Shown: positions 1 through 64,000, counted from the stretch's first letter. The stretch is 64,000 bases of DNA from a virus (IMGVR_UViG_3300035099_000047:108228-172227), one strand, 5' to 3'. Made by a program: numbers and translations. The notes: generated by a model from the sequence alone, not told the origin.

Positions 1-484
1 AGTGGTGGCGTATGCTACCTCTAATCCCTCCATGGAATACCAACTTGTTATTCTCATCTACAGTAGCCGACCTGTTTACGAATTCGGCTACTCGCTTGTG
101 AGTGAATTCCCACTTGTTTGCAGTGGGGTCGAGGAATTCTTCGTAACCATCGCAGTATCCATTTTCTTGCTTGGCAGACATCCTGCGGTACAAAGGCATC
201 AAGCTATCGCCTGGTTGTAAGTCCTTAGTTGCTTTGTATTCTCTATTTTTCATCAGCCACAAGTGATCAGGTGTAACTTTTTCGGACATTCCATTGTCCA
301 GAATCACCTTGAACACAGGCACATTGATCCCGCTTCTGAAAGGTTTCCCTGCCTTGCCTGGCACTATCTTTCGTCTCTGATGATCGTAACTGTAAAGCCA
401 GATTTGGCCTGCATAATCAAATAGTTCCTCAATTGTCCGCTCGGTACCATCTAGCAAAGGGATCTTTGTGTCTTTAGTCAAACA
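1..484 (-). mobile_element. Intein (partial) with probable HNH homing endonuclease
   Basis: Block A CLTKDTKIPLLDG starts at 484. Block B LDNG...VTPDH follows, then GDSLMPLYRR...GYEEF...WEFTHKRVA...IRHH, typical of the start of an HNH insert. Confidence 0.85.
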
Positions 485-898
485 TTGGGGGGTTCCCGGG
501 CCTATACGATTTGCAGAAATTGTACCAGTTGTAAACGGAGAAGAGGTCAACAAACGTGATGTTAAATTGAAAATTGAAATATCGATAATAGGACTGTAAT
601 CTTTTGGGGGTAGGAATTCTACATCTGCAACTCCAAGCAAACCCTCTTCTGCACTTAGATCAATATAGCTACTTTCTGTTTGCAAACTTATTTCTCCACT
701 AGGGCTCCCCACATAAGCATATCGGCGTTCCTTCCGGTTCACGTACTGATTGAACAAGTCCAATGCCCGATCAATAGCTTCTTGGTAATGGTCAATGTTT
801 TCCCCACTACCACCGCTTTGCACCAGGGCCAAACACCGAGCCCCATAGCCCAGTCGAACCTTAATTTTCTGTGCAATTTGCCCAGCAGTTAGATTCAT
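1..898 (-). CDS. gp13: T4 gp13-like neck/head-completion protein containing an intein; runs off the window edge (not in the ORF track)
   Basis: Hand translation from ATG 898 gives MNLTAGQIAQKIKVRLGYG...YQEAIDRALDLFNQY, resembling the gp13 N-terminus (K..LG...AID.AL..F..Y). The frame is open to position 2 and lies downstream of the capsid gene. Confidence 0.6.
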   Translation of the reverse strand, partial: MNLTAGQIAQKIKVRLGYGARCLALVQSGGSGENIDHYQEAIDRALDLFNQYVNRKERRYAYVGSPSGEISLQTESSYIDLSAEEGLLGVADVEFLPPKDYSPIIDISIFNLTSRLLTSSPFTTGTISANRIGPGTPQCLTKDTKIPLLDGTERTIEELFDYAGQIWLYSYDHQRRKIVPGKAGKPFRSGINVPVFKVILDNGMSEKVTPDHLWLMKNREYKATKDLQPGDSLMPLYRRMSAKQENGYCDGYEEFLDPTANKWEFTHKRVAEFVNRSATVDENNKLVFHGGIRGSIRHH

Positions 899-899
899 A

Positions 900-2180
900 T
901 CAATCCAGTCTTTTCTTTGCCACATAAGTCTGATAACCCTCCCACAAACCTGGATCCGTTCTCAACAGCTTTTCGGCCTTTGGCCACCTTCCACCAATCA
1001 CGTGGCTAGCATATAGATAGCTAAAATCGACCGTAGTAAGTATGGCCGGTTCCCCCAACCGGAACCGCTTGTTTCCCAAGGGACCCCTAGCATAACGGTA
1101 GGCCGCTTCCGGATCTTTGGCCATAGCAGGTTCCCCCATAGGAAACGGCCCATGAAGCGTCTCCGATGCATACCCCAAGGCTATCTTAGCGTTCTTGGAC
1201 ATGGCTGGTTCACCAGCTGGGAATGGGCCAACGATCTCGGAGTAATCAAGAGAACTCTTACCGTTCCTGGCAATTTCGGGCTCCATCTCAGGCCAACCCT
1301 CGGATCCTATGAATTTACGTATGTATTCTATTAAGTGCTCACTTTTAGCAATGGCCGGTTCCCCCAGTGGAAATCGTCTGCCTAGCACTTCATGAGCATA
1401 CCTATAGGCAGCATCACCATCCTTGGCAATGGCCTCTTCACCTTCAGGCCATTCCCCTCCCACTATTCGCTTAGCATAACCAAATGCCTGATCACCACTT
1501 GGGTTAGGTGGAGGGGTCAGCAAACGATTCAACAAAGGCCCAGGCTCCATAGGCTGGTCCTGTACGTCCATCACTTGACTGTAATCAGGCGTGTATTGCA
1601 TGAAAGGAACTCCGTCCTTCAACACAACGTAGATGGCTCCAAAATCCTCCAAATAGCTGCGAGCCCAACTAGAATTAGCTCCACGAGTACACCACCTAGT
1701 GCCCTCCCCTAAAATCCCCAAGCTCCTTGGATCAGTAACACGCAAGGTGATATAAGGGCCGTCAACCTTATTCACTTCAACCCCTTCTAATCCAGATATC
1801 TTGCTTGCCACCTCCGCAGGCACCCGCAGCACCTCTGGCCTTTCTTGTTGCACAGCCCGTTGCAAATCACCGAAAGTAGGGTAACGGTGAATATCACGAT
1901 TCAACTGGCTAGAAGGCTTGCGTTTTAGTTCAGTGAAATGTTGCAAATACTCTTTGACTTTTTCCGCGTCTTCAGGCAGAATGACTTGATGAGTTACCCA
2001 TTGCCTCAAAATCCAACTGTCGTATTGTTTATCAGGTGTTGGATCTGCATCGTCAACCAACCGAGTAATGGTACCCACCGGCAAATCCAATACCCTGTGC
2101 GCTTTCTCCAACTGACTAGACTGTATGCCTTCTTGGAGCATTTGCCGAACCAAACGCGGGTATGGGATTCTATAGGTCAT
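900..2180 (-). CDS. PcfJ-like (WCT motif) domain protein with C-terminal ~25-aa helical repeats; family C; tagged
   Basis: Contains DADPT..K.Y..W, DIHRYP.F and LGEGT.WCTR, shared with ORFs 58245-60041 and 11583-12041. Likely start MTYRIP at 2180, with tag-like LVRQMLQE. Confidence 0.6.
   Translation of the reverse strand: MTYRIPYPRLVRQMLQEGIQSSQLEKAHRVLDLPVGTITRLVDDADPTPDKQYDSWILRQWVTHQVILPEDAEKVKEYLQHFTELKRKPSSQLNRDIHRYPTFGDLQRAVQQERPEVLRVPAEVASKISGLEGVEVNKVDGPYITLRVTDPRSLGILGEGTRWCTRGANSSWARSYLEDFGAIYVVLKDGVPFMQYTPDYSQVMDVQDQPMEPGPLLNRLLTPPPNPSGDQAFGYAKRIVGGEWPEGEEAIAKDGDAAYRYAHEVLGRRFPLGEPAIAKSEHLIEYIRKFIGSEGWPEMEPEIARNGKSSLDYSEIVGPFPAGEPAMSKNAKIALGYASETLHGPFPMGEPAMAKDPEAAYRYARGPLGNKRFRLGEPAILTTVDFSYLYASHVIGGRWPKAEKLLRTDPGLWEGYQTYVAKKRLD
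950..1490 (-). repeat. About 7 tandem ~25-aa protein repeats (A..YA...l.g.fP.GEPAiak)
   Basis: Units such as AYRYAHEVLGRRFPLGEPAIAK, ALGYASETLHGPFPMGEPAMAK and AYRYARGPLGNKRFRLGEPAIL. Confidence 0.8.
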
Positions 2181-2352
2181 GTTCGTTTCTCGCCGAGGCC
2201 CCATCTCTTGAAAAGTAAAGGGGAACGATTTCTTCTTCATTTTGAAGCATTTTTGCGGGAACCCCACCATAAGGGACCCTTTTTACCCACTCAGTCTCAA
2301 ATGGGCTAGCAAGACTGAATCCGGAGGAATTCACCATCACGCTCATTTCTGA

Positions 2353-2706
2353 TCAATGTCCAGCGATGTTTTTCTTTTGGGCTCGTTCATATCGCCTCAG
2401 GACCTTCCTCCCTTTTTCAGTGGTTTGGTAGACACTGTTTCCTGGGGGACCGAGTTTAATAAGCAATCCTTGATCTGTCACTGGTGTTCTCCCCCCACTC
2501 ACAATATAACCAGGCCAAATACCCAAAGCGTAAAGGTCTGTGTTCACATCCGTGAGTCTCGTGGAGGCTCCAACTGCTCTCCTAGCATCAACCAACTCTT
2601 TATAAATGCACCCCTTCAAAGCTGCTCTCAACATAGCAGCTTGACTGCTGGGTATTGTCCGCTTTGCCTCAACCAGTTGTTCAACCATACGCCGGAATCT
2701 TACCAT
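2353..2706 (-). CDS. Family A small protein (winged-helix-like), tagged
   Basis: LRAALKGC...YQTTEKGRKVLRRY. Start MVRFRRMVEQLVE follows a GGAG. Confidence 0.65.
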   Translation of the reverse strand: MVRFRRMVEQLVEAKRTIPSSQAAMLRAALKGCIYKELVDARRAVGASTRLTDVNTDLYALGIWPGYIVSGGRTPVTDQGLLIKLGPPGNSVYQTTEKGRKVLRRYERAQKKNIAGH

Positions 2707-2766
2707 TACCACCAACTCCAATCCTGAACTCTCCACCGTTCCAACCATCTTTTCCAAACCATTTCA

Positions 2767-3864
2767 TCACACTTCCCATCCTTCGTCTGGCTCTTCTGGC
2801 TCCCACTCTTCCTCTTCAGGTTCCCATTCTTCAATATCAAACTCCTCTGGTTCCTTCACCAATTCATTCAACAACTCAGCAGCTTCATCCGGCTCCCGTA
2901 TCACAGCATATACTATGCGGTGCAGGTCCACTGGGGTCTGGGTGGCCAAGGCGTAATATAAATCAGCCAAGGACAAATTGCGGGGCTTGACCGCCAGGAA
3001 CCGCCGCCACAACTCAGGTCCAATTTGAATCAACCATGGCTCATGCCGTATATCATCAGCCTTGCTCAACACTGCCTTGGCTGTAGGCTCGTCCATATGA
3101 GCCAAACCATGATGGCTGATCAACTCCGCCACCCCCTTACTCATCTCCTGAGCCAACACAGGGAAACAAGTCGCCCGGGCATCCACTACCGGGGTCTCCT
3201 CACCCTCTTCATCTGGTTCATACCTAACACGGGTAGACCCTGTAGCCATGTCGCCTAACATTGCTAACATAGCAGGTACATCTATTAACCAATGGTAATG
3301 GTGAGCTCCCGCTGTAAGTTTGTTATACAAGGGTAGCAACCGACGGTCAATTCGATTGATCTCCTGGTCCACCACGTGATGCATGGTCATCATGGCATGA
3401 ACGGCTGAACCGTGAGTCAAGGCGTTCATGGTCAAGCGCTTGTTGACCTCATCAGTCACCTCCAATCTCTCATCAGGCAATTCTTCCTCTTCTTCAAATT
3501 CACTACCAATTCCAACTTCTCCGGTCAACCTGCCTTCCAACATTTCTTCCGGCACACCCCATATTTGCATTGTAATGCGTTTAGCTAGATCAACCAGCTC
3601 TTGAGCATGGGCTCTCTCAATGCGTTGCACCTGCTGGTACAAGCTCATCAGCTCTCTCATATCCAATCCAGATTGTTGCACCCGCTGGCTGGTATATTCC
3701 CAACCGCCGCGGGACAACTCATGGCCAAAAGTTCTCAGGATGGGATGTTGGCTGAACTGGTGACCACCTTGCCGCAACCCTCGCCAAAAGCGGACAGTCT
3801 CAGGATGGGCCTCATCCTCATAAGCTTCATACAATTGGTCAACCAGATTTTCAAAGGTACCCAT
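2767..3864 (-). CDS. Acidic hypothetical phage protein, putative internal head protein, tagged
   Basis: 365-aa ORF starting MGTFENLVDQLYE, with an acidic tail. Confidence 0.7.
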   Translation of the reverse strand: MGTFENLVDQLYEAYEDEAHPETVRFWRGLRQGGHQFSQHPILRTFGHELSRGGWEYTSQRVQQSGLDMRELMSLYQQVQRIERAHAQELVDLAKRITMQIWGVPEEMLEGRLTGEVGIGSEFEEEEELPDERLEVTDEVNKRLTMNALTHGSAVHAMMTMHHVVDQEINRIDRRLLPLYNKLTAGAHHYHWLIDVPAMLAMLGDMATGSTRVRYEPDEEGEETPVVDARATCFPVLAQEMSKGVAELISHHGLAHMDEPTAKAVLSKADDIRHEPWLIQIGPELWRRFLAVKPRNLSLADLYYALATQTPVDLHRIVYAVIREPDEAAELLNELVKEPEEFDIEEWEPEEEEWEPEEPDEGWEV

Positions 3865-4188
3865 ATTGCCTCAGGACCTCCTCCCCTTTTTCCGTAGTTT
3901 GATAAACCTCATTATCAGGACTACCGATCACCAGCAAGGAACCAGAAAGGTCTGGAGGCTCTCTACCAGCCCAAGGTAAATACGTAGTGTACCCTCTCAA
4001 CAATTCCCTGAACGCTTGGCTATCTCTAAAGGTGTCCTGTGTTCCCCCATCCTTTTGTATGTTTCTTGCATTTCCGCGGCACTGCAACCGCCCAGAGCGG
4101 CCTGCAATAAGCGCATTTGAAACGGAATCCATTCATCTTGCGGTTCATCTTCACAAAGTCGTTCAACGGCTTTTTCAAAGATACCCAT
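3851..4188 (-). pseudogene. Frameshifted family A gene, tagged
   Basis: The N-half MGIFEKAVERLCE...LLQAALGGC (3997-4188) and the C-half ...VYQTTEKGEEVLRQY (3851-4132) are in different frames. A G5 run near 4044-4048 is a candidate shift site. Confidence 0.7.
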
Positions 4189-4489
4189 ATTGCTTCAGAA
4201 TTTCCATCCCTTTTTCTGTGGTTTGATAAATATGTCTCTTACCCTTCACGCCTCCAAATCTAGTCATCCATCCTTTGCCAGCAGGGTGCCAGTCCCCTAA
4301 CAAATACAAATAGTTGTTCACACTCCACAAGCTCTTCCATTCTCCAGCAGCCTTATCCAAGTCATTCCAAAAGCAGCCTTTTTCAGCCGTTTTCAACAAA
4401 GCTAATGCAAGTGGAGACGGTTTTCTAACCCTTTGGGCTTCCACCAATTGGTGAACCACTTGCTCAAACCCACCTGCGTTCACGCTCAT
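4175..4489 (-). CDS. Family A small protein, tagged
   Basis: GGFEQVVHQLVE; LLKTAEKGC; IYQTTEKGMEILKQY. Confidence 0.7.
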   Translation of the reverse strand: MSVNAGGFEQVVHQLVEAQRVRKPSPLALALLKTAEKGCFWNDLDKAAGEWKSLWSVNNYLYLLGDWHPAGKGWMTRFGGVKGKRHIYQTTEKGMEILKQYGYL

Positions 4490-4760
4490 ACCTTTTCAAC
4501 GCTTCCAAACCTCTTTTGGTCGTTTGGAAAATCCGCCCTTCATGGTGACCAAAACGCACTATCCAACCAAACATCTCAAAGATTCCGATCCACTCCCCCA
4601 CGCGGGCTTGCTTAGGGATAAGGCGCAAATCCTGGCTAAGGCAACCCCCAACGCAAGCCCTTAACACTTTGATTCCATTTTCATCCAAATCCCGACGGAA
4701 AAATTCTTCTTCATCTGCATAAAAACGCATTTCACAAAGTCGGCCAACTTGATGATTCAC
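4464..4760 (-). CDS. Family A small protein, tag partly deleted
   Basis: (V)NHQVGRLCE; VLRACVGGC; FQTTKRGLEALKRY. Confidence 0.6.
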   Translation of the reverse strand: MNHQVGRLCEMRFYADEEEFFRRDLDENGIKVLRACVGGCLSQDLRLIPKQARVGEWIGIFEMFGWIVRFGHHEGRIFQTTKRGLEALKRYERERRWV

Positions 4761-4917
4761 TGAATTCTTCCATTTCCGGTTGAGACAAACCTTGCAAAGC
4801 TACTTTTAATAGCACCACAACATCACTGGACATGAAAGTTGCTTTGTCACCACTGCGGAAGTATACTTCGTGCAAATGATCAATGGCTTGCTCACCTACC
4901 CGAGCTTATTCTCCCAT
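4732..4917 (-). pseudogene. Relic 5' half of a tagged family A gene
   Basis: Hand translation: MGE*ARVGEQAIDHLHEVYFRSGDKATFMSSDVVVLLKVALQGLSQPEM...*. Confidence 0.6.
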
Positions 4918-4934
4918 CCGCTATTCATACCTTC

Positions 4935-5123
4935 TCAAGGCTTCCAAGCCTTGGGAGTTGGGACCACCTTCGGTTTAGGAGGGTTGAACGGCCGGGGCTT
5001 CCCCGGCTTAGTAGGAGGCTGATAAGGCCTGCGCACCGGGACTCTCTTGGGGGGAGCTTTTGGAGGGGCGATTATAGGCTCTTCACTTAACAATTGCAAC
5101 ACAGCGCGTTCAAAACTGTTCAT
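4935..5123 (-). CDS. Short Pro/Lys-rich protein, tagged
   Basis: MNSFERAVLQLLSE followed by P/K-rich low-complexity sequence. Confidence 0.6.
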   Translation of the reverse strand: MNSFERAVLQLLSEEPIIAPPKAPPKRVPVRRPYQPPTKPGKPRPFNPPKPKVVPTPKAWKP

Positions 5124-5433
5124 AGCGGTCCACCTGCATATCATAGAGTTTCATGGGGTCATCGGTCAAAAACAAATCATGCAACCTGGTAGTAGCCAAC
5201 TCGTGGAATGCCTGTTGTTTTTCTTCCTCTGAAGTGTCATCTATCCACTCGGCTTCATCATGATTCCAATAGCACTTATCCGGGAACATTTCAGCTAACT
5301 TTTCCATCAAATCGTCTGGGTCCACAAATACCTTACCAGTGAGGGTAGCCCAAGCATAATAATACCGGTTGCGGCGTCCCCGACTGTGATAATAGCTAAG
5401 AACATCATCCGCAGCTTCCTTGAACCCACCCAT
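5110..5433 (-). CDS. Hypothetical protein with variant tag
   Basis: 107-aa ORF starting MGGFKEAADDVLS. Confidence 0.6.
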   Translation of the reverse strand: MGGFKEAADDVLSYYHSRGRRNRYYYAWATLTGKVFVDPDDLMEKLAEMFPDKCYWNHDEAEWIDDTSEEEKQQAFHELATTRLHDLFLTDDPMKLYDMQVDRYEQF

Positions 5434-5460
5434 AAAAACCCTTTCAAACTAAATCTGTTT

Positions 5461-5757
5461 CTACTTGTTCCTTCCCGCCCTTTCCCAAAATCGGCTTCCA
5501 TCGTATCTTCTCAAGGCTTCCATACCTCTTTTGGTCGTTTGAAACACTCTACCTCCAACTGAACCCAAGACCGCAATCCAACCATCTTCTATAAGCCGAT
5601 ACATAATACTGAACAGCATCCCCCCAACAGCCTGGTCCAACTCGTCAGGTGTACATCCTTTCATTGCTACTCTCAAATAATCAGCTTCATCCGCAGTAGG
5701 AATCCTACCTACGTTGTCCTCACAAATCCGCTCAACTGCTTTTTCAAATCTGTTCAT
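5461..5757 (-). CDS. Family A small protein, tagged
   Basis: MNRFEKAVERICE; YLRVAMKGC; FQTTKRGMEALRRY. ATG 5757 overlaps the upstream TGA. Confidence 0.7.
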   Translation of the reverse strand: MNRFEKAVERICEDNVGRIPTADEADYLRVAMKGCTPDELDQAVGGMLFSIMYRLIEDGWIAVLGSVGGRVFQTTKRGMEALRRYDGSRFWERAGRNK

Positions 5758-5837
5758 ACCCTTCCCTCCCATTGCTCATACCTCCTCAAGGCTTCCAATC
5801 CCTTCAGGTGGTTGACCCTATCTTCAAACAACCCCAA
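5754..5837 (-). CDS. 27-aa mini-ORF: tag fused directly to the family A C-terminus (internal deletion product)
   Basis: TTG start preceded by GGAG; translates as (L)GLFEDRVNHLKGLEALRRYEQWEGRV*. Its stop is coupled to the next ATG. Confidence 0.55.
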   Translation of the reverse strand: MGLFEDRVNHLKGLEALRRYEQWEGRV

Positions 5838-5840
5838 AGC

Positions 5841-6623
5841 TTACTCTCCCGTCAATTGCTTCACATGTTCCAACATTTGAGCCCGCTTAGAACAGGAAAA
5901 CTCCAAATCCAATTTGCTAAGGTACGTAAGCTTGCCTTCCTTGGCCACAAACACGTAATAGGTTTGATCCTTAGTTACATCACTTCGAGTAAATCCATGA
6001 TGGGCCAACACCTCTTCAGTAGTGTGTGTTATTGGCTTAGGTTTCTCAACTTCAATAGTACCTACCTTGATAGGTTTGGCCTCAACCGATTGCTCTTCCT
6101 TGGTCAAGCTGGTTGATCGTGTAGAACTGACTGCAGGTATTGCCGGAGTGCTTATAACCGGCCGAAAGGAGCTAACCTCGGGCACCTGAGCAGGCGGTTC
6201 TGGACTGATATCAAACTCGACCACAGTCATACAAGCCTGTTCGCAAGCTGTGATGCAACTACCATCCTCACTTTGAGTATAAGGGTGAGTTGGCACCGGG
6301 CTCTTGAGACCCACCCGGGGAACAGACCGACTCGTTGGCCAATCGCGTTTGGCGAATTCGGCTGGTCGGACGGATACAGGCCGGGCAGGTCTAGCGGGTC
6401 TGGCTGGAACTGGGAGTTCGGCCGTGGGTGGTTGAAATAGGCCGTCTATAGCCACCCTTATCAAGCACTTATGTCCACTGGGCTTATCCCCTGGGTTGCG
6501 GGCATAGCGGGAGTAATAGGGGTCTGTTACACTTTGACCAGGGGCCAGGGCAATACGGCCCCCGCGTGGATCGCTCAAGAAAACGGTTTGGTCGCTAGCA
6601 TTTACAAATTTGAATTTGGTCAT
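5841..6623 (-). CDS. Hypothetical protein (Pro-rich middle, CxxxCxxxC)
   Basis: 260-aa ORF with a GGAG-containing leader. Confidence 0.6.
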   Translation of the reverse strand: MTKFKFVNASDQTVFLSDPRGGRIALAPGQSVTDPYYSRYARNPGDKPSGHKCLIRVAIDGLFQPPTAELPVPARPARPARPVSVRPAEFAKRDWPTSRSVPRVGLKSPVPTHPYTQSEDGSCITACEQACMTVVEFDISPEPPAQVPEVSSFRPVISTPAIPAVSSTRSTSLTKEEQSVEAKPIKVGTIEVEKPKPITHTTEEVLAHHGFTRSDVTKDQTYYVFVAKEGKLTYLSKLDLEFSCSKRAQMLEHVKQLTGE

Positions 6624-6653
6624 TTCCAGTTCTCCGGTTCGAGTTGAGTAACA

Positions 6654-6932
6654 CTAATCATCTTCATCCGATTCCTCAGCGCATGCTAGACGGTCAATTT
6701 CCACCATGTCAAACTTGGCCTTTTCCAGCATCCCCAAAGCACAACTTAAACAACAGCTACCGGCGATCACCAGCCTTTCTATCAAAAAGATGGCTGCTGA
6801 ACTTTGCATTTTGTCCGGTAATCTTTTGAACAAACAACCCAGGATTGCAGCTTCTTTTTCCACTTCCTCCCAAGTGGCGTTGGCCAAAGGTTCCTCTGAA
6901 TCTGGAGAAGAGTTGTGGTTCAAATCTGACAT
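6654..6932 (-). CDS. Hypothetical protein
   Basis: 92-aa ORF with an AAAGGA RBS. Confidence 0.55.
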   Translation of the reverse strand: MSDLNHNSSPDSEEPLANATWEEVEKEAAILGCLFKRLPDKMQSSAAIFLIERLVIAGSCCLSCALGMLEKAKFDMVEIDRLACAEESDEDD

Positions 6933-7021
6933 TGATAGGTTCCTTTCGCAGGTTGATGGTTGAGCAGCTCACCTAACGCTATTATACAAGGCATCGGTGA
7001 TTCAGTGCCCAGATTAGTTTT

Positions 7022-7073
7022 AAGGGGAGGTGAACTGGCCAACCTGCGAGTAAATGCCAATCCACCTCCCCTT
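7022..7073 (-). terminator. 18-bp RNA hairpin downstream of the capsid gene (terminator, processing or regulatory)
   Basis: AAGGGGAGGUGGAUUGGC / GCCAGUUCACCUCCCCUU, with two G-U pairs that pair only on the minus transcript. Only a short U tail follows. Confidence 0.55.
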
Positions 7074-7173
7074 CAATTGGGTCATGTCTACTTTCCCACC
7101 CCTAACCGGGGACTGCCGTTGCCCGGGTTTGGAAGTGTAACCGATCCCAACCTGCGAGCAAGCCACAACCCCT

Positions 7174-8613
7174 TTACACTAAGGTCCCAACAGCGTAGAA
7201 CCTGTTGTTGATGACTTTTTGTGCTGAACGTGTCAAAAGTCCACGGCGGCTCACAAAGTCATCCAACGTGATGGTGGGCGTGCTGATCAATCCCTGATAC
7301 ACAGCATGCACATAGCCAGTATCCAGGAAGTTGCCTCCCTTGCCACCCATCAGCCACTCATTGGTTGGATACGCCGAATCCTTGTAAACCTCCCAATCTC
7401 CAAGGGTTCCAACCTTCCTAATACCTGCCACCCCACTCACAGGCGGACTCTTAACAAACGCAGGCACCAAGGTCTCGACGATGTTGGCCACATTCATGCC
7501 CACCACCAACCAGGAACCTTGCATCCGCTGAGTCTGTTGGAAAATCGTGTTCGACGTTTCAGTAAAAGCGTCGATCAAGATTTCCTTGTGGTCCTTATAG
7601 CTGACACCAACCGGCGGAGTCGGATCAAACGTCACTGGGCTGGCTGCATTGTATGCAATAGCCCGCAGGTGCCGAATGATCTTTTCGTTGATCTCCTGGC
7701 TGATACGATTGGTGGCCAGCGTGACCAACTCCGTTTCGGCCACAATGCCGTGGACAGCCAGCAGATCCTGTTCGGCTTCAAGGCTCCACCTGAACCTTAG
7801 TTTATTCGGCCTAGTGACTACCGGGCTGGAGGTCAGCTGGATCTCCAATTCCGGAATCAAGTCACTTGCCTCCATGTCATACTCATAGGTGGCTGTAACA
7901 GCGTCGCTATCACTATGACCTGCCGTGAATACCACAGCGTAAACACCTGTGGCATAGTTGACAGTATTGGTGTAAGTGGCATCTGGTGTGCCTACATTAC
8001 CAATCAAATTCCCGTTGCCATCATCCGTGATGTGATAGGTTCCATCGGTGATATCCACTGTGCCTGGCCTTACTGGGTAATAACTCAGTGTACCCTTAAT
8101 TTTGTCGGTGCTAGTAACACCCAGAGCCTCATTCTCCACCACCTCATCAGTGTAGTGGTAACTGCGCTCCGGGCCAGCCTGGGCATCATAGATCTTAGTG
8201 CCCTTGGTGAGTGTACCCTTAGTACGGCCAGCCACGGCGTCCATGTAAAAGACTAGGCCGGTCGGGGCAGGCAGGGGCTGCACGCTGACCAAATCGGCAG
8301 CCACCAGGTTAGCAAACACCATGCGGATGATGGGGAACACGTATTTTTCATACGTACCCACTTGCAAGGTGCGGGTGGCTTCATCCAATCGGTCATAGTA
8401 CCGCTTGGCATTTTCCAACAGAGTGGCCACCAATGCCCGACGATACGGGTCCTCAATACCTTCCATGAAGTTGATGGAGCCTTCCTTGCCCCAATGACGC
8501 AGCCGATTGGCGGGCATATTGCCCCAGCTCTCGGCCAACACCTGTCCTCGATTCAACATGTCCTCCCAAGTTTCGTACATCGAGGACTCTTCAATTGCAT
8601 GTCGATTACCCAT
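7174..8613 (-). CDS. gp23: Major capsid protein, T4 gp23 family
   Basis: ATLLENA, FPIIRMVFANLVAADLVSVQPLPAPTGLVFY, KLRFRWSLEAEQDLLAVHG, ISQEINEKII. Start MGNRH follows GGAG. Confidence 0.95.
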   Translation of the reverse strand: MGNRHAIEESSMYETWEDMLNRGQVLAESWGNMPANRLRHWGKEGSINFMEGIEDPYRRALVATLLENAKRYYDRLDEATRTLQVGTYEKYVFPIIRMVFANLVAADLVSVQPLPAPTGLVFYMDAVAGRTKGTLTKGTKIYDAQAGPERSYHYTDEVVENEALGVTSTDKIKGTLSYYPVRPGTVDITDGTYHITDDGNGNLIGNVGTPDATYTNTVNYATGVYAVVFTAGHSDSDAVTATYEYDMEASDLIPELEIQLTSSPVVTRPNKLRFRWSLEAEQDLLAVHGIVAETELVTLATNRISQEINEKIIRHLRAIAYNAASPVTFDPTPPVGVSYKDHKEILIDAFTETSNTIFQQTQRMQGSWLVVGMNVANIVETLVPAFVKSPPVSGVAGIRKVGTLGDWEVYKDSAYPTNEWLMGGKGGNFLDTGYVHAVYQGLISTPTITLDDFVSRRGLLTRSAQKVINNRFYAVGTLV

Positions 8614-8695
8614 GACTAAGATCTCCAACGAACGGTGCAGTTGATACCATGAGAGTTCGGTCAACGCAACCGAACCCCGACCCAGAAAGAGCCCG

Positions 8696-10258
8696 TTACT
8701 TGACTTTTCTAACCAGGCTCTCCATCAAATTGGTCGGCTTGGCAACACCCGCACGGGCTGGTCTCGCTGAGGAGCCTCTGGCTTCAGTCAGCGGGGGCAG
8801 GTCGGAGGGGTAGTCCTTGCGACCACTCATAATCGGCTGGATGAAACCTTCAACCAGCTGTTTGACTTGCTTAACCGTATGGCACTCACTCAATTGTTTC
8901 TCAATGGGCTTGAGAGCAGGGGCGTGGTTCATTAACGACTCCACGTATTGGGCCACCTGTTCACCTCGGTATCGCTTTACAGTGGCTTCTAACAGCTTCA
9001 AGCTGGCCTCAGCCCGCTTAAAAGCTTCAGCCAATTGACCCCTGAGCTGTTTAATAGTGCGCTCGGCCATTCGCTTGTTGGCCCTGCTCTTGGTCACCAG
9101 TGTCTCACCCAACTGAATGGCCACGTGATACCTTTCCTGCAGTGATCGGTCGCGGCGGTAGGCGCGCTCCATCACCCGAGCAGCTGCATCATCAGTTGGG
9201 GTGATGTCTTCCTTTTTCTCTTTTTCCTTTTTGGCTTTTTCCTCAGCCGCAATGCATTCCTCAGCTTCACGCATCCGGCGAATAGCTCGTGTGATTTCTT
9301 CTCCACGATTGGTCAGCTGACCCCGCAAGTGGGCCACATCCGAACTAAACTCACTTTCGGTAATGGAGCCCAACCCGGCCAACGTGTCATTGACCTTTTG
9401 AGCGTGCTCCAATAGCCCTTCCAATGTGATGTCCTTACCTCCCAGGTATTGACCTGAACTCTCCACAACCACTCGGGCCCGCGCAGTGCGGTCCGAAGAC
9501 TCTTTCAATTGAACCGGTGTAGTCATTGTCTTGTTCTCCAAAATGGGTACCAGAAATATCCTCGATCCGTTGTTGGTTTGTAGGCTTTCCACAGGGCGAG
9601 TTGTTGCTCCCATTACGCTTGGGATGTAAACGTGATCAAACGTGTCTAACACATAGTCGCTAGCCTCTACGATTTCGTCTCCGTTCTCGTTACGAGTGCT
9701 ACCAGAACCTCGGCTACTCACCGCAACAGGCACTCCAACGTCAAAATACTCCCTCAAAATTTGACCAGCTGGAGTATTGAAAATCAGATGGGTCACATAA
9801 ATCTTACCATCCTTGCGTTGAACATCTTCTACCAAGTGGCTTAGCCCCAAGTTGTTATGTCCGTGCAACTTGGTGTTGCCACTTTCAGGGTGCTCCAACT
9901 CCCCCAACACACTACGTTCCCGCAACCTGCGACGAAAGGTTCCATCCTCAGACAACACCCGATCCCACAAGGTTGAGGGATAAATGCGGCCATTCTGATT
10001 CTTGAGATTTTCCACTTGGCCTGGACCCGTCACCCGCAGCCGTTTGTTATGGCTCAATAGCTCTTGCAGGATCTGATCCTTGCTACCCCGCCAGTGTTCA
10101 ATCAGCTGTTCATTTTTCTCCTGCTCCAACAGCCGATTAAATTCCTCCCAACGGGGCATCAACACACTTTCCTTCAAACCCTCCGAAGTGACCCACTCCT
10201 TTTGCCACTGGTCTGGGGGTACTGTCATTGTTTCTATTAGCAATTTTCGTTCAGCCAT
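8696..10258 (-). CDS. gp21: Prohead core protease (gp21 family) fused to a long coiled-coil, scaffold-like C-terminus
   Basis: KNQNGRIYP, LGELEHP, SH, NTPAGQIL, VSSRGSGS, DTFDHVYIPS; about 290 helical residues follow. Confidence 0.9.
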   Translation of the reverse strand: MAERKLLIETMTVPPDQWQKEWVTSEGLKESVLMPRWEEFNRLLEQEKNEQLIEHWRGSKDQILQELLSHNKRLRVTGPGQVENLKNQNGRIYPSTLWDRVLSEDGTFRRRLRERSVLGELEHPESGNTKLHGHNNLGLSHLVEDVQRKDGKIYVTHLIFNTPAGQILREYFDVGVPVAVSSRGSGSTRNENGDEIVEASDYVLDTFDHVYIPSVMGATTRPVESLQTNNGSRIFLVPILENKTMTTPVQLKESSDRTARARVVVESSGQYLGGKDITLEGLLEHAQKVNDTLAGLGSITESEFSSDVAHLRGQLTNRGEEITRAIRRMREAEECIAAEEKAKKEKEKKEDITPTDDAAARVMERAYRRDRSLQERYHVAIQLGETLVTKSRANKRMAERTIKQLRGQLAEAFKRAEASLKLLEATVKRYRGEQVAQYVESLMNHAPALKPIEKQLSECHTVKQVKQLVEGFIQPIMSGRKDYPSDLPPLTEARGSSARPARAGVAKPTNLMESLVRKVK

Positions 10259-10548
10259 TTGTTATCCTCCGAACGAAGGCCCCAACTTGAAGGTCCAGTT
10301 GGTTTGTCTACTGTGTAAGTGTGTTTCATCCATATGTGATACTTTTCCAACAGTTTCATCAACAATTCAAACTTGCCACGAGGTATAAACACCTCTCTGG
10401 CTGGCATTTCCGGGTGCACTCCCGTATTACGAATCAGGACACCAGATTTATAATCATGACTGGGCAAGTACAATTCCAATCCACCCTCGCGGGCGATCAA
10501 ATGATGCTCGTTTAACAATTGCTCAGCGGCTTCTTCAAAACAGTTCAT
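10237..10548 (-). CDS. Hypothetical protein, tagged
   Basis: MNCFEEAAEQLLNE. Confidence 0.6.
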   Translation of the reverse strand: MNCFEEAAEQLLNEHHLIAREGGLELYLPSHDYKSGVLIRNTGVHPEMPAREVFIPRGKFELLMKLLEKYHIWMKHTYTVDKPTGPSSWGLRSEDNKWLNENC

Positions 10549-10864
10549 TCGTACCTAGAACCCAGGTGTACTGATCCAATGGCCCCACCAAATAACTAGT
10601 GTCTTCTGGCAAAGGTTCAATTGAGTAATTGTAACCACTCCTCAAATCAACTCGGATTGCATACGTATTCCATACTCGATCAAGTATCCTGTCAATCACG
10701 TGGGGCAACAGCTTCCAACACCTCAGCAGGCAACGGGCCTCATCCAACGTGACCAGGTAAGTATCTCCATTTGGATAACAAAGGGTCAAATCAACTTCAC
10801 GAACCCCACGGTAAATGTCAAGGGTACGCAGCTGCGGAATGTACGGTGGAGTTAGCTTGGGCAT
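10535..10864 (-). CDS. Hypothetical protein
   Basis: 109-aa ORF coupled to its neighbours. Confidence 0.55.
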   Translation of the reverse strand: MPKLTPPYIPQLRTLDIYRGVREVDLTLCYPNGDTYLVTLDEARCLLRCWKLLPHVIDRILDRVWNTYAIRVDLRSGYNYSIEPLPEDTSYLVGPLDQYTWVLGTNELF

Positions 10865-11262
10865 CAGTCTTTCTTCCCGCCACCAAATATGCGCTTTTTG
10901 AGTTCCGCTTTGCTGAGTCCAGGAAACATGTGGCTGATGTGTTCCAACGTTTCTTCCTGCTCTTCCTTGCTAAATTCAATACCTTCCAATGGGGGAGTGA
11001 GCCATGGTAACGGTACGGTATCCACATCAGCCGTGGTCGTGGCTTCTTGCACACGTTCCAAGCTCTCACTCTTCCGCTTTTTCCTACGAGATTTATAGCC
11101 TTTGCTGCGCATCCACCACGCTAAAGCCCAAGGGTTATCAATTTCCCTGTGCCTTTTCATCCCTTTGACGGTTCCTTCCCAACCAGGTGGAGCCACCTCC
11201 ACAATCTGAACACCCTCACCAATCAACCGCTGGGCCACAGCATCAAAATCGGCTTTGTCCAT
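10864..11262 (-). CDS. Small basic phage protein (APPGWEGTVK..K...IDNPWALAWWM), tagged
   Basis: Start MDKADFDAVAQRLIGE follows GGAG. Confidence 0.6.
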   Translation of the reverse strand: MDKADFDAVAQRLIGEGVQIVEVAPPGWEGTVKGMKRHREIDNPWALAWWMRSKGYKSRRKKRKSESLERVQEATTTADVDTVPLPWLTPPLEGIEFSKEEQEETLEHISHMFPGLSKAELKKRIFGGGKKD

Positions 11263-11266
11263 ACCA

Positions 11267-11539
11267 TCAGCTCCTCTGGTAAATACCAGTATGGAATGCA
11301 CCCATGCCACTCTTACCTTTCTGAACAAGAGCCACTGCTTGCTCCAACTCGTCATCCGTCATCATCGACATCGCAGCGGAGTCAAAACCCTTCGACCTCA
11401 AAAACTCAACTGATCGCTTGCGTTGCCGCATAGCAGGAGACAGTTGACCCGGTGCTTGTGGCCCCGAGGCACGTTGCCCAGGAGGTGAACCTTGACCCTG
11501 ATTACTAAGTTGATTCACGGCTTCTTCAAAAGATCCCAT
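11267..11539 (-). CDS. Hypothetical protein, tagged
   Basis: MGSFEEAVNQLS. Confidence 0.6.
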   Translation of the reverse strand: MGSFEEAVNQLSNQGQGSPPGQRASGPQAPGQLSPAMRQRKRSVEFLRSKGFDSAAMSMMTDDELEQAVALVQKGKSGMGAFHTGIYQRS

Positions 11540-11582
11540 AAGTCACCTTCACAAACAGTTAGACAGACCCGCAACTAACCCC

Positions 11583-12041
11583 TTACCAACCACTCAAGGA
11601 CCACAGGAACTGTCGAACTTCCTCAGATTTCAACGCCCTATCATGGAGGTCAACCACTATTTTCAAATCCGGTGTAGCCTGAAGGTAGGGTTTACCATTT
11701 TTCAACACCACGTATATCACACCATAATGTTTAAGGTACGTATTAGCGTATTTCTCATCTCTGGTATCCCAATAAGTTCGCCTGCCTATCGTCGCCAAGC
11801 TCTCTGGATCAGTTACGTGTAAAAACACGTAGGGGCCCTTTTGCCTTTCCACCTTTACCCCGGGCAGAGTGGTCAAATCCTCTCTAGGAGCACCACGCCT
11901 TGGCAATCTTCTCGGCATGTTTTCTGGCTCATCAAGGGCTGGGCTGCTTTCAAATTCATCTTCAAACTCCGCGGGCTCAGGGGGTTCAAAAAACGGACCT
12001 GTTTCTAACAAACGGTCAACAGCTTGTTCAAAAATGTCCAT
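11583..12041 (-). CDS. Family C (PcfJ-like) fragment protein, tagged
   Basis: MDIFEQAVDRLLE; GPYVFLHVTDPESL...YGVIYVVLKNGKPYLQ. Confidence 0.65.
   Translation of the reverse strand: MDIFEQAVDRLLETGPFFEPPEPAEFEDEFESSPALDEPENMPRRLPRRGAPREDLTTLPGVKVERQKGPYVFLHVTDPESLATIGRRTYWDTRDEKYANTYLKHYGVIYVVLKNGKPYLQATPDLKIVVDLHDRALKSEEVRQFLWSLSGW
11922..11984. repeat. 63-bp segment duplicated at 15234-15296
   Basis: 57/63 nt identical by hand count; encodes PPEPAEFEDEFES[S/N]PALDEPE in two different ORFs. Confidence 0.9.
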
Positions 12042-12075
12042 GTCTATCTCCTTGGACTAGTTGAGCAAATGGTAG

Positions 12076-12106
12076 AACCACCTAGCCTGGATCGGGCTAG
12101 GTGGTT
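12076..12106. terminator. Intergenic hairpin
   Basis: 12-bp inverted repeat AACCACCTAGCC / GGCTAGGTGGTT. Confidence 0.5.
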
Positions 12107-12115
12107 AAAAATTCA

Positions 12116-12490
12116 TTATCGTTTCAAGCTATCACTTTCATCTACCAGCTCAATCTGGCCTTGGGTTTCTCCACCCACAGTCACTGCCTGAATGCGTACC
12201 AAAGTCTCGAGGCCCTGAATGTAACCACTCAAAACCGCTTGGCTGTGAGCTTTAACCGACGAGACTGTAGCCCGCGTGGTCCAAGCACCCACTTTAGTGT
12301 CTGGGTCCACTGAATACCCATCCAAAGTAATCGTAACCGGGTTTTCCCCAGTGTTGTAAATTAGCCCCTTAAACACCCGGGGGCCAACATCCACCTTCAA
12401 GTCATAGGCTTTGGCATTGCCTTGATAAATGGTGCTGATACTGGTCCCGGCACTGAAACGAATCGTTCTCGAAATCAGAGTCCCCATCAC
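12116..12490 (-). CDS. Beta-rich small protein, possible virion decoration
   Basis: 124-aa ORF with alternating hydrophobic strands. Confidence 0.5.
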   Translation of the reverse strand: MMGTLISRTIRFSAGTSISTIYQGNAKAYDLKVDVGPRVFKGLIYNTGENPVTITLDGYSVDPDTKVGAWTTRATVSSVKAHSQAVLSGYIQGLETLVRIQAVTVGGETQGQIELVDESDSLKR

Positions 12491-12762
12491 AATTCTCCTT
12501 CAATTAAAACAGAAACCAACTTGTTTAACATCACCTGATGTTCATACAGGTTAGCTGACTGAGCCACGAGCCCAGCCAACCGGTGAACTGGCTTGTTACT
12601 GTCAGGTTTGATCTGACCCGCTTCATACACACCAATAGCGTTCAACAGTATTCGACCTTCTGGACCCAATTGTTTGGCATAGCACTTGGCTTCTTGGAGT
12701 CCTTTGACACGAACTATCTCCAAAAACTCAGCAATCGTCGGCAATGACTTGAGTTCAACCAT
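12487..12762 (-). CDS. Hypothetical protein
   Basis: 91-aa coupled ORF. Confidence 0.55.
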   Translation of the reverse strand: MVELKSLPTIAEFLEIVRVKGLQEAKCYAKQLGPEGRILLNAIGVYEAGQIKPDSNKPVHRLAGLVAQSANLYEHQVMLNKLVSVLIEGEL

Positions 12763-12765
12763 TTG

Positions 12766-13170
12766 TTAGTGCCACCAAACTTTTGCAGTTCCAACTAAGG
12801 GGGTGGCCATCTGACACTCTGGAAGAGGGGCAAAACCTACCACGTTGATCCGCACAAACCCCGTGGTCAAGGCGGTACCCAACCGGAACCCAATGAACAC
12901 AGACACTTCATCATTGGACATCAATGGGTCCATTGTGGTTACTACCCGGCCCCCAGAAGACAGGCTAATAGGGCTGTCTGCCCCATAACCAATGATGTAA
13001 TAACCTTGCCTTTCTTGGCACCCCTCAATGTATACCAACGCATCCTCTTCACTATTGTTCTCCAAGAACAATGCAACCCCTGGCACAGCTACTTCCCAAG
13101 GGCCCATCACTATCCGGTGATCTCCCGTTTCACTGGCCAGGATTATGGAGCGTGTTTGCAAGCCTAACAT
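12766..13170 (-). CDS. Beta-rich small protein, possible virion decoration
   Basis: 134-aa ORF. Confidence 0.5.
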   Translation of the reverse strand: MLGLQTRSIILASETGDHRIVMGPWEVAVPGVALFLENNSEEDALVYIEGCQERQGYYIIGYGADSPISLSSGGRVVTTMDPLMSNDEVSVFIGFRLGTALTTGFVRINVVGFAPLPECQMATPLVGTAKVWWH

Positions 13171-13173
13171 TGA

Positions 13174-13566
13174 TTAGTCCTCTTCATCATCAAAGTAACC
13201 AGGTCGGTCCTTAGCCCAAGCCTCAAATGCTTCCCAAGCAGATTGCATTTCTGCTCTGAATTGTTCTTCTAACATAGCCACCATCTCCTCTGGTTTCAAC
13301 GAATCACTATATTCTGGATTGGTCCAATGTTCAAAGGAACTCTTCAGGCGCTCAAATACAATAAGAGACAGGCTCTCCTTTTCCATTGGACCACGAGGGT
13401 TCAAGCTGTTGTCAGGTCTCCCAAGGTGAACCCTCTTGTATTGAGGAGGCGGATGACCAAACTGCTTATAAAAATTATGAAAATGCTTGTAACGAGGATC
13501 ATCAGGATCCATAAACTTTGCTTCTGCTACTATCTTATTTACAGCCTGTTCAAACCGGTCCATCAC
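13174..13566 (-). CDS. Hypothetical protein, tagged
   Basis: MDRFEQAVNKIVAE. Confidence 0.65.
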   Translation of the reverse strand: MMDRFEQAVNKIVAEAKFMDPDDPRYKHFHNFYKQFGHPPPQYKRVHLGRPDNSLNPRGPMEKESLSLIVFERLKSSFEHWTNPEYSDSLKPEEMVAMLEEQFRAEMQSAWEAFEAWAKDRPGYFDDEED

Positions 13567-14981
13567 CCAATCTCCAACAGGCGATCAATCAACTTATTGG
13601 CCTCGACCTCTAATGATTCCATTCCCCGCCTGCGCCGAAAGTATGCTGGCACACCTGGACCTTCAGGCTCCTCTTCCTCCATGCCTTCCGGTTCTTCAGG
13701 TTCCTCTCCACCTCCGGGCTCTTCCTCTTCACCTTCCTCAGGCTCTTCTGGTCCGTACTCACCCCAATCCTCTTCGCCCTCTTCGGGCTCTTCCTCACCC
13801 TCTTCAGGCGCAGGGATCTCAGCCCCGAACTCCTCACCTTCTTCGCCTTCTTCCCCCTCTTCACCAGGAGGTGGACCTTGACCGGGCACACTTACCAATT
13901 GACCCCCACCCCCAGGCAGACCGGTAGCCGGATTGATGCCTTGCATACCACCACCGCTCATGCCTCTTCCTCCACCGGCCCCGCCTGCAGCAGCCTGGGG
14001 TTCACCTGGGGATTGACCGGGCTGACCTGGCTGACCAGGCTGACCCGGTTGAGGCAGTCCCTCTGGCCCGTAGCCCGGTCCACCCGTACCCAACACATCA
14101 ATCTCTTGCTCCGTACTCAAAAACACCCAACAACCATCCTCAGGCCTTTGAATAACTTGGGCTCCAGGCATGATTTGACGAAAGCTGGCCAACAACCTCC
14201 CCGCTTTGTCTTCACCCATGCTGGGGTCAAAGAACACCAGAATGGCATCCAGATCTTGCTCAATTGACGCCGTCAAATAATAGTCCAACAAGTCCAACAC
14301 ATTGATACGCAATACCAAAGCGTTGAAGAACTCGTCCATAGATGGCCGGTACTTCAATGGTTGATTGTACGCCGCTGCCGTGGGATCGAGCAATCCAACC
14401 CCTTCTTGCATACGGGCTGTACCTTTTATCAGCCGGTCCACTAATTGTTCCACTGTAGGTGAAACACGGTTGATACGAGCAATCAAATAATCCAACGCTT
14501 GGTCAAAAGCTAGCCTCGAAGCTCGTGTCACATCGTCCAAAGCTATACCATACCATTTATGAATCGCCCTTTTAGCCTTTGCCCAATCCACTCCATAACT
14601 CTTTTCCCCAGTGAGCACAGCAACCTGTGCTTTCAAAGTCTCCAATTCTTCTGGATCCAATGCAACCCTTTTTTGCAAACTTTCTACTGGGCTACCACGC
14701 TCCACCGGTCGTGGAGGACTGGGATTAACTTGTTCTGGGGCTGGACGGGCTTCAGGCGGACGGCTTTCGTCTGGAGGGCTTTGCTTAGCTTGTTTAGCTT
14801 GCAACAGCTTTTCCTTGACCCGATGAGCCAAATCACTTTTCAAAAAGTCCTCAGCTGGTTGCAACCGACTCAACCGGTCCCGGCTCACAATAGCTGCTCG
14901 TTCCGGTCCCTCATCCCGCATGGGTGTGGGATCCGGTACCGGGGCCTCAGACAACAGGTGTTCGATGAGCTGGTTAATCAC
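13563..14981 (-). CDS. Acidic Gly/Pro/Glu-rich protein, putative prohead core/internal protein; tag at N-terminus, internally and at C-terminus
   Basis: MINQLIEHLLSE; TVEQLVDRLIKG; MES-LEVEANKLIDRLLEIG; PGQ and EEG repeats. Confidence 0.6.
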   Translation of the reverse strand: MINQLIEHLLSEAPVPDPTPMRDEGPERAAIVSRDRLSRLQPAEDFLKSDLAHRVKEKLLQAKQAKQSPPDESRPPEARPAPEQVNPSPPRPVERGSPVESLQKRVALDPEELETLKAQVAVLTGEKSYGVDWAKAKRAIHKWYGIALDDVTRASRLAFDQALDYLIARINRVSPTVEQLVDRLIKGTARMQEGVGLLDPTAAAYNQPLKYRPSMDEFFNALVLRINVLDLLDYYLTASIEQDLDAILVFFDPSMGEDKAGRLLASFRQIMPGAQVIQRPEDGCWVFLSTEQEIDVLGTGGPGYGPEGLPQPGQPGQPGQPGQSPGEPQAAAGGAGGGRGMSGGGMQGINPATGLPGGGGQLVSVPGQGPPPGEEGEEGEEGEEFGAEIPAPEEGEEEPEEGEEDWGEYGPEEPEEGEEEEPGGGEEPEEPEGMEEEEPEGPGVPAYFRRRRGMESLEVEANKLIDRLLEIG

Positions 14982-14987
14982 AGCACC

Positions 14988-15431
14988 TTAATCCTTCCAA
15001 GGTTCTTCTTCATACAGATCAACATTAAGCAATTTCATCAATCTGGAGATCTTACCATAGTCTTTTGGTGAGTAGTAAAAAGTGTGCATACCATGAGAAT
15101 ACTCATATTTGTAACCCACATGATTGATCTGAAATGCCGTAGCTATCATTTGGGCATTCTTGCTACTTCCCACTCCGACATAACCCGGATCCAAAGCAAA
15201 CCTCTTAGGCAACTTGTCTGGAGTTGGTTCAGTCTCTGGCTCGTCAAGAGCTGGGTTGCTTTCAAATTCATCTTCAAACTCCGCGGGTTCAGGAGGTAAC
15301 GACCTCAAAGGTTGGTCTGGATCACGCCCAGGATAGCGCTTTCCTCCACTACCCCAACCCTCCATCTGTTCATCTATTGATTCATCCAATAGATGATGAA
15401 GAACTTTTTCAAACGGTCCCACTGTTACCAC
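14988..15431 (-). CDS. Hypothetical protein, tagged
   Basis: VGPFEKVLHHLLDE; carries the duplicated 63-bp module. Confidence 0.65.
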   Translation of the reverse strand: MVTVGPFEKVLHHLLDESIDEQMEGWGSGGKRYPGRDPDQPLRSLPPEPAEFEDEFESNPALDEPETEPTPDKLPKRFALDPGYVGVGSSKNAQMIATAFQINHVGYKYEYSHGMHTFYYSPKDYGKISRLMKLLNVDLYEEEPWKD

Positions 15432-15655
15432 CCTTGAGATTCAGCTTCCAACCGATCTAACCACTCCTCAGCTTCGGCTTTGCTTGCAAAAGTAGCATAG
15501 CAAAAACCACTTTCTTCCCCAAACACTCCCCAAGCTGCTGTATCAAAATCCCATTCCACGTACATTTCCTCACGGTATTTGGGATGGTCTGGATACTTGG
15601 GATCCATTGTATATTCAACCAACAGATGCTTTACCTGTTGCTCAAATGGTCCCAT
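15425..15655 (-). CDS. Hypothetical protein, tagged
   Basis: MGPFEQQVKHLLVE. Confidence 0.65.
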   Translation of the reverse strand: MGPFEQQVKHLLVEYTMDPKYPDHPKYREEMYVEWDFDTAAWGVFGEESGFCYATFASKAEAEEWLDRLEAESQGW

Positions 15656-15662
15656 ATCATCA

Positions 15663-15947
15663 CTAATCTGGAAAAGCCTTTTTCAACAAATCACGCTGGT
15701 GCTCTTTGGGCAACTCTCGGAAGAATTCCAAAGACTGATTTATGTAAGGGTTGGCCGATCGATATCTCCCTTTCATTACGATTTCCAAAACAAATGCTCT
15801 TTCATTCAAGGCCGAAGTTAAAGCACTAGAAGTACGGTCATAATAGGCCCAAACTCTTTTCAAAGACTCAACAACCCATTCTTCCCAACCCATGATAGGA
15901 TTGTTCCAAATGCTGAGATTTTCGACAGCTTCTTGAAACAAACCCAC
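15663..15947 (-). CDS. Family B small protein, tagged
   Basis: VGLFQEAVENL; WEEWVVESLKRVW; FFRELPKEHQRDLLKKAFP. Confidence 0.7.
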   Translation of the reverse strand: MGLFQEAVENLSIWNNPIMGWEEWVVESLKRVWAYYDRTSSALTSALNERAFVLEIVMKGRYRSANPYINQSLEFFRELPKEHQRDLLKKAFPD

Positions 15948-15949
15948 CT

Positions 15950-16642
15950 TCACCACTCCCAAGCTTTGCGTTCTTCCTCCCTATCCAATATCTCTTCGCC
16001 CCACGCACGCCATATCTCATTGCCAACCAAGCTAGGCACCCGTCGACCTTCTACAGCAGCATAGTTGAACACCAACCCCTCCGTGTGAGGATTCACAGCA
16101 TAGTAAATCTCAATACGGGCATAATCTCCATCCACCACCTGGTCCAAAGTGCCTGCTACATCCGCTGGTATCTGAACATCCGCTTGCATACCCCGCTCTT
16201 CCCACCACACTCCATCTTCATCCCGGTATACATCTATCAAAAACTGATTTTCCAACTTGCCCAGATACCCACACACCAGCTGCTTAGGGTCTTGACCCTC
16301 CAACAACTCATCTACCAAAGCTTTTTCTCTTTGACCACCATCCACCAAACCATTCAAACGCTCCACCAAGTGGCGATACCTATCCACCAAGCTATCGGCC
16401 ACACTTGCGCCGTTGAAGAGCTTGGAGTATATTTGGTCTTGGCACTCGTGAATCCGCTTCAGCGTGCTGCAAAACAAATTGTTGCGAACGTAATCGTTGT
16501 TTGGCCTAATGAGTTGCTTTTCCACTGCAGCCTTCACTACAGCCTCATATACCTCCAAGTCCCGAGACAATTCAGGACGTGGACCCAACTGGGCCAATGC
16601 GTTGCGCCAAACAGGGAGTTGAACCGGTTCAGTCATAATCAA
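15950..16642 (-). CDS. Hypothetical protein with internal tag-like motif
   Basis: 230 aa; EKALVDELLEG. Confidence 0.6.
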   Translation of the reverse strand: MIMTEPVQLPVWRNALAQLGPRPELSRDLEVYEAVVKAAVEKQLIRPNNDYVRNNLFCSTLKRIHECQDQIYSKLFNGASVADSLVDRYRHLVERLNGLVDGGQREKALVDELLEGQDPKQLVCGYLGKLENQFLIDVYRDEDGVWWEERGMQADVQIPADVAGTLDQVVDGDYARIEIYYAVNPHTEGLVFNYAAVEGRRVPSLVGNEIWRAWGEEILDREEERKAWEW

Positions 16643-16949
16643 ACCACTCCGAAGGGATTGCCCTGTTCAATAACGAAACTTGGTGTCCTGGAGGCAACTC
16701 CCGGTAAAGTTGCAAAGCTTCCAAATCGGACGAAATTTTATCCATTTCCATCTTGGTAACCACATCATGAACCACTTTCCTAACTTTTTCAACTTTAGAA
16801 AGTTTATCTGATACGTGGTCCCAAGCATCTCCAACCATTATATCGTCAATGAGGCCCCAAACTTCTTGCAAAGCTCCAATCACTCGATCTTCCCAAAAAA
16901 ATTGTTGGGATTCCGCAAGCTGGTTTACACCTTGTTCAAAACTATTCAT
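16629..16949 (-). CDS. Family B small protein, tagged
   Basis: MNSFEQGVNQLAE; WEDRVIGALQEVW; LYRELPPGHQVSLLNRAIP. Confidence 0.7.
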   Translation of the reverse strand: MNSFEQGVNQLAESQQFFWEDRVIGALQEVWGLIDDIMVGDAWDHVSDKLSKVEKVRKVVHDVVTKMEMDKISSDLEALQLYRELPPGHQVSLLNRAIPSEWFDYD

Positions 16950-16954
16950 ATTCC

Positions 16955-17266
16955 TCACTTGAACAATGGGCTCGCAGAAGCCCTGCGCACATGTTGCACT
17001 GCCCGCCTCAAATGATTTATCACTCGTTGACGTTCAAAGTCCCAAGCAGGCCCTACCTCTGGGTCTCGCATACGGCCAATCCGTTGTACCATCCCTTCAA
17101 TCTCATGCAACAATTCGTGAATATCATCCAACCTCGCTTCTTCAAGCGGTTGTCGAGCGCTAGGGCCCATCAGTTGCTCAACCAAATAGTGAATATCACT
17201 TGTTAATGCTAGCTTGGCCATACTTGGACCAAAACTTTCTGCTCCAAACAAAAACTGCTCCATCAT
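16955..17266 (-). CDS. Hypothetical protein
   Basis: 103 aa; YLVEQLMG tag-like; start uncertain. Confidence 0.5.
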   Translation of the reverse strand: MMEQFLFGAESFGPSMAKLALTSDIHYLVEQLMGPSARQPLEEARLDDIHELLHEIEGMVQRIGRMRDPEVGPAWDFERQRVINHLRRAVQHVRRASASPLFK

Positions 17267-17675
17267 TTATACTACTAGTATCTCGCTCTTTCAACACTCC
17301 AGCGGCACTATCACTAGGCGTCAACTCACCAGGCAGGATCTTGGTACCTGGGGTATCCACAGCAGCAAAATCGCTGCTCATAGCACTTACATCGGTTGGG
17401 GCACCTTGCTCCACCAAGTCATCCACATCTACATTTGAAAACACCACCCTAATAATGGCCGTACCACCATTCACAATGCGCTTGTCCCAGTTGCTTTTGA
17501 TCCCTGTGACTATGGTTTCTATAGGGCTACGATTTCCCGAAATATCCGTCAAAGTCAACTCCGTATACAGTGACGGTTGCTTAACTATGTCCACTCCAAC
17601 CCGCAAGAATCCATAGCCGAGCTCTACCACTCGGTCTATCAACTCACCAGCAACTGGAGTGCTCAAGCGAACCAT
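17196..17675 (-). CDS. Hypothetical, probably structural protein
   Basis: GGAGG RBS before MVRLSTPV. Confidence 0.6.
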   Translation of the reverse strand: MVRLSTPVAGELIDRVVELGYGFLRVGVDIVKQPSLYTELTLTDISGNRSPIETIVTGIKSNWDKRIVNGGTAIIRVVFSNVDVDDLVEQGAPTDVSAMSSDFAAVDTPGTKILPGELTPSDSAAGVLKERDTSSINDGAVFVWSRKFWSKYGQASINK

Positions 17676-17697
17676 TACGAACCTCCAACGGTTCAAG

Positions 17698-17742
17698 CCT
17701 CAGCGCCCCGGTACCCCGCCAGGTAGACCTGAGGCGCTGAGG
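17698..17742. terminator. Intergenic hairpin
   Basis: Inverted repeat CCTCAGCGCC / GGCGCTGAGG. Confidence 0.45.
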
Positions 17743-17758
17743 GAAACCGGAGAACCGC

Positions 17759-19039
17759 CTATCTGCTACCACAGAGCACACGAGCTGCCAACTTGTGAGG
17801 ATTGGCACCACGCTCAATCAACTTGACTGCCCGCTCCAAGTCTCGACGGATGTCCTCACGCACCTTCTCTCCAGTCAAACCCGCAGCAGGTGCAGGCCCA
17901 ACTCCCTTATCTGTGGTCTCATCCGTGGCTGAACCCTCCCGCTTAGTCACTTCTTCGGGGTGCCCTTCAATCTCATCCTTGGGCTTGCCCCCAGCCGGGG
18001 AGCTAGCGCTCGGATTAGTCAACTGGCTAGGGCTCTTTTCCTCCTTGGACTCCCCCTCACCGGTGCCACCTTCCTCACCAGGATTGGTTGGTTGTCCCAC
18101 TTGACTAACCGAACTGGCTTGGGGATTGGTAACTGATGGGTCTTTGACAGTTTGAGTTGGCTTCATATCTTGTTCATCCAAAAACTGTTTTATGTCCCTC
18201 CTGAGAGCCTCCTCAGCAGCCTTGGCCTCTGCAGCTTCTTCAGCTCCTTCGCCACCCTCAGCACTGTGCTTTTCAATCTCAAAATCCATCAGCTGATCAA
18301 TGGCATTTTGGATGTCAGCAACCAACTCTTGTTCCTCTTCAGGCACGGTAGCTGCAAAGTCCTTGACCAACTCCATCCGATCAGCTTCTTCGGCCTCAGC
18401 AGCTTCTTCAGGCTCCAACTCACCTTGCTCCGCCCATTCAGGCTCCGTGTCTTCCAAATCACTCAATGCCTGATCTGCAGCAGCTTCAATGTCCGCACCT
18501 ACGTCCTCTGCAGGCGATTCCTCTGCTGTAGGCCCTTCAACAGGTTCCTCAACAGGTTCATCTTCAACAGGTTCATCTTCAACTGGTTCATCCTCCATAG
18601 AGGTCTCATCATCATCCGAATCTTCCTGGAACCTACCCATGCCAAGCCCACGTCCCGGTGGCCCCATACCCATAGGCCCCCACCGCCTGCGACGGCGCAA
18701 TGTGCCGGGCCGACGATTGGCTTCAGGTGAAGGTCCCATCGGAAACTGTTCGTTCAATTCAGGATCGGTTTCAAGTAGCTTGTCCACCGCTTGGTCCTCC
18801 AAGGAATCTTGAATGTAATACTTGCCACTGGCCAAGTTAATGGTTTGGCGTCCACTGCCATCGCGGTTCATAACAACCACGGTGTTAGCCGTTGGATTGA
18901 TGTCATTCGGCTCGTTGCCCACATACTTGATTTCACCATTAGGCATGATGATTTTGGCAAACGGCCGGACATCCAGTGTGCGAGCAGTGCGTCGCGTGAC
19001 CGTGCTCTTGGCTTCTGTACGCTGATTGGTTCGACTCAT
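17759..19039 (-). CDS. Highly acidic putative prohead core/scaffold protein
   Basis: E/D-rich with EDEPV repeats; internal DQAVDKLLE; located in the head module. Confidence 0.55.
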   Translation of the reverse strand: MSRTNQRTEAKSTVTRRTARTLDVRPFAKIIMPNGEIKYVGNEPNDINPTANTVVVMNRDGSGRQTINLASGKYYIQDSLEDQAVDKLLETDPELNEQFPMGPSPEANRRPGTLRRRRRWGPMGMGPPGRGLGMGRFQEDSDDDETSMEDEPVEDEPVEDEPVEEPVEGPTAEESPAEDVGADIEAAADQALSDLEDTEPEWAEQGELEPEEAAEAEEADRMELVKDFAATVPEEEQELVADIQNAIDQLMDFEIEKHSAEGGEGAEEAAEAKAAEEALRRDIKQFLDEQDMKPTQTVKDPSVTNPQASSVSQVGQPTNPGEEGGTGEGESKEEKSPSQLTNPSASSPAGGKPKDEIEGHPEEVTKREGSATDETTDKGVGPAPAAGLTGEKVREDIRRDLERAVKLIERGANPHKLAARVLCGSR

Positions 19040-19779
19040 GTCATTGCTCCAGTATTTGCTTGGTTTATCTTCCGCTTGATCTGAAGTGCACATTGATTCT
19101 GTTGATGTGCCCTACCATCGCTGCTCACGCTTTTGTCGTGCAATCGAAGGTAAGTCAATGGTTCAGCCAGCTGAGCAATACGATACTTTTGGGCAATCCG
19201 CCACCAATAGTCCCAATCTTGAGCATACGGGTAATGCTCATCATAACCACCAACAATATCTAAAACGCAACGACGGAACATAACAGACGAATGCGCCAAT
19301 TGGTTACGCTCCCTTAGCCCCTTAACTAGCTGCTCATGAGTGGTTAAAGTATTCCAGATTTCCTTGGTAGCCCGTTCACCTCGTATGATATGGACTGGAG
19401 TACCCAACAGGGCCACTTCAGGGTGTTCATTCAGGTAATGGACCTGTTTTGTGAATCGGCTAGGCTTGCTCCAATCATCAGCATCCAGCCTGGCTATGAA
19501 CTCACTATTAGCTCTACCTAGCCCGTGATTCAATGCCCGAGTAATCCCTGAATGGGGCATGCGATAGTAACCCAAGCGTCGGCTGAACGAGTGATGCTTT
19601 TGACGCAGGGCCAGGTAGGCATGAGGAGTTTGATCAGTGCTACCATCATCTACCAAGACAATTTCAATCGGGCCTACGTAGTCTTGATAAACGATTGACT
19701 CAATGGCTTGATGAAACCATTTCAGCTTCGGTGGTGAAGCCACATTCCATGCAGGGATAACTACACTGACCAGTTCCAT
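19036..19779 (-). CDS. Glycosyltransferase family 2
   Basis: VSVVIPAWN, VDDGSTD, ARLDADD, AQDWDYW. Confidence 0.9.
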   Translation of the reverse strand: MELVSVVIPAWNVASPPKLKWFHQAIESIVYQDYVGPIEIVLVDDGSTDQTPHAYLALRQKHHSFSRRLGYYRMPHSGITRALNHGLGRANSEFIARLDADDWSKPSRFTKQVHYLNEHPEVALLGTPVHIIRGERATKEIWNTLTTHEQLVKGLRERNQLAHSSVMFRRCVLDIVGGYDEHYPYAQDWDYWWRIAQKYRIAQLAEPLTYLRLHDKSVSSDGRAHQQNQCALQIKRKINQANTGAMT

Positions 19780-19786
19780 TCAGCCC

Positions 19787-20170
19787 TTAACTCACTAGCC
19801 GGAAGTTTGAACCTTTCAAATAAGCCCCACCCCTTGTGTCCAGGCGAAAATCCAACCAACGCCCTGGAGCCACATCATCAGGATGCAAATCTTCTATGGG
19901 AGCATGAAACTGTACAACAGCTCCGCCGTAACTTTGCTTGACGTGTTCAAAACTACTAGATGCATAAACACCATAACTGTCTGGAACACCTTCGGGAACT
20001 CTTAACTTCCCAGCCCTGACAATATCACAGGCGATTTCAGGCCTCGTAGCATGATAAAGAGTAATTGTACCATCTGGATTCAACTCACCCCCAGCAGACA
20101 AAAACTCCTCCAACCACGAAGGGTACCCGTCTTCCAACAACCAACGGGCTACCCAACTGAACCGGTCCAT
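19787..20170 (-). CDS. Putative ADP-ribosyltransferase-fold protein, tagged
   Basis: ITLYHAT...I...G.L...GVYASS pattern; N-terminus MDRFSWVARWLLE. Confidence 0.5.
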   Translation of the reverse strand: MDRFSWVARWLLEDGYPSWLEEFLSAGGELNPDGTITLYHATRPEIACDIVRAGKLRVPEGVPDSYGVYASSSFEHVKQSYGGAVVQFHAPIEDLHPDDVAPGRWLDFRLDTRGGAYLKGSNFRLVS

Positions 20171-20192
20171 AGTTCAACCCTCACCTTGCCGC

Positions 20193-20531
20193 TCAATACC
20201 AACCATCTGGGAATGCCTTTTTGAGCAGCGCTTGTTGGTGTTCCTTGGGTAATTCCCGAAAAAGTATCACAGCCCCTTGATCCTTAAATTTTGGATCACC
20301 TTCTGCAAACCCAATTTGCACGAACCACAATATCTTATTCCGAACCCTTTCTGCAGTCACTGCTGGTCTTTGTCTCTTAATAGCATGCCAACCAGTCCCC
20401 CAGAGCTCGTAAACATACTTCCCGAGCTGGTGCAAATACTCAATCATCCGATCTTCCCAAAACCGCTCATCAGAATGGGTCTGTGAGTCTTCTGTTAGAT
20501 TACAAACAGCTTGTTCAAACAACCGACCCAT
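20193..20531 (-). CDS. Family B small protein, tagged
   Basis: MGRLFEQAVCNLTE; LFRELPKEHQQALLKKAFP. Confidence 0.7.
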   Translation of the reverse strand: MGRLFEQAVCNLTEDSQTHSDERFWEDRMIEYLHQLGKYVYELWGTGWHAIKRQRPAVTAERVRNKILWFVQIGFAEGDPKFKDQGAVILFRELPKEHQQALLKKAFPDGWY

Positions 20532-20533
20532 TA

Positions 20534-20851
20534 CTAATATCCTTTAGGAAAGTATTTCCCAGGAAAAGCTTGTCTCAATAACTCATCTCTTTGTTCTCCT
20601 GGCAACTCTTCAAAGAACTCCAAGGCTTCCATATCCAAACCCCACCTTTTCAGCGTTTCATCATCCAAGTAACTCAACTCATACTCCACTTCCCATCGCA
20701 CATAGTCAGCATCTACTTCAATACCTTGATATTGGGCACTGTCATATACCTGATCCGCTATTTTGTCCCAAACATCGTGCAAAGCCTCTACCACCCGGTC
20801 AAGAAATGAATCCTCCATCAGTCGTTGAACAGATTTTTCAAATCTACTCAT
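20534..20851 (-). CDS. Family B small protein, tagged
   Basis: MSRFEKSVQRLME; FFEELPGEQRDELLRQAFP. Confidence 0.7.
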   Translation of the reverse strand: MSRFEKSVQRLMEDSFLDRVVEALHDVWDKIADQVYDSAQYQGIEVDADYVRWEVEYELSYLDDETLKRWGLDMEALEFFEELPGEQRDELLRQAFPGKYFPKGY

Positions 20852-20855
20852 TTTA

Positions 20856-21140
20856 TCACCCAGGGAAAAGTCGGCACAAAATGTCCCACCTTTGCTCAGC
20901 AGGCAACTCCACGTAAAACTTCAATGCATTCCTATCTGGTACTATGGGAAACCACTCTGGTTCAGCATCTTCTCGAGCCAATTTGTCCACGAACCTTTTC
21001 AACATATCAAATTCCATTGGAGTCTGTGGCTCTAACATTATCTGGGACCTCAACTGTTTCAATACTCGGTCCACCCTTCCAAGCCAATCAAAAGGCTGCT
21101 CCTTTGCCATACTCTCAACCAACTTCTCGAACTCCCCCAA
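20856..21140 (-). CDS. Family B small protein, tagged
   Basis: LGEFEKLVESMAKE; FYVELPAEQRWDILCRLFP. Confidence 0.65.
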   Translation of the reverse strand: MGEFEKLVESMAKEQPFDWLGRVDRVLKQLRSQIMLEPQTPMEFDMLKRFVDKLAREDAEPEWFPIVPDRNALKFYVELPAEQRWDILCRLFPG

Positions 21141-21141
21141 C

Positions 21142-21336
21142 TCACCGTCCTCCCAAATCCACATTACCCCCCTGGCTCTTGCCCACTTTACACAGTCCTA
21201 GCATCTCCAACACTTCCGCTTGTGTCCGTCCAGTCTGTTCGACCAATCGGTCCACTAACTCCAACGGGGCACTCCAATGGGTTGCCTTGTTGTAAACCCT
21301 CTCGCCATAGATTTCAGTGCCCTCTTGCGGTTTCAT
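21142..21336 (-). CDS. Small hypothetical protein
   Basis: 64 aa; LELVDRLVE. Confidence 0.5.
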   Translation of the reverse strand: MKPQEGTEIYGERVYNKATHWSAPLELVDRLVEQTGRTQAEVLEMLGLCKVGKSQGGNVDLGGR

Positions 21337-22007
21337 TCCTCGCCCTCCAATAAACGGTTGACTATTTGCTCAAATTCGCTTTCACTATAAGGCGGGTAAG
21401 CCTGACCTGTGACTTGCTTGAAACGTGTAACAAATGAATGAGGATCGTAACTCGGATCAAACCCCAAACCCAATACTTCCATAGCAGCTTGCTTCTCAAG
21501 CCCCCACAACAAGTGCAACTTTTGTAGCAACTTGGCCTTTTCCTTTGAGGTCAAGGGAATGCTACGAGGTCCAACTTTTCTCAATTGTTTAACAGGCAAT
21601 GTACCTTCATGAGAAACGGAAACCACTATGGGATAATCCGGATGAACTGTCCTCAATCTCTCAATGCTACCCCGAAGCCCATTGATGATCCTTCCTAAAT
21701 CTTGATACAATGGGTGTTCTAGGGGTTCTGGGTTCCAAAAACTAATCACAATCATCCCTCCACCCAAACCCAATCGGCCATACAAAACCGGAGTATCCCC
21801 ACGGCGAGTATAGTCCTCTAAATTCAATTCATCCGGATATTGGTTTATCAAGTATCCATGATTCCGATCACCAGGGCCAGTGAACAACTTGCGAGTTCGG
21901 GTGTCATAAGCAAACGTGACCGAGCGAGAGTCTTCAAGCAACCAGTCCGGTGTTATCCATTGCTCACGGTAGACTTTGAGCGGATCCCATTCCATTTCAT
22001 CACCCAT
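21333..22007 (-). CDS. Hypothetical protein with C-terminal tag
   Basis: Ends YSES-EFEQIVNRLLEGEE. Confidence 0.65.
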   Translation of the reverse strand: MGDEMEWDPLKVYREQWITPDWLLEDSRSVTFAYDTRTRKLFTGPGDRNHGYLINQYPDELNLEDYTRRGDTPVLYGRLGLGGGMIVISFWNPEPLEHPLYQDLGRIINGLRGSIERLRTVHPDYPIVVSVSHEGTLPVKQLRKVGPRSIPLTSKEKAKLLQKLHLLWGLEKQAAMEVLGLGFDPSYDPHSFVTRFKQVTGQAYPPYSESEFEQIVNRLLEGEE

Positions 22008-22269
22008 TCAACAACCGCTCCACTGCCTGCTCAAACTTTCCACTCTCCTTGACTCTAGCAACTTCATTGGCATTCTTTTCCAGCCAATCCAAGAATTGCT
22101 CCTGGTCATATTGACAGCCAGTTGCCACTGCACGGACAAATTCCTGCATAGGCATCTTTTTAGGCACATATTCCTTCGGGATGCCGTTGATCTCAATGAT
22201 CAACCCCGTGCGACCCAAAGCAAAAGGCTTGGGTCGGCTTTCATGCATTCGACGTTTGGTACTGGCCAT
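22000..22269 (-). CDS. Hypothetical protein with C-terminal tag
   Basis: Likely start MASTKRR; ends VKES-GKFEQAVERLLNG. Confidence 0.6.
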   Translation of the reverse strand: MASTKRRMHESRPKPFALGRTGLIIEINGIPKEYVPKKMPMQEFVRAVATGCQYDQEQFLDWLEKNANEVARVKESGKFEQAVERLLNG

Positions 22270-23071
22270 TGTAAACCCTTTCAAATAACTTTTTGTGCTC
22301 TTCAACCCAATAGTTTTCATTCCATTGAGCAACGCTCAACGCATAATTTTCACGCCGAATATACAAACCTCTCAGCTGCAAAACCAAATCGTCAAAGTCA
22401 TTTGGCTCATAAGCTATCACACCAGGGTGGGCTGCAAAGTCTTGTTGCAATCCCACTCCGCGACCGATCATTACCGGCACCCCACTCGCCAATCCTTCCA
22501 TTACCGATAACGGGCCAGCTTCATGAGTTGACGTAATTAGTACCACATCACTCTTGCGCATCATAGCATACAGTTCAAACGGAGTCAAATTACCCCCGCT
22601 TTCAAGCACCTCAACCCACTTGTATTGCCGCAAGCGGCTCACCCACTCATACCGCTTGCGGTTGTCATAACCAGGGGGGTGACGATGAGGCCACAACACT
22701 CGCAACGGCCGTGGGCTACAAAGCTGATGAACCGGGGGAAATATCAAACTGACTCTATTGTATCCCACCAACTGACCCACCTGTTGATAATACTTGCTAC
22801 TAAGGGTAACACAATGATCCACAGCTCGGGCTATGCGGTTGTAACGCTCTCCATGTTTACCCGGTAGGCTGTGGGTCATTAGAGCCACTATTGGTCTAGG
22901 TACCCTACCACAATGCTCGTATTCCAAATATGGTACAAAATAGGTGAGATCATATTTGGGTTGAGACCAACTTTTGGTGTTGTAATAAACCTCCACTCCA
23001 GGTATGTTCAGCAACAAGTCCGCAAGCCTTCGGCAAACCCAGCTTGACTCTGCAAACACTAGCACCTTCAT
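22241..23071 (-). CDS. Glycosyltransferase, GT-B/GT4-like
   Basis: DVVLITSTHEAGPLSVMEGLASGVPV. Confidence 0.85.
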   Translation of the reverse strand: MKVLVFAESSWVCRRLADLLLNIPGVEVYYNTKSWSQPKYDLTYFVPYLEYEHCGRVPRPIVALMTHSLPGKHGERYNRIARAVDHCVTLSSKYYQQVGQLVGYNRVSLIFPPVHQLCSPRPLRVLWPHRHPPGYDNRKRYEWVSRLRQYKWVEVLESGGNLTPFELYAMMRKSDVVLITSTHEAGPLSVMEGLASGVPVMIGRGVGLQQDFAAHPGVIAYEPNDFDDLVLQLRGLYIRRENYALSVAQWNENYWVEEHKKLFERVYNGQYQTSNA

Positions 23072-23895
23072 CTTCTGTGCTCACAAATCATACTTGGGTT
23101 AAGGTATATTCGGTCATGACCCCCAGCGGCCATTGCCTTGTGTAAACCAACATGCTCACACTCGGGACCACTATACTGATATGGTAACACACTGCTCATC
23201 CGATAAAATCCCAAACCTCCAAAACAGCTACTCACCCTCATCAAAGGAGAACCCCGCCGGAGTATCATGTTGGCAATTTCACGATCCGGGTGAGGTTCCG
23301 GATGATCCAGCTTGCGAAATGCCCAAGTGTCATAATGACGATAACGTGAGCCTAACTTGATCAGTCCCTGGCTACCCACCATGTCCCAATCCTCATAGTA
23401 AAACGTGGTAGCAATGCCATCCAAATCCCAATCATGCAAATCCAAGTCAACTACGCAGTAATAATCGAACTTAGAATAATATCGCCGCACTTCATCTAGC
23501 ACTCGGTTGCGAGCAGCAGCCATGTTATCCATCCGCTTAGTGCTGCGACTGTCTCGACCTGTGGAACCAAACTTCGCAGTGCCCAGCCTTTCAGAAATCA
23601 CAGACAGGTTAGGAAATCTATCCTCCAAAATCCGCAGATACTCTACGGTACGATCTACCGAATCATTTTCGTAAATGACCACTTGGTGTTTTTCAAAAAG
23701 CGACACCAAATCACTTAACCGTTGAGCAAATCCAGGTATGAATTTGGCTACGTCCCTACCTATGGCCCCAACTACAACGCTGCTCCGAAGCATACGGTCA
23801 TGGCCCTTACGAACCTGATCATGGTACTTCATCAAGGAATTGGGAGAATCCAACTGATCATTCACAATCCTAGTTTTGCTAACAATTGCTGCCAT
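23068..23895 (-). CDS. Glycosyltransferase, GT-A (CAP59-like)
   Basis: IYENDSVDRT, MAAARN, VVDLD, YDTWAFR, VSSCFGG, CEHVGLH. Confidence 0.75.
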   Translation of the reverse strand: MAAIVSKTRIVNDQLDSPNSLMKYHDQVRKGHDRMLRSSVVVGAIGRDVAKFIPGFAQRLSDLVSLFEKHQVVIYENDSVDRTVEYLRILEDRFPNLSVISERLGTAKFGSTGRDSRSTKRMDNMAAARNRVLDEVRRYYSKFDYYCVVDLDLHDWDLDGIATTFYYEDWDMVGSQGLIKLGSRYRHYDTWAFRKLDHPEPHPDREIANMILRRGSPLMRVSSCFGGLGFYRMSSVLPYQYSGPECEHVGLHKAMAAGGHDRIYLNPSMICEHRR

Positions 23896-24896
23896 GATTG
23901 ATTAAACCTCAGCTGACGATTTTCTAACCCCTGAAACACCCGGTGCTTCAACTCGTTAAGATTGTCCAGTGCATATCGCAAAGCCCCCAAGTAACTTTGA
24001 TAAGCTACCTCATCTTGCTCCACCTCTGGCACTCCATCCCTAAACCAATGGAGTGAACATTTAGCCAATGAAGCATTGACCCCATGGGCTAAATACTCCC
24101 CCAATGGAGGCACGTCATAGGCAACCACAGGGGTACCAACCGCAATGGCCTCTAAACCCATGAGGCCAAGGCCCTCTCGTGTTGTAGGCCACAGAAACAA
24201 ATCAGCCATACGCAATGCATGATTATGAGTAACTGAATCTGGATTGGCCATCAGTTGTACCTCTGGCAACCTGTTCATTTCCAACCTGTCACGAGGTAGC
24301 AAGTGCCCTACATAGTGCACTGCCAACTCCAAATCCCTATCTTCCTTCAGCATTTGGTTCACAGCCCGAAACACGAAGTCCCCCCGCCGTCGGGGTTCTG
24401 GCAACCCTTGGGCAAATAGCAGCTTGATAGGTTTTCCATTTGAAGGTGGCTTGCTAGTATGAATTGGCACCATCCAGGGTATGTAAACTGTCTTGTTAGC
24501 ATATCCTCGATTTTGCAGCAATTGATAGCAACCAGCCGTAGGAGCTACCAACACATCGGCTATCCTAGCGCTCTTTTCATAATCTACAAACCGCTCCCAC
24601 ATCACCACGTACACACTTTTGACCCCCTGCTTGACATTTTCCTGAACTTGGTCTAAGGGGCAGTGGTGAATGAAAAATACAGCCTTGGGGCGGTGTTTGT
24701 TCAACCAGGTTGGATAAGCACAGTTGCGATCAATCCAATGCCGCTCCCGAGGGTGAACTCCATCCTCGTACTTTTCAAAAGGGCGAATGGTGGAAGGCAC
24801 CCTTTGATCAGCTAACATGTCAGCCATCTGGGCAGCCATGTAACTGATGCCCTGACGCCGCCACCAACAGCTGAAACCTACAGCCATTTCAATCAT
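23862..24896 (-). CDS. Glycosyltransferase, GT4-like
   Basis: ADLFLWPTTREGLGLMGLEAIAVGTPVV. Confidence 0.85.
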   Translation of the reverse strand: MIEMAVGFSCWWRRQGISYMAAQMADMLADQRVPSTIRPFEKYEDGVHPRERHWIDRNCAYPTWLNKHRPKAVFFIHHCPLDQVQENVKQGVKSVYVVMWERFVDYEKSARIADVLVAPTAGCYQLLQNRGYANKTVYIPWMVPIHTSKPPSNGKPIKLLFAQGLPEPRRRGDFVFRAVNQMLKEDRDLELAVHYVGHLLPRDRLEMNRLPEVQLMANPDSVTHNHALRMADLFLWPTTREGLGLMGLEAIAVGTPVVAYDVPPLGEYLAHGVNASLAKCSLHWFRDGVPEVEQDEVAYQSYLGALRYALDNLNELKHRVFQGLENRQLRFNQSWQQLLAKLGL

Positions 24897-25450
24897 CCTT
24901 CAAATGCATATCCAAATCTTTCAATTTCCCATTCGCTATAGCTAGCAACCTTATCTATCAATTCTGGAGTATAATAGGTTGAATAATGATCACGATCCAG
25001 GTGGTTTAATCGTGGGTAATTATCAACAGAAATATGGAAACGGTCGGCTATGGGTACCAGCGATTGGGGCAATTTTTCATACATTCCTATGTAATCCACC
25101 AACGGAGAATTGTCCAAACATAACCAGTATTGTTGTCCAGGAGCAAAACCAAAGTGAAAATCTACAAACTCCTCAAAAGTCATGTGAGCCGGGATTAAAC
25201 TGCTTGCTTGATGATAAGAATATGCAGAAACCATTCTCTCCCATGGATTCCTAACAAATCCAAACTTGAAGGATTGGGCGAACAGCTGAGGACTTAACAC
25301 TGTGCGAATAACTGACGCGGCAACATGATAAGAACAACCTCTCAGCACATCCAAAATCCCATTATTTTTTAACCAACTACGCAAGCTACTCCCAGCCGTT
25401 CTAGGCACATGAACGAAAATGGCCATGATTGGTTCAAAAACTATCACCAC
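24893..25450 (-). CDS. Sulfotransferase family 2 protein
   Basis: FVHVPRTAGSS (PAPS loop) and FVRNPWERMVSAY. Confidence 0.85.
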   Translation of the reverse strand: MVIVFEPIMAIFVHVPRTAGSSLRSWLKNNGILDVLRGCSYHVAASVIRTVLSPQLFAQSFKFGFVRNPWERMVSAYSYHQASSLIPAHMTFEEFVDFHFGFAPGQQYWLCLDNSPLVDYIGMYEKLPQSLVPIADRFHISVDNYPRLNHLDRDHYSTYYTPELIDKVASYSEWEIERFGYAFEG

Positions 25451-25486
25451 ACCAAAATCCTTCGATTTACACCATTCCCACCCCCA

Positions 25487-26440
25487 TCATTCCGCCTTAT
25501 CCAAAGTATATCCTACCACAGCTTTAACCTTAGGATCAGCTATCAACCAAGGCAAATCCAACTTTTCCCAATGATAGTATTCCCAAATAGACAACCCATT
25601 ACTCCAACGCAACCTTTCACTATTCACCCAATCCCTGGTTTTAGCTACTAAGCACCCTCCTCGACCATCCGGTCTGAATAAACTAACACCCATTTTGAGA
25701 GGCAAAATGGATACCCTTATTCCTAAGTTCCTAACAAATGCCCGAAACTGAGGCTCTGGCCCCAATCGGTAATCTTGTCCGCAGAAGGTTGCAGCCCCAT
25801 CCGACGAAGTATCATAGCTTCCTATGAAATTCACAAAATGGGACACCTTTGCCATGACTTCTGGACGACCATAGAAAAAGTTATCCATGCCATACCAACA
25901 TAGATCCCCATCCATCCAAGGAATCTTAGTATTCCAAAAGGTGTCCAACCTACCTCGTACCCAAACATCATAAGAACCCCACCGTTTCTCTGCTACAACA
26001 GCAGACAGAACCTCCAGCAAGAACCATTGATCCAAGTAGCGTCGGGCTGAAGGTTTCAATTGTTTTGCAACAGGGTCATACCACGCCACGGACTCCTTTG
26101 TAGGATTGAACCATCTAATTCGATTCTGGTAGTCTAATTCCAAAGCCCGAATTTTTTCATCATAACCGGGCAAGTGTTCAGTATACCCAAAATATACCAA
26201 CCTACGTCCCAAGGTTCTGCGTATAAGTTCTTCATCCTCCGGAGTCACTTCGTATCGCAAATATGAATGAGGTCCAACATCCTTCACAAAAGCGTGCATA
26301 TTATAGAAACTACCACCAATCACAAACACATCAGCATTAGTTTCCTTTATCAATTGCTCTACTAATGAAAACATACCTATCCGAAAGGCTTGAAAATTAC
26401 CAGGCAGCATCACTGCCCATCTTTGACTGCTCAACATCAT
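25487..26440 (-). CDS. Putative glycosyltransferase
   Basis: AVMLPG, YDVWVRGRLD, DNFFYG; cluster context. Confidence 0.5.
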   Translation of the reverse strand: MMLSSQRWAVMLPGNFQAFRIGMFSLVEQLIKETNADVFVIGGSFYNMHAFVKDVGPHSYLRYEVTPEDEELIRRTLGRRLVYFGYTEHLPGYDEKIRALELDYQNRIRWFNPTKESVAWYDPVAKQLKPSARRYLDQWFLLEVLSAVVAEKRWGSYDVWVRGRLDTFWNTKIPWMDGDLCWYGMDNFFYGRPEVMAKVSHFVNFIGSYDTSSDGAATFCGQDYRLGPEPQFRAFVRNLGIRVSILPLKMGVSLFRPDGRGGCLVAKTRDWVNSERLRWSNGLSIWEYYHWEKLDLPWLIADPKVKAVVGYTLDKAE

Positions 26441-28100
26441 AAAATCTCCTCAATTCGGCTGCCCTTCCATTGTCTAACCATTTAGCTAAATCCTGCCTGA
26501 AACGGTACACAGTACCCTCCTCCTCCTGTCTCAAGCCACATACTGCCGTATCCATCTCCATGATGTTTCTCGCCTCAAATAAACATTCCCAAGTGATAGG
26601 GTCCAAATACCGAGTTCCCTCCCAGTCCCGGCGATGAGCCAAAAACCACTCCTTAATAGCTGGCTTCCAACTACCCCATAATTGGTCATGTCTCAAATGC
26701 AAGCTTTTATGTACTTCCAATGGTAATCGTATGCAATTCGGAGCCAACCCTCGATGGTTTAATTCATTCCAAGCAGCTCCCAGCAAGTCATACACATCTT
26801 GGAAAGCCTGCCTTTTTGCTAAATCCAAAAAATGGATAGCTTCCAACCATCTTTTGCTCACAAAAAACTGATCTTCTTCCCACACAACGCTGTTATAATC
26901 AGGTTCTCGACCAAACCACACCCAATGAGACGTAGGTATGTTTTCCCCGGCTTCAGCTATGGCTTCCCAATTTTTAGAACCTAACACCTCTTCAAAGGCT
27001 GTAGAAGTTCCAAAATCGGAACGCACAGCTCTCCAATTCTTAACATTTTTACCAAATCTGCGCAAGTTGCCTAATGCAATCCACGGTCGCTTCATTCTCA
27101 AGAATTCCACGGTTTTCTTCAACCGATTTTTACACCAGAAGAACTCAGTATGTTCCACACTAAGATATTGACCTTTCAACAACCCCCACACCCGTCTCAA
27201 AGAATCACATACATCCCAAATCGGGTATCCGGCCACTACTTCATGCCTAGCATTAACAAAATCTATAGGAAACGGTTGCTGGCTAACCAGCTTCATAGCT
27301 CCCTGAGCATCTGGTCGCTGGGACACTACTATCAACTGGGTTCTGGACAAACCACCAGAATTCAATTCTCTCATGCTTGCCAGATAGTATTCCAGGTATT
27401 TCAAAGGCTTTTCAGAATCATCCACAACCACGATAGACAACAGAGGAGCTTTGCTTTCAACCGGCGTAATGACCATTGGCGGAGAGCAGACCGGTTCATT
27501 GAACAATTCTTGCTTAGTTACAACACAATCAGAATGAACCTTGTTCCCACAATTGTTGTAGCAAACCCATTTCAAGGGCACCCCCAACCTTTCTAATTGT
27601 TTTTTGAACACCAAGCTCCGATTAGGGCTAACCAAACTAGGTATGCAACCAGTTAGAACCTTGGAATCAGTGTGTACCACAACCTCTCGGATCCGACTAT
27701 TTGGCACCAAACCAATCACCCTTTCCAAAGACCACACGGAGGTACACTTAACCCCTTGGGACAACAACATATCCCGGTGCCAACAAGCTCCGCAGAAGAA
27801 ATTTTCGCCCCACTCGCTGTCGGCGGTAATGATTACTTCAGCGAGACTCAACTGATGCAACATTCCTTTGACGTCTTCACACTTCAATGGCCCCAAGCCT
27901 TTGTTTACCATCAATTGATAGTATTCTGAAAAAGGAGTGAGATAAACATCAAAACCAGACAGCTCCTGGCCATCCAACAATTTATCCACCACACAAACTC
28001 TTAACCCAAGCCCCAATTTTTGCAAAGCGGCTGGGCCTTGGCTTGTATAAACCACGTTCAAGGGCAGCGATCCCTGCTTATTGGATCCGACTCTGAGCAT
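26397..28100 (-). CDS. Putative glycosyltransferase (GT-A-like C-terminal part)
   Basis: LLSIVVVD motif; cluster context. Confidence 0.4.
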   Translation of the reverse strand: MLRVGSNKQGSLPLNVVYTSQGPAALQKLGLGLRVCVVDKLLDGQELSGFDVYLTPFSEYYQLMVNKGLGPLKCEDVKGMLHQLSLAEVIITADSEWGENFFCGACWHRDMLLSQGVKCTSVWSLERVIGLVPNSRIREVVVHTDSKVLTGCIPSLVSPNRSLVFKKQLERLGVPLKWVCYNNCGNKVHSDCVVTKQELFNEPVCSPPMVITPVESKAPLLSIVVVDDSEKPLKYLEYYLASMRELNSGGLSRTQLIVVSQRPDAQGAMKLVSQQPFPIDFVNARHEVVAGYPIWDVCDSLRRVWGLLKGQYLSVEHTEFFWCKNRLKKTVEFLRMKRPWIALGNLRRFGKNVKNWRAVRSDFGTSTAFEEVLGSKNWEAIAEAGENIPTSHWVWFGREPDYNSVVWEEDQFFVSKRWLEAIHFLDLAKRQAFQDVYDLLGAAWNELNHRGLAPNCIRLPLEVHKSLHLRHDQLWGSWKPAIKEWFLAHRRDWEGTRYLDPITWECLFEARNIMEMDTAVCGLRQEEEGTVYRFRQDLAKWLDNGRAAELRRFYDVEQSKMGSDAAW

Positions 28101-28782
28101 TCCTAAACCCTTGACCTCTCAAGTGCTGCATAGCCCGTGTATAGATCTGGTGGACCCGTTGACTACTCACCCCCATACTCTCACCAATGTCTTGATACGT
28201 CTCCCCGTTTAGATGATGCTCTATGACCTCCCATTCCCGCTTGGTGAGCATTACACTACGCCTTTTGATTGCCTGAAGCTCGTCTGAAACCTCTAGTAAA
28301 TCATGTTCACTTTCACTAGAAGGGTTCACCAAATCATCCAAGCTGCCTACTTGCAAAGCAGCGGATACATAACGAGCACGACCATTAGCCTTGCCCTGGA
28401 TATACTGGCACATGGTACCACGAGGTACCCGAATCAAATGATCGTTACTCAAAAAGTTCAGCACACAGCGATCAATCCAATAACTAACATAGGTGATGAA
28501 TTTGCACCCTTTCGATGAATCGTACTTTTTAACCGCAGTGCAGAACCCGAAAAAGCTCTCATTTATACATTCAGCCAACTTGCCATCCCCCGGGCGCAAT
28601 AACCGGCGGCAACATCGGACCACCCAAGGCAAATGATTCAAGAACAATGCATTCATGGCCTCTGTAGAACCCTGTTGGGCCAACCAAATGTGCTCCGCTT
28701 CCTCCCCGGAATTCATACGGGGTCGCCTACCCAAGTCGGACAGCATCTGAGATACCAAATCCAAACCACTTCGCCGTACCAT
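28078..28782 (-). CDS. Sigma-70 family RNA polymerase sigma factor
   Basis: Region 2 AVKKYDSSKGCKFITYVSYWI; region 4 LTKRE...TYQDIGESMGVSSQRVHQI. Confidence 0.9.
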   Translation of the reverse strand: MVRRSGLDLVSQMLSDLGRRPRMNSGEEAEHIWLAQQGSTEAMNALFLNHLPWVVRCCRRLLRPGDGKLAECINESFFGFCTAVKKYDSSKGCKFITYVSYWIDRCVLNFLSNDHLIRVPRGTMCQYIQGKANGRARYVSAALQVGSLDDLVNPSSESEHDLLEVSDELQAIKRRSVMLTKREWEVIEHHLNGETYQDIGESMGVSSQRVHQIYTRAMQHLRGQGFRNAQSRIQ

Positions 28783-28836
28783 GACGTTTAATCCACCTAG
28801 TTTGTTGTCTAGCCAACGGGGAGGGGACAATTGGAC

Positions 28837-29514
28837 TTATCCCCCTATAGGCCACTCGAACATTATTCTACCAATGTCAACAGTTTGAGGAACAGTCCAG
28901 CCGTTCAATACGAACTTCAAATGCATGTGATACACAACATTCGGGTTCGACACTTTTTGCTTAGATACCCCATCGGAATCCAACACACAATGAGCCGTTA
29001 GGTTAGGGCATTGACCTACTATGTCATAATTCTGAATGAACCTCATACCCGGACGGAACAATCGAGGATGGGGGTCCATCAATTTCAATACGGGGTGTAA
29101 AGGCACCACCGCATAAGACGATGGACTGACCATAGGATAACAAGCCAACCAAACCAGGTCATCATGACATTTCAACAATTCTTGAGTGTCTTCCGAATAC
29201 AACTCGTCAGCGTCGCATTGTAACAACCATTCTGGGTGATATTGTTCTGCCAAATGAATGCAACAGTTGCGGGCTGCTATTTCGTTGAAACCCCCGATTT
29301 GAGGGGGATGATCAAAATCCCAACCAAAATCCCCCCAGTATTCTATAACCTTGTCCGAATCAACACTTAACTTAGGATCCTGCTTTTCGGTATGCAACAC
29401 TACAATATGGTCTACCCAATCATACCTAGACATAAACCTCATTGAGTAGTTTGTTATCTGGGTATCACGAGCGGTGACGCACCACACTACCAACTTGGTC
29501 ATACCGGTAGCCAA
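28837..29514 (-). CDS. Glycosyltransferase, GT2-like
   Basis: NEIAARN, WLLQCDADE, PRLFR. Confidence 0.65.
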   Translation of the reverse strand: MATGMTKLVVWCVTARDTQITNYSMRFMSRYDWVDHIVVLHTEKQDPKLSVDSDKVIEYWGDFGWDFDHPPQIGGFNEIAARNCCIHLAEQYHPEWLLQCDADELYSEDTQELLKCHDDLVWLACYPMVSPSSYAVVPLHPVLKLMDPHPRLFRPGMRFIQNYDIVGQCPNLTAHCVLDSDGVSKQKVSNPNVVYHMHLKFVLNGWTVPQTVDIGRIMFEWPIGG

Positions 29515-30205
29515 ACCTTTTCCTGAGAGTCATCAAATCATTCAAGGTTCGGGCCCTTTGACTAACCACTACAGGATCCAACTCCCAACCCCCAATCTTA
29601 GAGGAACAGCGGCCACACCAATTGCCGCTAATGGATCCCAAGTGAAGCACTTCAAAGGGCAACCTAATCTTGTGATCCGCAGGCCATTTGTTTTGAAATT
29701 CCGTATCACATCCACTGGCATTATTCCAACCCGTTGGGTACCAAGGTCTTTGTTTCAACACCGGGTCATCTGTGTGAAACAATTGAAAATACCCAGCGAA
29801 CTCACAATCCCCAATCATGGGATACCGAGTCCAATCATCCTTGATGGTCCAAACTCGCGGGTCCTTTACCAGTCTCCTGTGGGGGGAATACAAATAGCCA
29901 GGCTCGACTTCTAGTTTCATTTCTTTAGGCATGAGAATATCTGCATCCCACAACAAAATCCATCCGCAATTGCCCAGTACCCTAAGAGCGAGTTCAATGG
30001 CTGCTCCCTTGTTAAAATAAGCCCCATTGCGATAGAATGCATCTGTTGTAAAAAGTCGGGCGTTGTCATACCGCTCGGCCACGGCTCTAGTACCCACATC
30101 CCCAGGAGAACTCACCACCAAAACTTGCTCAAAATGATGATGATTGTACCATAAGGTCAAGGCTAACAAATCCTCAAACTCTACGCTCACCACAACACCA
30201 TTCAC
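29465..30205 (-). CDS. Glycosyltransferase, GT-A-like
   Basis: FNKGAAI, WILLWDADI, GYFQLF. Confidence 0.65.
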   Translation of the reverse strand: MNGVVVSVEFEDLLALTLWYNHHHFEQVLVVSSPGDVGTRAVAERYDNARLFTTDAFYRNGAYFNKGAAIELALRVLGNCGWILLWDADILMPKEMKLEVEPGYLYSPHRRLVKDPRVWTIKDDWTRYPMIGDCEFAGYFQLFHTDDPVLKQRPWYPTGWNNASGCDTEFQNKWPADHKIRLPFEVLHLGSISGNWCGRCSSKIGGWELDPVVVSQRARTLNDLMTLRKRFGYRYDQVGSVVRHRS

Positions 30206-30208
30206 TGT

Positions 30209-31015
30209 CTAGCTCCTTCCAAACAGCTGCTGATGCAACACTTTGGCTAAAGCCGTTTTTTCTCCCGGAGAACGGTTGTAATTACCTTCATTCATATCAA
30301 TGCCTACATAATGTTCGTATTCCAACCCCGGAACGATACTTAGGTAGTTACCAGCTTTGAGCCACTCCATATTAAATATGAGGCTATCACAAGCATCCCA
30401 CACCATACGCCACTTATGAGTAACCCGTTGTGCTTCCGGAGTGTTAAGATAATTGGGCATCATAAGGTCAAATCTCTTTGCTCGGTATTTACCAAACACT
30501 CGCATAAATGATTCACGACTAACTACTTGGTTGCCCGTGTTAATAAAACACCGAGAAGCAGGATGGGTACGAATTCGTTTGATGGATCCCCAATCGTATG
30601 TACCCACAATGCCTCGGTAATCAAAATGGGGCTTAGCGAAACAAGGACAATACCATATCTTAGGATCCTTATGAATTCCCACCACACGATCTATGTACTC
30701 TCTACTCATGAAGTTATCAGAATCACAAGTAATGACCCATTCCCCCCTAGCCCTGGCTATGGCCTCCAACTTGTTGCCAAATACCCCGCGATTGGTTTCG
30801 TTGCGGTACAACCGGATCTTGGGCAAACGGTCCAACTGAAGACCCATAGCTATGAACAATCTTGGGGCACTACAATCATCCACTACAACAATCTCACTGA
30901 TTGCTGAATGGCTCACTGGAGTGCTCAAACATTTCATCAATCGTTCTCCGTAGCCTCGCCTCGGACTCATGTCCTCGAAAGTTGTCACGGCAAACGAAAG
31001 GTCCATCAATTTCAC
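30209..31015 (-). CDS. Glycosyltransferase family 2
   Basis: EIVVVDDCS, CDSDN. Confidence 0.8.
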   Translation of the reverse strand: MKLMDLSFAVTTFEDMSPRRGYGERLMKCLSTPVSHSAISEIVVVDDCSAPRLFIAMGLQLDRLPKIRLYRNETNRGVFGNKLEAIARARGEWVITCDSDNFMSREYIDRVVGIHKDPKIWYCPCFAKPHFDYRGIVGTYDWGSIKRIRTHPASRCFINTGNQVVSRESFMRVFGKYRAKRFDLMMPNYLNTPEAQRVTHKWRMVWDACDSLIFNMEWLKAGNYLSIVPGLEYEHYVGIDMNEGNYNRSPGEKTALAKVLHQQLFGRS

Positions 31016-31069
31016 TTACCCACTTTTGAATAGATGTTTCACAATTTAACATTACTCTAATAGAAGTCA

Positions 31070-31716
31070 TTACCACCTCCAAAAAGGCCAACCTTCTCGA
31101 CCCACGTAAGGAACCTGCCTTTTCCTCAAAAATATAATACCATCACTCCAGTTTCCCCCCACCAAATGCACTTCCTGAATAGAATCCCCCCTACCAATAT
31201 GTCTGTAGTACGCTCGCGAATTACATCCAACACAGTCTTCTCACCCTTGGCAGTCCAGCACTGATCAAACAACGATTGACAGTCTTCAATAACGTACCAC
31301 AACTTAGTGTGTTGCCACAGTATATTAAATGTGGCTAAATGATCTGCTGCATGATGGCTACCATCATCTATAACTATATCAAAACAACCTACTTGTTCAA
31401 CTATTTTGGACAACAACGCTCCGTCGCTTTGATCTCCACAAAAAGTCTTGATGCGATTTTCCTCAAACATAGTAGAAGGATTGATATCCAAACCATAAAT
31501 TTCACCATCATGAAAATAATCCCTCCACATACGCAACGAAGCTCCATCCATTACCCCTATTTCAAACAATCGAATGAACGTACCCCTCAGTGCATCAAAA
31601 CGTTCTGCATAACGTGGCAAATATCCATGTTCTAACTTATCCGCTCCATACCTACGGCCCAAGCTTTCCAACAGAGATTCTGCAATTGGCTGGATCATGA
31701 ATTGTCCATATACCAT
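31070..31716 (-). CDS. Class I SAM-dependent (sugar O-)methyltransferase; probable frameshift in a G6 run near the C-terminus
   Basis: FEIGVMDGASLRMW, GLDI, IDDGSH, YVIED. The in-frame stop is at 31126; the shifted frame continues GDSIQEVHLVGGNWSDGIIFLRKR to a stop at 31070. Confidence 0.75.
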
Positions 31717-32612
31717 TGAATGGTACGTTTCAATCCGTCCCGAAGCGGAGTAACTGACACTTCGTTTCCCACCCAGGCCAGCAGTTTATCCAAACACAAC
31801 ACCTGTTCCGGTATCTCCTTGAACGTGGCCGGGCGGGCAACCACTTCCCATTCACTACTTTTGCCCATCAATTCACAAATTACTCCAATCAACTGACCCA
31901 CCCGCATGGATTCCCCCGAGCCAATATTGAAACTTTCTCCCCAAGGTTGCTTGGCCATCAAGGCAATAACATAATTCACCGCGTCAACCACATAGATGTA
32001 CTCTCTCAAAAACAGCTCAGCACCACACACAATCTGAGGTTTCTCCCCCCGATTCAAACGAGTAATGGTATTGGGTATCAGTCGGCTAAATTGCCTATCT
32101 CCTGGCCCATAAATGTTGGCTGAGCGAACACCAAACACAGGCACTCCATAGTTTTGGTAAAACCCCTGAATCACTTGACGCACACACGCTTTGCTAGCTT
32201 CATACACACTACCCGGTGACAATGTCTGGGTTTCCGTGTAGGGTAGTACCCCCGCTCCATAAGCCTTGTCACTCTCCATGCACATCACGCCTTTCACCCG
32301 TTCTGATTGACGTGTAGCTTCCAACACACAAACCGTGCCCATCACATTAGTATTAAAACACCCAATGGGGTCCACCCGGCAATTACGCACAATGGCCTTG
32401 GCAGCACAATGGTATACTTGGTCGATTTCCAAGTCCACTATTAAGGCGAACATGCGGGCATAGTCCGTAACATCCCCCCGTACCGGAGTCCAATCCACGT
32501 TGCCCATCAACCGCCGATCATGAACCAACCCATACACAGAATTGCCGTGGGTTAAACGGTCTGCCAAGTGGGACCCCAAAAATCCACTAGCCCCTGTCAC
32601 CAAAATGTTCAT
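31695..32612 (-). CDS. NAD-dependent sugar epimerase/dehydratase
   Basis: ILVTGASGFLGSH, SDKAYG, YEASK, RSANIYGPGD. Confidence 0.9.
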   Translation of the reverse strand: MNILVTGASGFLGSHLADRLTHGNSVYGLVHDRRLMGNVDWTPVRGDVTDYARMFALIVDLEIDQVYHCAAKAIVRNCRVDPIGCFNTNVMGTVCVLEATRQSERVKGVMCMESDKAYGAGVLPYTETQTLSPGSVYEASKACVRQVIQGFYQNYGVPVFGVRSANIYGPGDRQFSRLIPNTITRLNRGEKPQIVCGAELFLREYIYVVDAVNYVIALMAKQPWGESFNIGSGESMRVGQLIGVICELMGKSSEWEVVARPATFKEIPEQVLCLDKLLAWVGNEVSVTPLRDGLKRTIQWYMDNS

Positions 32613-33379
32613 AATCGGCCTTCAGCCCAATTGTACTTATCATAATCAAAATCTTCCAATCTACGGCACCAAACATAAGGTCCCAAGCTCTTCAAGAAAT
32701 GGCTGAACACAGTAATCTGACGTTTACCATGCTCCCCCACAGCAATGTCACTAGGGCCATCAATCTGAAACACCATACCCGGCGTGAAACTAAAACATTG
32801 CAAAGAAGGCTGATACTGTATCATTATGTGATCACTACCACGGGCTTCAGCCATGTGGTCCCTGAGTATGTTCACAATTTTGGGGGCGCTGTCGCTGTTA
32901 ACCAAGTAGCCTTGATTGCTAAACGCTCCATACACCCGATGGATGTACTTGATACCAGTCAACTCAAAATCCTTACCCAAATCATCCTTGTGCCAAACGG
33001 GGGGATTGACGTGATAAGTAGCCCCCAAATAGAACACATCCCATTCACGATCAAAACGCTGTTGAATGTACTGTAACCGCTGCCAAAAGTCATCACACAA
33101 CAAAGCATCATCTTCTAGCACCCCAATGACCTTGCCACCCACAGCCTTGCTCACTACTTCCATGTGACTCATATAGTTGCCTATAGTACCAGGCGTATGC
33201 ATCATATTAGCTATTAGTTCTTTGGGACCCTTGTAATCAACAAACGTATAAGCGTTGAACCGTTGAGCTGTAATGCCTGCTTTGCCCAGCTCTGCTCGAA
33301 TATGATCCAGGCGGTCTTTGCGATCAGCCCTGTTAATGAACCACCACTCGATGTCTCGCCAACGCAATCCCTTCATCAT
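32609..33379 (-). CDS. Glycosyltransferase family 25
   Basis: INRADRKDR, GNYMSH, VLEDD, YLVN. Confidence 0.8.
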   Translation of the reverse strand: MMKGLRWRDIEWWFINRADRKDRLDHIRAELGKAGITAQRFNAYTFVDYKGPKELIANMMHTPGTIGNYMSHMEVVSKAVGGKVIGVLEDDALLCDDFWQRLQYIQQRFDREWDVFYLGATYHVNPPVWHKDDLGKDFELTGIKYIHRVYGAFSNQGYLVNSDSAPKIVNILRDHMAEARGSDHIMIQYQPSLQCFSFTPGMVFQIDGPSDIAVGEHGKRQITVFSHFLKSLGPYVWCRRLEDFDYDKYNWAEGRL

Positions 33380-34044
33380 TACCCCGTTCGTTGGAACAAT
33401 GCGTTCATTCCACCATAGGTAGCTACCAACTGAAATCCAGGCAATGCTTCTTTGATCTGTTCCAAACTGGGTTGACCTTCGTACTGAGGCTCATTGTAGT
33501 ATTCAGTATACAAGTACCTGGTGATACCCAACGCTTCAGAAGCCCCCTTGATGAATTTCATTTCGGCACCTTGAAGGTCAGCCCAAATGAAATCAATGCG
33601 ATCTCCCACCAAGCCATGTATACGGGCACCTTTCAACCAAGTATCTAAACGCACTGCTGACACCTGCATTCCACCAGCAAAGGTGATCTCTGGTGATCTT
33701 TTCAAATGACCGGTGGGTCGGCATATGCTACCACTTTTGTTCCATTCTCCTGGCCCACTGCAATCTGGTATTCCTCCACTGCTCCACCAATTCGCCCAAC
33801 CATCCTTGTCCGATATGGCATCTCCAAACAATCGGACTTGAGGGCTGTTAACCCGTTCCTTGAACAACAATTGAGCTCTGGCATCGGGTTCAAAACAAAA
33901 CAATTGAACATTGGGGATAGCCGCTAGAAATTTGAGAGTGTCCGAGCCGTCATTGCATCCCAACTCCAACATGACGGGGCATTCCACTCCAGATAGCAAA
34001 TCCATGATTTCTTCAGCACCCAACTCATGGGGGTAAACCTTCAT
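33379..34044 (-). CDS. FkbM family methyltransferase
   Basis: LELGCNDG, FEPD, IDFIWADLQGAE. Confidence 0.85.
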   Translation of the reverse strand: MKVYPHELGAEEIMDLLSGVECPVMLELGCNDGSDTLKFLAAIPNVQLFCFEPDARAQLLFKERVNSPQVRLFGDAISDKDGWANWWSSGGIPDCSGPGEWNKSGSICRPTGHLKRSPEITFAGGMQVSAVRLDTWLKGARIHGLVGDRIDFIWADLQGAEMKFIKGASEALGITRYLYTEYYNEPQYEGQPSLEQIKEALPGFQLVATYGGMNALFQRTG

Positions 34045-34691
34045 GCTCGACTGCCCCCTTCATGCTCCAAATCCCAGAACTGATTACAAGTTAGATTCCT
34101 AACAGGGCTGTTTACCACTCGGCAACAAAAATCATCAAATTGCCGCCAAATCCCTTGTTCTTCCAATTCACTGCTGTGACCCCAAACATGAAACAGCCGA
34201 TGCTTGGGATATCTCAGGAATTCCTCGAATCGGGAATTCCCAAATTGAACATGACAAGTAGGCCTCCACAAATGCCAATCCCTGACGCTGTTATAATTCC
34301 CATTGTTTGTACTAGTACCTCGGGCATAGGCGAACTCCGATTTCACTACCAACAGCATAACAGCATCCCATTCACCGTGGGGGTAGCTAAATCCCCTCAC
34401 ACTTTTACCACATAACTTTTCCAACACCATCCGGTCATTGACCACTTCCCACCTAATTTCCTCTGCATTCCATCCCTTCATATGATAGTGATGGGTCGAA
34501 TGAGAAGCCACCTCATGTTGATCATATAGTTCAGCTATCTCGTTTGGATCAACGTGAGTCCCTCCACCTAAGACACCACTATTAAGAAAGAACGTGGCCC
34601 TCAATCCGTAGAAGTCCAGAATCTTCACCAGCTTACGATCGTAAACTGTACCATCATCGAAACTCATCACCACAATCTTCCCCGACCCCAT
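34041..34691 (-). CDS. Polysaccharide deacetylase (CE4/NodB)
   Basis: SFDDG, ATFF, HEVASHSTHH, FSYPHG, HVWGHS. Confidence 0.9.
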   Translation of the reverse strand: MGSGKIVVMSFDDGTVYDRKLVKILDFYGLRATFFLNSGVLGGGTHVDPNEIAELYDQHEVASHSTHHYHMKGWNAEEIRWEVVNDRMVLEKLCGKSVRGFSYPHGEWDAVMLLVVKSEFAYARGTSTNNGNYNSVRDWHLWRPTCHVQFGNSRFEEFLRYPKHRLFHVWGHSSELEEQGIWRQFDDFCCRVVNSPVRNLTCNQFWDLEHEGGSRA

Positions 34692-34695
34692 AATC

Positions 34696-35619
34696 CTACC
34701 ACCAAGGATTGGTGTGGCATTTTATACCAGCCACATCCGGGTAATCTTCCACAAGAAAATGAGTGATTGGTGTCGTATCCCAAACATCTTCTTGAATGAA
34801 ACTTTGAGTAGGCAAGTGGCTGCGCCAGAACTCCTTAAGATTGGGGTTCATCATAGCGGCTGTGAAACTGAACGTGCTCGTGGGAGTGACCAATACATCG
34901 CACTTGCTCAACAAATACCAGTCTGGGAAGAAGTCCATTTGGTGGGGCTCCCCCCGACGATAGTCATAATTCAAATAGGCATAACCCTTCAATGGACGGG
35001 ACTTCAAATCAACGCCTAAAAACTCTGGTGTAGTAGGATGATACCTCCGAAACTCCCAAAACAGCCGTCGATCCTCTGCGGCTATAAACAACACAGGGTC
35101 CTCAAACCTATTCCAATGTTGTTCCAACCAACCTAAATACCAACTGATCGGTGTAATATAGAACATACCACGGCCAAAGTCTCCACGGCGTATATGCAAC
35201 CCTATGTGAATCCTACCTGACTCGGTAAGACCTTGCTCAGCATTGTTCAATCGCTCAGCCACCGGGGCCACTGGATGGAACAGCTGGCGGATATAGGCTT
35301 GATGAGGCCGGTAGTAGCTGGTGCGATACTGAGCATAACCCAAGAAGTCCTTGCCACACAACTCCGAACCGGTCGGGGGTATCGCTGGAGAAGTCAACCG
35401 ACCGCGTTCATACTTCTCAACATACGGAGGCAAGGCTCGACCGTGAGGAGGACGCTCCCGGGTACCAAACAATTTGCAGCCTACCCAGTAGGGCAGCCTC
35501 AATTCCTGATCATATTCACGGGCGTAAATACGCAAAAAAGCGTACTCAATCAACTGATTGCCAAATCGTCCCCATTGGCCAAGTTGGGTCATAGAAATCA
35601 CTGCCAATCTCCAACCCAA
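34696..35619 (-). CDS. GT11 (alpha-1,2-fucosyltransferase-like) glycosyltransferase
   Basis: GRFGNQL, GLHIRRGD, STFSF. Confidence 0.75.
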   Translation of the reverse strand: MGWRLAVISMTQLGQWGRFGNQLIEYAFLRIYAREYDQELRLPYWVGCKLFGTRERPPHGRALPPYVEKYERGRLTSPAIPPTGSELCGKDFLGYAQYRTSYYRPHQAYIRQLFHPVAPVAERLNNAEQGLTESGRIHIGLHIRRGDFGRGMFYITPISWYLGWLEQHWNRFEDPVLFIAAEDRRLFWEFRRYHPTTPEFLGVDLKSRPLKGYAYLNYDYRRGEPHQMDFFPDWYLLSKCDVLVTPTSTFSFTAAMMNPNLKEFWRSHLPTQSFIQEDVWDTTPITHFLVEDYPDVAGIKCHTNPWW

Positions 35620-35628
35620 CCCCGCACA

Positions 35629-36201
35629 TCAGTCAGGCATGGCCTTGAACAACCCATAGAACTTGTTGATCTGTTCTTGGGTCAAGCGGCCCATCCCACG
35701 GCACAAATCTTCCCATTCAGGGGAGCCTGCTGCGTCGAGGGAATCCTCTAGTTGTTTGAACGCTTCAGAGAACTGCTGGCGGTTAGCCTCATTGGCGTAC
35801 TTGCGCACCACGGTGCTAATCATCAAAGGGATGCTAGCAGCTGAGGTGCTGCAATCCTCCCGTTGAGTCTTGTGATCCTCAGCAATATACCGGCCGGTGG
35901 TGTCCCAGTAAACTACTCGCCTCACACCTGACAACCCGAGCAACCGCTCAGTCAGTTTACTGTTCACCACCGGCCTAGACCCCGACGCTACGATACCGTT
36001 GTGCACTATACCCCACCCTTCAGCTAGATTGATGCGCAATTCCAAACCGCCCTGGTAAGGGCTAACCACTACGCAGTCAGCTTGGATCCCACATTCCCCT
36101 AAAATGCGGTGAGCTTCGGGTACCAATCTAACGGACGAATCGCCCAGGGTTTCTTCGGCCTTGCCAAACATTTCTGACAGTTGGTATTGGAGAGATTTCA
36201 T
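35629..36201 (-). CDS. Hypothetical protein
   Basis: 190-aa ORF. Confidence 0.55.
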   Translation of the reverse strand: MKSLQYQLSEMFGKAEETLGDSSVRLVPEAHRILGECGIQADCVVVSPYQGGLELRINLAEGWGIVHNGIVASGSRPVVNSKLTERLLGLSGVRRVVYWDTTGRYIAEDHKTQREDCSTSAASIPLMISTVVRKYANEANRQQFSEAFKQLEDSLDAAGSPEWEDLCRGMGRLTQEQINKFYGLFKAMPD

Positions 36202-36216
36202 TTTGTTGGTTTCCTA

Positions 36217-36684
36217 TCAAGATTGATCCTTGTGAGATAACTGATGCTCTACATTAAGATGTGCCCGTTCAGCATCTTGATGTGCCCGTTCAGCTTCCTT
36301 CGCGGCAGTTGCCTCCATGAAGGTTTGAGACTTAGCACAGTGGGCTACTGTTTCTCTGAGCACAGTTTGTAGGTTCTCATGGTCTTCATGTCGAACCTGT
36401 TCCCATCCATCCCATCGGTCGGTAATCCGATCCAAAAGTTTTTCAAAGCTCGTCTGTTGTCTTTCCAAAAATTTACCGAACGCAACTTGCTGTTCTTGGT
36501 TTTGTCGCCGCATAGCCGGAATTTCAACACGAAGCAGCCAGGCGAACGCAGCAATCAAAGCCCCCAATGCTGAAAGTTCCGACACCACCTTTACCCAAGA
36601 CCAGGCAGATAACTCGCTAGCTAAATTATCGGACACTGCAAGCAGACCAAAACCAACCAGGAACAAGACTACAGTTCGCATCAT
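36217..36684 (-). CDS. Membrane protein, holin-like
   Basis: Two N-terminal hydrophobic segments followed by a coiled coil; GGAGG RBS. Confidence 0.45.
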   Translation of the reverse strand: MMRTVVLFLVGFGLLAVSDNLASELSAWSWVKVVSELSALGALIAAFAWLLRVEIPAMRRQNQEQQVAFGKFLERQQTSFEKLLDRITDRWDGWEQVRHEDHENLQTVLRETVAHCAKSQTFMEATAAKEAERAHQDAERAHLNVEHQLSHKDQS

Positions 36685-36779
36685 TTTGCCTCCATAAAGT
36701 TGAAAATCCGGGGCGAGTCCGGCAGATGGCCTCGTGAATAACAGGCATCTTCACTTTGGGGGATTGCTGATTTCTGCTT

Positions 36780-37247
36780 TCATCTCTTTCTATGATTACC
36801 TATCCATGCTCTCAACCGTTTTTCATCCATTCCTCCCACCTCACGACCAATAAGCCTATCACCCCGAAGCAACAGCAAAGTGGGATACGCTCGCACCTCA
36901 TAATAGTTCACCCAAGGCTGGTTGGCCTGAGACTCTGCATCTATCCACCAAGCTTCCCAACCAAGCCGGTTGCGCTTTGGAGCTATCCGCTCCACAACTG
37001 TCCACAGTGCATGGCACGGCCCACACCATTCAGCCCCTACAATGTAGAGAACAAAGGGAGCTTCAGATTTGGAGCCCTTATTCGGGGAAGGAACCCCAGA
37101 AACAGGAACAGACGGGGCACAAACCTTGCAAGGGCCCAACCTGTCTCACGGCATGCCAAACACCGGGCCTGGCCAAAACACACAAAGTACAAATATGCAC
37201 ATCAGTATGCACAACAACAGAAACAAATTGAGCTTGTGTTTACACAT
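36780..37247 (-). CDS. Secreted/membrane-anchored thioredoxin-like protein interrupted by an in-frame TGA (37146-37148)
   Basis: MCKHKLNLFLLLCILMCIFVLCVFWPGPVFGMP*DRLGPCKVC...AEWCGPC...AYPT; AAAGGAG RBS before the signal peptide. Confidence 0.65.
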
Positions 37248-37306
37248 AATCACCAATCTCCTTTCATCCCTAAAAGGTTTAATGCACAAATCGAGGGTAT
37301 TCGCTA

Positions 37307-38863
37307 CTAACAAGCCAATGTTACATTGTTGTTTACAGTACGGGGCCTCTCCAGTCTAGCACCCTTCATCATCAACACCGCTTGAGCATCGTCTGGAGTG
37401 CCTCGCTGACTACCGTGTCCTTCTGGCATCTTGAAGAAGCCATTATCTCCATAATCAGCTCCCCAGCTGTTGCGAAAGATTCCATACACCTTGCCGTTGC
37501 TATCAATGTCTACCCCCACCATTATGATTGCGTGTCCCCACCAATCAAAACTGACGGCACACGTGCCTCCCAGAAGATTGACGGTTACACACTCAGCAAA
37601 TATGTCCCCAGTGGAACCCAAATCCGCAATCACACTGGAGATCATGTGACGAGGGTAATCAGCTTTGACCTCGGGCTTGCTTGCATAAGACCGATTCAAG
37701 GCATTCTCAGGCCAATACTTGGTGCCTACAGCACCAGTTTGCTGGATGAATCGCACAGCATCCGCTGGCCAACCTCCCTCATTCTGGTAATTAGTCAGCG
37801 GGCCTCCAACACTCACAGCGCTCAACTCATAAATACCCATTCCCATGGTATACCATTGAGTTTGGGCTGAGTTCTTAGCACTGTGCACCCAGCAATATCC
37901 GAGACCGTTTTGGTCTGAGCATGGCACCTCACCATAGGTCAGGGGCATGACTCCTGCATTGGCCTTTTTCAACGCAGCTAACCGGGCAGGCCACTCTTTG
38001 CGGGGTATCACATCAACCCCAGCAGCCTTCAAAGTAACCATACCCGGGGCGGCACCATAGGGGTACTTTTTCTTGTCACGTGGTTTGGCTGTGAAGTATC
38101 TCCACTGACCGTTCACTAAAGCTTTCCTACCATCTCCCAAAAATTCCTTCCATTGTTCAGCAGTGAACACCGGAGGATTACAGACCGGGGCCTTGGGAAG
38201 CGTAAACGTTGCACCCGAGAAATCGGCCACCGCCTTCATAGCTGCAGCAGTGTCAGCAGGCAAATCCACCACCGATTGTTTATCCCCCAACTTCATTACC
38301 ATCACACACTTATCTGCCGGGGCGGCATCAAACATGGCCTTCCAATTGGCATCAGCTGCTCCAACCCCCACATTTTTGGTGAAGATACGCAGTTCAGCCT
38401 TGGCCGTATCCAAGTAATCTCGGAAAGTGCGGCTGGTGAGAATGGCTGCTTGGTCCGGCGTCAGCTGGCGGGTGCTACGCACGTCAGGCCCACTCAACAA
38501 CAACCTCAACCCCGTAACTGGCGGCGGAGGCGGCGGAGGCGGAGGCGGCGGGGGAGGAGGTGGAGGAGGGACTGGCTTCTTAACTGTCACTGTAGCACTC
38601 ACAGGGCCAGTTTGCCTGCGCTTACCCTTAACCACTAGGGTTTTAGTAGTGGTTGTTTGAACCACTTGAGTCACGCTACCAGAGGGATCCACTTGTTCAT
38701 TGTCCAAAAACGCCACGCCATTGGCTGTAACCCAAGACCATGTGGCTTTTCCTCCAGCAGCAACTTCAGCTGGATCCACTGAAAAGCTGAGGATCTTCGG
38801 TCGATTCCACGGCCACAATAACCCTACAGCCAACACAGACACCACCGAAACATAACGTCTCAT
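37307..38863 (-). CDS. Papain-family (C1) cysteine peptidase with signal anchor, Ig-like domain and poly-Pro linker
   Basis: DQNGLGYCW, EGGW, GHAI, RNSWGADYGDNG. Confidence 0.85.
   Translation of the reverse strand: MRRYVSVVSVLAVGLLWPWNRPKILSFSVDPAEVAAGGKATWSWVTANGVAFLDNEQVDPSGSVTQVVQTTTTKTLVVKGKRRQTGPVSATVTVKKPVPPPPPPPPPPPPPPPPPVTGLRLLLSGPDVRSTRQLTPDQAAILTSRTFRDYLDTAKAELRIFTKNVGVGAADANWKAMFDAAPADKCVMVMKLGDKQSVVDLPADTAAAMKAVADFSGATFTLPKAPVCNPPVFTAEQWKEFLGDGRKALVNGQWRYFTAKPRDKKKYPYGAAPGMVTLKAAGVDVIPRKEWPARLAALKKANAGVMPLTYGEVPCSDQNGLGYCWVHSAKNSAQTQWYTMGMGIYELSAVSVGGPLTNYQNEGGWPADAVRFIQQTGAVGTKYWPENALNRSYASKPEVKADYPRHMISSVIADLGSTGDIFAECVTVNLLGGTCAVSFDWWGHAIIMVGVDIDSNGKVYGIFRNSWGADYGDNGFFKMPEGHGSQRGTPDDAQAVLMMKGARLERPRTVNNNVTLAC
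38519..38569 (-). repeat. 17-proline tract
   Basis: 17 consecutive CCN codons with mixed third bases. Confidence 0.95.
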
Positions 38864-38875
38864 GGTTTCTTCTCC

Positions 38876-39388
38876 TTACTTAGTTAAAGTGGAATTGAAC
38901 TCAACCAAGGCCAACTGCCTCAGTTTACTAGCACTAATTTGCCAAGGCACCACATCCATGAAATGCTTATCCATTTGACAAGCTTCTACCACACTCTCTG
39001 AGCAGTATTCCTTACCCTCTACCTGCTTTCCAAACAAATATCCTCGCCAATTGTACCCATCGTTCAAATGACCTTCGTACCAACTGTGAACAACATCCTC
39101 ATGAGACTTCGTCAAGTGAGTTTCCACCCAGTCGTAATACTCTGGATGAGCCAAGCGGACAAACTGCACCCCTCCCCTCGGCAGGCTGGTACCACAACTG
39201 CCGTCCCCAAATCCACAAACCGAATGCACATACTTTTCTTTGCTCATGAATCCAAAAACAACTTGCTTAGTTTCTTCATGAGTCATTCCCTCTACAGTCA
39301 ACAACTCCTCCATTTGGTAGACAAACAGATTGGAATGCTTCTTGCGCAAAAAACCCAGCCGCAAGCCCATAACCTTCACCTTAACCAA
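38876..39388 (-). CDS. Permuted papain-like (NlpC/P60 YiiX-type) amidase-like protein
   Basis: YVHSV...GYNW...YCSE order. Confidence 0.55.
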   Translation of the reverse strand: MVKVKVMGLRLGFLRKKHSNLFVYQMEELLTVEGMTHEETKQVVFGFMSKEKYVHSVCGFGDGSCGTSLPRGGVQFVRLAHPEYYDWVETHLTKSHEDVVHSWYEGHLNDGYNWRGYLFGKQVEGKEYCSESVVEACQMDKHFMDVVPWQISASKLRQLALVEFNSTLTK

Positions 39389-39659
39389 ACAAACTCAGTA
39401 TGATAGGCAGCAGCACTATCATCAACTGAATCAGCAAGTCCAACGTTGCAGGGTCTATCTTCATAGAACCTGCGGTTGCTTGGACGTCAAAGCGGTTAGA
39501 AACCAACGTCGCCACAAAACTCTTAACAAATGCTGCATCCAACCCGCTGTCGTTGATAGCATCTTGACACTTATCAAGCACCCGTTCCAACTGCTCTCCT
39601 TTTTGGAGTCGATCAAACAACCTACCGAACAAATCCCGGGACTCTTCAATCTCACTCAT
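39381..39659 (-). CDS. Small protein with C-terminal membrane anchor
   Basis: Ends LLIQLMIVLLPIILSLFG. Confidence 0.6.
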   Translation of the reverse strand: MSEIEESRDLFGRLFDRLQKGEQLERVLDKCQDAINDSGLDAAFVKSFVATLVSNRFDVQATAGSMKIDPATLDLLIQLMIVLLPIILSLFG

Positions 39660-40318
39660 TCCAATTCTCCTATTTTGTAAGGGGTCCATAAGTATTCGGC
39701 CATCCTGTCGTCTGCAAATCCGCGAAACCTTGGCAATCCACTAGCCGGAAACACCAAATAATTCCACTCACTAAACGGTATCATGCCACTGGTTTTATAA
39801 GCCCAATAACCAGCTTCACTGCAAGTACGAGGCACTTCCTGCTTGTCATCCTGATTGGGTATGGGATCAATCACCTTGCCAGTGGCTATTGCTAACAGGT
39901 CATGAGTAATATGGCTTTCAGGATAGTCTTGACCACAAAAGTGATTCATCTGCCACCAGGCTTTATCAAAATCAATCGAGCCCATTTCTGGTCGCAATCG
40001 GTAGATGTCCACACAGCTCGTGGGTTGTCCATCCACCACCGAAGTCAAATTGCGCACTCGGAAGCGCAGAGAGGTCAAACGGCTATCTGGTGTATAGCTC
40101 TCCCCCAACATCAAGGAATCATAGTCGTGATTTTTATGGGCCAAATTCCAACCAAGCATGAAGAAATGACTGTAATCACTCTTTGTCCAATACTGCACAC
40201 TACCTCCAACGCTCAAGGCATCTTCCGAATGCTGCAAACCAAACCAACCGGTCTCAACCAGAGGCCTAAAATCCTCGTAAGATATCAACTTCAGTTCTTT
40301 TGGTCGCCGGCCTGTCAT
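39656..40318 (-). CDS. Permuted papain-like (NlpC/P60 YiiX-type) amidase-like protein
   Basis: YSHF...GQDY...TCSE order. Confidence 0.55.
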   Translation of the reverse strand: MTGRRPKELKLISYEDFRPLVETGWFGLQHSEDALSVGGSVQYWTKSDYSHFFMLGWNLAHKNHDYDSLMLGESYTPDSRLTSLRFRVRNLTSVVDGQPTSCVDIYRLRPEMGSIDFDKAWWQMNHFCGQDYPESHITHDLLAIATGKVIDPIPNQDDKQEVPRTCSEAGYWAYKTSGMIPFSEWNYLVFPASGLPRFRGFADDRMAEYLWTPYKIGELE

Positions 40319-40362
40319 TCACAAACTCCAATAAACAATCCCGCCTCCTTAAACGCCCATGT

Positions 40363-40797
40363 TCAACCATCCCCACCAACAAGCTTCTCAATCGCAGCCA
40401 AAGCAGCCCGGTAAGCTTGCTTTGGTTTCTTAAAATCCTTGGGGCGCAAGGTGACTGCCTTATCATCTACATAAGCACTGGCAGCTGGCTTGCCTGGACC
40501 AGAATGAATTTCATGATACTTGAGACCATGCGAGTCGAAGAACTTAGCCATGCGAGCTTTGCTAACTTCTGGATCACCATTCAGACTACTAGTACGAGTG
40601 GAATGCAAACATATATCTGCAATCTCACTCAACTCTCTAAGAAAGTCTGCAGCTCCTTCAAATGGTTCACCAAAGTGTTCTGAACCTTGCCAACCATCAT
40701 ATTGCAAAATAGTATCATCAACGTCGATACATACCCGTTTACGCTTGGGTTTGCCCGTGAGCATCAAAGCATTGACTGCATCGGAAAATTCACCCAT
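40363..40797 (-). CDS. HAD-superfamily hydrolase, variant tag
   Basis: CIDVDDTI, GKPAASAYVDDKA; N-terminus MGEFSDAVNAL. Confidence 0.75.
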   Translation of the reverse strand: MGEFSDAVNALMLTGKPKRKRVCIDVDDTILQYDGWQGSEHFGEPFEGAADFLRELSEIADICLHSTRTSSLNGDPEVSKARMAKFFDSHGLKYHEIHSGPGKPAASAYVDDKAVTLRPKDFKKPKQAYRAALAAIEKLVGGDG

Positions 40798-41293
40798 CTT
40801 GTGTCACCAACATTCCCACGCCTTCGTTAGTGTATATCTCCAAAAGAGTGGAGTGCTTAACGCTTCCATCAATCAAATGAACTTTGTCAACCAAACCCTG
40901 CTCCAACAATTGCATAGCCGGGGCCAATCGGGAAGCCAAATCACTATTTATCTGGTGAGAATCCACCATAACCTTGAATTCATTCAAACTCATTGATCCG
41001 AACCCTATTGGATCGAGTGTACCCAACAACACCACCAACTTGTCAAGGTGCAACCCCTCTACCACCCGCTTCAAGTACCTTTGACATTCCCCCCGAATCA
41101 ATGTGGTCTTGACTCCCAACATCTCCAGCATCATGATGTCTTGCATCAAGGTGCTGGACCCTTCACCTTCTTCGGTCAGGCTTTCATCCACTATAACCCC
41201 CAAATGGGAGCCTCGGTGAGTGCGAATCCAATACAAGCTTTCAATCAGAATGTCAGCTTTAAGCTGTGCATCGCTGATTTCTGCTATCTCCAT
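40790..41293 (-). CDS. Truncated/degenerate acetylglutamate kinase (ArgB)-like protein
   Basis: KADILIESLYWIR at the N-terminus and VDKVHLIDGSVKHSTLLEIYTNEGVG at the C-terminus; KxGG and HGGG motifs absent. Confidence 0.65.
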   Translation of the reverse strand: MEIAEISDAQLKADILIESLYWIRTHRGSHLGVIVDESLTEEGEGSSTLMQDIMMLEMLGVKTTLIRGECQRYLKRVVEGLHLDKLVVLLGTLDPIGFGSMSLNEFKVMVDSHQINSDLASRLAPAMQLLEQGLVDKVHLIDGSVKHSTLLEIYTNEGVGMLVTQDG

Positions 41294-41865
41294 ATTTCAT
41301 CCAATAAGTCATTGATCAAACTGATTTGGTGCTTGTTGAAATGCCACCGCTTGTTTATGTTCTTATCAGCCCAATCATAAGGATCAGTGCCTCTTTCTTC
41401 TGCCACTGCACACCAATCACAAACCATTTCTGCAATGTCCAAGTCAGGCATGGCCGTTGCATCCACCATCCTACTGGGCTTGTCTCGATCTGTTTTACTA
41501 ATACCAGTTTCTCCCGCAAAGAACTCAGCATGATGGCGGTTGTGAAGCACGTGATGGTCAGTGGCTTGGCGCATCTGCTCTTCCATATCTTCATCAGGCT
41601 CGTACGGTTTGCCCAACCTCTTCATACGATACTGCCAGGTTATATGGATGTATGGGGTCCTTTCGGGCTCTTCAAACTTGCTTCGGTCATGAATACGGGA
41701 TCGTTCCAAAATGCCAGCAAATCGTTCCGGGTCATATTCATACACCCGATGGCAATACTTACGCACTCGCTCAATGTGCTCGCGAGTGCGATGTTCAAAC
41801 CAATCTTCCATTTCCTTGGAAACTTCCTCAACCAGCAGATTCACCATTTGTTCAAACCCCATCAT
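41284..41865 (-). CDS. HD-like metal-dependent hydrolase (DUF5662-like), tagged
   Basis: H...V, HDRSK, HH...NRHH.E, EMVCDW; N-terminus MGFEQMVNLLVE. Confidence 0.65.
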   Translation of the reverse strand: MMGFEQMVNLLVEEVSKEMEDWFEHRTREHIERVRKYCHRVYEYDPERFAGILERSRIHDRSKFEEPERTPYIHITWQYRMKRLGKPYEPDEDMEEQMRQATDHHVLHNRHHAEFFAGETGISKTDRDKPSRMVDATAMPDLDIAEMVCDWCAVAEERGTDPYDWADKNINKRWHFNKHQISLINDLLDEIWR

Positions 41866-42275
41866 TTCAACCCTACCAAATAATCTGCAAACACTTCATT
41901 GCACAAAGCTCCTGGCCTGCGTTCACGAATGTAATCAATTAGGGCTTGACCTTTTGCTATTCCCAATTTGAACAAAATCACACCTGAGACCAAAGACGCT
42001 CGATTTATCCCAACAGCACAATGAACCAACACTTTTTTATTTCCATTAACCAAACCCATACCCAAATTGCCTACCGCCTGGAGCATCACCAAATTGGGCA
42101 ACTCATCATGATCTTCAATTGGCCAAAACAAATAACCTTGCCAATCACCTGCACCCGTGTCGATACCTCCCTCCAAATCTATTATTAAATCCAACTTTAG
42201 ATCATTCACACGTTGTGGTTCATCTATTGCAGATGACTGCCACAAGTGACCTAGCACCATCTCAAAAACTTCCAT
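41862..42275 (-). CDS. Dual-specificity/tyrosine phosphatase, variant tag
   Basis: WPIED and VLVHCAVGINRA (CX5R). Confidence 0.85.
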   Translation of the reverse strand: MEVFEMVLGHLWQSSAIDEPQRVNDLKLDLIIDLEGGIDTGAGDWQGYLFWPIEDHDELPNLVMLQAVGNLGMGLVNGNKKVLVHCAVGINRASLVSGVILFKLGIAKGQALIDYIRERRPGALCNEVFADYLVGLK

Positions 42276-42550
42276 TAAACCACCATTTCGTATGGCGAAA
42301 ATGAATCGACAGCTCTCATCTTCTGAGCACTTTTAATAGCTTGAATGCGGCTCCTGTATAGACGAGCATGCTCCTTCTTGAACGTGACTCCAAACCGACC
42401 AGGCTCTTCATCACCAGCAGCACTTACATAGCGATATGGTTCATCTGCTGACCTCAAAACCCACACCTTGCTCTTAATCTGGTCGAGATCCTGCTCGTCT
42501 TCCATTCCTTGCTCAACCAGTTGATTTACTGCTTGCTCAAATTGTCCCAT
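42275..42550 (-). CDS. Hypothetical protein, tagged
   Basis: MGQFEQAVNQLVE. Confidence 0.65.
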   Translation of the reverse strand: MGQFEQAVNQLVEQGMEDEQDLDQIKSKVWVLRSADEPYRYVSAAGDEEPGRFGVTFKKEHARLYRSRIQAIKSAQKMRAVDSFSPYEMVV

Positions 42551-42562
42551 GATTGTCCCCCT

Positions 42563-43924
42563 TCAAAAGGGAATTCCCACCTTTTCCCCTTGCTTAATTT
42601 GTTCATCCGCCTTCTCAAATGCGTCCAAATCCCAATACACTTCATCACCCGAATCCAACTTCTCTGCAGCATTGAGGGCCATTGCTTGGGCGCTTTTGAT
42701 TAATGGTCCCCAACCAACAGCTCCACCTACAATAGTTTCCTGTTCGCCTGGCAAGGGCAAATAATAGTATTGGTGATCCAAGCAGGCAAGATTACGAAAC
42801 TTCAAGTTGCGGGTCAAATCAGGTGGAAAATCCAAAGGCAACGGATCGGTGACAGTTTCACGAGCCTTGAGCACCAATTGGGCCCAATAAGTAGCCCTCG
42901 GGCGAGGTTCCAATTCCTCCCCTTCAGCCACAGCCATCATCAATGGACCCATATTCAAATAAGCTTCGCTTAGCACTTCGCCTGGAGGTGAACCAAAGCG
43001 CATGCACGGATCTATGAAATATCTCTTGGAACCATCTTTGCTCACCCGCAGTTCAATACTCAATGCACCACGCACCAGGTAATGATGATACACAGGTAAG
43101 AACTTGTCCATCACCACTTTCAGTGCCTTGGGTACCTCGTCCAAATCACAAACCAACCCACAATAGGCCGAATTTTTGATCTCGTACCCATACATCCCTC
43201 GGGGCAAATAACCAGTCTTGGTAAAGAACCACTCACAGCCTATTTCAACCGAACTCTCTAATGGATCTTCAACAATGAATTCCACCGATTTATCCAACAC
43301 CCCCAGGGTATGAGCCATTTTGTTTAGTTGAGCCTTGGAGTGCTTGTAATTTTTATGGTAAAACGTTTCACACACTCCACGATACTTGGAAATCTTGATG
43401 TATTTGTCTGTTGAGCGTTCCAATTCCTTTCGCAAAGCATCAATTCCCACCACCACTTTATAAGGAGGCACAGGCAAGCCCACCTGCTTGAGCACTCGAC
43501 GTAACATGGACCGATCAAATTCCAACACCTCACCCTTGCTGGTACCAAACACGTTGAAACCCCGGCTGCGCAGGTCTTCTTGGAGATCTGAGTGCCCCAC
43601 ATCCGGAAAGACCACCAAATCGGGCTTGTACTGGTTCAGCGTGTCCCAAAAGCTGGAAACCTTGGTCACTCCAGGTACACCAGAACCCAAGTGATCCATC
43701 ACAGGTACTGGCAATGACCCCTCCCACGGGTGAAAATAATAGACATCATCAAAGTGCTCAGCCAATCGCTGAGCTATGTACAAAAACATCCCGTAATCAT
43801 AAAGCAATACACTCTTACCTGTGCGAGCATGCCTTTTGAAAGAACGAGCAGGCCGGTCCTGTTCTTCAGGTTCCGGTGCTTGTTCGTCTAACAATTGATC
43901 AACTGCTATGGAGAACGTATCCAA
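42563..43924 (-). CDS. ATP-grasp ligase (PurD-like phage family), tagged
   Basis: VFG...LEFDR...GLPVP...YIK...FIVE...IDPCMRFGSPP; start (L)DTFSIAVDQLLDE. Confidence 0.7.
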   Translation of the reverse strand: MDTFSIAVDQLLDEQAPEPEEQDRPARSFKRHARTGKSVLLYDYGMFLYIAQRLAEHFDDVYYFHPWEGSLPVPVMDHLGSGVPGVTKVSSFWDTLNQYKPDLVVFPDVGHSDLQEDLRSRGFNVFGTSKGEVLEFDRSMLRRVLKQVGLPVPPYKVVVGIDALRKELERSTDKYIKISKYRGVCETFYHKNYKHSKAQLNKMAHTLGVLDKSVEFIVEDPLESSVEIGCEWFFTKTGYLPRGMYGYEIKNSAYCGLVCDLDEVPKALKVVMDKFLPVYHHYLVRGALSIELRVSKDGSKRYFIDPCMRFGSPPGEVLSEAYLNMGPLMMAVAEGEELEPRPRATYWAQLVLKARETVTDPLPLDFPPDLTRNLKFRNLACLDHQYYYLPLPGEQETIVGGAVGWGPLIKSAQAMALNAAEKLDSGDEVYWDLDAFEKADEQIKQGEKVGIPF

Positions 43925-43928
43925 GGAA

Positions 43929-45113
43929 TTATGCCTTTGCAAAGGGCATTACGCGGTTCAACCGGCCAACTTGATGAGCAGCAACGAGCAGTTCATCAGA
44001 GGTTGGGTCCGTCCCCGCGCGAGTCGCCCTTGATTCCCCAAGGGCGCGAGCGAGAATCACCTGCGCTGCTGCATGGTCACGCTCACACTCGCAACCACAC
44101 TCGCAAGAGTGCCACCGCTCGGATAGTTCTTTCGGCTTGACTCGACCGCAATTTGGGCAGGTCTGTGAAGTGCCATGGGGATCGACTGCAACAGCCGACC
44201 GCCCGGCCCATTCTGCCTTGACGGAAAGTTGATTGCAGAAGGTTCCCCATGCAGCATCAAGGATGGACTTAGCAAAGCGCGTTCGAGCCAATCCCTTGAT
44301 GTTCAAGTTCTCATAAGCAATCAGGTCATACTTTTGGACAAGAATACTCGTATGTTCATGGCAGAAGCATCTCCGTTGGGCAGCTATACGCTCATGTTGC
44401 CTCTGAAGGGCCTTGACCGCCTTGCGGCGTCGTTTGCTTCCCTTTTGCCTCCTTGATACCCGCCGCTGCAAGGCCCGCAGCTTGTGCGCTGATCTCTGGC
44501 CCCATCGTGGGTTATCAATGAAAGTGCCGTCACTGAGGGCTGCAAAGTGAGTCAATCCCAAATCAATTCCAATAGCTAACTTGACAGGCCGCATGGTAGG
44601 GGGTTGCTGTCCATCGTCTAAAACGATCTGGGCATACCAGCCACTTGCCCGGCGGATGATTCGCAACACCCGCTGTTGCCCTTCAGGCAAAAGCCGGCCA
44701 CGGCAGCGGATGCGCCCCATGTTGGGAACGCGGATGCGGTCGCCAACCAGATAGTTTCCAACAGCTGCATATTCCAACGAGTTGTAACGATGCCGTGATC
44801 GGAAACGGGGGAATCCTGGCCTCTCCCCAGTTTTCAAGCGTCGGAAAAATGCCTTCATGCCCAAGTCTACCCGTCGCACCGCATCCCGCAGAAAGCCAAG
44901 CGGCACGGCTCGAATCCAATCCATCCGCCCACGCCACTCAGTCAAGAAAGTGTATTGATTGTAAAGACTGACCTGCTCCCCTCGCCGCTTGTATGCTTTG
45001 ATCCGCATCTCCAAGGCTTTGTTGTAAACCCAACAACACACCCCAAGCCAACGGTCCAAAACTTGAACTTGGCTTTTGTTGGGATACAGCTTGTACTCAA
45101 AAGTGCGAATCAT
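43929..45113 (-). mobile_element. tnpB: IS200/IS605-family RNA-guided endonuclease TnpB without adjacent TnpA
   Basis: FEYKLYP HTH start; RuvC GIDLG / YENLNI / RDHAAA; zinc finger TSQTCPNCG...CECG. Confidence 0.92.
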
Positions 45114-45119
45114 ACTGCT

Positions 45120-45608
45120 CTAGTATTCTTTCACCGATTTCGCAACATCATAACGATGCAACGCTTCTTCACCCTTTTTAGTGATTTGATACACATACCG
45201 ACCAGGGGGACCAAAACGAGTTATCCAACCCAATGGCCTAACCACTCGGATCCGTCTCCCAAGAAGCCCAACCCGAGTTCCAGCCCGTGATTTATACTCA
45301 GGATCATACCAATCACCAAGCCTGAGCAAGGATCCAGAAAGGGTTAAGTCGGACCTCCTCGCCTGCTCCCTCTTGTATCCATAAGGTCCTGAACACGCAG
45401 GAAATTCAGGATATTTACGGCGAATCTTTTCACATCTACGGCGCATCTCTTCCCAAACAGCCCTGTGATAAGCCCGGCGCAGTTCGTCCCAAGTACACCC
45501 TTTCAAAGCCACCCGTAACAATGCGGCTTGGTAGTCCGTAGGAAATGGGTCCATGCGGGAACCTTCAAGCAGTTGGTCTACCAACTGTTGGATCACAGGG
45601 ACGCTCAC
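45120..45608 (-). CDS. Family A protein with insertions, tagged
   Basis: IQQLVDQLLE; LLRVALKGC; YQITKKGEEALHRY. Confidence 0.65.
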   Translation of the reverse strand: MSVPVIQQLVDQLLEGSRMDPFPTDYQAALLRVALKGCTWDELRRAYHRAVWEEMRRRCEKIRRKYPEFPACSGPYGYKREQARRSDLTLSGSLLRLGDWYDPEYKSRAGTRVGLLGRRIRVVRPLGWITRFGPPGRYVYQITKKGEEALHRYDVAKSVKEY

Positions 45609-45645
45609 GTTTAACCCACCTAGCTGGCCGTTTAACAAGCGATAG

Positions 45646-46062
45646 TTACCCAGTCGGAGCTTTACTACCTACCTCCAACAAATCAGCGGGAACGGCTTGT
45701 ACAGCATATAGCCAAGGGTGATTGGGTAACCATTCAGCTGTGTTAGTAATACGGTACTGACCTGGGCCTAACTCTTCAACCATACTCACATGCATCGAAT
45801 CCCCCCGCTGCCATCCTAGCAAGTAAACCACCTTTTTAGCTCCTCCAGCAGTCTGTTCAACTCGATGGCGGTATAGAACCCTCATGCCAGGCTTGTAAAA
45901 CTGGGTCAATATGGCCTTGCCTTGCTCATCAACCAAATCAATTAAACTCAATCGACTACGATCAATTTCCTCTGAAGAACGCTCTACACCGGTGAATGGA
46001 TCAAATTGGTGAAACACAGTGTTGTCTGTGTACTCTGCCATCCAACGAAGTTCCATAATCAT
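45646..46062 (-). CDS. Hypothetical protein
   Basis: 138 aa; GGAG RBS. Confidence 0.6.
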   Translation of the reverse strand: MIMELRWMAEYTDNTVFHQFDPFTGVERSSEEIDRSRLSLIDLVDEQGKAILTQFYKPGMRVLYRHRVEQTAGGAKKVVYLLGWQRGDSMHVSMVEELGPGQYRITNTAEWLPNHPWLYAVQAVPADLLEVGSKAPTG

Positions 46063-46086
46063 TCTCCGGTTTATATCATTAACAGG

Positions 46087-46653
46087 TTAGGTTTCATCAT
46101 ATTTCCAGGTTAGCGTTTCTCCAGGCGTGGCTCCAGGACTCGCTGTCGCACCTACAACCACTTGATAAACAACCAGATTCCCAAAATCTCCGGTATTTGG
46201 ACCTTTAATCTCCCCATCCACGCTCATAGGGGACGCACTCGTGAAACTAAAAGCGTCTTTCACGTAAACACCACTACCCAAGTCAATCAATCCGGCGTGG
46301 TTAGCATGGGACAACTCAGTACCAGTCACCCCTGGTGTACCAGTGGCCTGAACATAGCTACTCGCCTGACCCACCACACAACTCACTCCAGTACCAAACG
46401 AGTTGACACCATCGGTATACCAGCGGATATTGTTGATAGTACCCGACGGTGGGTAACCAGTAACCACATACAATCTGGTCGTTACCCAATAGCTGTAATT
46501 GGAGCCAGAAGATGGAATCTGAATGGGATTGGTGGTACCCATTTCACTGTGGGCATCTTCTGCATTGGCTCGGGTGTTTTTACCCGTGATGTCTGTGTAG
46601 CTAGGGGTCGTTCCCGTCCAGCGACGAATTTGAACTGTAGCTGACATTGGCAA
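46087..46653 (-). CDS. Putative structural protein
   Basis: T/G/S-rich beta protein ending WKYDET; AAAGGAG RBS. Confidence 0.55.
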   Translation of the reverse strand: MPMSATVQIRRWTGTTPSYTDITGKNTRANAEDAHSEMGTTNPIQIPSSGSNYSYWVTTRLYVVTGYPPSGTINNIRWYTDGVNSFGTGVSCVVGQASSYVQATGTPGVTGTELSHANHAGLIDLGSGVYVKDAFSFTSASPMSVDGEIKGPNTGDFGNLVVYQVVVGATASPGATPGETLTWKYDET

Positions 46654-46706
46654 TCTCCTTTATGGGTTTTGTCCGGTTTCTACTTGAGCAACGAAGTCAA
46701 TTTCAA

Positions 46707-46868
46707 TTACCCTTCCATTTCAGAATCCAAGTCCAAGGTTTCCGTTACATCGGAAGTCAATTTCAAAACATCCAATATCTCAGAATCCAAGAGGAGTTTT
46801 ACAACTCCAATTATTGGACCTTTTTCCGCAAACGGTGGCCATAGGTTGACAATTCTCACCAGCTTCAT
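46707..46868 (-). CDS. 53-aa ORF with LxLxS repeats (not in the ORF track)
   Basis: MKLVRIVNLWPP...LLDSEILDVLKLTSDVTETLDLDSEMEG*; ATGA-coupled to the upstream gene. Confidence 0.45.
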   Translation of the reverse strand: MKLVRIVNLWPPFAEKGPIIGVVKLLLDSEILDVLKLTSDVTETLDLDSEMEG

Positions 46869-47530
46869 GACGGCGCTCCAAGGCTTTCCCTCCCGGCACC
46901 GTCATCACTGATGGCCTGGGTTGTAACCGTGGCCCCCGCCTCGGTCTTAACGGTGATCGCGCTTGGCGTCTTGTCGGCTCGGCGGAAGCGCTGCACAAGC
47001 CACATCAGCCATCCGGGGAATGTCGTCGGCTTGGCAGTTGGCTCGGTCGCAGTGATTGCATCTAAGCCAGTTGGAGCAAGTGAGTACCCCGCTTTACTAT
47101 TGTCTGCAACAACTGCTCCGACCAAACCTGCATACTCACCTTCACCCATCTGCACTCCATTATTGTCGTTCATGGCCACAATAAAACCTTCGGCTTTTCC
47201 CGGTGCTGCCCGGCATTTCAACGAGCGTCCCGTCCCAGGTACGTGCAAGTTTCCGCTTTCCTCCAAGTGTTCACGGTAAAGTATTCCATGGACAAAGGGC
47301 GATACTGTCAGGTCAATTTCCCAATTGCCGTCGTCGTCATGAGTCATCGCATTGCCGGTCTTGGCAACCTGCCAAGTCTGATCTGAATTGCGCCAATACT
47401 TACCAGCGTTGACCCCACTCTTGGCTCGTAGATAGTAGTTCACCGTCCCACTCGTGATGGGTGAGCCGTCTGCGCGAGCGACGCAAGGCAACTCACGATG
47501 CGTTTCACCAGCATCGATGTACTCGTACAT
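46865..47530 (-). CDS. Putative tail-associated protein
   Basis: 221 aa, GC-rich, structural module context. Confidence 0.5.
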   Translation of the reverse strand: MYEYIDAGETHRELPCVARADGSPITSGTVNYYLRAKSGVNAGKYWRNSDQTWQVAKTGNAMTHDDDGNWEIDLTVSPFVHGILYREHLEESGNLHVPGTGRSLKCRAAPGKAEGFIVAMNDNNGVQMGEGEYAGLVGAVVADNSKAGYSLAPTGLDAITATEPTAKPTTFPGWLMWLVQRFRRADKTPSAITVKTEAGATVTTQAISDDGAGRESLGAPS

Positions 47531-47532
47531 AG

Positions 47533-48825
47533 CTACAGCCCCGGTGTATCCAAAAGGGTCTGAGTTGCAGCAGGTTTTTCCGCAGTAACCACCATCTCGT
47601 AACTCATCGCCGGATCATCGCGGTAAGTCTTAATCTGCACGTTGACCAGACCCGCAGCTTCAGCAAGCGACTTCGCAACCGCTGGAGTAAACCCGAACAG
47701 GTGCAAGTTCAATTTCCTTGGACACTCAGGATTCTCTTGAGCCCCAAATAACACGTTGTACACATCCCCATCAACGTGTCCATCAAGGATATGCCCGGCA
47801 GCCCATTCAAGATTGGGCAAAATATGTTCTACACAACCTCCCGGCTTGAGAATGCGAGTAATTTCTCCCCATACACGTTCCTGGTCCCAACGGCCTATAT
47901 GCTCCAAATGATGGCTACTTGCCACCATATCAAAAGTGTCATCCGGAAAATTGAGCAGCCTAGTGTCCATCACATAATCAGGTTTCACTTCCTGCCGCAA
48001 GTCAGTCGTGACTGTCTTGTAGCCATCCCATTCTCGACGCTTAGAACCGGCTCCCAAATCCAAGACAGTTTTCAGCTTGGACTCCCTAGCCTTCTTCTCC
48101 TGCATCCAATGGCATCGCTGAATCGGTGGCGAGTCGTCTGGTAACCCATAGATCATCCCGGTGGAATGGTCAATATGCCCACACAAGACGGATGTATCTA
48201 CAAGTATCTTCGCGTTCGCTTCTTCCACGGCACGGCGGCAGAAGTACAGGTCTTCAGTTCCGCGGTGCTTGGTAAAACAATCACCACTGATCTTGAACTC
48301 ACACGTTGTTTTGTACCACGGGTTGTCCGAAGAATAAGGCAGCCGATCAAAAAGGCTTAGCTTTACCAGCGTCATGCCGGAGTGCAGTGCCTTAATGTTG
48401 AAAAGCAGATCTCCCAGCGCCCAGTCCCAATAAGGGCCAATGCCGAACTCTGTGTAGATCAATGGCTCAGGCGGGCTGGACTTTGAGCAGTAAACCCCGG
48501 CTACAATGTCCATTTCAGGGAAGCAAGACGCTCGGTACCACAGTTTCGTCAGGGCATCCCAGTAAGGTATGGTGTCGTAATCCAAAAAACAGATATACTC
48601 AGGACGAGGCTTATGTTCTCTAGCAAACTGGACAGCCTTGTTCCTGGCTTCATCTACCTCCATACCATCGGCTAGAATCTCGAAGCTGTTGAAATTAGTG
48701 GGAGTTGCCAGTGACATGCGGGCTCGATGCCATTCCACGGTAACTGGCTCTAGCCGCAGCCCATTCGGCCCCGGAATCTTAGGTATTGGAGTGCAAATAG
48801 CACAGCCAATCTTGCCAGACATCAC
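47533..48825 (-). CDS. GT-A glycosyltransferase fused to a class I methyltransferase
   Basis: ARN...FLDYD...EDLYFC...CGH; then VLDLGAG...SHHLEH...RILKPGG. Confidence 0.8.
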   Translation of the reverse strand: MMSGKIGCAICTPIPKIPGPNGLRLEPVTVEWHRARMSLATPTNFNSFEILADGMEVDEARNKAVQFAREHKPRPEYICFLDYDTIPYWDALTKLWYRASCFPEMDIVAGVYCSKSSPPEPLIYTEFGIGPYWDWALGDLLFNIKALHSGMTLVKLSLFDRLPYSSDNPWYKTTCEFKISGDCFTKHRGTEDLYFCRRAVEEANAKILVDTSVLCGHIDHSTGMIYGLPDDSPPIQRCHWMQEKKARESKLKTVLDLGAGSKRREWDGYKTVTTDLRQEVKPDYVMDTRLLNFPDDTFDMVASSHHLEHIGRWDQERVWGEITRILKPGGCVEHILPNLEWAAGHILDGHVDGDVYNVLFGAQENPECPRKLNLHLFGFTPAVAKSLAEAAGLVNVQIKTYRDDPAMSYEMVVTAEKPAATQTLLDTPGL

Positions 48826-48843
48826 ACTTTTTCCTTCCCTTGG

Positions 48844-49380
48844 TTACGCCGTTTGTGGGATGATCGAATAGGTCAAGTTGAACGTATCGGAGGCACCCTT
48901 GTTGATTGAGGCTGTGCCAAGAACTTTGCGAGCGATCATTGAGCCCGTATAGGTGTTGGTCTGGAAAATACCCACCTCATTGATAACACATGCGTTCCCG
49001 TCACTGGCAAATGAGGCTAGGTAGTTCAAGCTAGCTCCACTTGTCGCCCGGGAAAAAGTACCACAAACCTGGGTGGAAGCGCCAAGCGATGCGTCGTTGC
49101 TCGCCACAGCAGTTGTACTAGTTCCCACCACACAAGTATTTGCGTAAGCCGACGCACCACCAGCATCGGTTGCCAGCATCTTGATAAGCCGATCCAGGCC
49201 GTAGCTGACCACCATATTGCCCCTTGAAAAACCCTTAGCCTTACTCTCTCCATCAGGGCCAAACTGTTCCCACTGCACTGAGTTAGACAAGACAATGTTC
49301 CTGTGTGGAGCTGGGTTGCATTGCTCGCCTTCCCGAACAATCGGCTTGCGAGTGATACCTTCAAGTAACGAAACGCTCAT
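48844..49380 (-). CDS. Tail fibre/baseplate-associated protein
   Basis: NMVV..G, VGT...A...D..L, INEVGIF, MIARKV, INK...D. Confidence 0.6.
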   Translation of the reverse strand: MSVSLLEGITRKPIVREGEQCNPAPHRNIVLSNSVQWEQFGPDGESKAKGFSRGNMVVSYGLDRLIKMLATDAGGASAYANTCVVGTSTTAVASNDASLGASTQVCGTFSRATSGASLNYLASFASDGNACVINEVGIFQTNTYTGSMIARKVLGTASINKGASDTFNLTYSIIPQTA

Positions 49381-49591
49381 GTTCCTCTCCCTTTTGATTG
49401 ACGTGAATTTGAACACTGTCACCAAATCCTATTGAACTACTAGTCGGTTGGCCCTTTTTCATTCTGCTGGATTCAATGAGATCGAGTGCATTGGAAATCG
49501 CCTCAATATCGCGATCCGAACACTCGTCCAAGATCGAAAGCAGCCGATTGGTCAATTCACTTTTCCGGTTTGTATTTTCCCACTCAAACAT
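49361..49591 (-). CDS. Hypothetical protein
   Basis: 76-aa coupled ORF. Confidence 0.4.
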   Translation of the reverse strand: MFEWENTNRKSELTNRLLSILDECSDRDIEAISNALDLIESSRMKKGQPTSSSIGFGDSVQIHVNQKGEEHERFVT

Positions 49592-50756
49592 TCATCAGCA
49601 CCCTTTGCAAGATAAAAGAGTAAGGAACTCGCCCAAGCGCAGCTATAAGCACAATAGCTGAATCACTCAATCCCAAACTGTCCGCCACTGCTCGTCGCAC
49701 AGCAACAGAGCGCAATACAGCATCCCCTATTGCAACACTGTCACTCACTAAAAGCATAAAGGCAACAGTCCTTGTCACAGAGTCAGAAAAAGGCATGTTA
49801 TCAAAAACAGACCGCTTAGCAACAGCTTCCCGAGCGGATACATCCCCTACAATCAAATTGTCACTTGTGAACCTCTTAGCAGCAGCTTCCCGAGTGGAAG
49901 TATCCCACAAAGCGAGGCTTTCTCCCACTAAGCGTCTATAGGCAGCAGTCCTCAACGTGGTATCAGAGAGTCCAAAAAGGTCGCTTGTAACAATTGAATG
50001 AACCCCGGCACCAATGAGCTGGACAATAAGATCTTCGGCCAGACCCACATTGTCCATAATTGCCCGGAGCGACTTAGCCACTTTCGTGGCGCTATCAGCC
50101 AACCCAAGATTTTCAACCAACAACCGCAAATAAGCAACTTTCTGCAATAGGCCATCGCTCATTGCCACGCCATCACTCACAACCCTCAGAGATGCCGCCG
50201 TCTTATAAGCAGCATCCAATACCGTCAAATTGTCACTCGCTACACGTTTGCAAAGAGCATCCCTGCTTACAGAATCGGAAAAAAGTACACTATCGAAGGC
50301 AGACCGCCTAGCGGTGACAACCTTAGCACACAAATCAGCCAACCCAAGAAAGTCAAGGATGGCAAGCACCTTGGCTGCAATAGTAGACACAGAATCGGTT
50401 AGAGCAAGATCGTCGCTCGCTATACGCAACGAAACGGCTTTCTTGCTGAACATGTCACTCAACCCCAAACCATCGGATGATACCCGTTGGCCAACCACAA
50501 CTCGATCTAGTGTTTCAACCATTGCAAGTACATCAGATATACCCCTGGAGGATGTGAGCACCCTGACCAAATCCTCTGCTAGACCCACAGAGTCGCTCAC
50601 GGTGCGATTATATGCTGTGCCACCTGCCACTATTACAACTGGAAGTGCCCAGGCTGTTGTTACCCAATCATCAAGTGACACAGCTCCTGTTGCAATGACC
50701 GGTGGTCCTTGCGAAGAACTAACCCAGTTGTCTAAAGCTCCAATACCCATAGTCAA
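49584..50756 (-). CDS. Repeat-rich tail protein (~20-aa R..SD.l.lsD repeats)
   Basis: About 15 periodic SD/AD units. Confidence 0.6.
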   Translation of the reverse strand: MTMGIGALDNWVSSSQGPPVIATGAVSLDDWVTTAWALPVVIVAGGTAYNRTVSDSVGLAEDLVRVLTSSRGISDVLAMVETLDRVVVGQRVSSDGLGLSDMFSKKAVSLRIASDDLALTDSVSTIAAKVLAILDFLGLADLCAKVVTARRSAFDSVLFSDSVSRDALCKRVASDNLTVLDAAYKTAASLRVVSDGVAMSDGLLQKVAYLRLLVENLGLADSATKVAKSLRAIMDNVGLAEDLIVQLIGAGVHSIVTSDLFGLSDTTLRTAAYRRLVGESLALWDTSTREAAAKRFTSDNLIVGDVSAREAVAKRSVFDNMPFSDSVTRTVAFMLLVSDSVAIGDAVLRSVAVRRAVADSLGLSDSAIVLIAALGRVPYSFILQRVLMNV

Positions 50757-53698
50757 GCGTAAGCAATGTCATCAATGTAGACCGCATCGTCTATCGCATG
50801 TGTCCCTTGCTCAACTTCAATGCGAACGAGACAGAACCCAGTTGCCGTAGGTGTAACAGGCGTAGCAGTAAATTGATGATAACTGCCGTCATCTGTTAGC
50901 GTTACGGTTTCACTGTTATTTTTTATAGTTGTTTGATCCGTATCATAAATCGTACATTTCAAAGATCCATTGAACCCAGTAGCAATTTTGTGATAAAAAC
51001 TCAAGGTAAAAGGAATGGATGCTGTCGTTGGAACCAAAAAATACCAGTAACCGTAATTGTTAGTGCTCGAAGGCACCAATTTAGCACACGTCCCCGACCC
51101 ACCACGAGCGTTGGCTCCTGTTTCCTTTGATAAGGTTAAGGGACCAGAAGCCTGACCCAGAGTATTTTGAACTTCGATCACCTGCCACCAATACATTTGC
51201 CCCGTGCCGGTCCCTCCCGTATTGCCTCCGCAACCCCGCACTCGCACCACGAGTGGACGGTCGTAAGTTACATCATAGCTGGCCGTGTCGGTGTGCCAGG
51301 CGGTATCCGCAATGGAGAACGCGGAACTCGACGCCAATAACTCACCGCTCGCCTTCCAGTTTTTGTTGGGATCGCAAATCTCAATACGCGGGGCAGTCAC
51401 CCAGCCGCTTGTGGTCGTGACTTTGTGGTACACCGTCACCGTGAGCGTCTTGCCGGCTTTGCCCATCACCGGGAACTCAACCCAGAAGTCTCGATCAGAG
51501 TCCTCGGCAGTTGAAACGTGAACATAAGTAAGCGAAACAGGTGGAGTGCCGTGAACCCCGACATCCCACGCCGCCGTCTTTGTGAACCCTCCTGGGCACC
51601 ACCAGCCTACGTTGCCTGGTAGGATAGCGTGAGTGACTGGATCACAGAGGTCAGTGATGCCAACAACGACTTCGCCGTAATCGGGAACGTCGAAACTGGA
51701 CTGCTTATAATAGGCCACCTGTGTCACATCTTGCAGCGACACTCCCCAGCCCTCGATATGGCTGCCGCTGAGGCTAATGTCGGTGCCGTTGCCGGAAAAT
51801 ACGGTGCCTCTGAACCGGCCGGAGCAACCGTAGGTGCCGGTGCCGCACCCACTGACTATAGAGACTGTGTTGTAGTTGCTGCCGTAGAGGCCGTTGCCGC
51901 ACCCACTGACTATAGAGACTGTATTGTAGTGGCTGCTGGTGGTGCCGTTGCTGCACCCACTGACTATAGAGACTGTGTTGTAGTGGCTGCTGTAGAGGCC
52001 GGCGCTGCACCCACAGACTATAGAGACTGTATTGTAGTTGGTGTTGTAGACGCCACGACTGCAGCCACAGACTGTGGAGACTGTATTGTAGCTACCGCTA
52101 CTGAGGCCATAACCGTAGAATGTCGTACCCGTTCCCGCCGTCACGCGAATCTCGCCGAAGATGCCACCCACCTTATTTGTTGCATCAACAACGGCCTGCG
52201 TACTGCTCCCGCAACTGGACTGAATCGAGGCGTTGCGGGACATCAGCCAAATGCGGGCGTTCGGATACTGGTAGGAGTTCACCGCTTCGCTCAGCGTCAT
52301 CGTGCTAGCGGTAATCGCAGCAATAGCTAACCGCTGTATGTCGTAGGTCTGCGGTCCCTCGTTCGCCAACACTGCGGCATTGAGTAAGTTCGTGGAAGCC
52401 CACGTGCCCTCACCTGGCTCCCACGCCGAGTCGCCCGTTACGTCATCCAGCACGTTGACCATCGTGCTCGTATAGGGGTTCGTTCCGCCAGTCCCCGGAG
52501 CCGCACCCGTCGAACCCGCGTACACGTCCAGCGTCCCGCTCGGACTGCCGCCTAACGTCAAGGCAGTCCCGCCAGATGTGAGAGCTAGCGAGATCGCATT
52601 GGCCGTCGAGGAAACGACGTAATACAGCGTATCCGCGGCCAGCGGAGTCGGCAGCGTGCCGCTCGACCGAACCATAACCGCCACGCCATTGGTCAGGCCG
52701 TGGTTGGTCTTGGTCAGCGTATTCCCAGATATGCCCCAATTCGCATACCAGCCGGTATGAACGTTAACCGGGCCACCGCTGCCGAGCAAAACGGGACTGC
52801 CATTGTACGTAGTAGACAATTGAATCGTGGCTCCCCCGCCCCCGCCAACAACCCAGTAGTCTATGCCCGCAGATAGGTTAGTGCCCTCTAGGCTGCCAGA
52901 AACCCGCACGATCTTACCATTCGGAATTGCGGCAGAAAGCCCGGTTTTCGTGAGGGTATTAGTCGGGTCGGGTTGGACAGTGCAGCCATCGAATATCTGC
53001 CCATAAGTCCGCACACCCTTAGTCGTCGGCTCCGCACAGTACATCGCCACGTCGAGGTATTGCGTAACCACCTGGGCCGTCGTCTGCAGCATGATAGTGG
53101 CACGGTTTGCCACGGGGAGAGGACGGACCACGAGAGACCAGGAGGTGACGTTTGTGCCGGGATCGGGGCCTGTCGCTAGTGTTGCCGCCGTAGCCGTGTT
53201 GCTATTGATCGTGTAAGTGCTCCCGTTAATCGTCATGGACTCGCCACTCAGGGCATTCGTTACCCATGACGGAGAGACACTCGGCGTGAAAATCCGCGTT
53301 CCGCCGCCTCCGTCGGTGACTGTTCCGCCGGTTCCGCTCTGCGACTGCACGAACTTGGAGGAGTCACTAGAGACTGTCCACAAGCCGGAGTAGTTGGCGA
53401 GCAGGCGGCCCTTGTTGGCGAGGTTCGTCCCGATGATCTTTCCACCGGCTGGAATGATGAGCTTCCCCGTCGCGCCATTCATCCAGTACAGGCAACCTGG
53501 GGTGCTCCCGGCCGCCGCGGAATTGATCGTCAACGAGTTGCCCGTCGCTAGGCCATAAACTTGAGTCACGTCCATTTTGACTGCCACGCCAGCATTGATG
53601 ACGACCAGGGCCGTGTTGTCATCGGGCGGGGGACTCCCCACATCCCACGTCCCGTTCGCGGACCAGTTGCCGGAAGTTGTAGCGGTGTACGTCGCCAT
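50753..53698 (-). CDS. Tail fibre/spike (receptor-binding) protein with beta-helix repeats
   Basis: 981 aa, G/T/S-rich; MATYTATTSGNWS start; 18-aa repeats. Confidence 0.7.
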   Translation of the reverse strand: MATYTATTSGNWSANGTWDVGSPPPDDNTALVVINAGVAVKMDVTQVYGLATGNSLTINSAAAGSTPGCLYWMNGATGKLIIPAGGKIIGTNLANKGRLLANYSGLWTVSSDSSKFVQSQSGTGGTVTDGGGGTRIFTPSVSPSWVTNALSGESMTINGSTYTINSNTATAATLATGPDPGTNVTSWSLVVRPLPVANRATIMLQTTAQVVTQYLDVAMYCAEPTTKGVRTYGQIFDGCTVQPDPTNTLTKTGLSAAIPNGKIVRVSGSLEGTNLSAGIDYWVVGGGGGATIQLSTTYNGSPVLLGSGGPVNVHTGWYANWGISGNTLTKTNHGLTNGVAVMVRSSGTLPTPLAADTLYYVVSSTANAISLALTSGGTALTLGGSPSGTLDVYAGSTGAAPGTGGTNPYTSTMVNVLDDVTGDSAWEPGEGTWASTNLLNAAVLANEGPQTYDIQRLAIAAITASTMTLSEAVNSYQYPNARIWLMSRNASIQSSCGSSTQAVVDATNKVGGIFGEIRVTAGTGTTFYGYGLSSGSYNTVSTVCGCSRGVYNTNYNTVSIVCGCSAGLYSSHYNTVSIVSGCSNGTTSSHYNTVSIVSGCGNGLYGSNYNTVSIVSGCGTGTYGCSGRFRGTVFSGNGTDISLSGSHIEGWGVSLQDVTQVAYYKQSSFDVPDYGEVVVGITDLCDPVTHAILPGNVGWWCPGGFTKTAAWDVGVHGTPPVSLTYVHVSTAEDSDRDFWVEFPVMGKAGKTLTVTVYHKVTTTSGWVTAPRIEICDPNKNWKASGELLASSSAFSIADTAWHTDTASYDVTYDRPLVVRVRGCGGNTGGTGTGQMYWWQVIEVQNTLGQASGPLTLSKETGANARGGSGTCAKLVPSSTNNYGYWYFLVPTTASIPFTLSFYHKIATGFNGSLKCTIYDTDQTTIKNNSETVTLTDDGSYHQFTATPVTPTATGFCLVRIEVEQGTHAIDDAVYIDDIAYA
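51818..52111 (-). repeat. 54-bp tandem repeat, 5 full copies plus a partial copy
   Basis: xGxxxxxYNTVS[TI]V[CS]GC[SG] units. Confidence 0.95.
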
Positions 53699-53940
53699 TA
53701 TTCACCCGTATCCGCTTCGATGTCGGTCAGGTGTTTCGCCTTCGCCTGCAACCGTGCCTTAAGGGCCGTGACCTGCCCAGTCGTCAGATCAAATGCCCCT
53801 TTGATCTGGGCATCGGTCAGGTTCGCCAGCATCCACCGGGCGATCCTGGCGGCAGTCACTCCATTGGCACCGCGGAACCGCTCACGCAAAGCTGCGATGT
53901 TCTGTGCTGGCGTCGAATAGCGAAAAGTCAAGTCAGCCAT
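53698..53940 (-). CDS. Small tail-module protein
   Basis: MADLTFRYSTP..., coupled to the fibre gene. Confidence 0.5.
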   Translation of the reverse strand: MADLTFRYSTPAQNIAALRERFRGANGVTAARIARWMLANLTDAQIKGAFDLTTGQVTALKARLQAKAKHLTDIEADTGE

Positions 53941-54136
53941 TGGTCTGGATGATCTCCATGTTCGCGGCAATCTCGTCCGCCGCCCTCTGCGCGGCAAGTT
54001 GGACTAGGAAATTGGCGATCGCGGCGTCCAGATCGCTTGGCTTGCTCGTGAAATGGAGCACGTGCGTCTCATTGCTGTCGAGAATATGCACGTCATACCC
54101 ATCGCACGTCTTGGCCTGGAGGAGAACCGTTGCCAT
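53933..54136 (-). CDS. Small tail-module protein
   Basis: 67 aa; GGGAG RBS. Confidence 0.5.
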   Translation of the reverse strand: MATVLLQAKTCDGYDVHILDSNETHVLHFTSKPSDLDAAIANFLVQLAAQRAADEIAANMEIIQTNG

Positions 54137-54139
54137 TGT

Positions 54140-54328
54140 TCATTCTCCCGCCGCCTTTGCGGCACCTTGTTCACCCTTGTCCCCTGGGTCGTCAGCCAGC
54201 CGCTCCACCGCCGCCTCCAGGAAGGCAAGCCGCTCCGTGTGCCTCACGCAAACCGGGCCCTCGCCTCGGAACAGGTCTTCCAATCGGCCATTCAATCGCT
54301 TGAAGCCGTCTGCCAGGTCCGCAATCAT
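54140..54328 (-). CDS. Short coiled-coil ORF, possibly a gene fragment
   Basis: 62 aa at the edge of the GC-rich segment. Confidence 0.35.
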   Translation of the reverse strand: MIADLADGFKRLNGRLEDLFRGEGPVCVRHTERLAFLEAAVERLADDPGDKGEQGAAKAAGE

Positions 54329-54334
54329 CCCAAT

Positions 54335-54640
54335 CTACTGACTCCGCTCAAACCTTTCCTTAACCTCAAACGCAGCAGCCTTACCCAATCGGCTCTGCTG
54401 CCCTTCAATAACTGCACGAGCATGAATCACATACACCCCAGCTTGATCCAAATCCCCGCTTTTAATCATATACTCCATCCTGGTATGATCAGCAGCATCT
54501 AAATCCGCTATCCATTCCACTTGAGTTCCATTAGGCTTCTCCACTAACAAACTCAAATCATAGCTGGACACATCCATCCCAGTATTTGCTACAACCGTCA
54601 CTCCATATTCCCCCACAATGAGTGATTGCATATTAGGCAA
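54335..54640 (-). CDS. BppU-like baseplate-associated protein
   Basis: KPNGT..W...Y....GDLDQAG.Y pattern. Confidence 0.6.
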   Translation of the reverse strand: MPNMQSLIVGEYGVTVVANTGMDVSSYDLSLLVEKPNGTQVEWIADLDAADHTRMEYMIKSGDLDQAGVYVIHARAVIEGQQSRLGKAAAFEVKERFERSQ

Positions 54641-54893
54641 CTCTTTGAATATAATCCAAGCTCAACCGCTCCCGATTACGCTTAACGTTATCTGCATACA
54701 CTCGCTTCAACCGAGCTATCCGCTTACTGTCCCTATGACCTACATGATCAACTGCCGGCGGCACTGAATAGTTCCACTCCGCATCCCACATCAAACTTGG
54801 TACGCGCAACAAGTCCAATTCCACATCCACATTCACACCCGTGGTATTGTGGGTTAGTGTGATCTTGTTGTCACCAAATTGGGTAAGGCTCAT
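54633..54893 (-). CDS. Hypothetical protein
   Basis: 86 aa. Confidence 0.5.
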   Translation of the reverse strand: MSLTQFGDNKITLTHNTTGVNVDVELDLLRVPSLMWDAEWNYSVPPAVDHVGHRDSKRIARLKRVYADNVKRNRERLSLDYIQRVA

Positions 54894-54894
54894 A

Positions 54895-55797
54895 TCACAT
54901 CATTGCATCCAAAGGACAAGCCTTTTCAGGCAAACCATCCATTGTCAACGATTCTTGACCCCTCAACCCCCGGAAGTAATTGCGACACTCCAACTCCCGC
55001 TTCACACTCCAAGGCTCATTGCCTGGCACTGCCTTTGTGGGATGAAACCAATAACTGCCACGCTTGGGTATATTGTGGTAGTCCTCTTGCAACTGCCAGA
55101 CTATGAATGCTTCGTCAGGCCCCCCCATATCTGCCATTTTGTAGCCACTAGCAGCTACAAAAAACCCCAACAACGGGTCGTCGCTTAGGGGCACTCTATC
55201 ACTAATGTCACTCAAGGGGGGCTTCAGGAACCCATCGTGATACATTTGAAGCACGCAATCCCTCTTCAAGATATTGCCTGCCCCACTCGTGTGGTCGCCT
55301 GAACTGTATCCCATCGGAAACGGCTTTTTCGCCATCCGCAACGCCCCTAACAGCTTATTCATATGCTGACGAGTCTTGCGTTTCCAATGGGCAGAACCAT
55401 TGTTTACCTTGCCCACCAACCCTATATTAGGGTGGGTAAATCGGGGCAAAAAGTGGACATCAGCCTCTTGCCTAGTGAATATCAAGTCATAGTCCATATT
55501 GATCAAGTAATCAAATGGCCTACCACTTTCCACTAACCATCGAACAGCCTCACAAAACAACCGGTACATACCAGGCCCCCAACCGCAACGCTTGGTACAC
55601 ACGTAGGCCAAAGTACCGGGTCGCTCTCGTTGAACGTAATCGGCCAATTCTTGGTTGCGATCTACCGTCACCACTATAGTTGGGTCGCTCACCGAGTAAT
55701 GAGTGATGCTGTCGATGGTGTCAACAACAAAAGGACCCAACGTGTGGCATCTCACGAACACCACTATCTTGGGATACCCGTTGTCCAAGACCATCAC
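54895..55797 (-). CDS. Glycosyltransferase, GT-A-like
   Basis: FDYLINMDYD; DD motif. Confidence 0.6.
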   Translation of the reverse strand: MMVLDNGYPKIVVFVRCHTLGPFVVDTIDSITHYSVSDPTIVVTVDRNQELADYVQRERPGTLAYVCTKRCGWGPGMYRLFCEAVRWLVESGRPFDYLINMDYDLIFTRQEADVHFLPRFTHPNIGLVGKVNNGSAHWKRKTRQHMNKLLGALRMAKKPFPMGYSSGDHTSGAGNILKRDCVLQMYHDGFLKPPLSDISDRVPLSDDPLLGFFVAASGYKMADMGGPDEAFIVWQLQEDYHNIPKRGSYWFHPTKAVPGNEPWSVKRELECRNYFRGLRGQESLTMDGLPEKACPLDAMM

Positions 55798-56489
55798 ATA
55801 CCCGCATCGTAAACTTCTAGCGTGCCAGACCAGCTTGTGCCCAAAGTCAAAGCAGTGCCACCAGCTGTTTGCGCCAATTGGAAAGTCAAAGCGCTAGAAT
55901 TGGCTCCAACCAAGAAGTAAACCACATTGGGCAACAGCCCCGTCGGGTAAGTTCCACTAGAGAGTACAAGCACCGCTGAACCACTCTTCCAAAGCGGAGA
56001 ATCCGGCCAAGGAGCATTGATAGTAATGGTATTGCTTGCAATAGAGGCCACCACTGCGGGTGGGTTATTGCTGCGAGGATACTCAAACCACATGCTTTGT
56101 GCCTGGGGTGCCGTGTACTCACCATCCGTGCTGCAGAAAGCTTCCTTAGCACTGACTTCTTCAACACTAATAGTACCATCAACAAGGCTGATACTACCGC
56201 TAGCCAAACCCCGGGCCTCTACAATCAAGCAGTCTAAATCCCAGCTGATCGTACCCATATCCACCCCACCAGCCACCGGAGCCAAAGTAGCCCCATATAT
56301 GCTCACTCCATTGACATTAAAATTCTGGTCCGGCGATTGACGGGCTCGAATGCTAACTGTAACAGCAGTGCGGTTATTGCCAATCAAGTGCATCAAGCGG
56401 TGCCGTCGACCCACAATGCGGAACACTTCATTCCATTCCCCATCTGCAGTGATTTTTCCGAGATGTTCTTGTTTAAGCGAAACTGGCAT
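55794..56489 (-). CDS. Structural protein sharing a domain with the tail fibre
   Basis: SSGTYPTGLLPNVVYFLV...FQLAQTAGGTALTLG vs fibre SSGTLPTPLAADTLYYVV...ISLALTSGGTALTLG. Confidence 0.6.
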   Translation of the reverse strand: MPVSLKQEHLGKITADGEWNEVFRIVGRRHRLMHLIGNNRTAVTVSIRARQSPDQNFNVNGVSIYGATLAPVAGGVDMGTISWDLDCLIVEARGLASGSISLVDGTISVEEVSAKEAFCSTDGEYTAPQAQSMWFEYPRSNNPPAVVASIASNTITINAPWPDSPLWKSGSAVLVLSSGTYPTGLLPNVVYFLVGANSSALTFQLAQTAGGTALTLGTSWSGTLEVYDAGM

Positions 56490-56528
56490 GATTCTTCTCC
56501 CTTGTTGGTGAAACCGGATTTTGGACCA

Positions 56529-56717
56529 CTAACAATAGTCTTCAGCAAAAGCGCGATATCGCTTTTCGCAACAATACTTGAACTTTTCCCCACTACCACA
56601 GGGACAACGGTCATTCCTGCCCGGCAGCTTCATCGCTTTCATTGGAGTGCCCGGCGTCATCCGCTTGCGCTGTGGCTTGTCCTTGGGACGGATGGACCTC
56701 AACTTTGCCATCTCCAT
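56529..56717 (-). CDS. SEC-C motif (zinc-binding) small protein
   Basis: GRNDRCPCGSGEKFKYCC. Confidence 0.7.
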   Translation of the reverse strand: MEMAKLRSIRPKDKPQRKRMTPGTPMKAMKLPGRNDRCPCGSGEKFKYCCEKRYRAFAEDYC

Positions 56718-57171
56718 CCACTCCCCTCGCTGTAACTTGAACATTACGGTCCTCTCTAGCCTTAAACTGGCGAGCGAACTTCCTTGCCTCCACATATTCC
56801 TTTTGCCGCCGCGTGCGTTCCAACTCTTCAGCCTTCTCGCGAGGACTCTTTTCACGTACTGGAGCCTTAGCAGAACGGGCCTCCTTCATCATCAAACTAA
56901 TCACGCGACGCTGAAAAAACTGATAATATATCTCTTGCAACACAGCCAAAGTCAAAAAGGACACAAACGCAAACATCACCACACACGATGCTACAGCCAA
57001 TGCTCCAGTCAACACTCCAAATGTGGCTCGAAACACCAAACCAAACTGCTCAGCTGGAGACTGAACCACCAAATTGGCAATCCAATCCCCCAGCAAGCCA
57101 TGGGATGCATATCCCACAGCGAACACAAGTGCAATTGCACACATCAATATCAGAGTCTGAATTACTTTCAT
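56611..57171 (-). CDS. Membrane protein
   Basis: Two long hydrophobic segments. Confidence 0.55.
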   Translation of the reverse strand: MKVIQTLILMCAIALVFAVGYASHGLLGDWIANLVVQSPAEQFGLVFRATFGVLTGALAVASCVVMFAFVSFLTLAVLQEIYYQFFQRRVISLMMKEARSAKAPVREKSPREKAEELERTRRQKEYVEARKFARQFKAREDRNVQVTARGVDGDGKVEVHPSQGQATAQADDAGHSNESDEAAGQE

Positions 57172-57512
57172 ACACTTTCCCTAACGTTCGGAGCAGAAGA
57201 AGGTGGGTTGGTATTTGGTGATTTTTCTTCAGGGAACGTATCCCCTATCAATCGGGGTTCCATTTGCTCTACCGAAGGTCTGGGCCCCATTGGACCCCTG
57301 CGGCCTCGCCCAGCCATAGTGGTGCACTGGGTACCTTTGATATTACCCAGGCGCAAAGCAGCCACCACCAGGGCATTGCCCACATGATAAGCCCCTTCCG
57401 CTGTCAAACCCACAGTCCAAGGGTGTCCTTGGCTCGGATCACCATCCACTATCAAACTCACCTGACCACGATCCCTATTATCTTGCACTCGAACTGTAGG
57501 CATTTTCAACAA
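57168..57512 (-). CDS. Hypothetical protein
   Basis: 114 aa; AGGAG RBS. Confidence 0.5.
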   Translation of the reverse strand: MLKMPTVRVQDNRDRGQVSLIVDGDPSQGHPWTVGLTAEGAYHVGNALVVAALRLGNIKGTQCTTMAGRGRRGPMGPRPSVEQMEPRLIGDTFPEEKSPNTNPPSSAPNVRESV

Positions 57513-57518
57513 CTCCTG

Positions 57519-57731
57519 TTACAAACGACGTTTGAACTGTTCTATCATCAAGTGGGCAGCCTTGACCCGAGCCAATCGGCGTTTCATCAACTCCTCAAAA
57601 TCATCCGCTCCAGTGCGGTCACTAACTGGTTCAAAATTGCACACCAACTCAAGCAATGGCAAATTGGTCAGCAACTTTTGAACTTCTTCTTCTGCACGAC
57701 TGGGATTGCTTGGAGATTTCGGAGGAGACAT
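57519..57731 (-). CDS. Hypothetical protein
   Basis: 70 aa. Confidence 0.5.
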   Translation of the reverse strand: MSPPKSPSNPSRAEEEVQKLLTNLPLLELVCNFEPVSDRTGADDFEELMKRRLARVKAAHLMIEQFKRRL

Positions 57732-57736
57732 GCTCT

Positions 57737-57940
57737 TTAACTTTCCATCAACAACTTCTTGCCCCCGCTACTTTCTTGAATTTTAGCCTTGGGGTATTCG
57801 GAAACTTGCTTGGTAACAGTGTCCAACACCTGGACTTTACCATCCGCAGTCTCACCAATTTTCTGAAACCTTTGTTGCCCCTGATCCGGCAACCCGCTGC
57901 TGGGCAGGTCCTCCCGCAAGGTCTTTTTCATCAATAACAT
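57737..57940 (-). CDS. Small hypothetical protein
   Basis: Strong AAAAGGAG RBS; overlaps the HU-like gene. Confidence 0.55.
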   Translation of the reverse strand: MLLMKKTLREDLPSSGLPDQGQQRFQKIGETADGKVQVLDTVTKQVSEYPKAKIQESSGGKKLLMES

Positions 57941-58244
57941 AGTCAATCTCCTTTTCAATTCGATCCCGTATAGAACTCAACTCCACCAATTCTAGCTTGT
58001 TACGGTAGTATTGGTGAAACTCAACATCTATCAGAGTATCCGTCAACTCTTTTTTTGTACGGCGATGGACCTGCTTGCGACGCAGATGGCTTACCAACTT
58101 GCCAAAATGTTCCAGCTTGACTTCATCTCCCACTGCCATTGCACGCTTAATAATATCTAGCAAACAGTCTAAATAAACCTCTGATTCTGCCAGCGTGATG
58201 CCCAATTTCTTGGACACTCGATTCACCAGTTCGTTGTAAGTCAT
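57852..58244 (-). CDS. HU/IHF-like DNA-binding protein
   Basis: MTYNELVNRVSKK...GDEVKLEHFGK. Confidence 0.8.
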   Translation of the reverse strand: MTYNELVNRVSKKLGITLAESEVYLDCLLDIIKRAMAVGDEVKLEHFGKLVSHLRRKQVHRRTKKELTDTLIDVEFHQYYRNKLELVELSSIRDRIEKEIDYVIDEKDLAGGPAQQRVAGSGATKVSENW

Positions 58245-60041
58245 TTATCCAACCACCAACTGGTTCACCAAGCTATCCAAGTTGACATTTGATTCAGATT
58301 TGTTAAGCCCACCTTTGGAATACCTGGGGACCACCAATTCCTGAAACAAACGACGGGCTACAGTCAAAAAGGTATCAAAATGGTTATCCAGGTACTCGAT
58401 AAACTCAATTGCATCCCGAACTTGGTTCTCATTCTGCCCTAAATTAAGGGAAAAACTCATCTCCATGAATACATTGTCTCTTCTGTCCGTCCTAAAAGAA
58501 AAATACGGTTTGATATCAAACTTGCCAGAAAACCGTTTCTGGTGCAGCTCCGGCTCACCCCAAAACAATCGCTGTCTACGGGCTTGAATAGTGTAGTTTC
58601 GGGCCTGACGCTCCGCCTGCTCATTCAGTGATGGCAACAATTCATCCACAAATTCCTTGAACCCAGGATCTGTGTCGCGTATGGGTACAGCGTACCCTCC
58701 ACGGTGGAAATAATCTCGCGGCAATTCTCCCACCAACACTGGTTCAACAGTCCAAACCTCTATTGCATGAGTACTCCTAAACCCACGAGTGGCATCTCTG
58801 TACCAATTGAAATGCTTAAACTGGTCTTCGTCCCATGCTTCTTCTGTTCTACCATATCCCATTGCTTTGCTAACAGGGTGAGTAACCTCAGCATACTCAT
58901 TCTCTATCAAAATAGCACGAACTCCAGCTATGAAAGCCTCCCGGTTATCCTCCACATCCCTTGCCAACCAAGCTGCAAAATCCCTAAACTGGTCTGGTTC
59001 ACCACGCATGTCTTCGTCTCGCAAATCGACTACAACTCTTACACCAGTTACCATCCCCCTTTCTACAGTCTCTAGAATCTCAACCTGTTCCACCCCCCAA
59101 ATGTCCAAATCATGACACAAATCCTCAATAGTCCGTTCCAACGCTCTCCTATCCAGACTTCGCCAATCTAGGAATTCCTCCTTCATTTCCATCGGTATGT
59201 CTGCCGCAACACCCCCAGAATACCACACGTAAGGTTCATTCTCTCCAATATCCTCAATTTCATAACTGGCGAAAGCAAAATGCAAATCTCTCAAATAGTC
59301 ATTTTCAACCCGTGCACACTCCTCTTCATATGCATCCCACTTATCTTCACCTCCAATCCAATCCTCCCACTGTTTCAAACGTTTTTCGTCCTCTTCACTA
59401 GGCTTGATCAGCTCGGCTATTCTATTTTCTGGGTTTCTTACCTCACTGTTATCCGCTCTCCTGACTTCGTTAAAGTCTGCGGTAAACTGAATGAAAGGTT
59501 TACCATTCTTCATCACGATATAAAGGGCCCCATAATCGTGCAAGTAATCCTCTGCCTTACAACCCCTTGGATAGCTCCTGCGCGTGCACCAGCTAGTACC
59601 TTCTCCCAATGATTTCAAACTTTCTGCATCAGTAACCTTCAAAAGCACGTAAGGAGGGTCCCGCCTGACCACCTCTACCCCAGGCATTTGGCTGTACCCA
59701 ACGGCGCCAATAGCATCCACCAAATCTGCAAAATTAGGATACCGATGAATGTCAGGACTGATCTTAACCCCTCGCTCTCTCTTCAACTCGGTGAAACGAT
59801 GCAACAATTGTTTTACCTTGTCTTTGTCCTCCGGCAAGCTGATTTGTTTATTCACCCATTGTTTCAAAACCCACACATCGTATTTATGACCCAACGTGGG
59901 ATCAGCATCACTGATAGCTTGAACAATATCCTGCTCCGACAAACCCAACACCCGTTGAGCCTTGGCCATCATTCCTGGCTGAATGGCCTCCCCCAGCAAA
60001 TGACTTACCAAGTCATTCAATTGCTCTCGTTTCAAGGCCAT
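58245..60041 (-). CDS. Family C (PcfJ-like) multidomain protein, tagged at both ends
   Basis: LNDLVSHLLGE; DADPT; LGEGTSWCTR; ends KSES-NVNLDSLVNQLVVG. Confidence 0.65.
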   Translation of the reverse strand: MALKREQLNDLVSHLLGEAIQPGMMAKAQRVLGLSEQDIVQAISDADPTLGHKYDVWVLKQWVNKQISLPEDKDKVKQLLHRFTELKRERGVKISPDIHRYPNFADLVDAIGAVGYSQMPGVEVVRRDPPYVLLKVTDAESLKSLGEGTSWCTRRSYPRGCKAEDYLHDYGALYIVMKNGKPFIQFTADFNEVRRADNSEVRNPENRIAELIKPSEEDEKRLKQWEDWIGGEDKWDAYEEECARVENDYLRDLHFAFASYEIEDIGENEPYVWYSGGVAADIPMEMKEEFLDWRSLDRRALERTIEDLCHDLDIWGVEQVEILETVERGMVTGVRVVVDLRDEDMRGEPDQFRDFAAWLARDVEDNREAFIAGVRAILIENEYAEVTHPVSKAMGYGRTEEAWDEDQFKHFNWYRDATRGFRSTHAIEVWTVEPVLVGELPRDYFHRGGYAVPIRDTDPGFKEFVDELLPSLNEQAERQARNYTIQARRQRLFWGEPELHQKRFSGKFDIKPYFSFRTDRRDNVFMEMSFSLNLGQNENQVRDAIEFIEYLDNHFDTFLTVARRLFQELVVPRYSKGGLNKSESNVNLDSLVNQLVVG

Positions 60042-60117
60042 GCCGTTACCCATTGAGGTGAAGCCATATCACACTTGCGCACTACCCGGCCAAAAACCAA
60101 GAGCCCACTAACATAAA

Positions 60118-62607
60118 TCACTCCATCGCTGGTAACAATTCATTCACTGCGCTACTACGAGTATTTTGATCCACAGACTCGGCCAGCAACTTCACCTGGC
60201 TCAAGAACTCTGGACCCAACGCTGTGATCAAAGTTTCCTCTTCAGTGGGAGTCAGTGGTTCCCCTTCCATACCAGGCACCCCAGGTACAGGCTCCCCTTC
60301 TTCAGGTGGCGGAGCACCTTGTTTGGGTAATTGCAATGGAGCGTTTTGGTCAATAAACTGATCCAGAAAGTTTTTACTCAATCCGCCAAACTTCCAGAGC
60401 AGCCAACTGACCCAACGCTTTTTATCCAATCCCTCCACATCCGTAAGCACCCGACTGATGGAGTCGATGGCCCGACTGCGAAGGTCAAACACTTCCAGGC
60501 GTTCCATCTCGTCCAGGTACGAGATGGGAGCCATGCAGACCTCGAACTCATTGGCAGGGTCCGTTGGATCAATACCCTTGAGAGCCATGTGGACTTGACA
60601 AAGGCGAACTAGCCCTCGTGTTGCAGCTTTCTGGCCAGCTTTTCCGGATCTGGCCCAACGGATGTCTTGACGCCCTAGAGTTTTGCCGTTATCAATGACC
60701 GCTCCACCTTCTTCTTTCATACCGAAATAGCTGGGAGGTGCTCTAAGGGCAGCAAAAAGCCTCTTGACCAAAAGTTCATAGTCATGAATTTCGCCGATAT
60801 TTGCACTTCCAGCTTGTTTTTCAATACGACTGTTGGATCCCTCTTTAGTAGGCCAGAAAAAATCTTGGTCTACTGAATTGCCTGTAAACACTTCAGATAC
60901 CTCGCCGCCCCGTTCACAACGCACAGCAAAGTTGTGATAACCGACCACGCTTAAACAATGAACTTCAGCAACCACCCCCAAGTATTCAACAGAAACCACC
61001 TTATGATCCACTCCGGCAGGCCATGATTCAAAACTGTCACCAGGTTGCAACCCAATAGCTTTCCGTTTAACCCCACCCTTCAAAATCCATTCATGGTTAG
61101 ATGTGCAATCATAGAATGATCCATCATCCAAAGTCACCCGGTACACTGGGCAACCAGTACCAACCACTCCCAAGTGAGTAGCTTCACCCTCCACAATGCA
61201 ATTGTTCCGTTTGTCAAACGAGTACACAGAAAATGACCTGTTTGTACCGTACTCATCCAATATCTGTTGCAAGGTCAAATTGCGACCATCTACCAATGGA
61301 ACGATGGTATTTGGAGTGAGACACCAGGGATTGTAATCCACTCTCAACCGTCCTTGATCCGGCTGGTACAACACCTGCTTTTTGAGCGCCCTGCGCCACA
61401 TGCGCAGGATTTCCACGGATTCGCTGGCTGATGCTTCACCACAATCCACGTAGAATATGAAACGGTCAGGGGCCATCTTGAGCCTGTACATGATAATGCT
61501 GTCTTCAACCATTTGCAGCTTACGCCACAACCTACGTGCTGGCCTGCAAAGGGAATCCCCATAAGTCTGATCCGGCCGTAACCTCCCAATAGCCCGAAAG
61601 AAATGAATGAAATCCCATGGATTGTACAGTATACTTTCACTGCGCATTTCCAATGTACTGTCAATAGTAAAACCTCGCATTCGGCCTTTCTCTTCAACTC
61701 GAAACACCCGCTGGGGCTCATAGTATTCCAATGCAATTATCCCTTCACCCCGACGGTACCAATTCCTCAAAAAGCAATCTCCATACTTGGCTGCTTCACG
61801 AATGATACTAGCTACTCGATCCTCAATCTCCAACTTGTCAAACAACTTGGTCAACAGTTTTACCACGTCTTGATTCTCACTGGAAATCCAAACAATTCGG
61901 CCACTGATCATGTCTGGCTGGGTGCAATCTTCTGCCATGGCATCCAACACCGCACTCACTAAATCATCGAAATCCATTTCTGTATTCTTCACAAACACAC
62001 CAGCAGACAAAGCAAAATTGTGATATTTGTCCACGGTAATGTTGTAAATATCTGCAAGGCCAGCTGGTTCCACAGAAATGACCTTGTGATTAGTTGGTTG
62101 CAAGTATCCGGACCCAATTGGCATCAAGCTGTCACCTGCTTGCAGCTGATCTGCTCGTCTGTATTCCCCTTCTTTGAACAAAAATGGATGATTTGGAGTG
62201 CAACGGATTGACTCTCCATTATCCAAAGTAACCTTGACAATGGGTCGGTTGATTCCGGTTTTGTATAACCTTATTACCTTGCCTGGCACCACTTTCCGTG
62301 TTTTCAAATCATAAGAATAAACCCAAATATCTCCATCCAAATCAAACAATTCTCCTATGGTTTTTTCCGTCCCGTTCAACAGGGAAATTTTGGTGTCTTC
62401 GGTCAGGCAATAATCCCTATAAGCCTCCAGCCTTTCCCTAGTGATTTGAACCTTATTCCTGTAAAACTCCCAAATACTAGGGGTGCTCGGGCTTTCCCTT
62501 TCAAACCTCGCGGGATCAATTCCATACCGCTCTGGCCGTCTGGGGGCAGCAAACACCTTGCTAAGCAAACCGACTGGATTCAATTGCAAGAAGTCCATAT
62601 CACTCAA
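60118..62607 (-). CDS. gp20: Portal vertex protein (T4 gp20 family) with two inteins
   Basis: ARRLWRKLQMVEDSIIMYRLKMAPDRFIFYVDCG, DFFWP, LFAALRAPPSYF; spliced length 829-142-149 = 538 aa. Confidence 0.93.
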   Translation of the reverse strand: MSDMDFLQLNPVGLLSKVFAAPRRPERYGIDPARFERESPSTPSIWEFYRNKVQITRERLEAYRDYCLTEDTKISLLNGTEKTIGELFDLDGDIWVYSYDLKTRKVVPGKVIRLYKTGINRPIVKVTLDNGESIRCTPNHPFLFKEGEYRRADQLQAGDSLMPIGSGYLQPTNHKVISVEPAGLADIYNITVDKYHNFALSAGVFVKNTEMDFDDLVSAVLDAMAEDCTQPDMISGRIVWISSENQDVVKLLTKLFDKLEIEDRVASIIREAAKYGDCFLRNWYRRGEGIIALEYYEPQRVFRVEEKGRMRGFTIDSTLEMRSESILYNPWDFIHFFRAIGRLRPDQTYGDSLCRPARRLWRKLQMVEDSIIMYRLKMAPDRFIFYVDCGEASASESVEILRMWRRALKKQVLYQPDQGRLRVDYNPWCLTPNTIVPLVDGRNLTLQQILDEYGTNRSFSVYSFDKRNNCIVEGEATHLGVVGTGCPVYRVTLDDGSFYDCTSNHEWILKGGVKRKAIGLQPGDSFESWPAGVDHKVVSVEYLGVVAEVHCLSVVGYHNFAVRCERGGEVSEVFTGNSVDQDFFWPTKEGSNSRIEKQAGSANIGEIHDYELLVKRLFAALRAPPSYFGMKEEGGAVIDNGKTLGRQDIRWARSGKAGQKAATRGLVRLCQVHMALKGIDPTDPANEFEVCMAPISYLDEMERLEVFDLRSRAIDSISRVLTDVEGLDKKRWVSWLLWKFGGLSKNFLDQFIDQNAPLQLPKQGAPPPEEGEPVPGVPGMEGEPLTPTEEETLITALGPEFLSQVKLLAESVDQNTRSSAVNELLPAME
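60877..61323 (-). mobile_element. Mini-intein 2 in portal (149 aa)
   Basis: CLTPNT...CTSNH...HNFAV...VFTGN|S. Confidence 0.88.
61984..62409 (-). mobile_element. Mini-intein 1 in portal (142 aa)
   Basis: CLTEDT...CTPNH...HNFAL..GVFVKN|T. Confidence 0.9.
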
Positions 62608-62851
62608 CTCCCACTAGCAAACCGTTCAGTTTGCCCCCCAGATACTTACTCAAAGCAATCAAGTGATCCAAAGTCAAATCGGACTCTGTTTGTTGCAATT
62701 CACAAGGGTCATCGCAGTGTTTACCCAAACAGCCAATTCTTTGCTTGCGAGGGTAGTCAGATTCACATTCTCCACTCTCACCTATGCAATCCCGGCGACA
62801 ACGATTGCAAACAAAAGAATGACGCAACTTGTACTCTACCTTCATGGCCAA
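62600..62851 (-). CDS. Small Cys-rich protein
   Basis: CNRC...C...C...C. Confidence 0.5.
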   Translation of the reverse strand: MAMKVEYKLRHSFVCNRCRRDCIGESGECESDYPRKQRIGCLGKHCDDPCELQQTESDLTLDHLIALSKYLGGKLNGLLVGVE

Positions 62852-63321
62852 TTACCCATCAAATCCCAAACCCTCAATTGCTGATCCCCCCTTAACAAAG
62901 CGGAAATAAACCTACCTACCCCAAACACTATCTCCCCATTTATTCTCACAGATGGACTAGCTGTACCTCCAGAAAACTGCTTGGCCACCTTCTCAAACCT
63001 GCTAGGATCTGGATCATAAACCTCACCTGGAACCACATTCAATCCCCACTGTCGATTTATCCGTTCCACCACGTTACTAGGACATCTAGCTATAGAATCC
63101 AAATTACCTTGATTTTTCAACAATTCTAACATTTTCACTGGTACCGGGTTGGGATTCAACAATTTCCAAGATTTCACCCAATCCAAGTCTTCTTTAGTAA
63201 ACTGAGGCCTCTCTATCACTATTTCCTTTTGCAACTCCGGGGGGAAACGGTCCAGGTTTCGTGTCCATTCTTCCTGGTCTTGATCCCGGATAATTTGATC
63301 CACGGCTTCTTCAAATCGCAT
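62842..63321 (-). CDS. ParB/Srx-like hypothetical protein, tagged
   Basis: MRFEEAVDQII; PSV.ING.I..G.GR..SALLRG. Confidence 0.5.
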   Translation of the reverse strand: MRFEEAVDQIIRDQDQEEWTRNLDRFPPELQKEIVIERPQFTKEDLDWVKSWKLLNPNPVPVKMLELLKNQGNLDSIARCPSNVVERINRQWGLNVVPGEVYDPDPSRFEKVAKQFSGGTASPSVRINGEIVFGVGRFISALLRGDQQLRVWDLMGNWP

Positions 63322-63412
63322 CCCAACTCACCTCACAATTCCATTACAGCAACCTCCTTACTGCTTGCCAAACTACAAACTTCAAATCATTGATCGTCCT
63401 CCGGATACAGCT

Positions 63413-63841
63413 TCAATCTATATCAAACTTCTTTTGTTTGCACTTAGGACAAGTTGCCCTTTTTCTGGCTTTTTTCCATGAGGCATAGGTCCACCACCTT
63501 TGCTGCACAAACAACTTCCATTCCTTCACAACTTCCAACCACAACCACTGCCACGAGAACACGCCCGTCGCACCCTTGCTGCTTTGTTCATAAGCAGATA
63601 CAGGTTTAAGCGACCAAGCAACGTCCTTGTTATATCGTTGAGGTGTAAATGCAGCCCTGCGCCGGTAAATCGCCACACCTGTATATTTGACTAGATCGTC
63701 TATCAACCAACCATCCAGTTCCATCCAGCGAGGGCGAATCAGCCACTTAGCACAATCCCAAAGTTTGGTCAGCGGATTGTACCGCCAATTCCAAAAATCG
63801 TCTTGAGACCAACCGCAGGCATGACAATGCAGATAGGCCAT
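63413..63841 (-). CDS. Zinc-ribbon protein
   Basis: HCHACGWSQDDFW...CPKC; ATG overlaps the upstream TAA. Confidence 0.6.
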   Translation of the reverse strand: MAYLHCHACGWSQDDFWNWRYNPLTKLWDCAKWLIRPRWMELDGWLIDDLVKYTGVAIYRRRAAFTPQRYNKDVAWSLKPVSAYEQSSKGATGVFSWQWLWLEVVKEWKLFVQQRWWTYASWKKARKRATCPKCKQKKFDID

Positions 63842-64000
63842 TAGCCTTGCCCCCTTTCTGAACACGGGCACTCCGAAACCACTGGCGACAGACATCGCCC
63901 GCACTTCGGACAAATCCAACCCGGAAATGTCCTTGCCGGATCGCAGTGCGGACAGTACGGGCCCGAGCCGTTCACGAATACGCCACCGTTTATCGGCAGC
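63841..64000 (-). CDS. Cys-rich small protein, 3' part (5' end outside window)
   Basis: ...YCPHC...GWICPKCGRCLSPVVSECPC...*. Confidence 0.55.
   Translation of the reverse strand, partial: LPINGGVFVNGSGPYCPHCDPARTFPGWICPKCGRCLSPVVSECPCSERGQG

Follow-up and report, generated by a model that had tools for sequence, protein, structure and literature searches.

Results

The analyzed DNA comes from an uncultured T4-like phage (IMGVR_UViG_3300035099_000047:108228-172227), and coordinates are counted from the first letter of this 64,000-nt stretch, hereafter the window. Its head genes include a prohead protease of the Peptidase_S77 family (PF03420, 1.9e-09; also matching phrog_207), a gp23-type capsid protein (PF07068, 1.8e-46) and a gp20-type portal (PF07230, 2.9e-38). 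Near the capsid, protease and portal genes are grouped those whose products carry a short peptide tag, an amphipathic helix with the consensus F-E-Q-A-V-x-x-L-L-x-E that opens most small proteins of the phage. Our census counted approximately 50 copies on the coding strand, compared with 0 to 2 in controls. About 40 proteins have the tag at the N-terminus, 37 of these copies outscoring the best reversed-proteome score, and 29 of the 37 close with aliphatic-x-Glu ([LIVMC]-x-Glu). The N-terminal tags therefore show two features of a T4-type capsid-targeting (CTS) peptide, namely a short peptide common to otherwise unrelated proteins and an aliphatic-x-Glu end. Ser followed the closing Glu in only 3 of 29 N-terminal tags, indicating no preference, and position -2 of these tags favours Asn, Asp, Gly and Ser, which are typical helix caps.

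Four ORFs, all on the minus strand and with stops ending at 21333, 22000, 13563 and 58245, finish in an amphipathic helix after Glu-Ser (Table 1). An earlier note on this DNA had quoted these C-termini as the tag following E-S; all four read exactly as quoted, each in frame with the upstream coding sequence according to codon-usage scoring, but only two are full-strength. Scored with a matrix built from the phage's own tags, nearly all of them N-terminal, the 21333 and 22000 ORFs carry unmistakable copies (fewer than 0.1% of internal windows score as high), whereas those at 13563 and 58245 are weak variants without Phe, at a level reached by roughly 3% of random windows. The further claim that two proteins are tagged at both ends likewise stands only at the weak, Phe-less level, with N-terminal copies in the top 0.4% and 1.2%.

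Table 1. Coordinates of the tagged ORFs, their Glu-Ser pairs and the head genes in the window
Feature	Position	Strand	Evidence or remark
gp23-type major capsid protein	7174..8664	-	N-terminal propeptide with Val-Leu-Ala-Glu45 then Ser; also a Leu-Leu-Glu84 site
gp21-type (Peptidase_S77) prohead protease with long scaffold-like tail	8696..10258	-	8 Glu-Ser pairs; C-terminus Leu-Met-Glu-Ser plus 6 residues
472-aa acidic low-complexity head-region protein	13563..14981	-	tag-like helices without Phe at each end, a further one internal
Weak C-terminal helix of 472-aa protein, 16 residues	13566..13613	-	1.7 bits; top 1.1% of random windows without the Phe and Glu columns
Glu-Ser (GAA TCA) before this helix	13614..13619	-	sequence reading
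Phe-less N-terminal tag of 472-aa protein	14946..14981	-	top 0.4% of random windows
224-aa putative cargo protein, full-strength C-terminal tag	21333..22007	-	27.9-bit matrix score, 12.0-bit HMM score
C-terminal tag copy of 224-aa protein, residues 211-224	21336..21377	-	matrix score
Glu209-Ser210 (GAA AGC) ahead of this tag	21378..21383	-	sequence reading
Small ORF, 82-110 aa by start codon, full-strength C-terminal tag	22000..22332	-	27.0-bit matrix score, 15.7-bit HMM score
C-terminal tag copy of small ORF, last 13 residues	22003..22041	-	sequence reading, HMM
Glu-Ser (GAG AGT) before this tag	22042..22047	-	sequence reading
459-aa protein, N-terminal tag and second degenerate tag-like stretch near C-terminus	42563..43942	-	counter-example
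602-aa protein adjoining portal gene, weak tag-like helices at both ends	58245..60053	-	score without the Phe and Glu columns
Weak C-terminal helix of 602-aa protein, 14 residues	58248..58289	-	1.6 bits; top 0.5% of random windows without the Phe and Glu columns
Glu-Ser (GAA TCA) before this helix	58290..58295	-	sequence reading
gp20-type portal with intein	60118..62607	-	C-terminus Leu-Ala-Glu-Ser then weak tag-like helix

A strong internal copy was also found outside the window, in a 359-aa ORF (contig 99827-100906) with the order tag, domain, tag, domain. The helix thus occurs at the N-terminus, at the C-terminus and at a domain junction, which bears out the earlier proposal of a position-independent peptide module. 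The non-N-terminal copies, together with third codon positions that are nearly uninformative across 45 tags, also disfavour an explanation by translation initiation, as had been argued, or at the DNA level. Since the Ser codons of Glu-Ser vary as well (AGC, AGT and twice TCA), the feature is a peptide and not a DNA element.

Glu-Ser precedes non-N-terminal tag copies more often than expected by chance. When the C-termini were ranked with Glu-Ser ignored, all four were among the 6 highest of 248, and Glu-Ser lay upstream in four of those six compared with 17 of 248 overall (binomial estimate of approximately 3e-4). Genome-wide, there was no excess of Glu-Ser (212 seen vs 233 expected). The internal copy, found regardless of Glu-Ser, is also preceded by it, and the three strongest non-N-terminal copies (21333, 22000 and internal) all have the pair 2-5 residues ahead of Phe (3/3). 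The counter-example is a fifth tag-like C-terminus, that of the 459-aa protein, which scored 19.4 bits and has no Glu-Ser upstream. It could be that we over-read a small sample, in which just two C-terminal tags are solid, the Glu-Ser of one stemming from a motif of its family, and the others are common amphipathic helices at C-termini that follow Glu-Ser by coincidence. Indeed, the 13563 and 58245 helices reach only the top 3% on the full matrix, the protease tail has no significant tag match, and two random windows have some dipeptide in common 8.5% of the time. However, four random C-terminal windows have any dipeptide in common in only 4.5e-5 of trials, homologues keep Glu-Ser, and neither the ranking blind to Glu-Ser nor the third strong copy depended on the pair, making over-reading very improbable.

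We searched for relatives of the small 22000 ORF and found none, while the 224-aa protein had 30. In this family, Glu209-Ser210 is part of a family-wide domain-end motif, [S/G/T]-[E/D]-[S/G/Q], and single-domain relatives keep Glu209 almost without exception. In the AlphaFold model, the core is predicted with confidence, and the C-terminal helix (residues 209-221, low confidence) stands apart from it, starting at Glu209 itself. Two- and three-domain relatives repeat a unit made of domain, [S/G]-[E/D]-[S/G] and helix, with 2-3 such units fused in P0008, P0009 and P0013. No N-terminal tag precedes the first domain, and the last is in every case followed by a C-terminal tag, indicating that the ancestral unit is domain-then-tag and not a displaced N-terminal tag. 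Asp-Ser replaces Glu-Ser at four junctions (once in P0010, three times in P0013), and Ser-Glu-[Ser/Gly] is kept in members lacking the helix (P0018, P0030, P0031, P0033 and locus L050). Metagenomic relatives of both the 224-aa and the 472-aa proteins retain the helix and an acidic-small pair. In the 472-aa family, where the C-terminal helix has about 45% identity, helix and Glu-Ser are kept in two of three homologues (P0002 and P0003). Where its homologues finish in the helix, P0001 has a Phe-type tag and one more domain, and this junction tag has no adjacent Glu-Ser.

Several of these observations are consistent with Glu-Ser being a structural junction, that is, a helix start or linker (in the 224-aa family, a domain-end motif), in which case the helix would still dock and would either stay on or be removed elsewhere. 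They are the conservation of the motif in helix-less members, the Asp of P0010 and P0013, the predicted helix start at Glu209 and the helix caps at position -2 of N-terminal tags, to which can be added the misfit of the P3 residue with the protease rule of those tags. On the other hand, in the 22000 ORF and the internal copy, the residue capping the tag (Gly or Asn, position -2) comes 1-3 residues after Glu-Ser, so that the pair does not cap that helix. Moreover, what recurs across unrelated proteins is Glu itself and not simply some acidic or polar residue, and the pair is not generally common in the genome. A purely structural junction is, on balance, rather unlikely.

Glu-Ser could also have no role of its own if the C-terminal tags were by-products of fusion and fission at tag boundaries, with polyprotein-like units split by stops or frameshifts so that the upstream ORF keeps a tag. 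The fused units of P0008, P0009 and P0013, the extra domain of P0001 and the tag-domain-tag-domain order of the 359-aa ORF all point in this direction. In addition, the 22000 ORF and the 224-aa gene overlap at the stop of the one and the start of the other, where a +1 shift would fuse tag and domain into a junction resembling that of P0008. This reading nevertheless conflicts with the domain-then-tag ancestry of the 224-aa family and with the conserved C-terminal helix of the 472-aa family, it leaves the recurrence of Glu-Ser in unrelated proteins unexplained, and no paralogues support recent fusions. We consider it improbable.

At the 21333, 22000, 13563 and 58245 sites, P3, two residues before Glu, is occupied by Tyr, Val, Gly and Lys, respectively, with Pro in the internal copy. 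Hence, only 1 of 5 Glu-Ser sites before tag copies is aliphatic at P3, and these sites mostly do not follow the aliphatic-x-Glu rule; the single case is the 22000 ORF, with Val-Lys ahead of Glu-Ser. As for the head proteins themselves, Ser follows aliphatic-x-Glu at 8 of 48 sites in the capsid protein, protease and portal, compared with 61 of 824 elsewhere (P=0.03). Val-Leu-Ala-Glu45 of the capsid protein is invariant, and Ser comes next in this phage. Between the protease and that of the relative L002, both Val223-Glu224-Ser225, which closes the S77 domain, and Glu301-Ser302 are invariant, and the L002 protease also ends in Val-Glu-Ser and a short helix. The protease C-terminus, quoted earlier as LMES-LVRKVK, reads exactly so (minus strand, stop ending at 8696) but gives no significant tag match on either score, and its Glu-Ser may equally sit within a short tag-like helix. 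The earlier suggestion that C-terminal tags are released at E|S is thus favoured by an occurrence of Glu-Ser beyond chance and by the aliphatic-x-Glu-Ser sites of the head proteins, and weakened by the mostly non-aliphatic P3, Asp-Ser in relatives, the lack of a preference for Ser after N-terminal tags, the persistence of the motif without the helix and the ambiguous protease tail.

Discussion

The tag probably varies the capsid-targeting and propeptide theme of T4. In that phage, the CTS on IPI-III is removed by the prohead protease gp21 (Mullaney and Black 1996; reviewed in PMC9026906), enzymes of this type cut after Glu (PMC5694885), and Asp in the cut position blocks processing (PMC9026906). 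Like the T4 CTS, the tag is a short N-terminal peptide with an aliphatic-x-Glu end, found on unrelated proteins in a genome with gp23/gp21/gp20-type head genes. Unlike the CTS, it is longer (approximately 11-13 residues), differs in sequence and has about 40-50 carriers instead of a handful, and its C-terminal and domain-junction copies are undescribed for the T4 CTS.

In T4, gp21 trims Alt at either terminus, at ITE-6 and LTE-619, with 63 residues removed (PMC5694885). Being packaged and losing a segment at each end through cuts that follow Glu, Alt offers a precedent for the doubly tagged proteins, although its C-terminal site obeys aliphatic-x-Glu, which the Glu-Ser sites mostly do not, and its two propeptides are not reported as copies of one motif. 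In SPN3US, the protease gp245 favours Ser next to the Glu of its cut sites and cleaves off a propeptide at its own C-terminus; only the protease has one there, all other substrates losing N-terminal pieces (PMC10052503). The protease studied here and that of L002, both ending in Glu-Ser and a short helix, recall such C-terminal propeptides of SPN3US/phiKZ-type proteases (PMC10052503, PMC5694885). Val-Glu224-Ser and the Leu-Met-Glu-Ser near the C-terminus would be candidate sites at which the protease might shed a tail by self-cleavage. The SPN3US cut motif has Ala two before Glu, whereas this residue is variable at our Glu-Ser sites.

Short terminal peptides also dock cargo inside HK97-fold shells in other systems, namely the cargo-loading peptides of encapsulins and the docking regions at the C-termini of the HK97 protease and of the P22 scaffolding protein. 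They can function after transplantation, are found in encapsulins at either end and generally stay uncleaved. Their sequences differ from the tag; the likeness is in the way of working only, and we claim no membership.

We propose that the tag is a portable docking peptide, one that probably attaches unrelated proteins to a T4-type prohead's scaffold core, with N-terminal copies ending in what is the cutting rule of gp21-type proteases. In a minority of proteins, the helix stands behind a folded domain (two clear and two weak C-terminal copies, and at least one at a domain junction), joined to it by a short flexible piece holding Glu-Ser. We take the Glu of this pair to be where the head protease would most probably release the cargo from the tag at its tail. 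Judged from the sequences, docking to the capsid is quite probable, and Glu-Ser is a plausible candidate site for the head protease, if somewhat less than an even bet. The explanation as a whole, docking helix and Glu-Ser release together, likewise falls a little short of an even chance.

The helix might also be something other than a capsid label, namely a peptide that docks to, or is recognized by, a different hub (an enzyme that modifies the proteins, for example, or some factor of the host); one would then expect copies at either terminus, without the need for a protease. This seems very unlikely given that tagged genes cluster near those for capsid, protease and portal, that aliphatic-x-Glu, the gp21-type motif, closes most tags and that the capsid propeptide has a site of this kind. 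A more specific form of our docking proposal has one helix used in either orientation under two cut rules, aliphatic-x-Glu after N-terminal copies and Glu-Ser (or Glu-Gly) before C-terminal ones. Single proteins, doubly tagged proteins and domain-plus-tag polyproteins could then all be loaded by the phage and its relatives, and the head protease would dismantle them inside the capsid. We consider this two-rule form to be on the unlikely side.

If Glu-Ser were only a structural junction, a modest point would remain: the tag is position-independent, which argues for a peptide signal and not for a translation or DNA element. If the helix does load proteins from either end and is cut off on the corresponding side, the cargo rules of T4-type capsids would be broader than the N-terminal-only CTS of T4, and a gp21-type protease would take sites outside the aliphatic-x-Glu rule when these lie beside the docking helix. 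The multi-domain "cargo polyproteins" of related phages would also be explained, and there would be a second, C-terminal route for packaging foreign proteins into phage heads.

C-Terminal and Internal Copies of the Tag

An earlier note on this DNA had reported that four proteins end in the tag (the shared F-E-Q-A-V-x-x-L-L-x-E helix, a presumed capsid-docking label), each time after Glu-Ser, and had taken Glu|Ser for the cut site of the head protease. The four C-termini, named here by stop position as 21333 (224-aa protein), 22000 (small ORF), 13563 (472-aa protein) and 58245 (602-aa protein), and the protease tail all read exactly as quoted. With a position matrix derived from N-terminal instances, full-strength tags were found at 21333 and 22000 (27.9 and 27.0 bits; 12.0 and 15.7 HMM bits), whereas 13563 and 58245 carry only weak helices that lack the Phe (1.7 and 1.6 bits, scores within the highest 3% for random windows). 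When the Phe and Glu columns were ignored, these two C-terminal helices fell in the top 1.1% and 0.5%. The N-terminal helices of the same two proteins ranked in the top 0.4% and 1.2% (same columns ignored), and the earlier note's description of two proteins as tagged at both ends is borne out only at this weak, Phe-less level. Two further copies were absent from the earlier note: a degenerate tag-like C-terminus without Glu-Ser and, in a 359-aa ORF outside the window, an internal copy that scores strongly (13.5 HMM bits). This ORF, which looks like a natural two-cargo fusion, runs in the order tag, domain, Glu-Ser (Trp-Glu-Ser), three residues, full-strength tag and domain.

Across the whole contig, the matrix detected approximately 50 copies of the helix on the coding strand and 0 to 2 on the opposite strand or when the sequences were reversed, and 37 N-terminal copies exceeded the best reversed-proteome score of a small HMM. 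Since third codon positions of the tags are nearly uninformative, the tag is conserved at the peptide level. A trailing Glu was present in 7 of 12 C-terminal and 30 of 37 N-terminal copies, a difference that is not significant (P = 0.12).

According to codon-usage scoring, each of the four C-terminal tags is in frame with the upstream coding sequence, and the coding frame switches past the stop. The Ser codons of the Glu-Ser pairs are AGC, AGT, TCA and TCA; a cause at the DNA level, such as a ribosome-binding site, was ruled out because both Ser codon families are used and no usable start codon follows. A programmed frameshift from the tag into the downstream gene was also rejected, as a +1 slip is possible only at 22000/21333 and the other three junctions disallow it.

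Features of the window and of the neighboring contig region (window positions unless marked contig)
Feature	Position	Strand	Remarks
Tagged paralogues, two expanded families	2353-5772; 45120-45638		also 15663-16958 and 20193-21164
Overlapping ORFs in different frames	3851-4188	minus	3997-4188 (N-terminal tag) and 3851-4132
Paralogue of ~100 aa	4175-4489		tag and conserved Y-Q-T-T-E-K-G tail
gp23-type major capsid protein	7174-8664	minus
Peptidase_S77 (T4 gp21-type) prohead protease	8696-10258	minus	long scaffold-like tail
472-aa protein	13563-14981
224-aa protein	21333-22007
Small ORF	22000-22332
Sugar-metabolism gene run	22241-35619	minus	between tagged-gene blocks
Degenerate tag-like C-terminus	42563-43942
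IS605-type OrfB/TnpB gene	43929-45113	minus	within tagged-gene block
HU/IHF-type DNA-binding protein	57852-58244	minus	PF00216, 2.9e-09; directly after 602-aa protein gene, beside portal gene
gp20-type portal	60118-62607	minus	contains intein
359-aa ORF	contig 99827-100906		~7.3-8.4 kb before window start

The window makes up the final 64 kb of an IMG/VR virus contig of 172,227 bases, which is estimated to be 78% complete, and nearly all genes are carried on the minus strand. Among the small tagged paralogues, one family ends in Y-Q-T-T-E/K-K/R-G (at least six copies) and the other in E-L-P-x-E-H/Q-x-x-x-L-L-x-x-A-F-P (five copies), neither with a Pfam match. The two overlapping ORFs together resemble one frameshifted copy of the neighboring ~100-aa paralogue, with the frameshift either real, in a pseudogene, or introduced by sequencing. 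The OrfB/TnpB gene has HTH_OrfB_IS605, OrfB_IS605 and Cas12f1-like TNB domains, and the sugar-gene run includes a GT4 glycosyltransferase, matching the 'conflict system' GT4 family, as well as an NAD-dependent epimerase/dehydratase. The HU/IHF-type protein could be a DNA-condensing head protein.

Recurrence of Glu-Ser

Glu-Ser is not enriched genome-wide (212 observed vs 233 expected). Any dipeptide common to four random C-terminal windows occurred in 4.5e-5 of trials, and one common to two windows in 8.5%. When 248 C-termini were ranked by a score blind to Glu-Ser, all four reported ones were within the top six; upstream Glu-Ser was present in four of these six vs 17 of 248 overall (binomial estimate ~3e-4). 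The three strongest HMM matches outside N-termini all have Glu-Ser 2 to 5 residues ahead of the Phe. The Glu-Ser pattern is real, with few cases behind it.

Relatives of the Tagged Proteins

Three metagenomic homologues of the 472-aa protein were found. P0002 and P0003 have the same kind of C-terminal helix and keep the Glu-Ser before it, while P0001 has a Phe-type tag and then an extra domain in place of this helix; P0001 and P0002 are encoded on contigs of 55.8 and 44.2 kb. The hexapeptide Pro-Val-Glu-Ser-Leu-Gln is common to the 472-aa protein (residues 98-103) and the protease (residues 222-227, where the protease domain ends), and has not been kept in the homologues of the 472-aa protein.

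For the 224-aa protein, 30 relatives were found, the closest of which have a Phe-type helix at their end after [S/G/T]-[E/D]-[S/G]. In P0008, P0009 and P0013, the domain, this motif and the helix are repeated two or three times. Since these three always have the tag at the C-terminus and never at the N-terminus, the ancestral unit is a domain with a tag behind it. Glu209 of the 224-aa protein is nearly invariant in single-domain members. In P0011 (1524 aa) and P0020 (1675 aa), the domain was matched in 7 and 10 separate stretches, possibly as long arrays. AlphaFold with the family alignment predicted a confident core for residues 1-140 of the 224-aa protein (pLDDT ~90) and a low-confidence helix for residues 209-221, apparently detached after a coil. 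This cargo domain has no Pfam or PHROG family and no fold match at E <= 0.001, and the protein atlas gave no lead. A profile search in all six frames ruled out that the small 22000 ORF is a degenerate copy of it.

The main rival to cleavage is that Glu-Ser serves as a structural junction or family motif and is not a cut site, and several family members are consistent with it. P0018, P0030, P0031, P0033 and the relative locus L050 keep Ser-Glu-Ser or Ser-Glu-Gly, with a stop within a few residues and no helix. Asp is also tolerated in place of Glu, with Asp-Ser in P0010 and P0013; an Asp at the cleavage position prevents processing in T4 (PMC9026906). However, in the 22000 ORF and the internal copy, Glu-Ser precedes the residue that caps the tag helix itself, which argues against a structural junction.

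More distant searches gave little. Five IMG/VR loci that encode distant relatives of the 224-aa protein lack the tag. The flanking helix of a distant 354-kb phage has its own variant sequence, restricted to the relative's gene alone; like the helix-less members and the Asp-Ser junctions, this speaks against the cleavage reading. In IMG/VR, neither the 224-aa and 472-aa proteins nor alignments of them had a match, and a single capsid relative (38% identity) was found, without the tag. Two scans of JGI metagenomes found no relatives, and GenBank phages had no match for the 224-aa protein. A degenerate DNA pattern of the tag gave 44 single matches, about the estimated chance number, and no contig with several tags. 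None of these three collections had close relatives, and in the larger sample suggested by the earlier note the recurrence of Glu-Ser was compared on single proteins.

Candidate Cut Sites in Head Proteins

The capsid protein is at most 34% identical to those of the nearest GenBank phages. Alignment to mature T4 gp23 would place its N-terminus near residue 80, beside Leu-Leu-Glu84, a site missing from L002, the relative with 38% identity; Val-Leu-Ala-Glu45, followed here by Ser, is invariant between the two. The protease-scaffold protein has eight Glu-Ser pairs vs 2.2-3.7 expected. Two of them are invariant in the L002 protease: the one in Val223-Glu224-Ser225, where the S77 domain ends, and Glu301-Ser302. 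The L002 protease ends in Val-Glu-Ser and a short helix, like the protease here with its Glu-Ser near the end. The earlier note's reading of the protease tail here is uncertain: the tail has no significant tag match, and an alignment as a short tag-like helix that includes Glu-Ser, like the internal helix of P0001-P0003, fits it equally well. The portal C-terminus has Leu-Ala-Glu-Ser and a weak tag-like helix. Overall, Ser follows aliphatic-x-Glu at 8 of 48 sites in capsid, protease and portal vs 61 of 824 elsewhere (P = 0.03).

[LIVMC]-x-Glu ends 29 of 37 N-terminal copies, and this ending corresponds to the T4 gp21 cutting rule (PMC5694885, PMC9026906). Two observations count against cleavage at Glu|Ser: only 3 of 29 N-terminal tags have Ser after their Glu, and at the Glu-Ser sites ahead of C-terminal tags and the internal copy, the residue two before Glu is Tyr, Val, Gly, Lys or Pro. 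In its support, Ser is preferred after Glu in SPN3US gp245, which also removes its own C-terminal propeptide (PMC10052503), and T4 Alt is trimmed at both ends (PMC5694885).

Fusion and fission at tag boundaries clearly happens in this group, as seen in P0001, P0008, P0009, P0013 and the 359-aa ORF, but such events alone do not account for the recurrent Glu-Ser; paralogues indicating recent fusions were looked for and none were found. The C-terminal and junction helices are probably working copies of the docking tag. That the head protease would release them at Glu|Ser is a tentative reading, to which we give somewhat less than an even chance.
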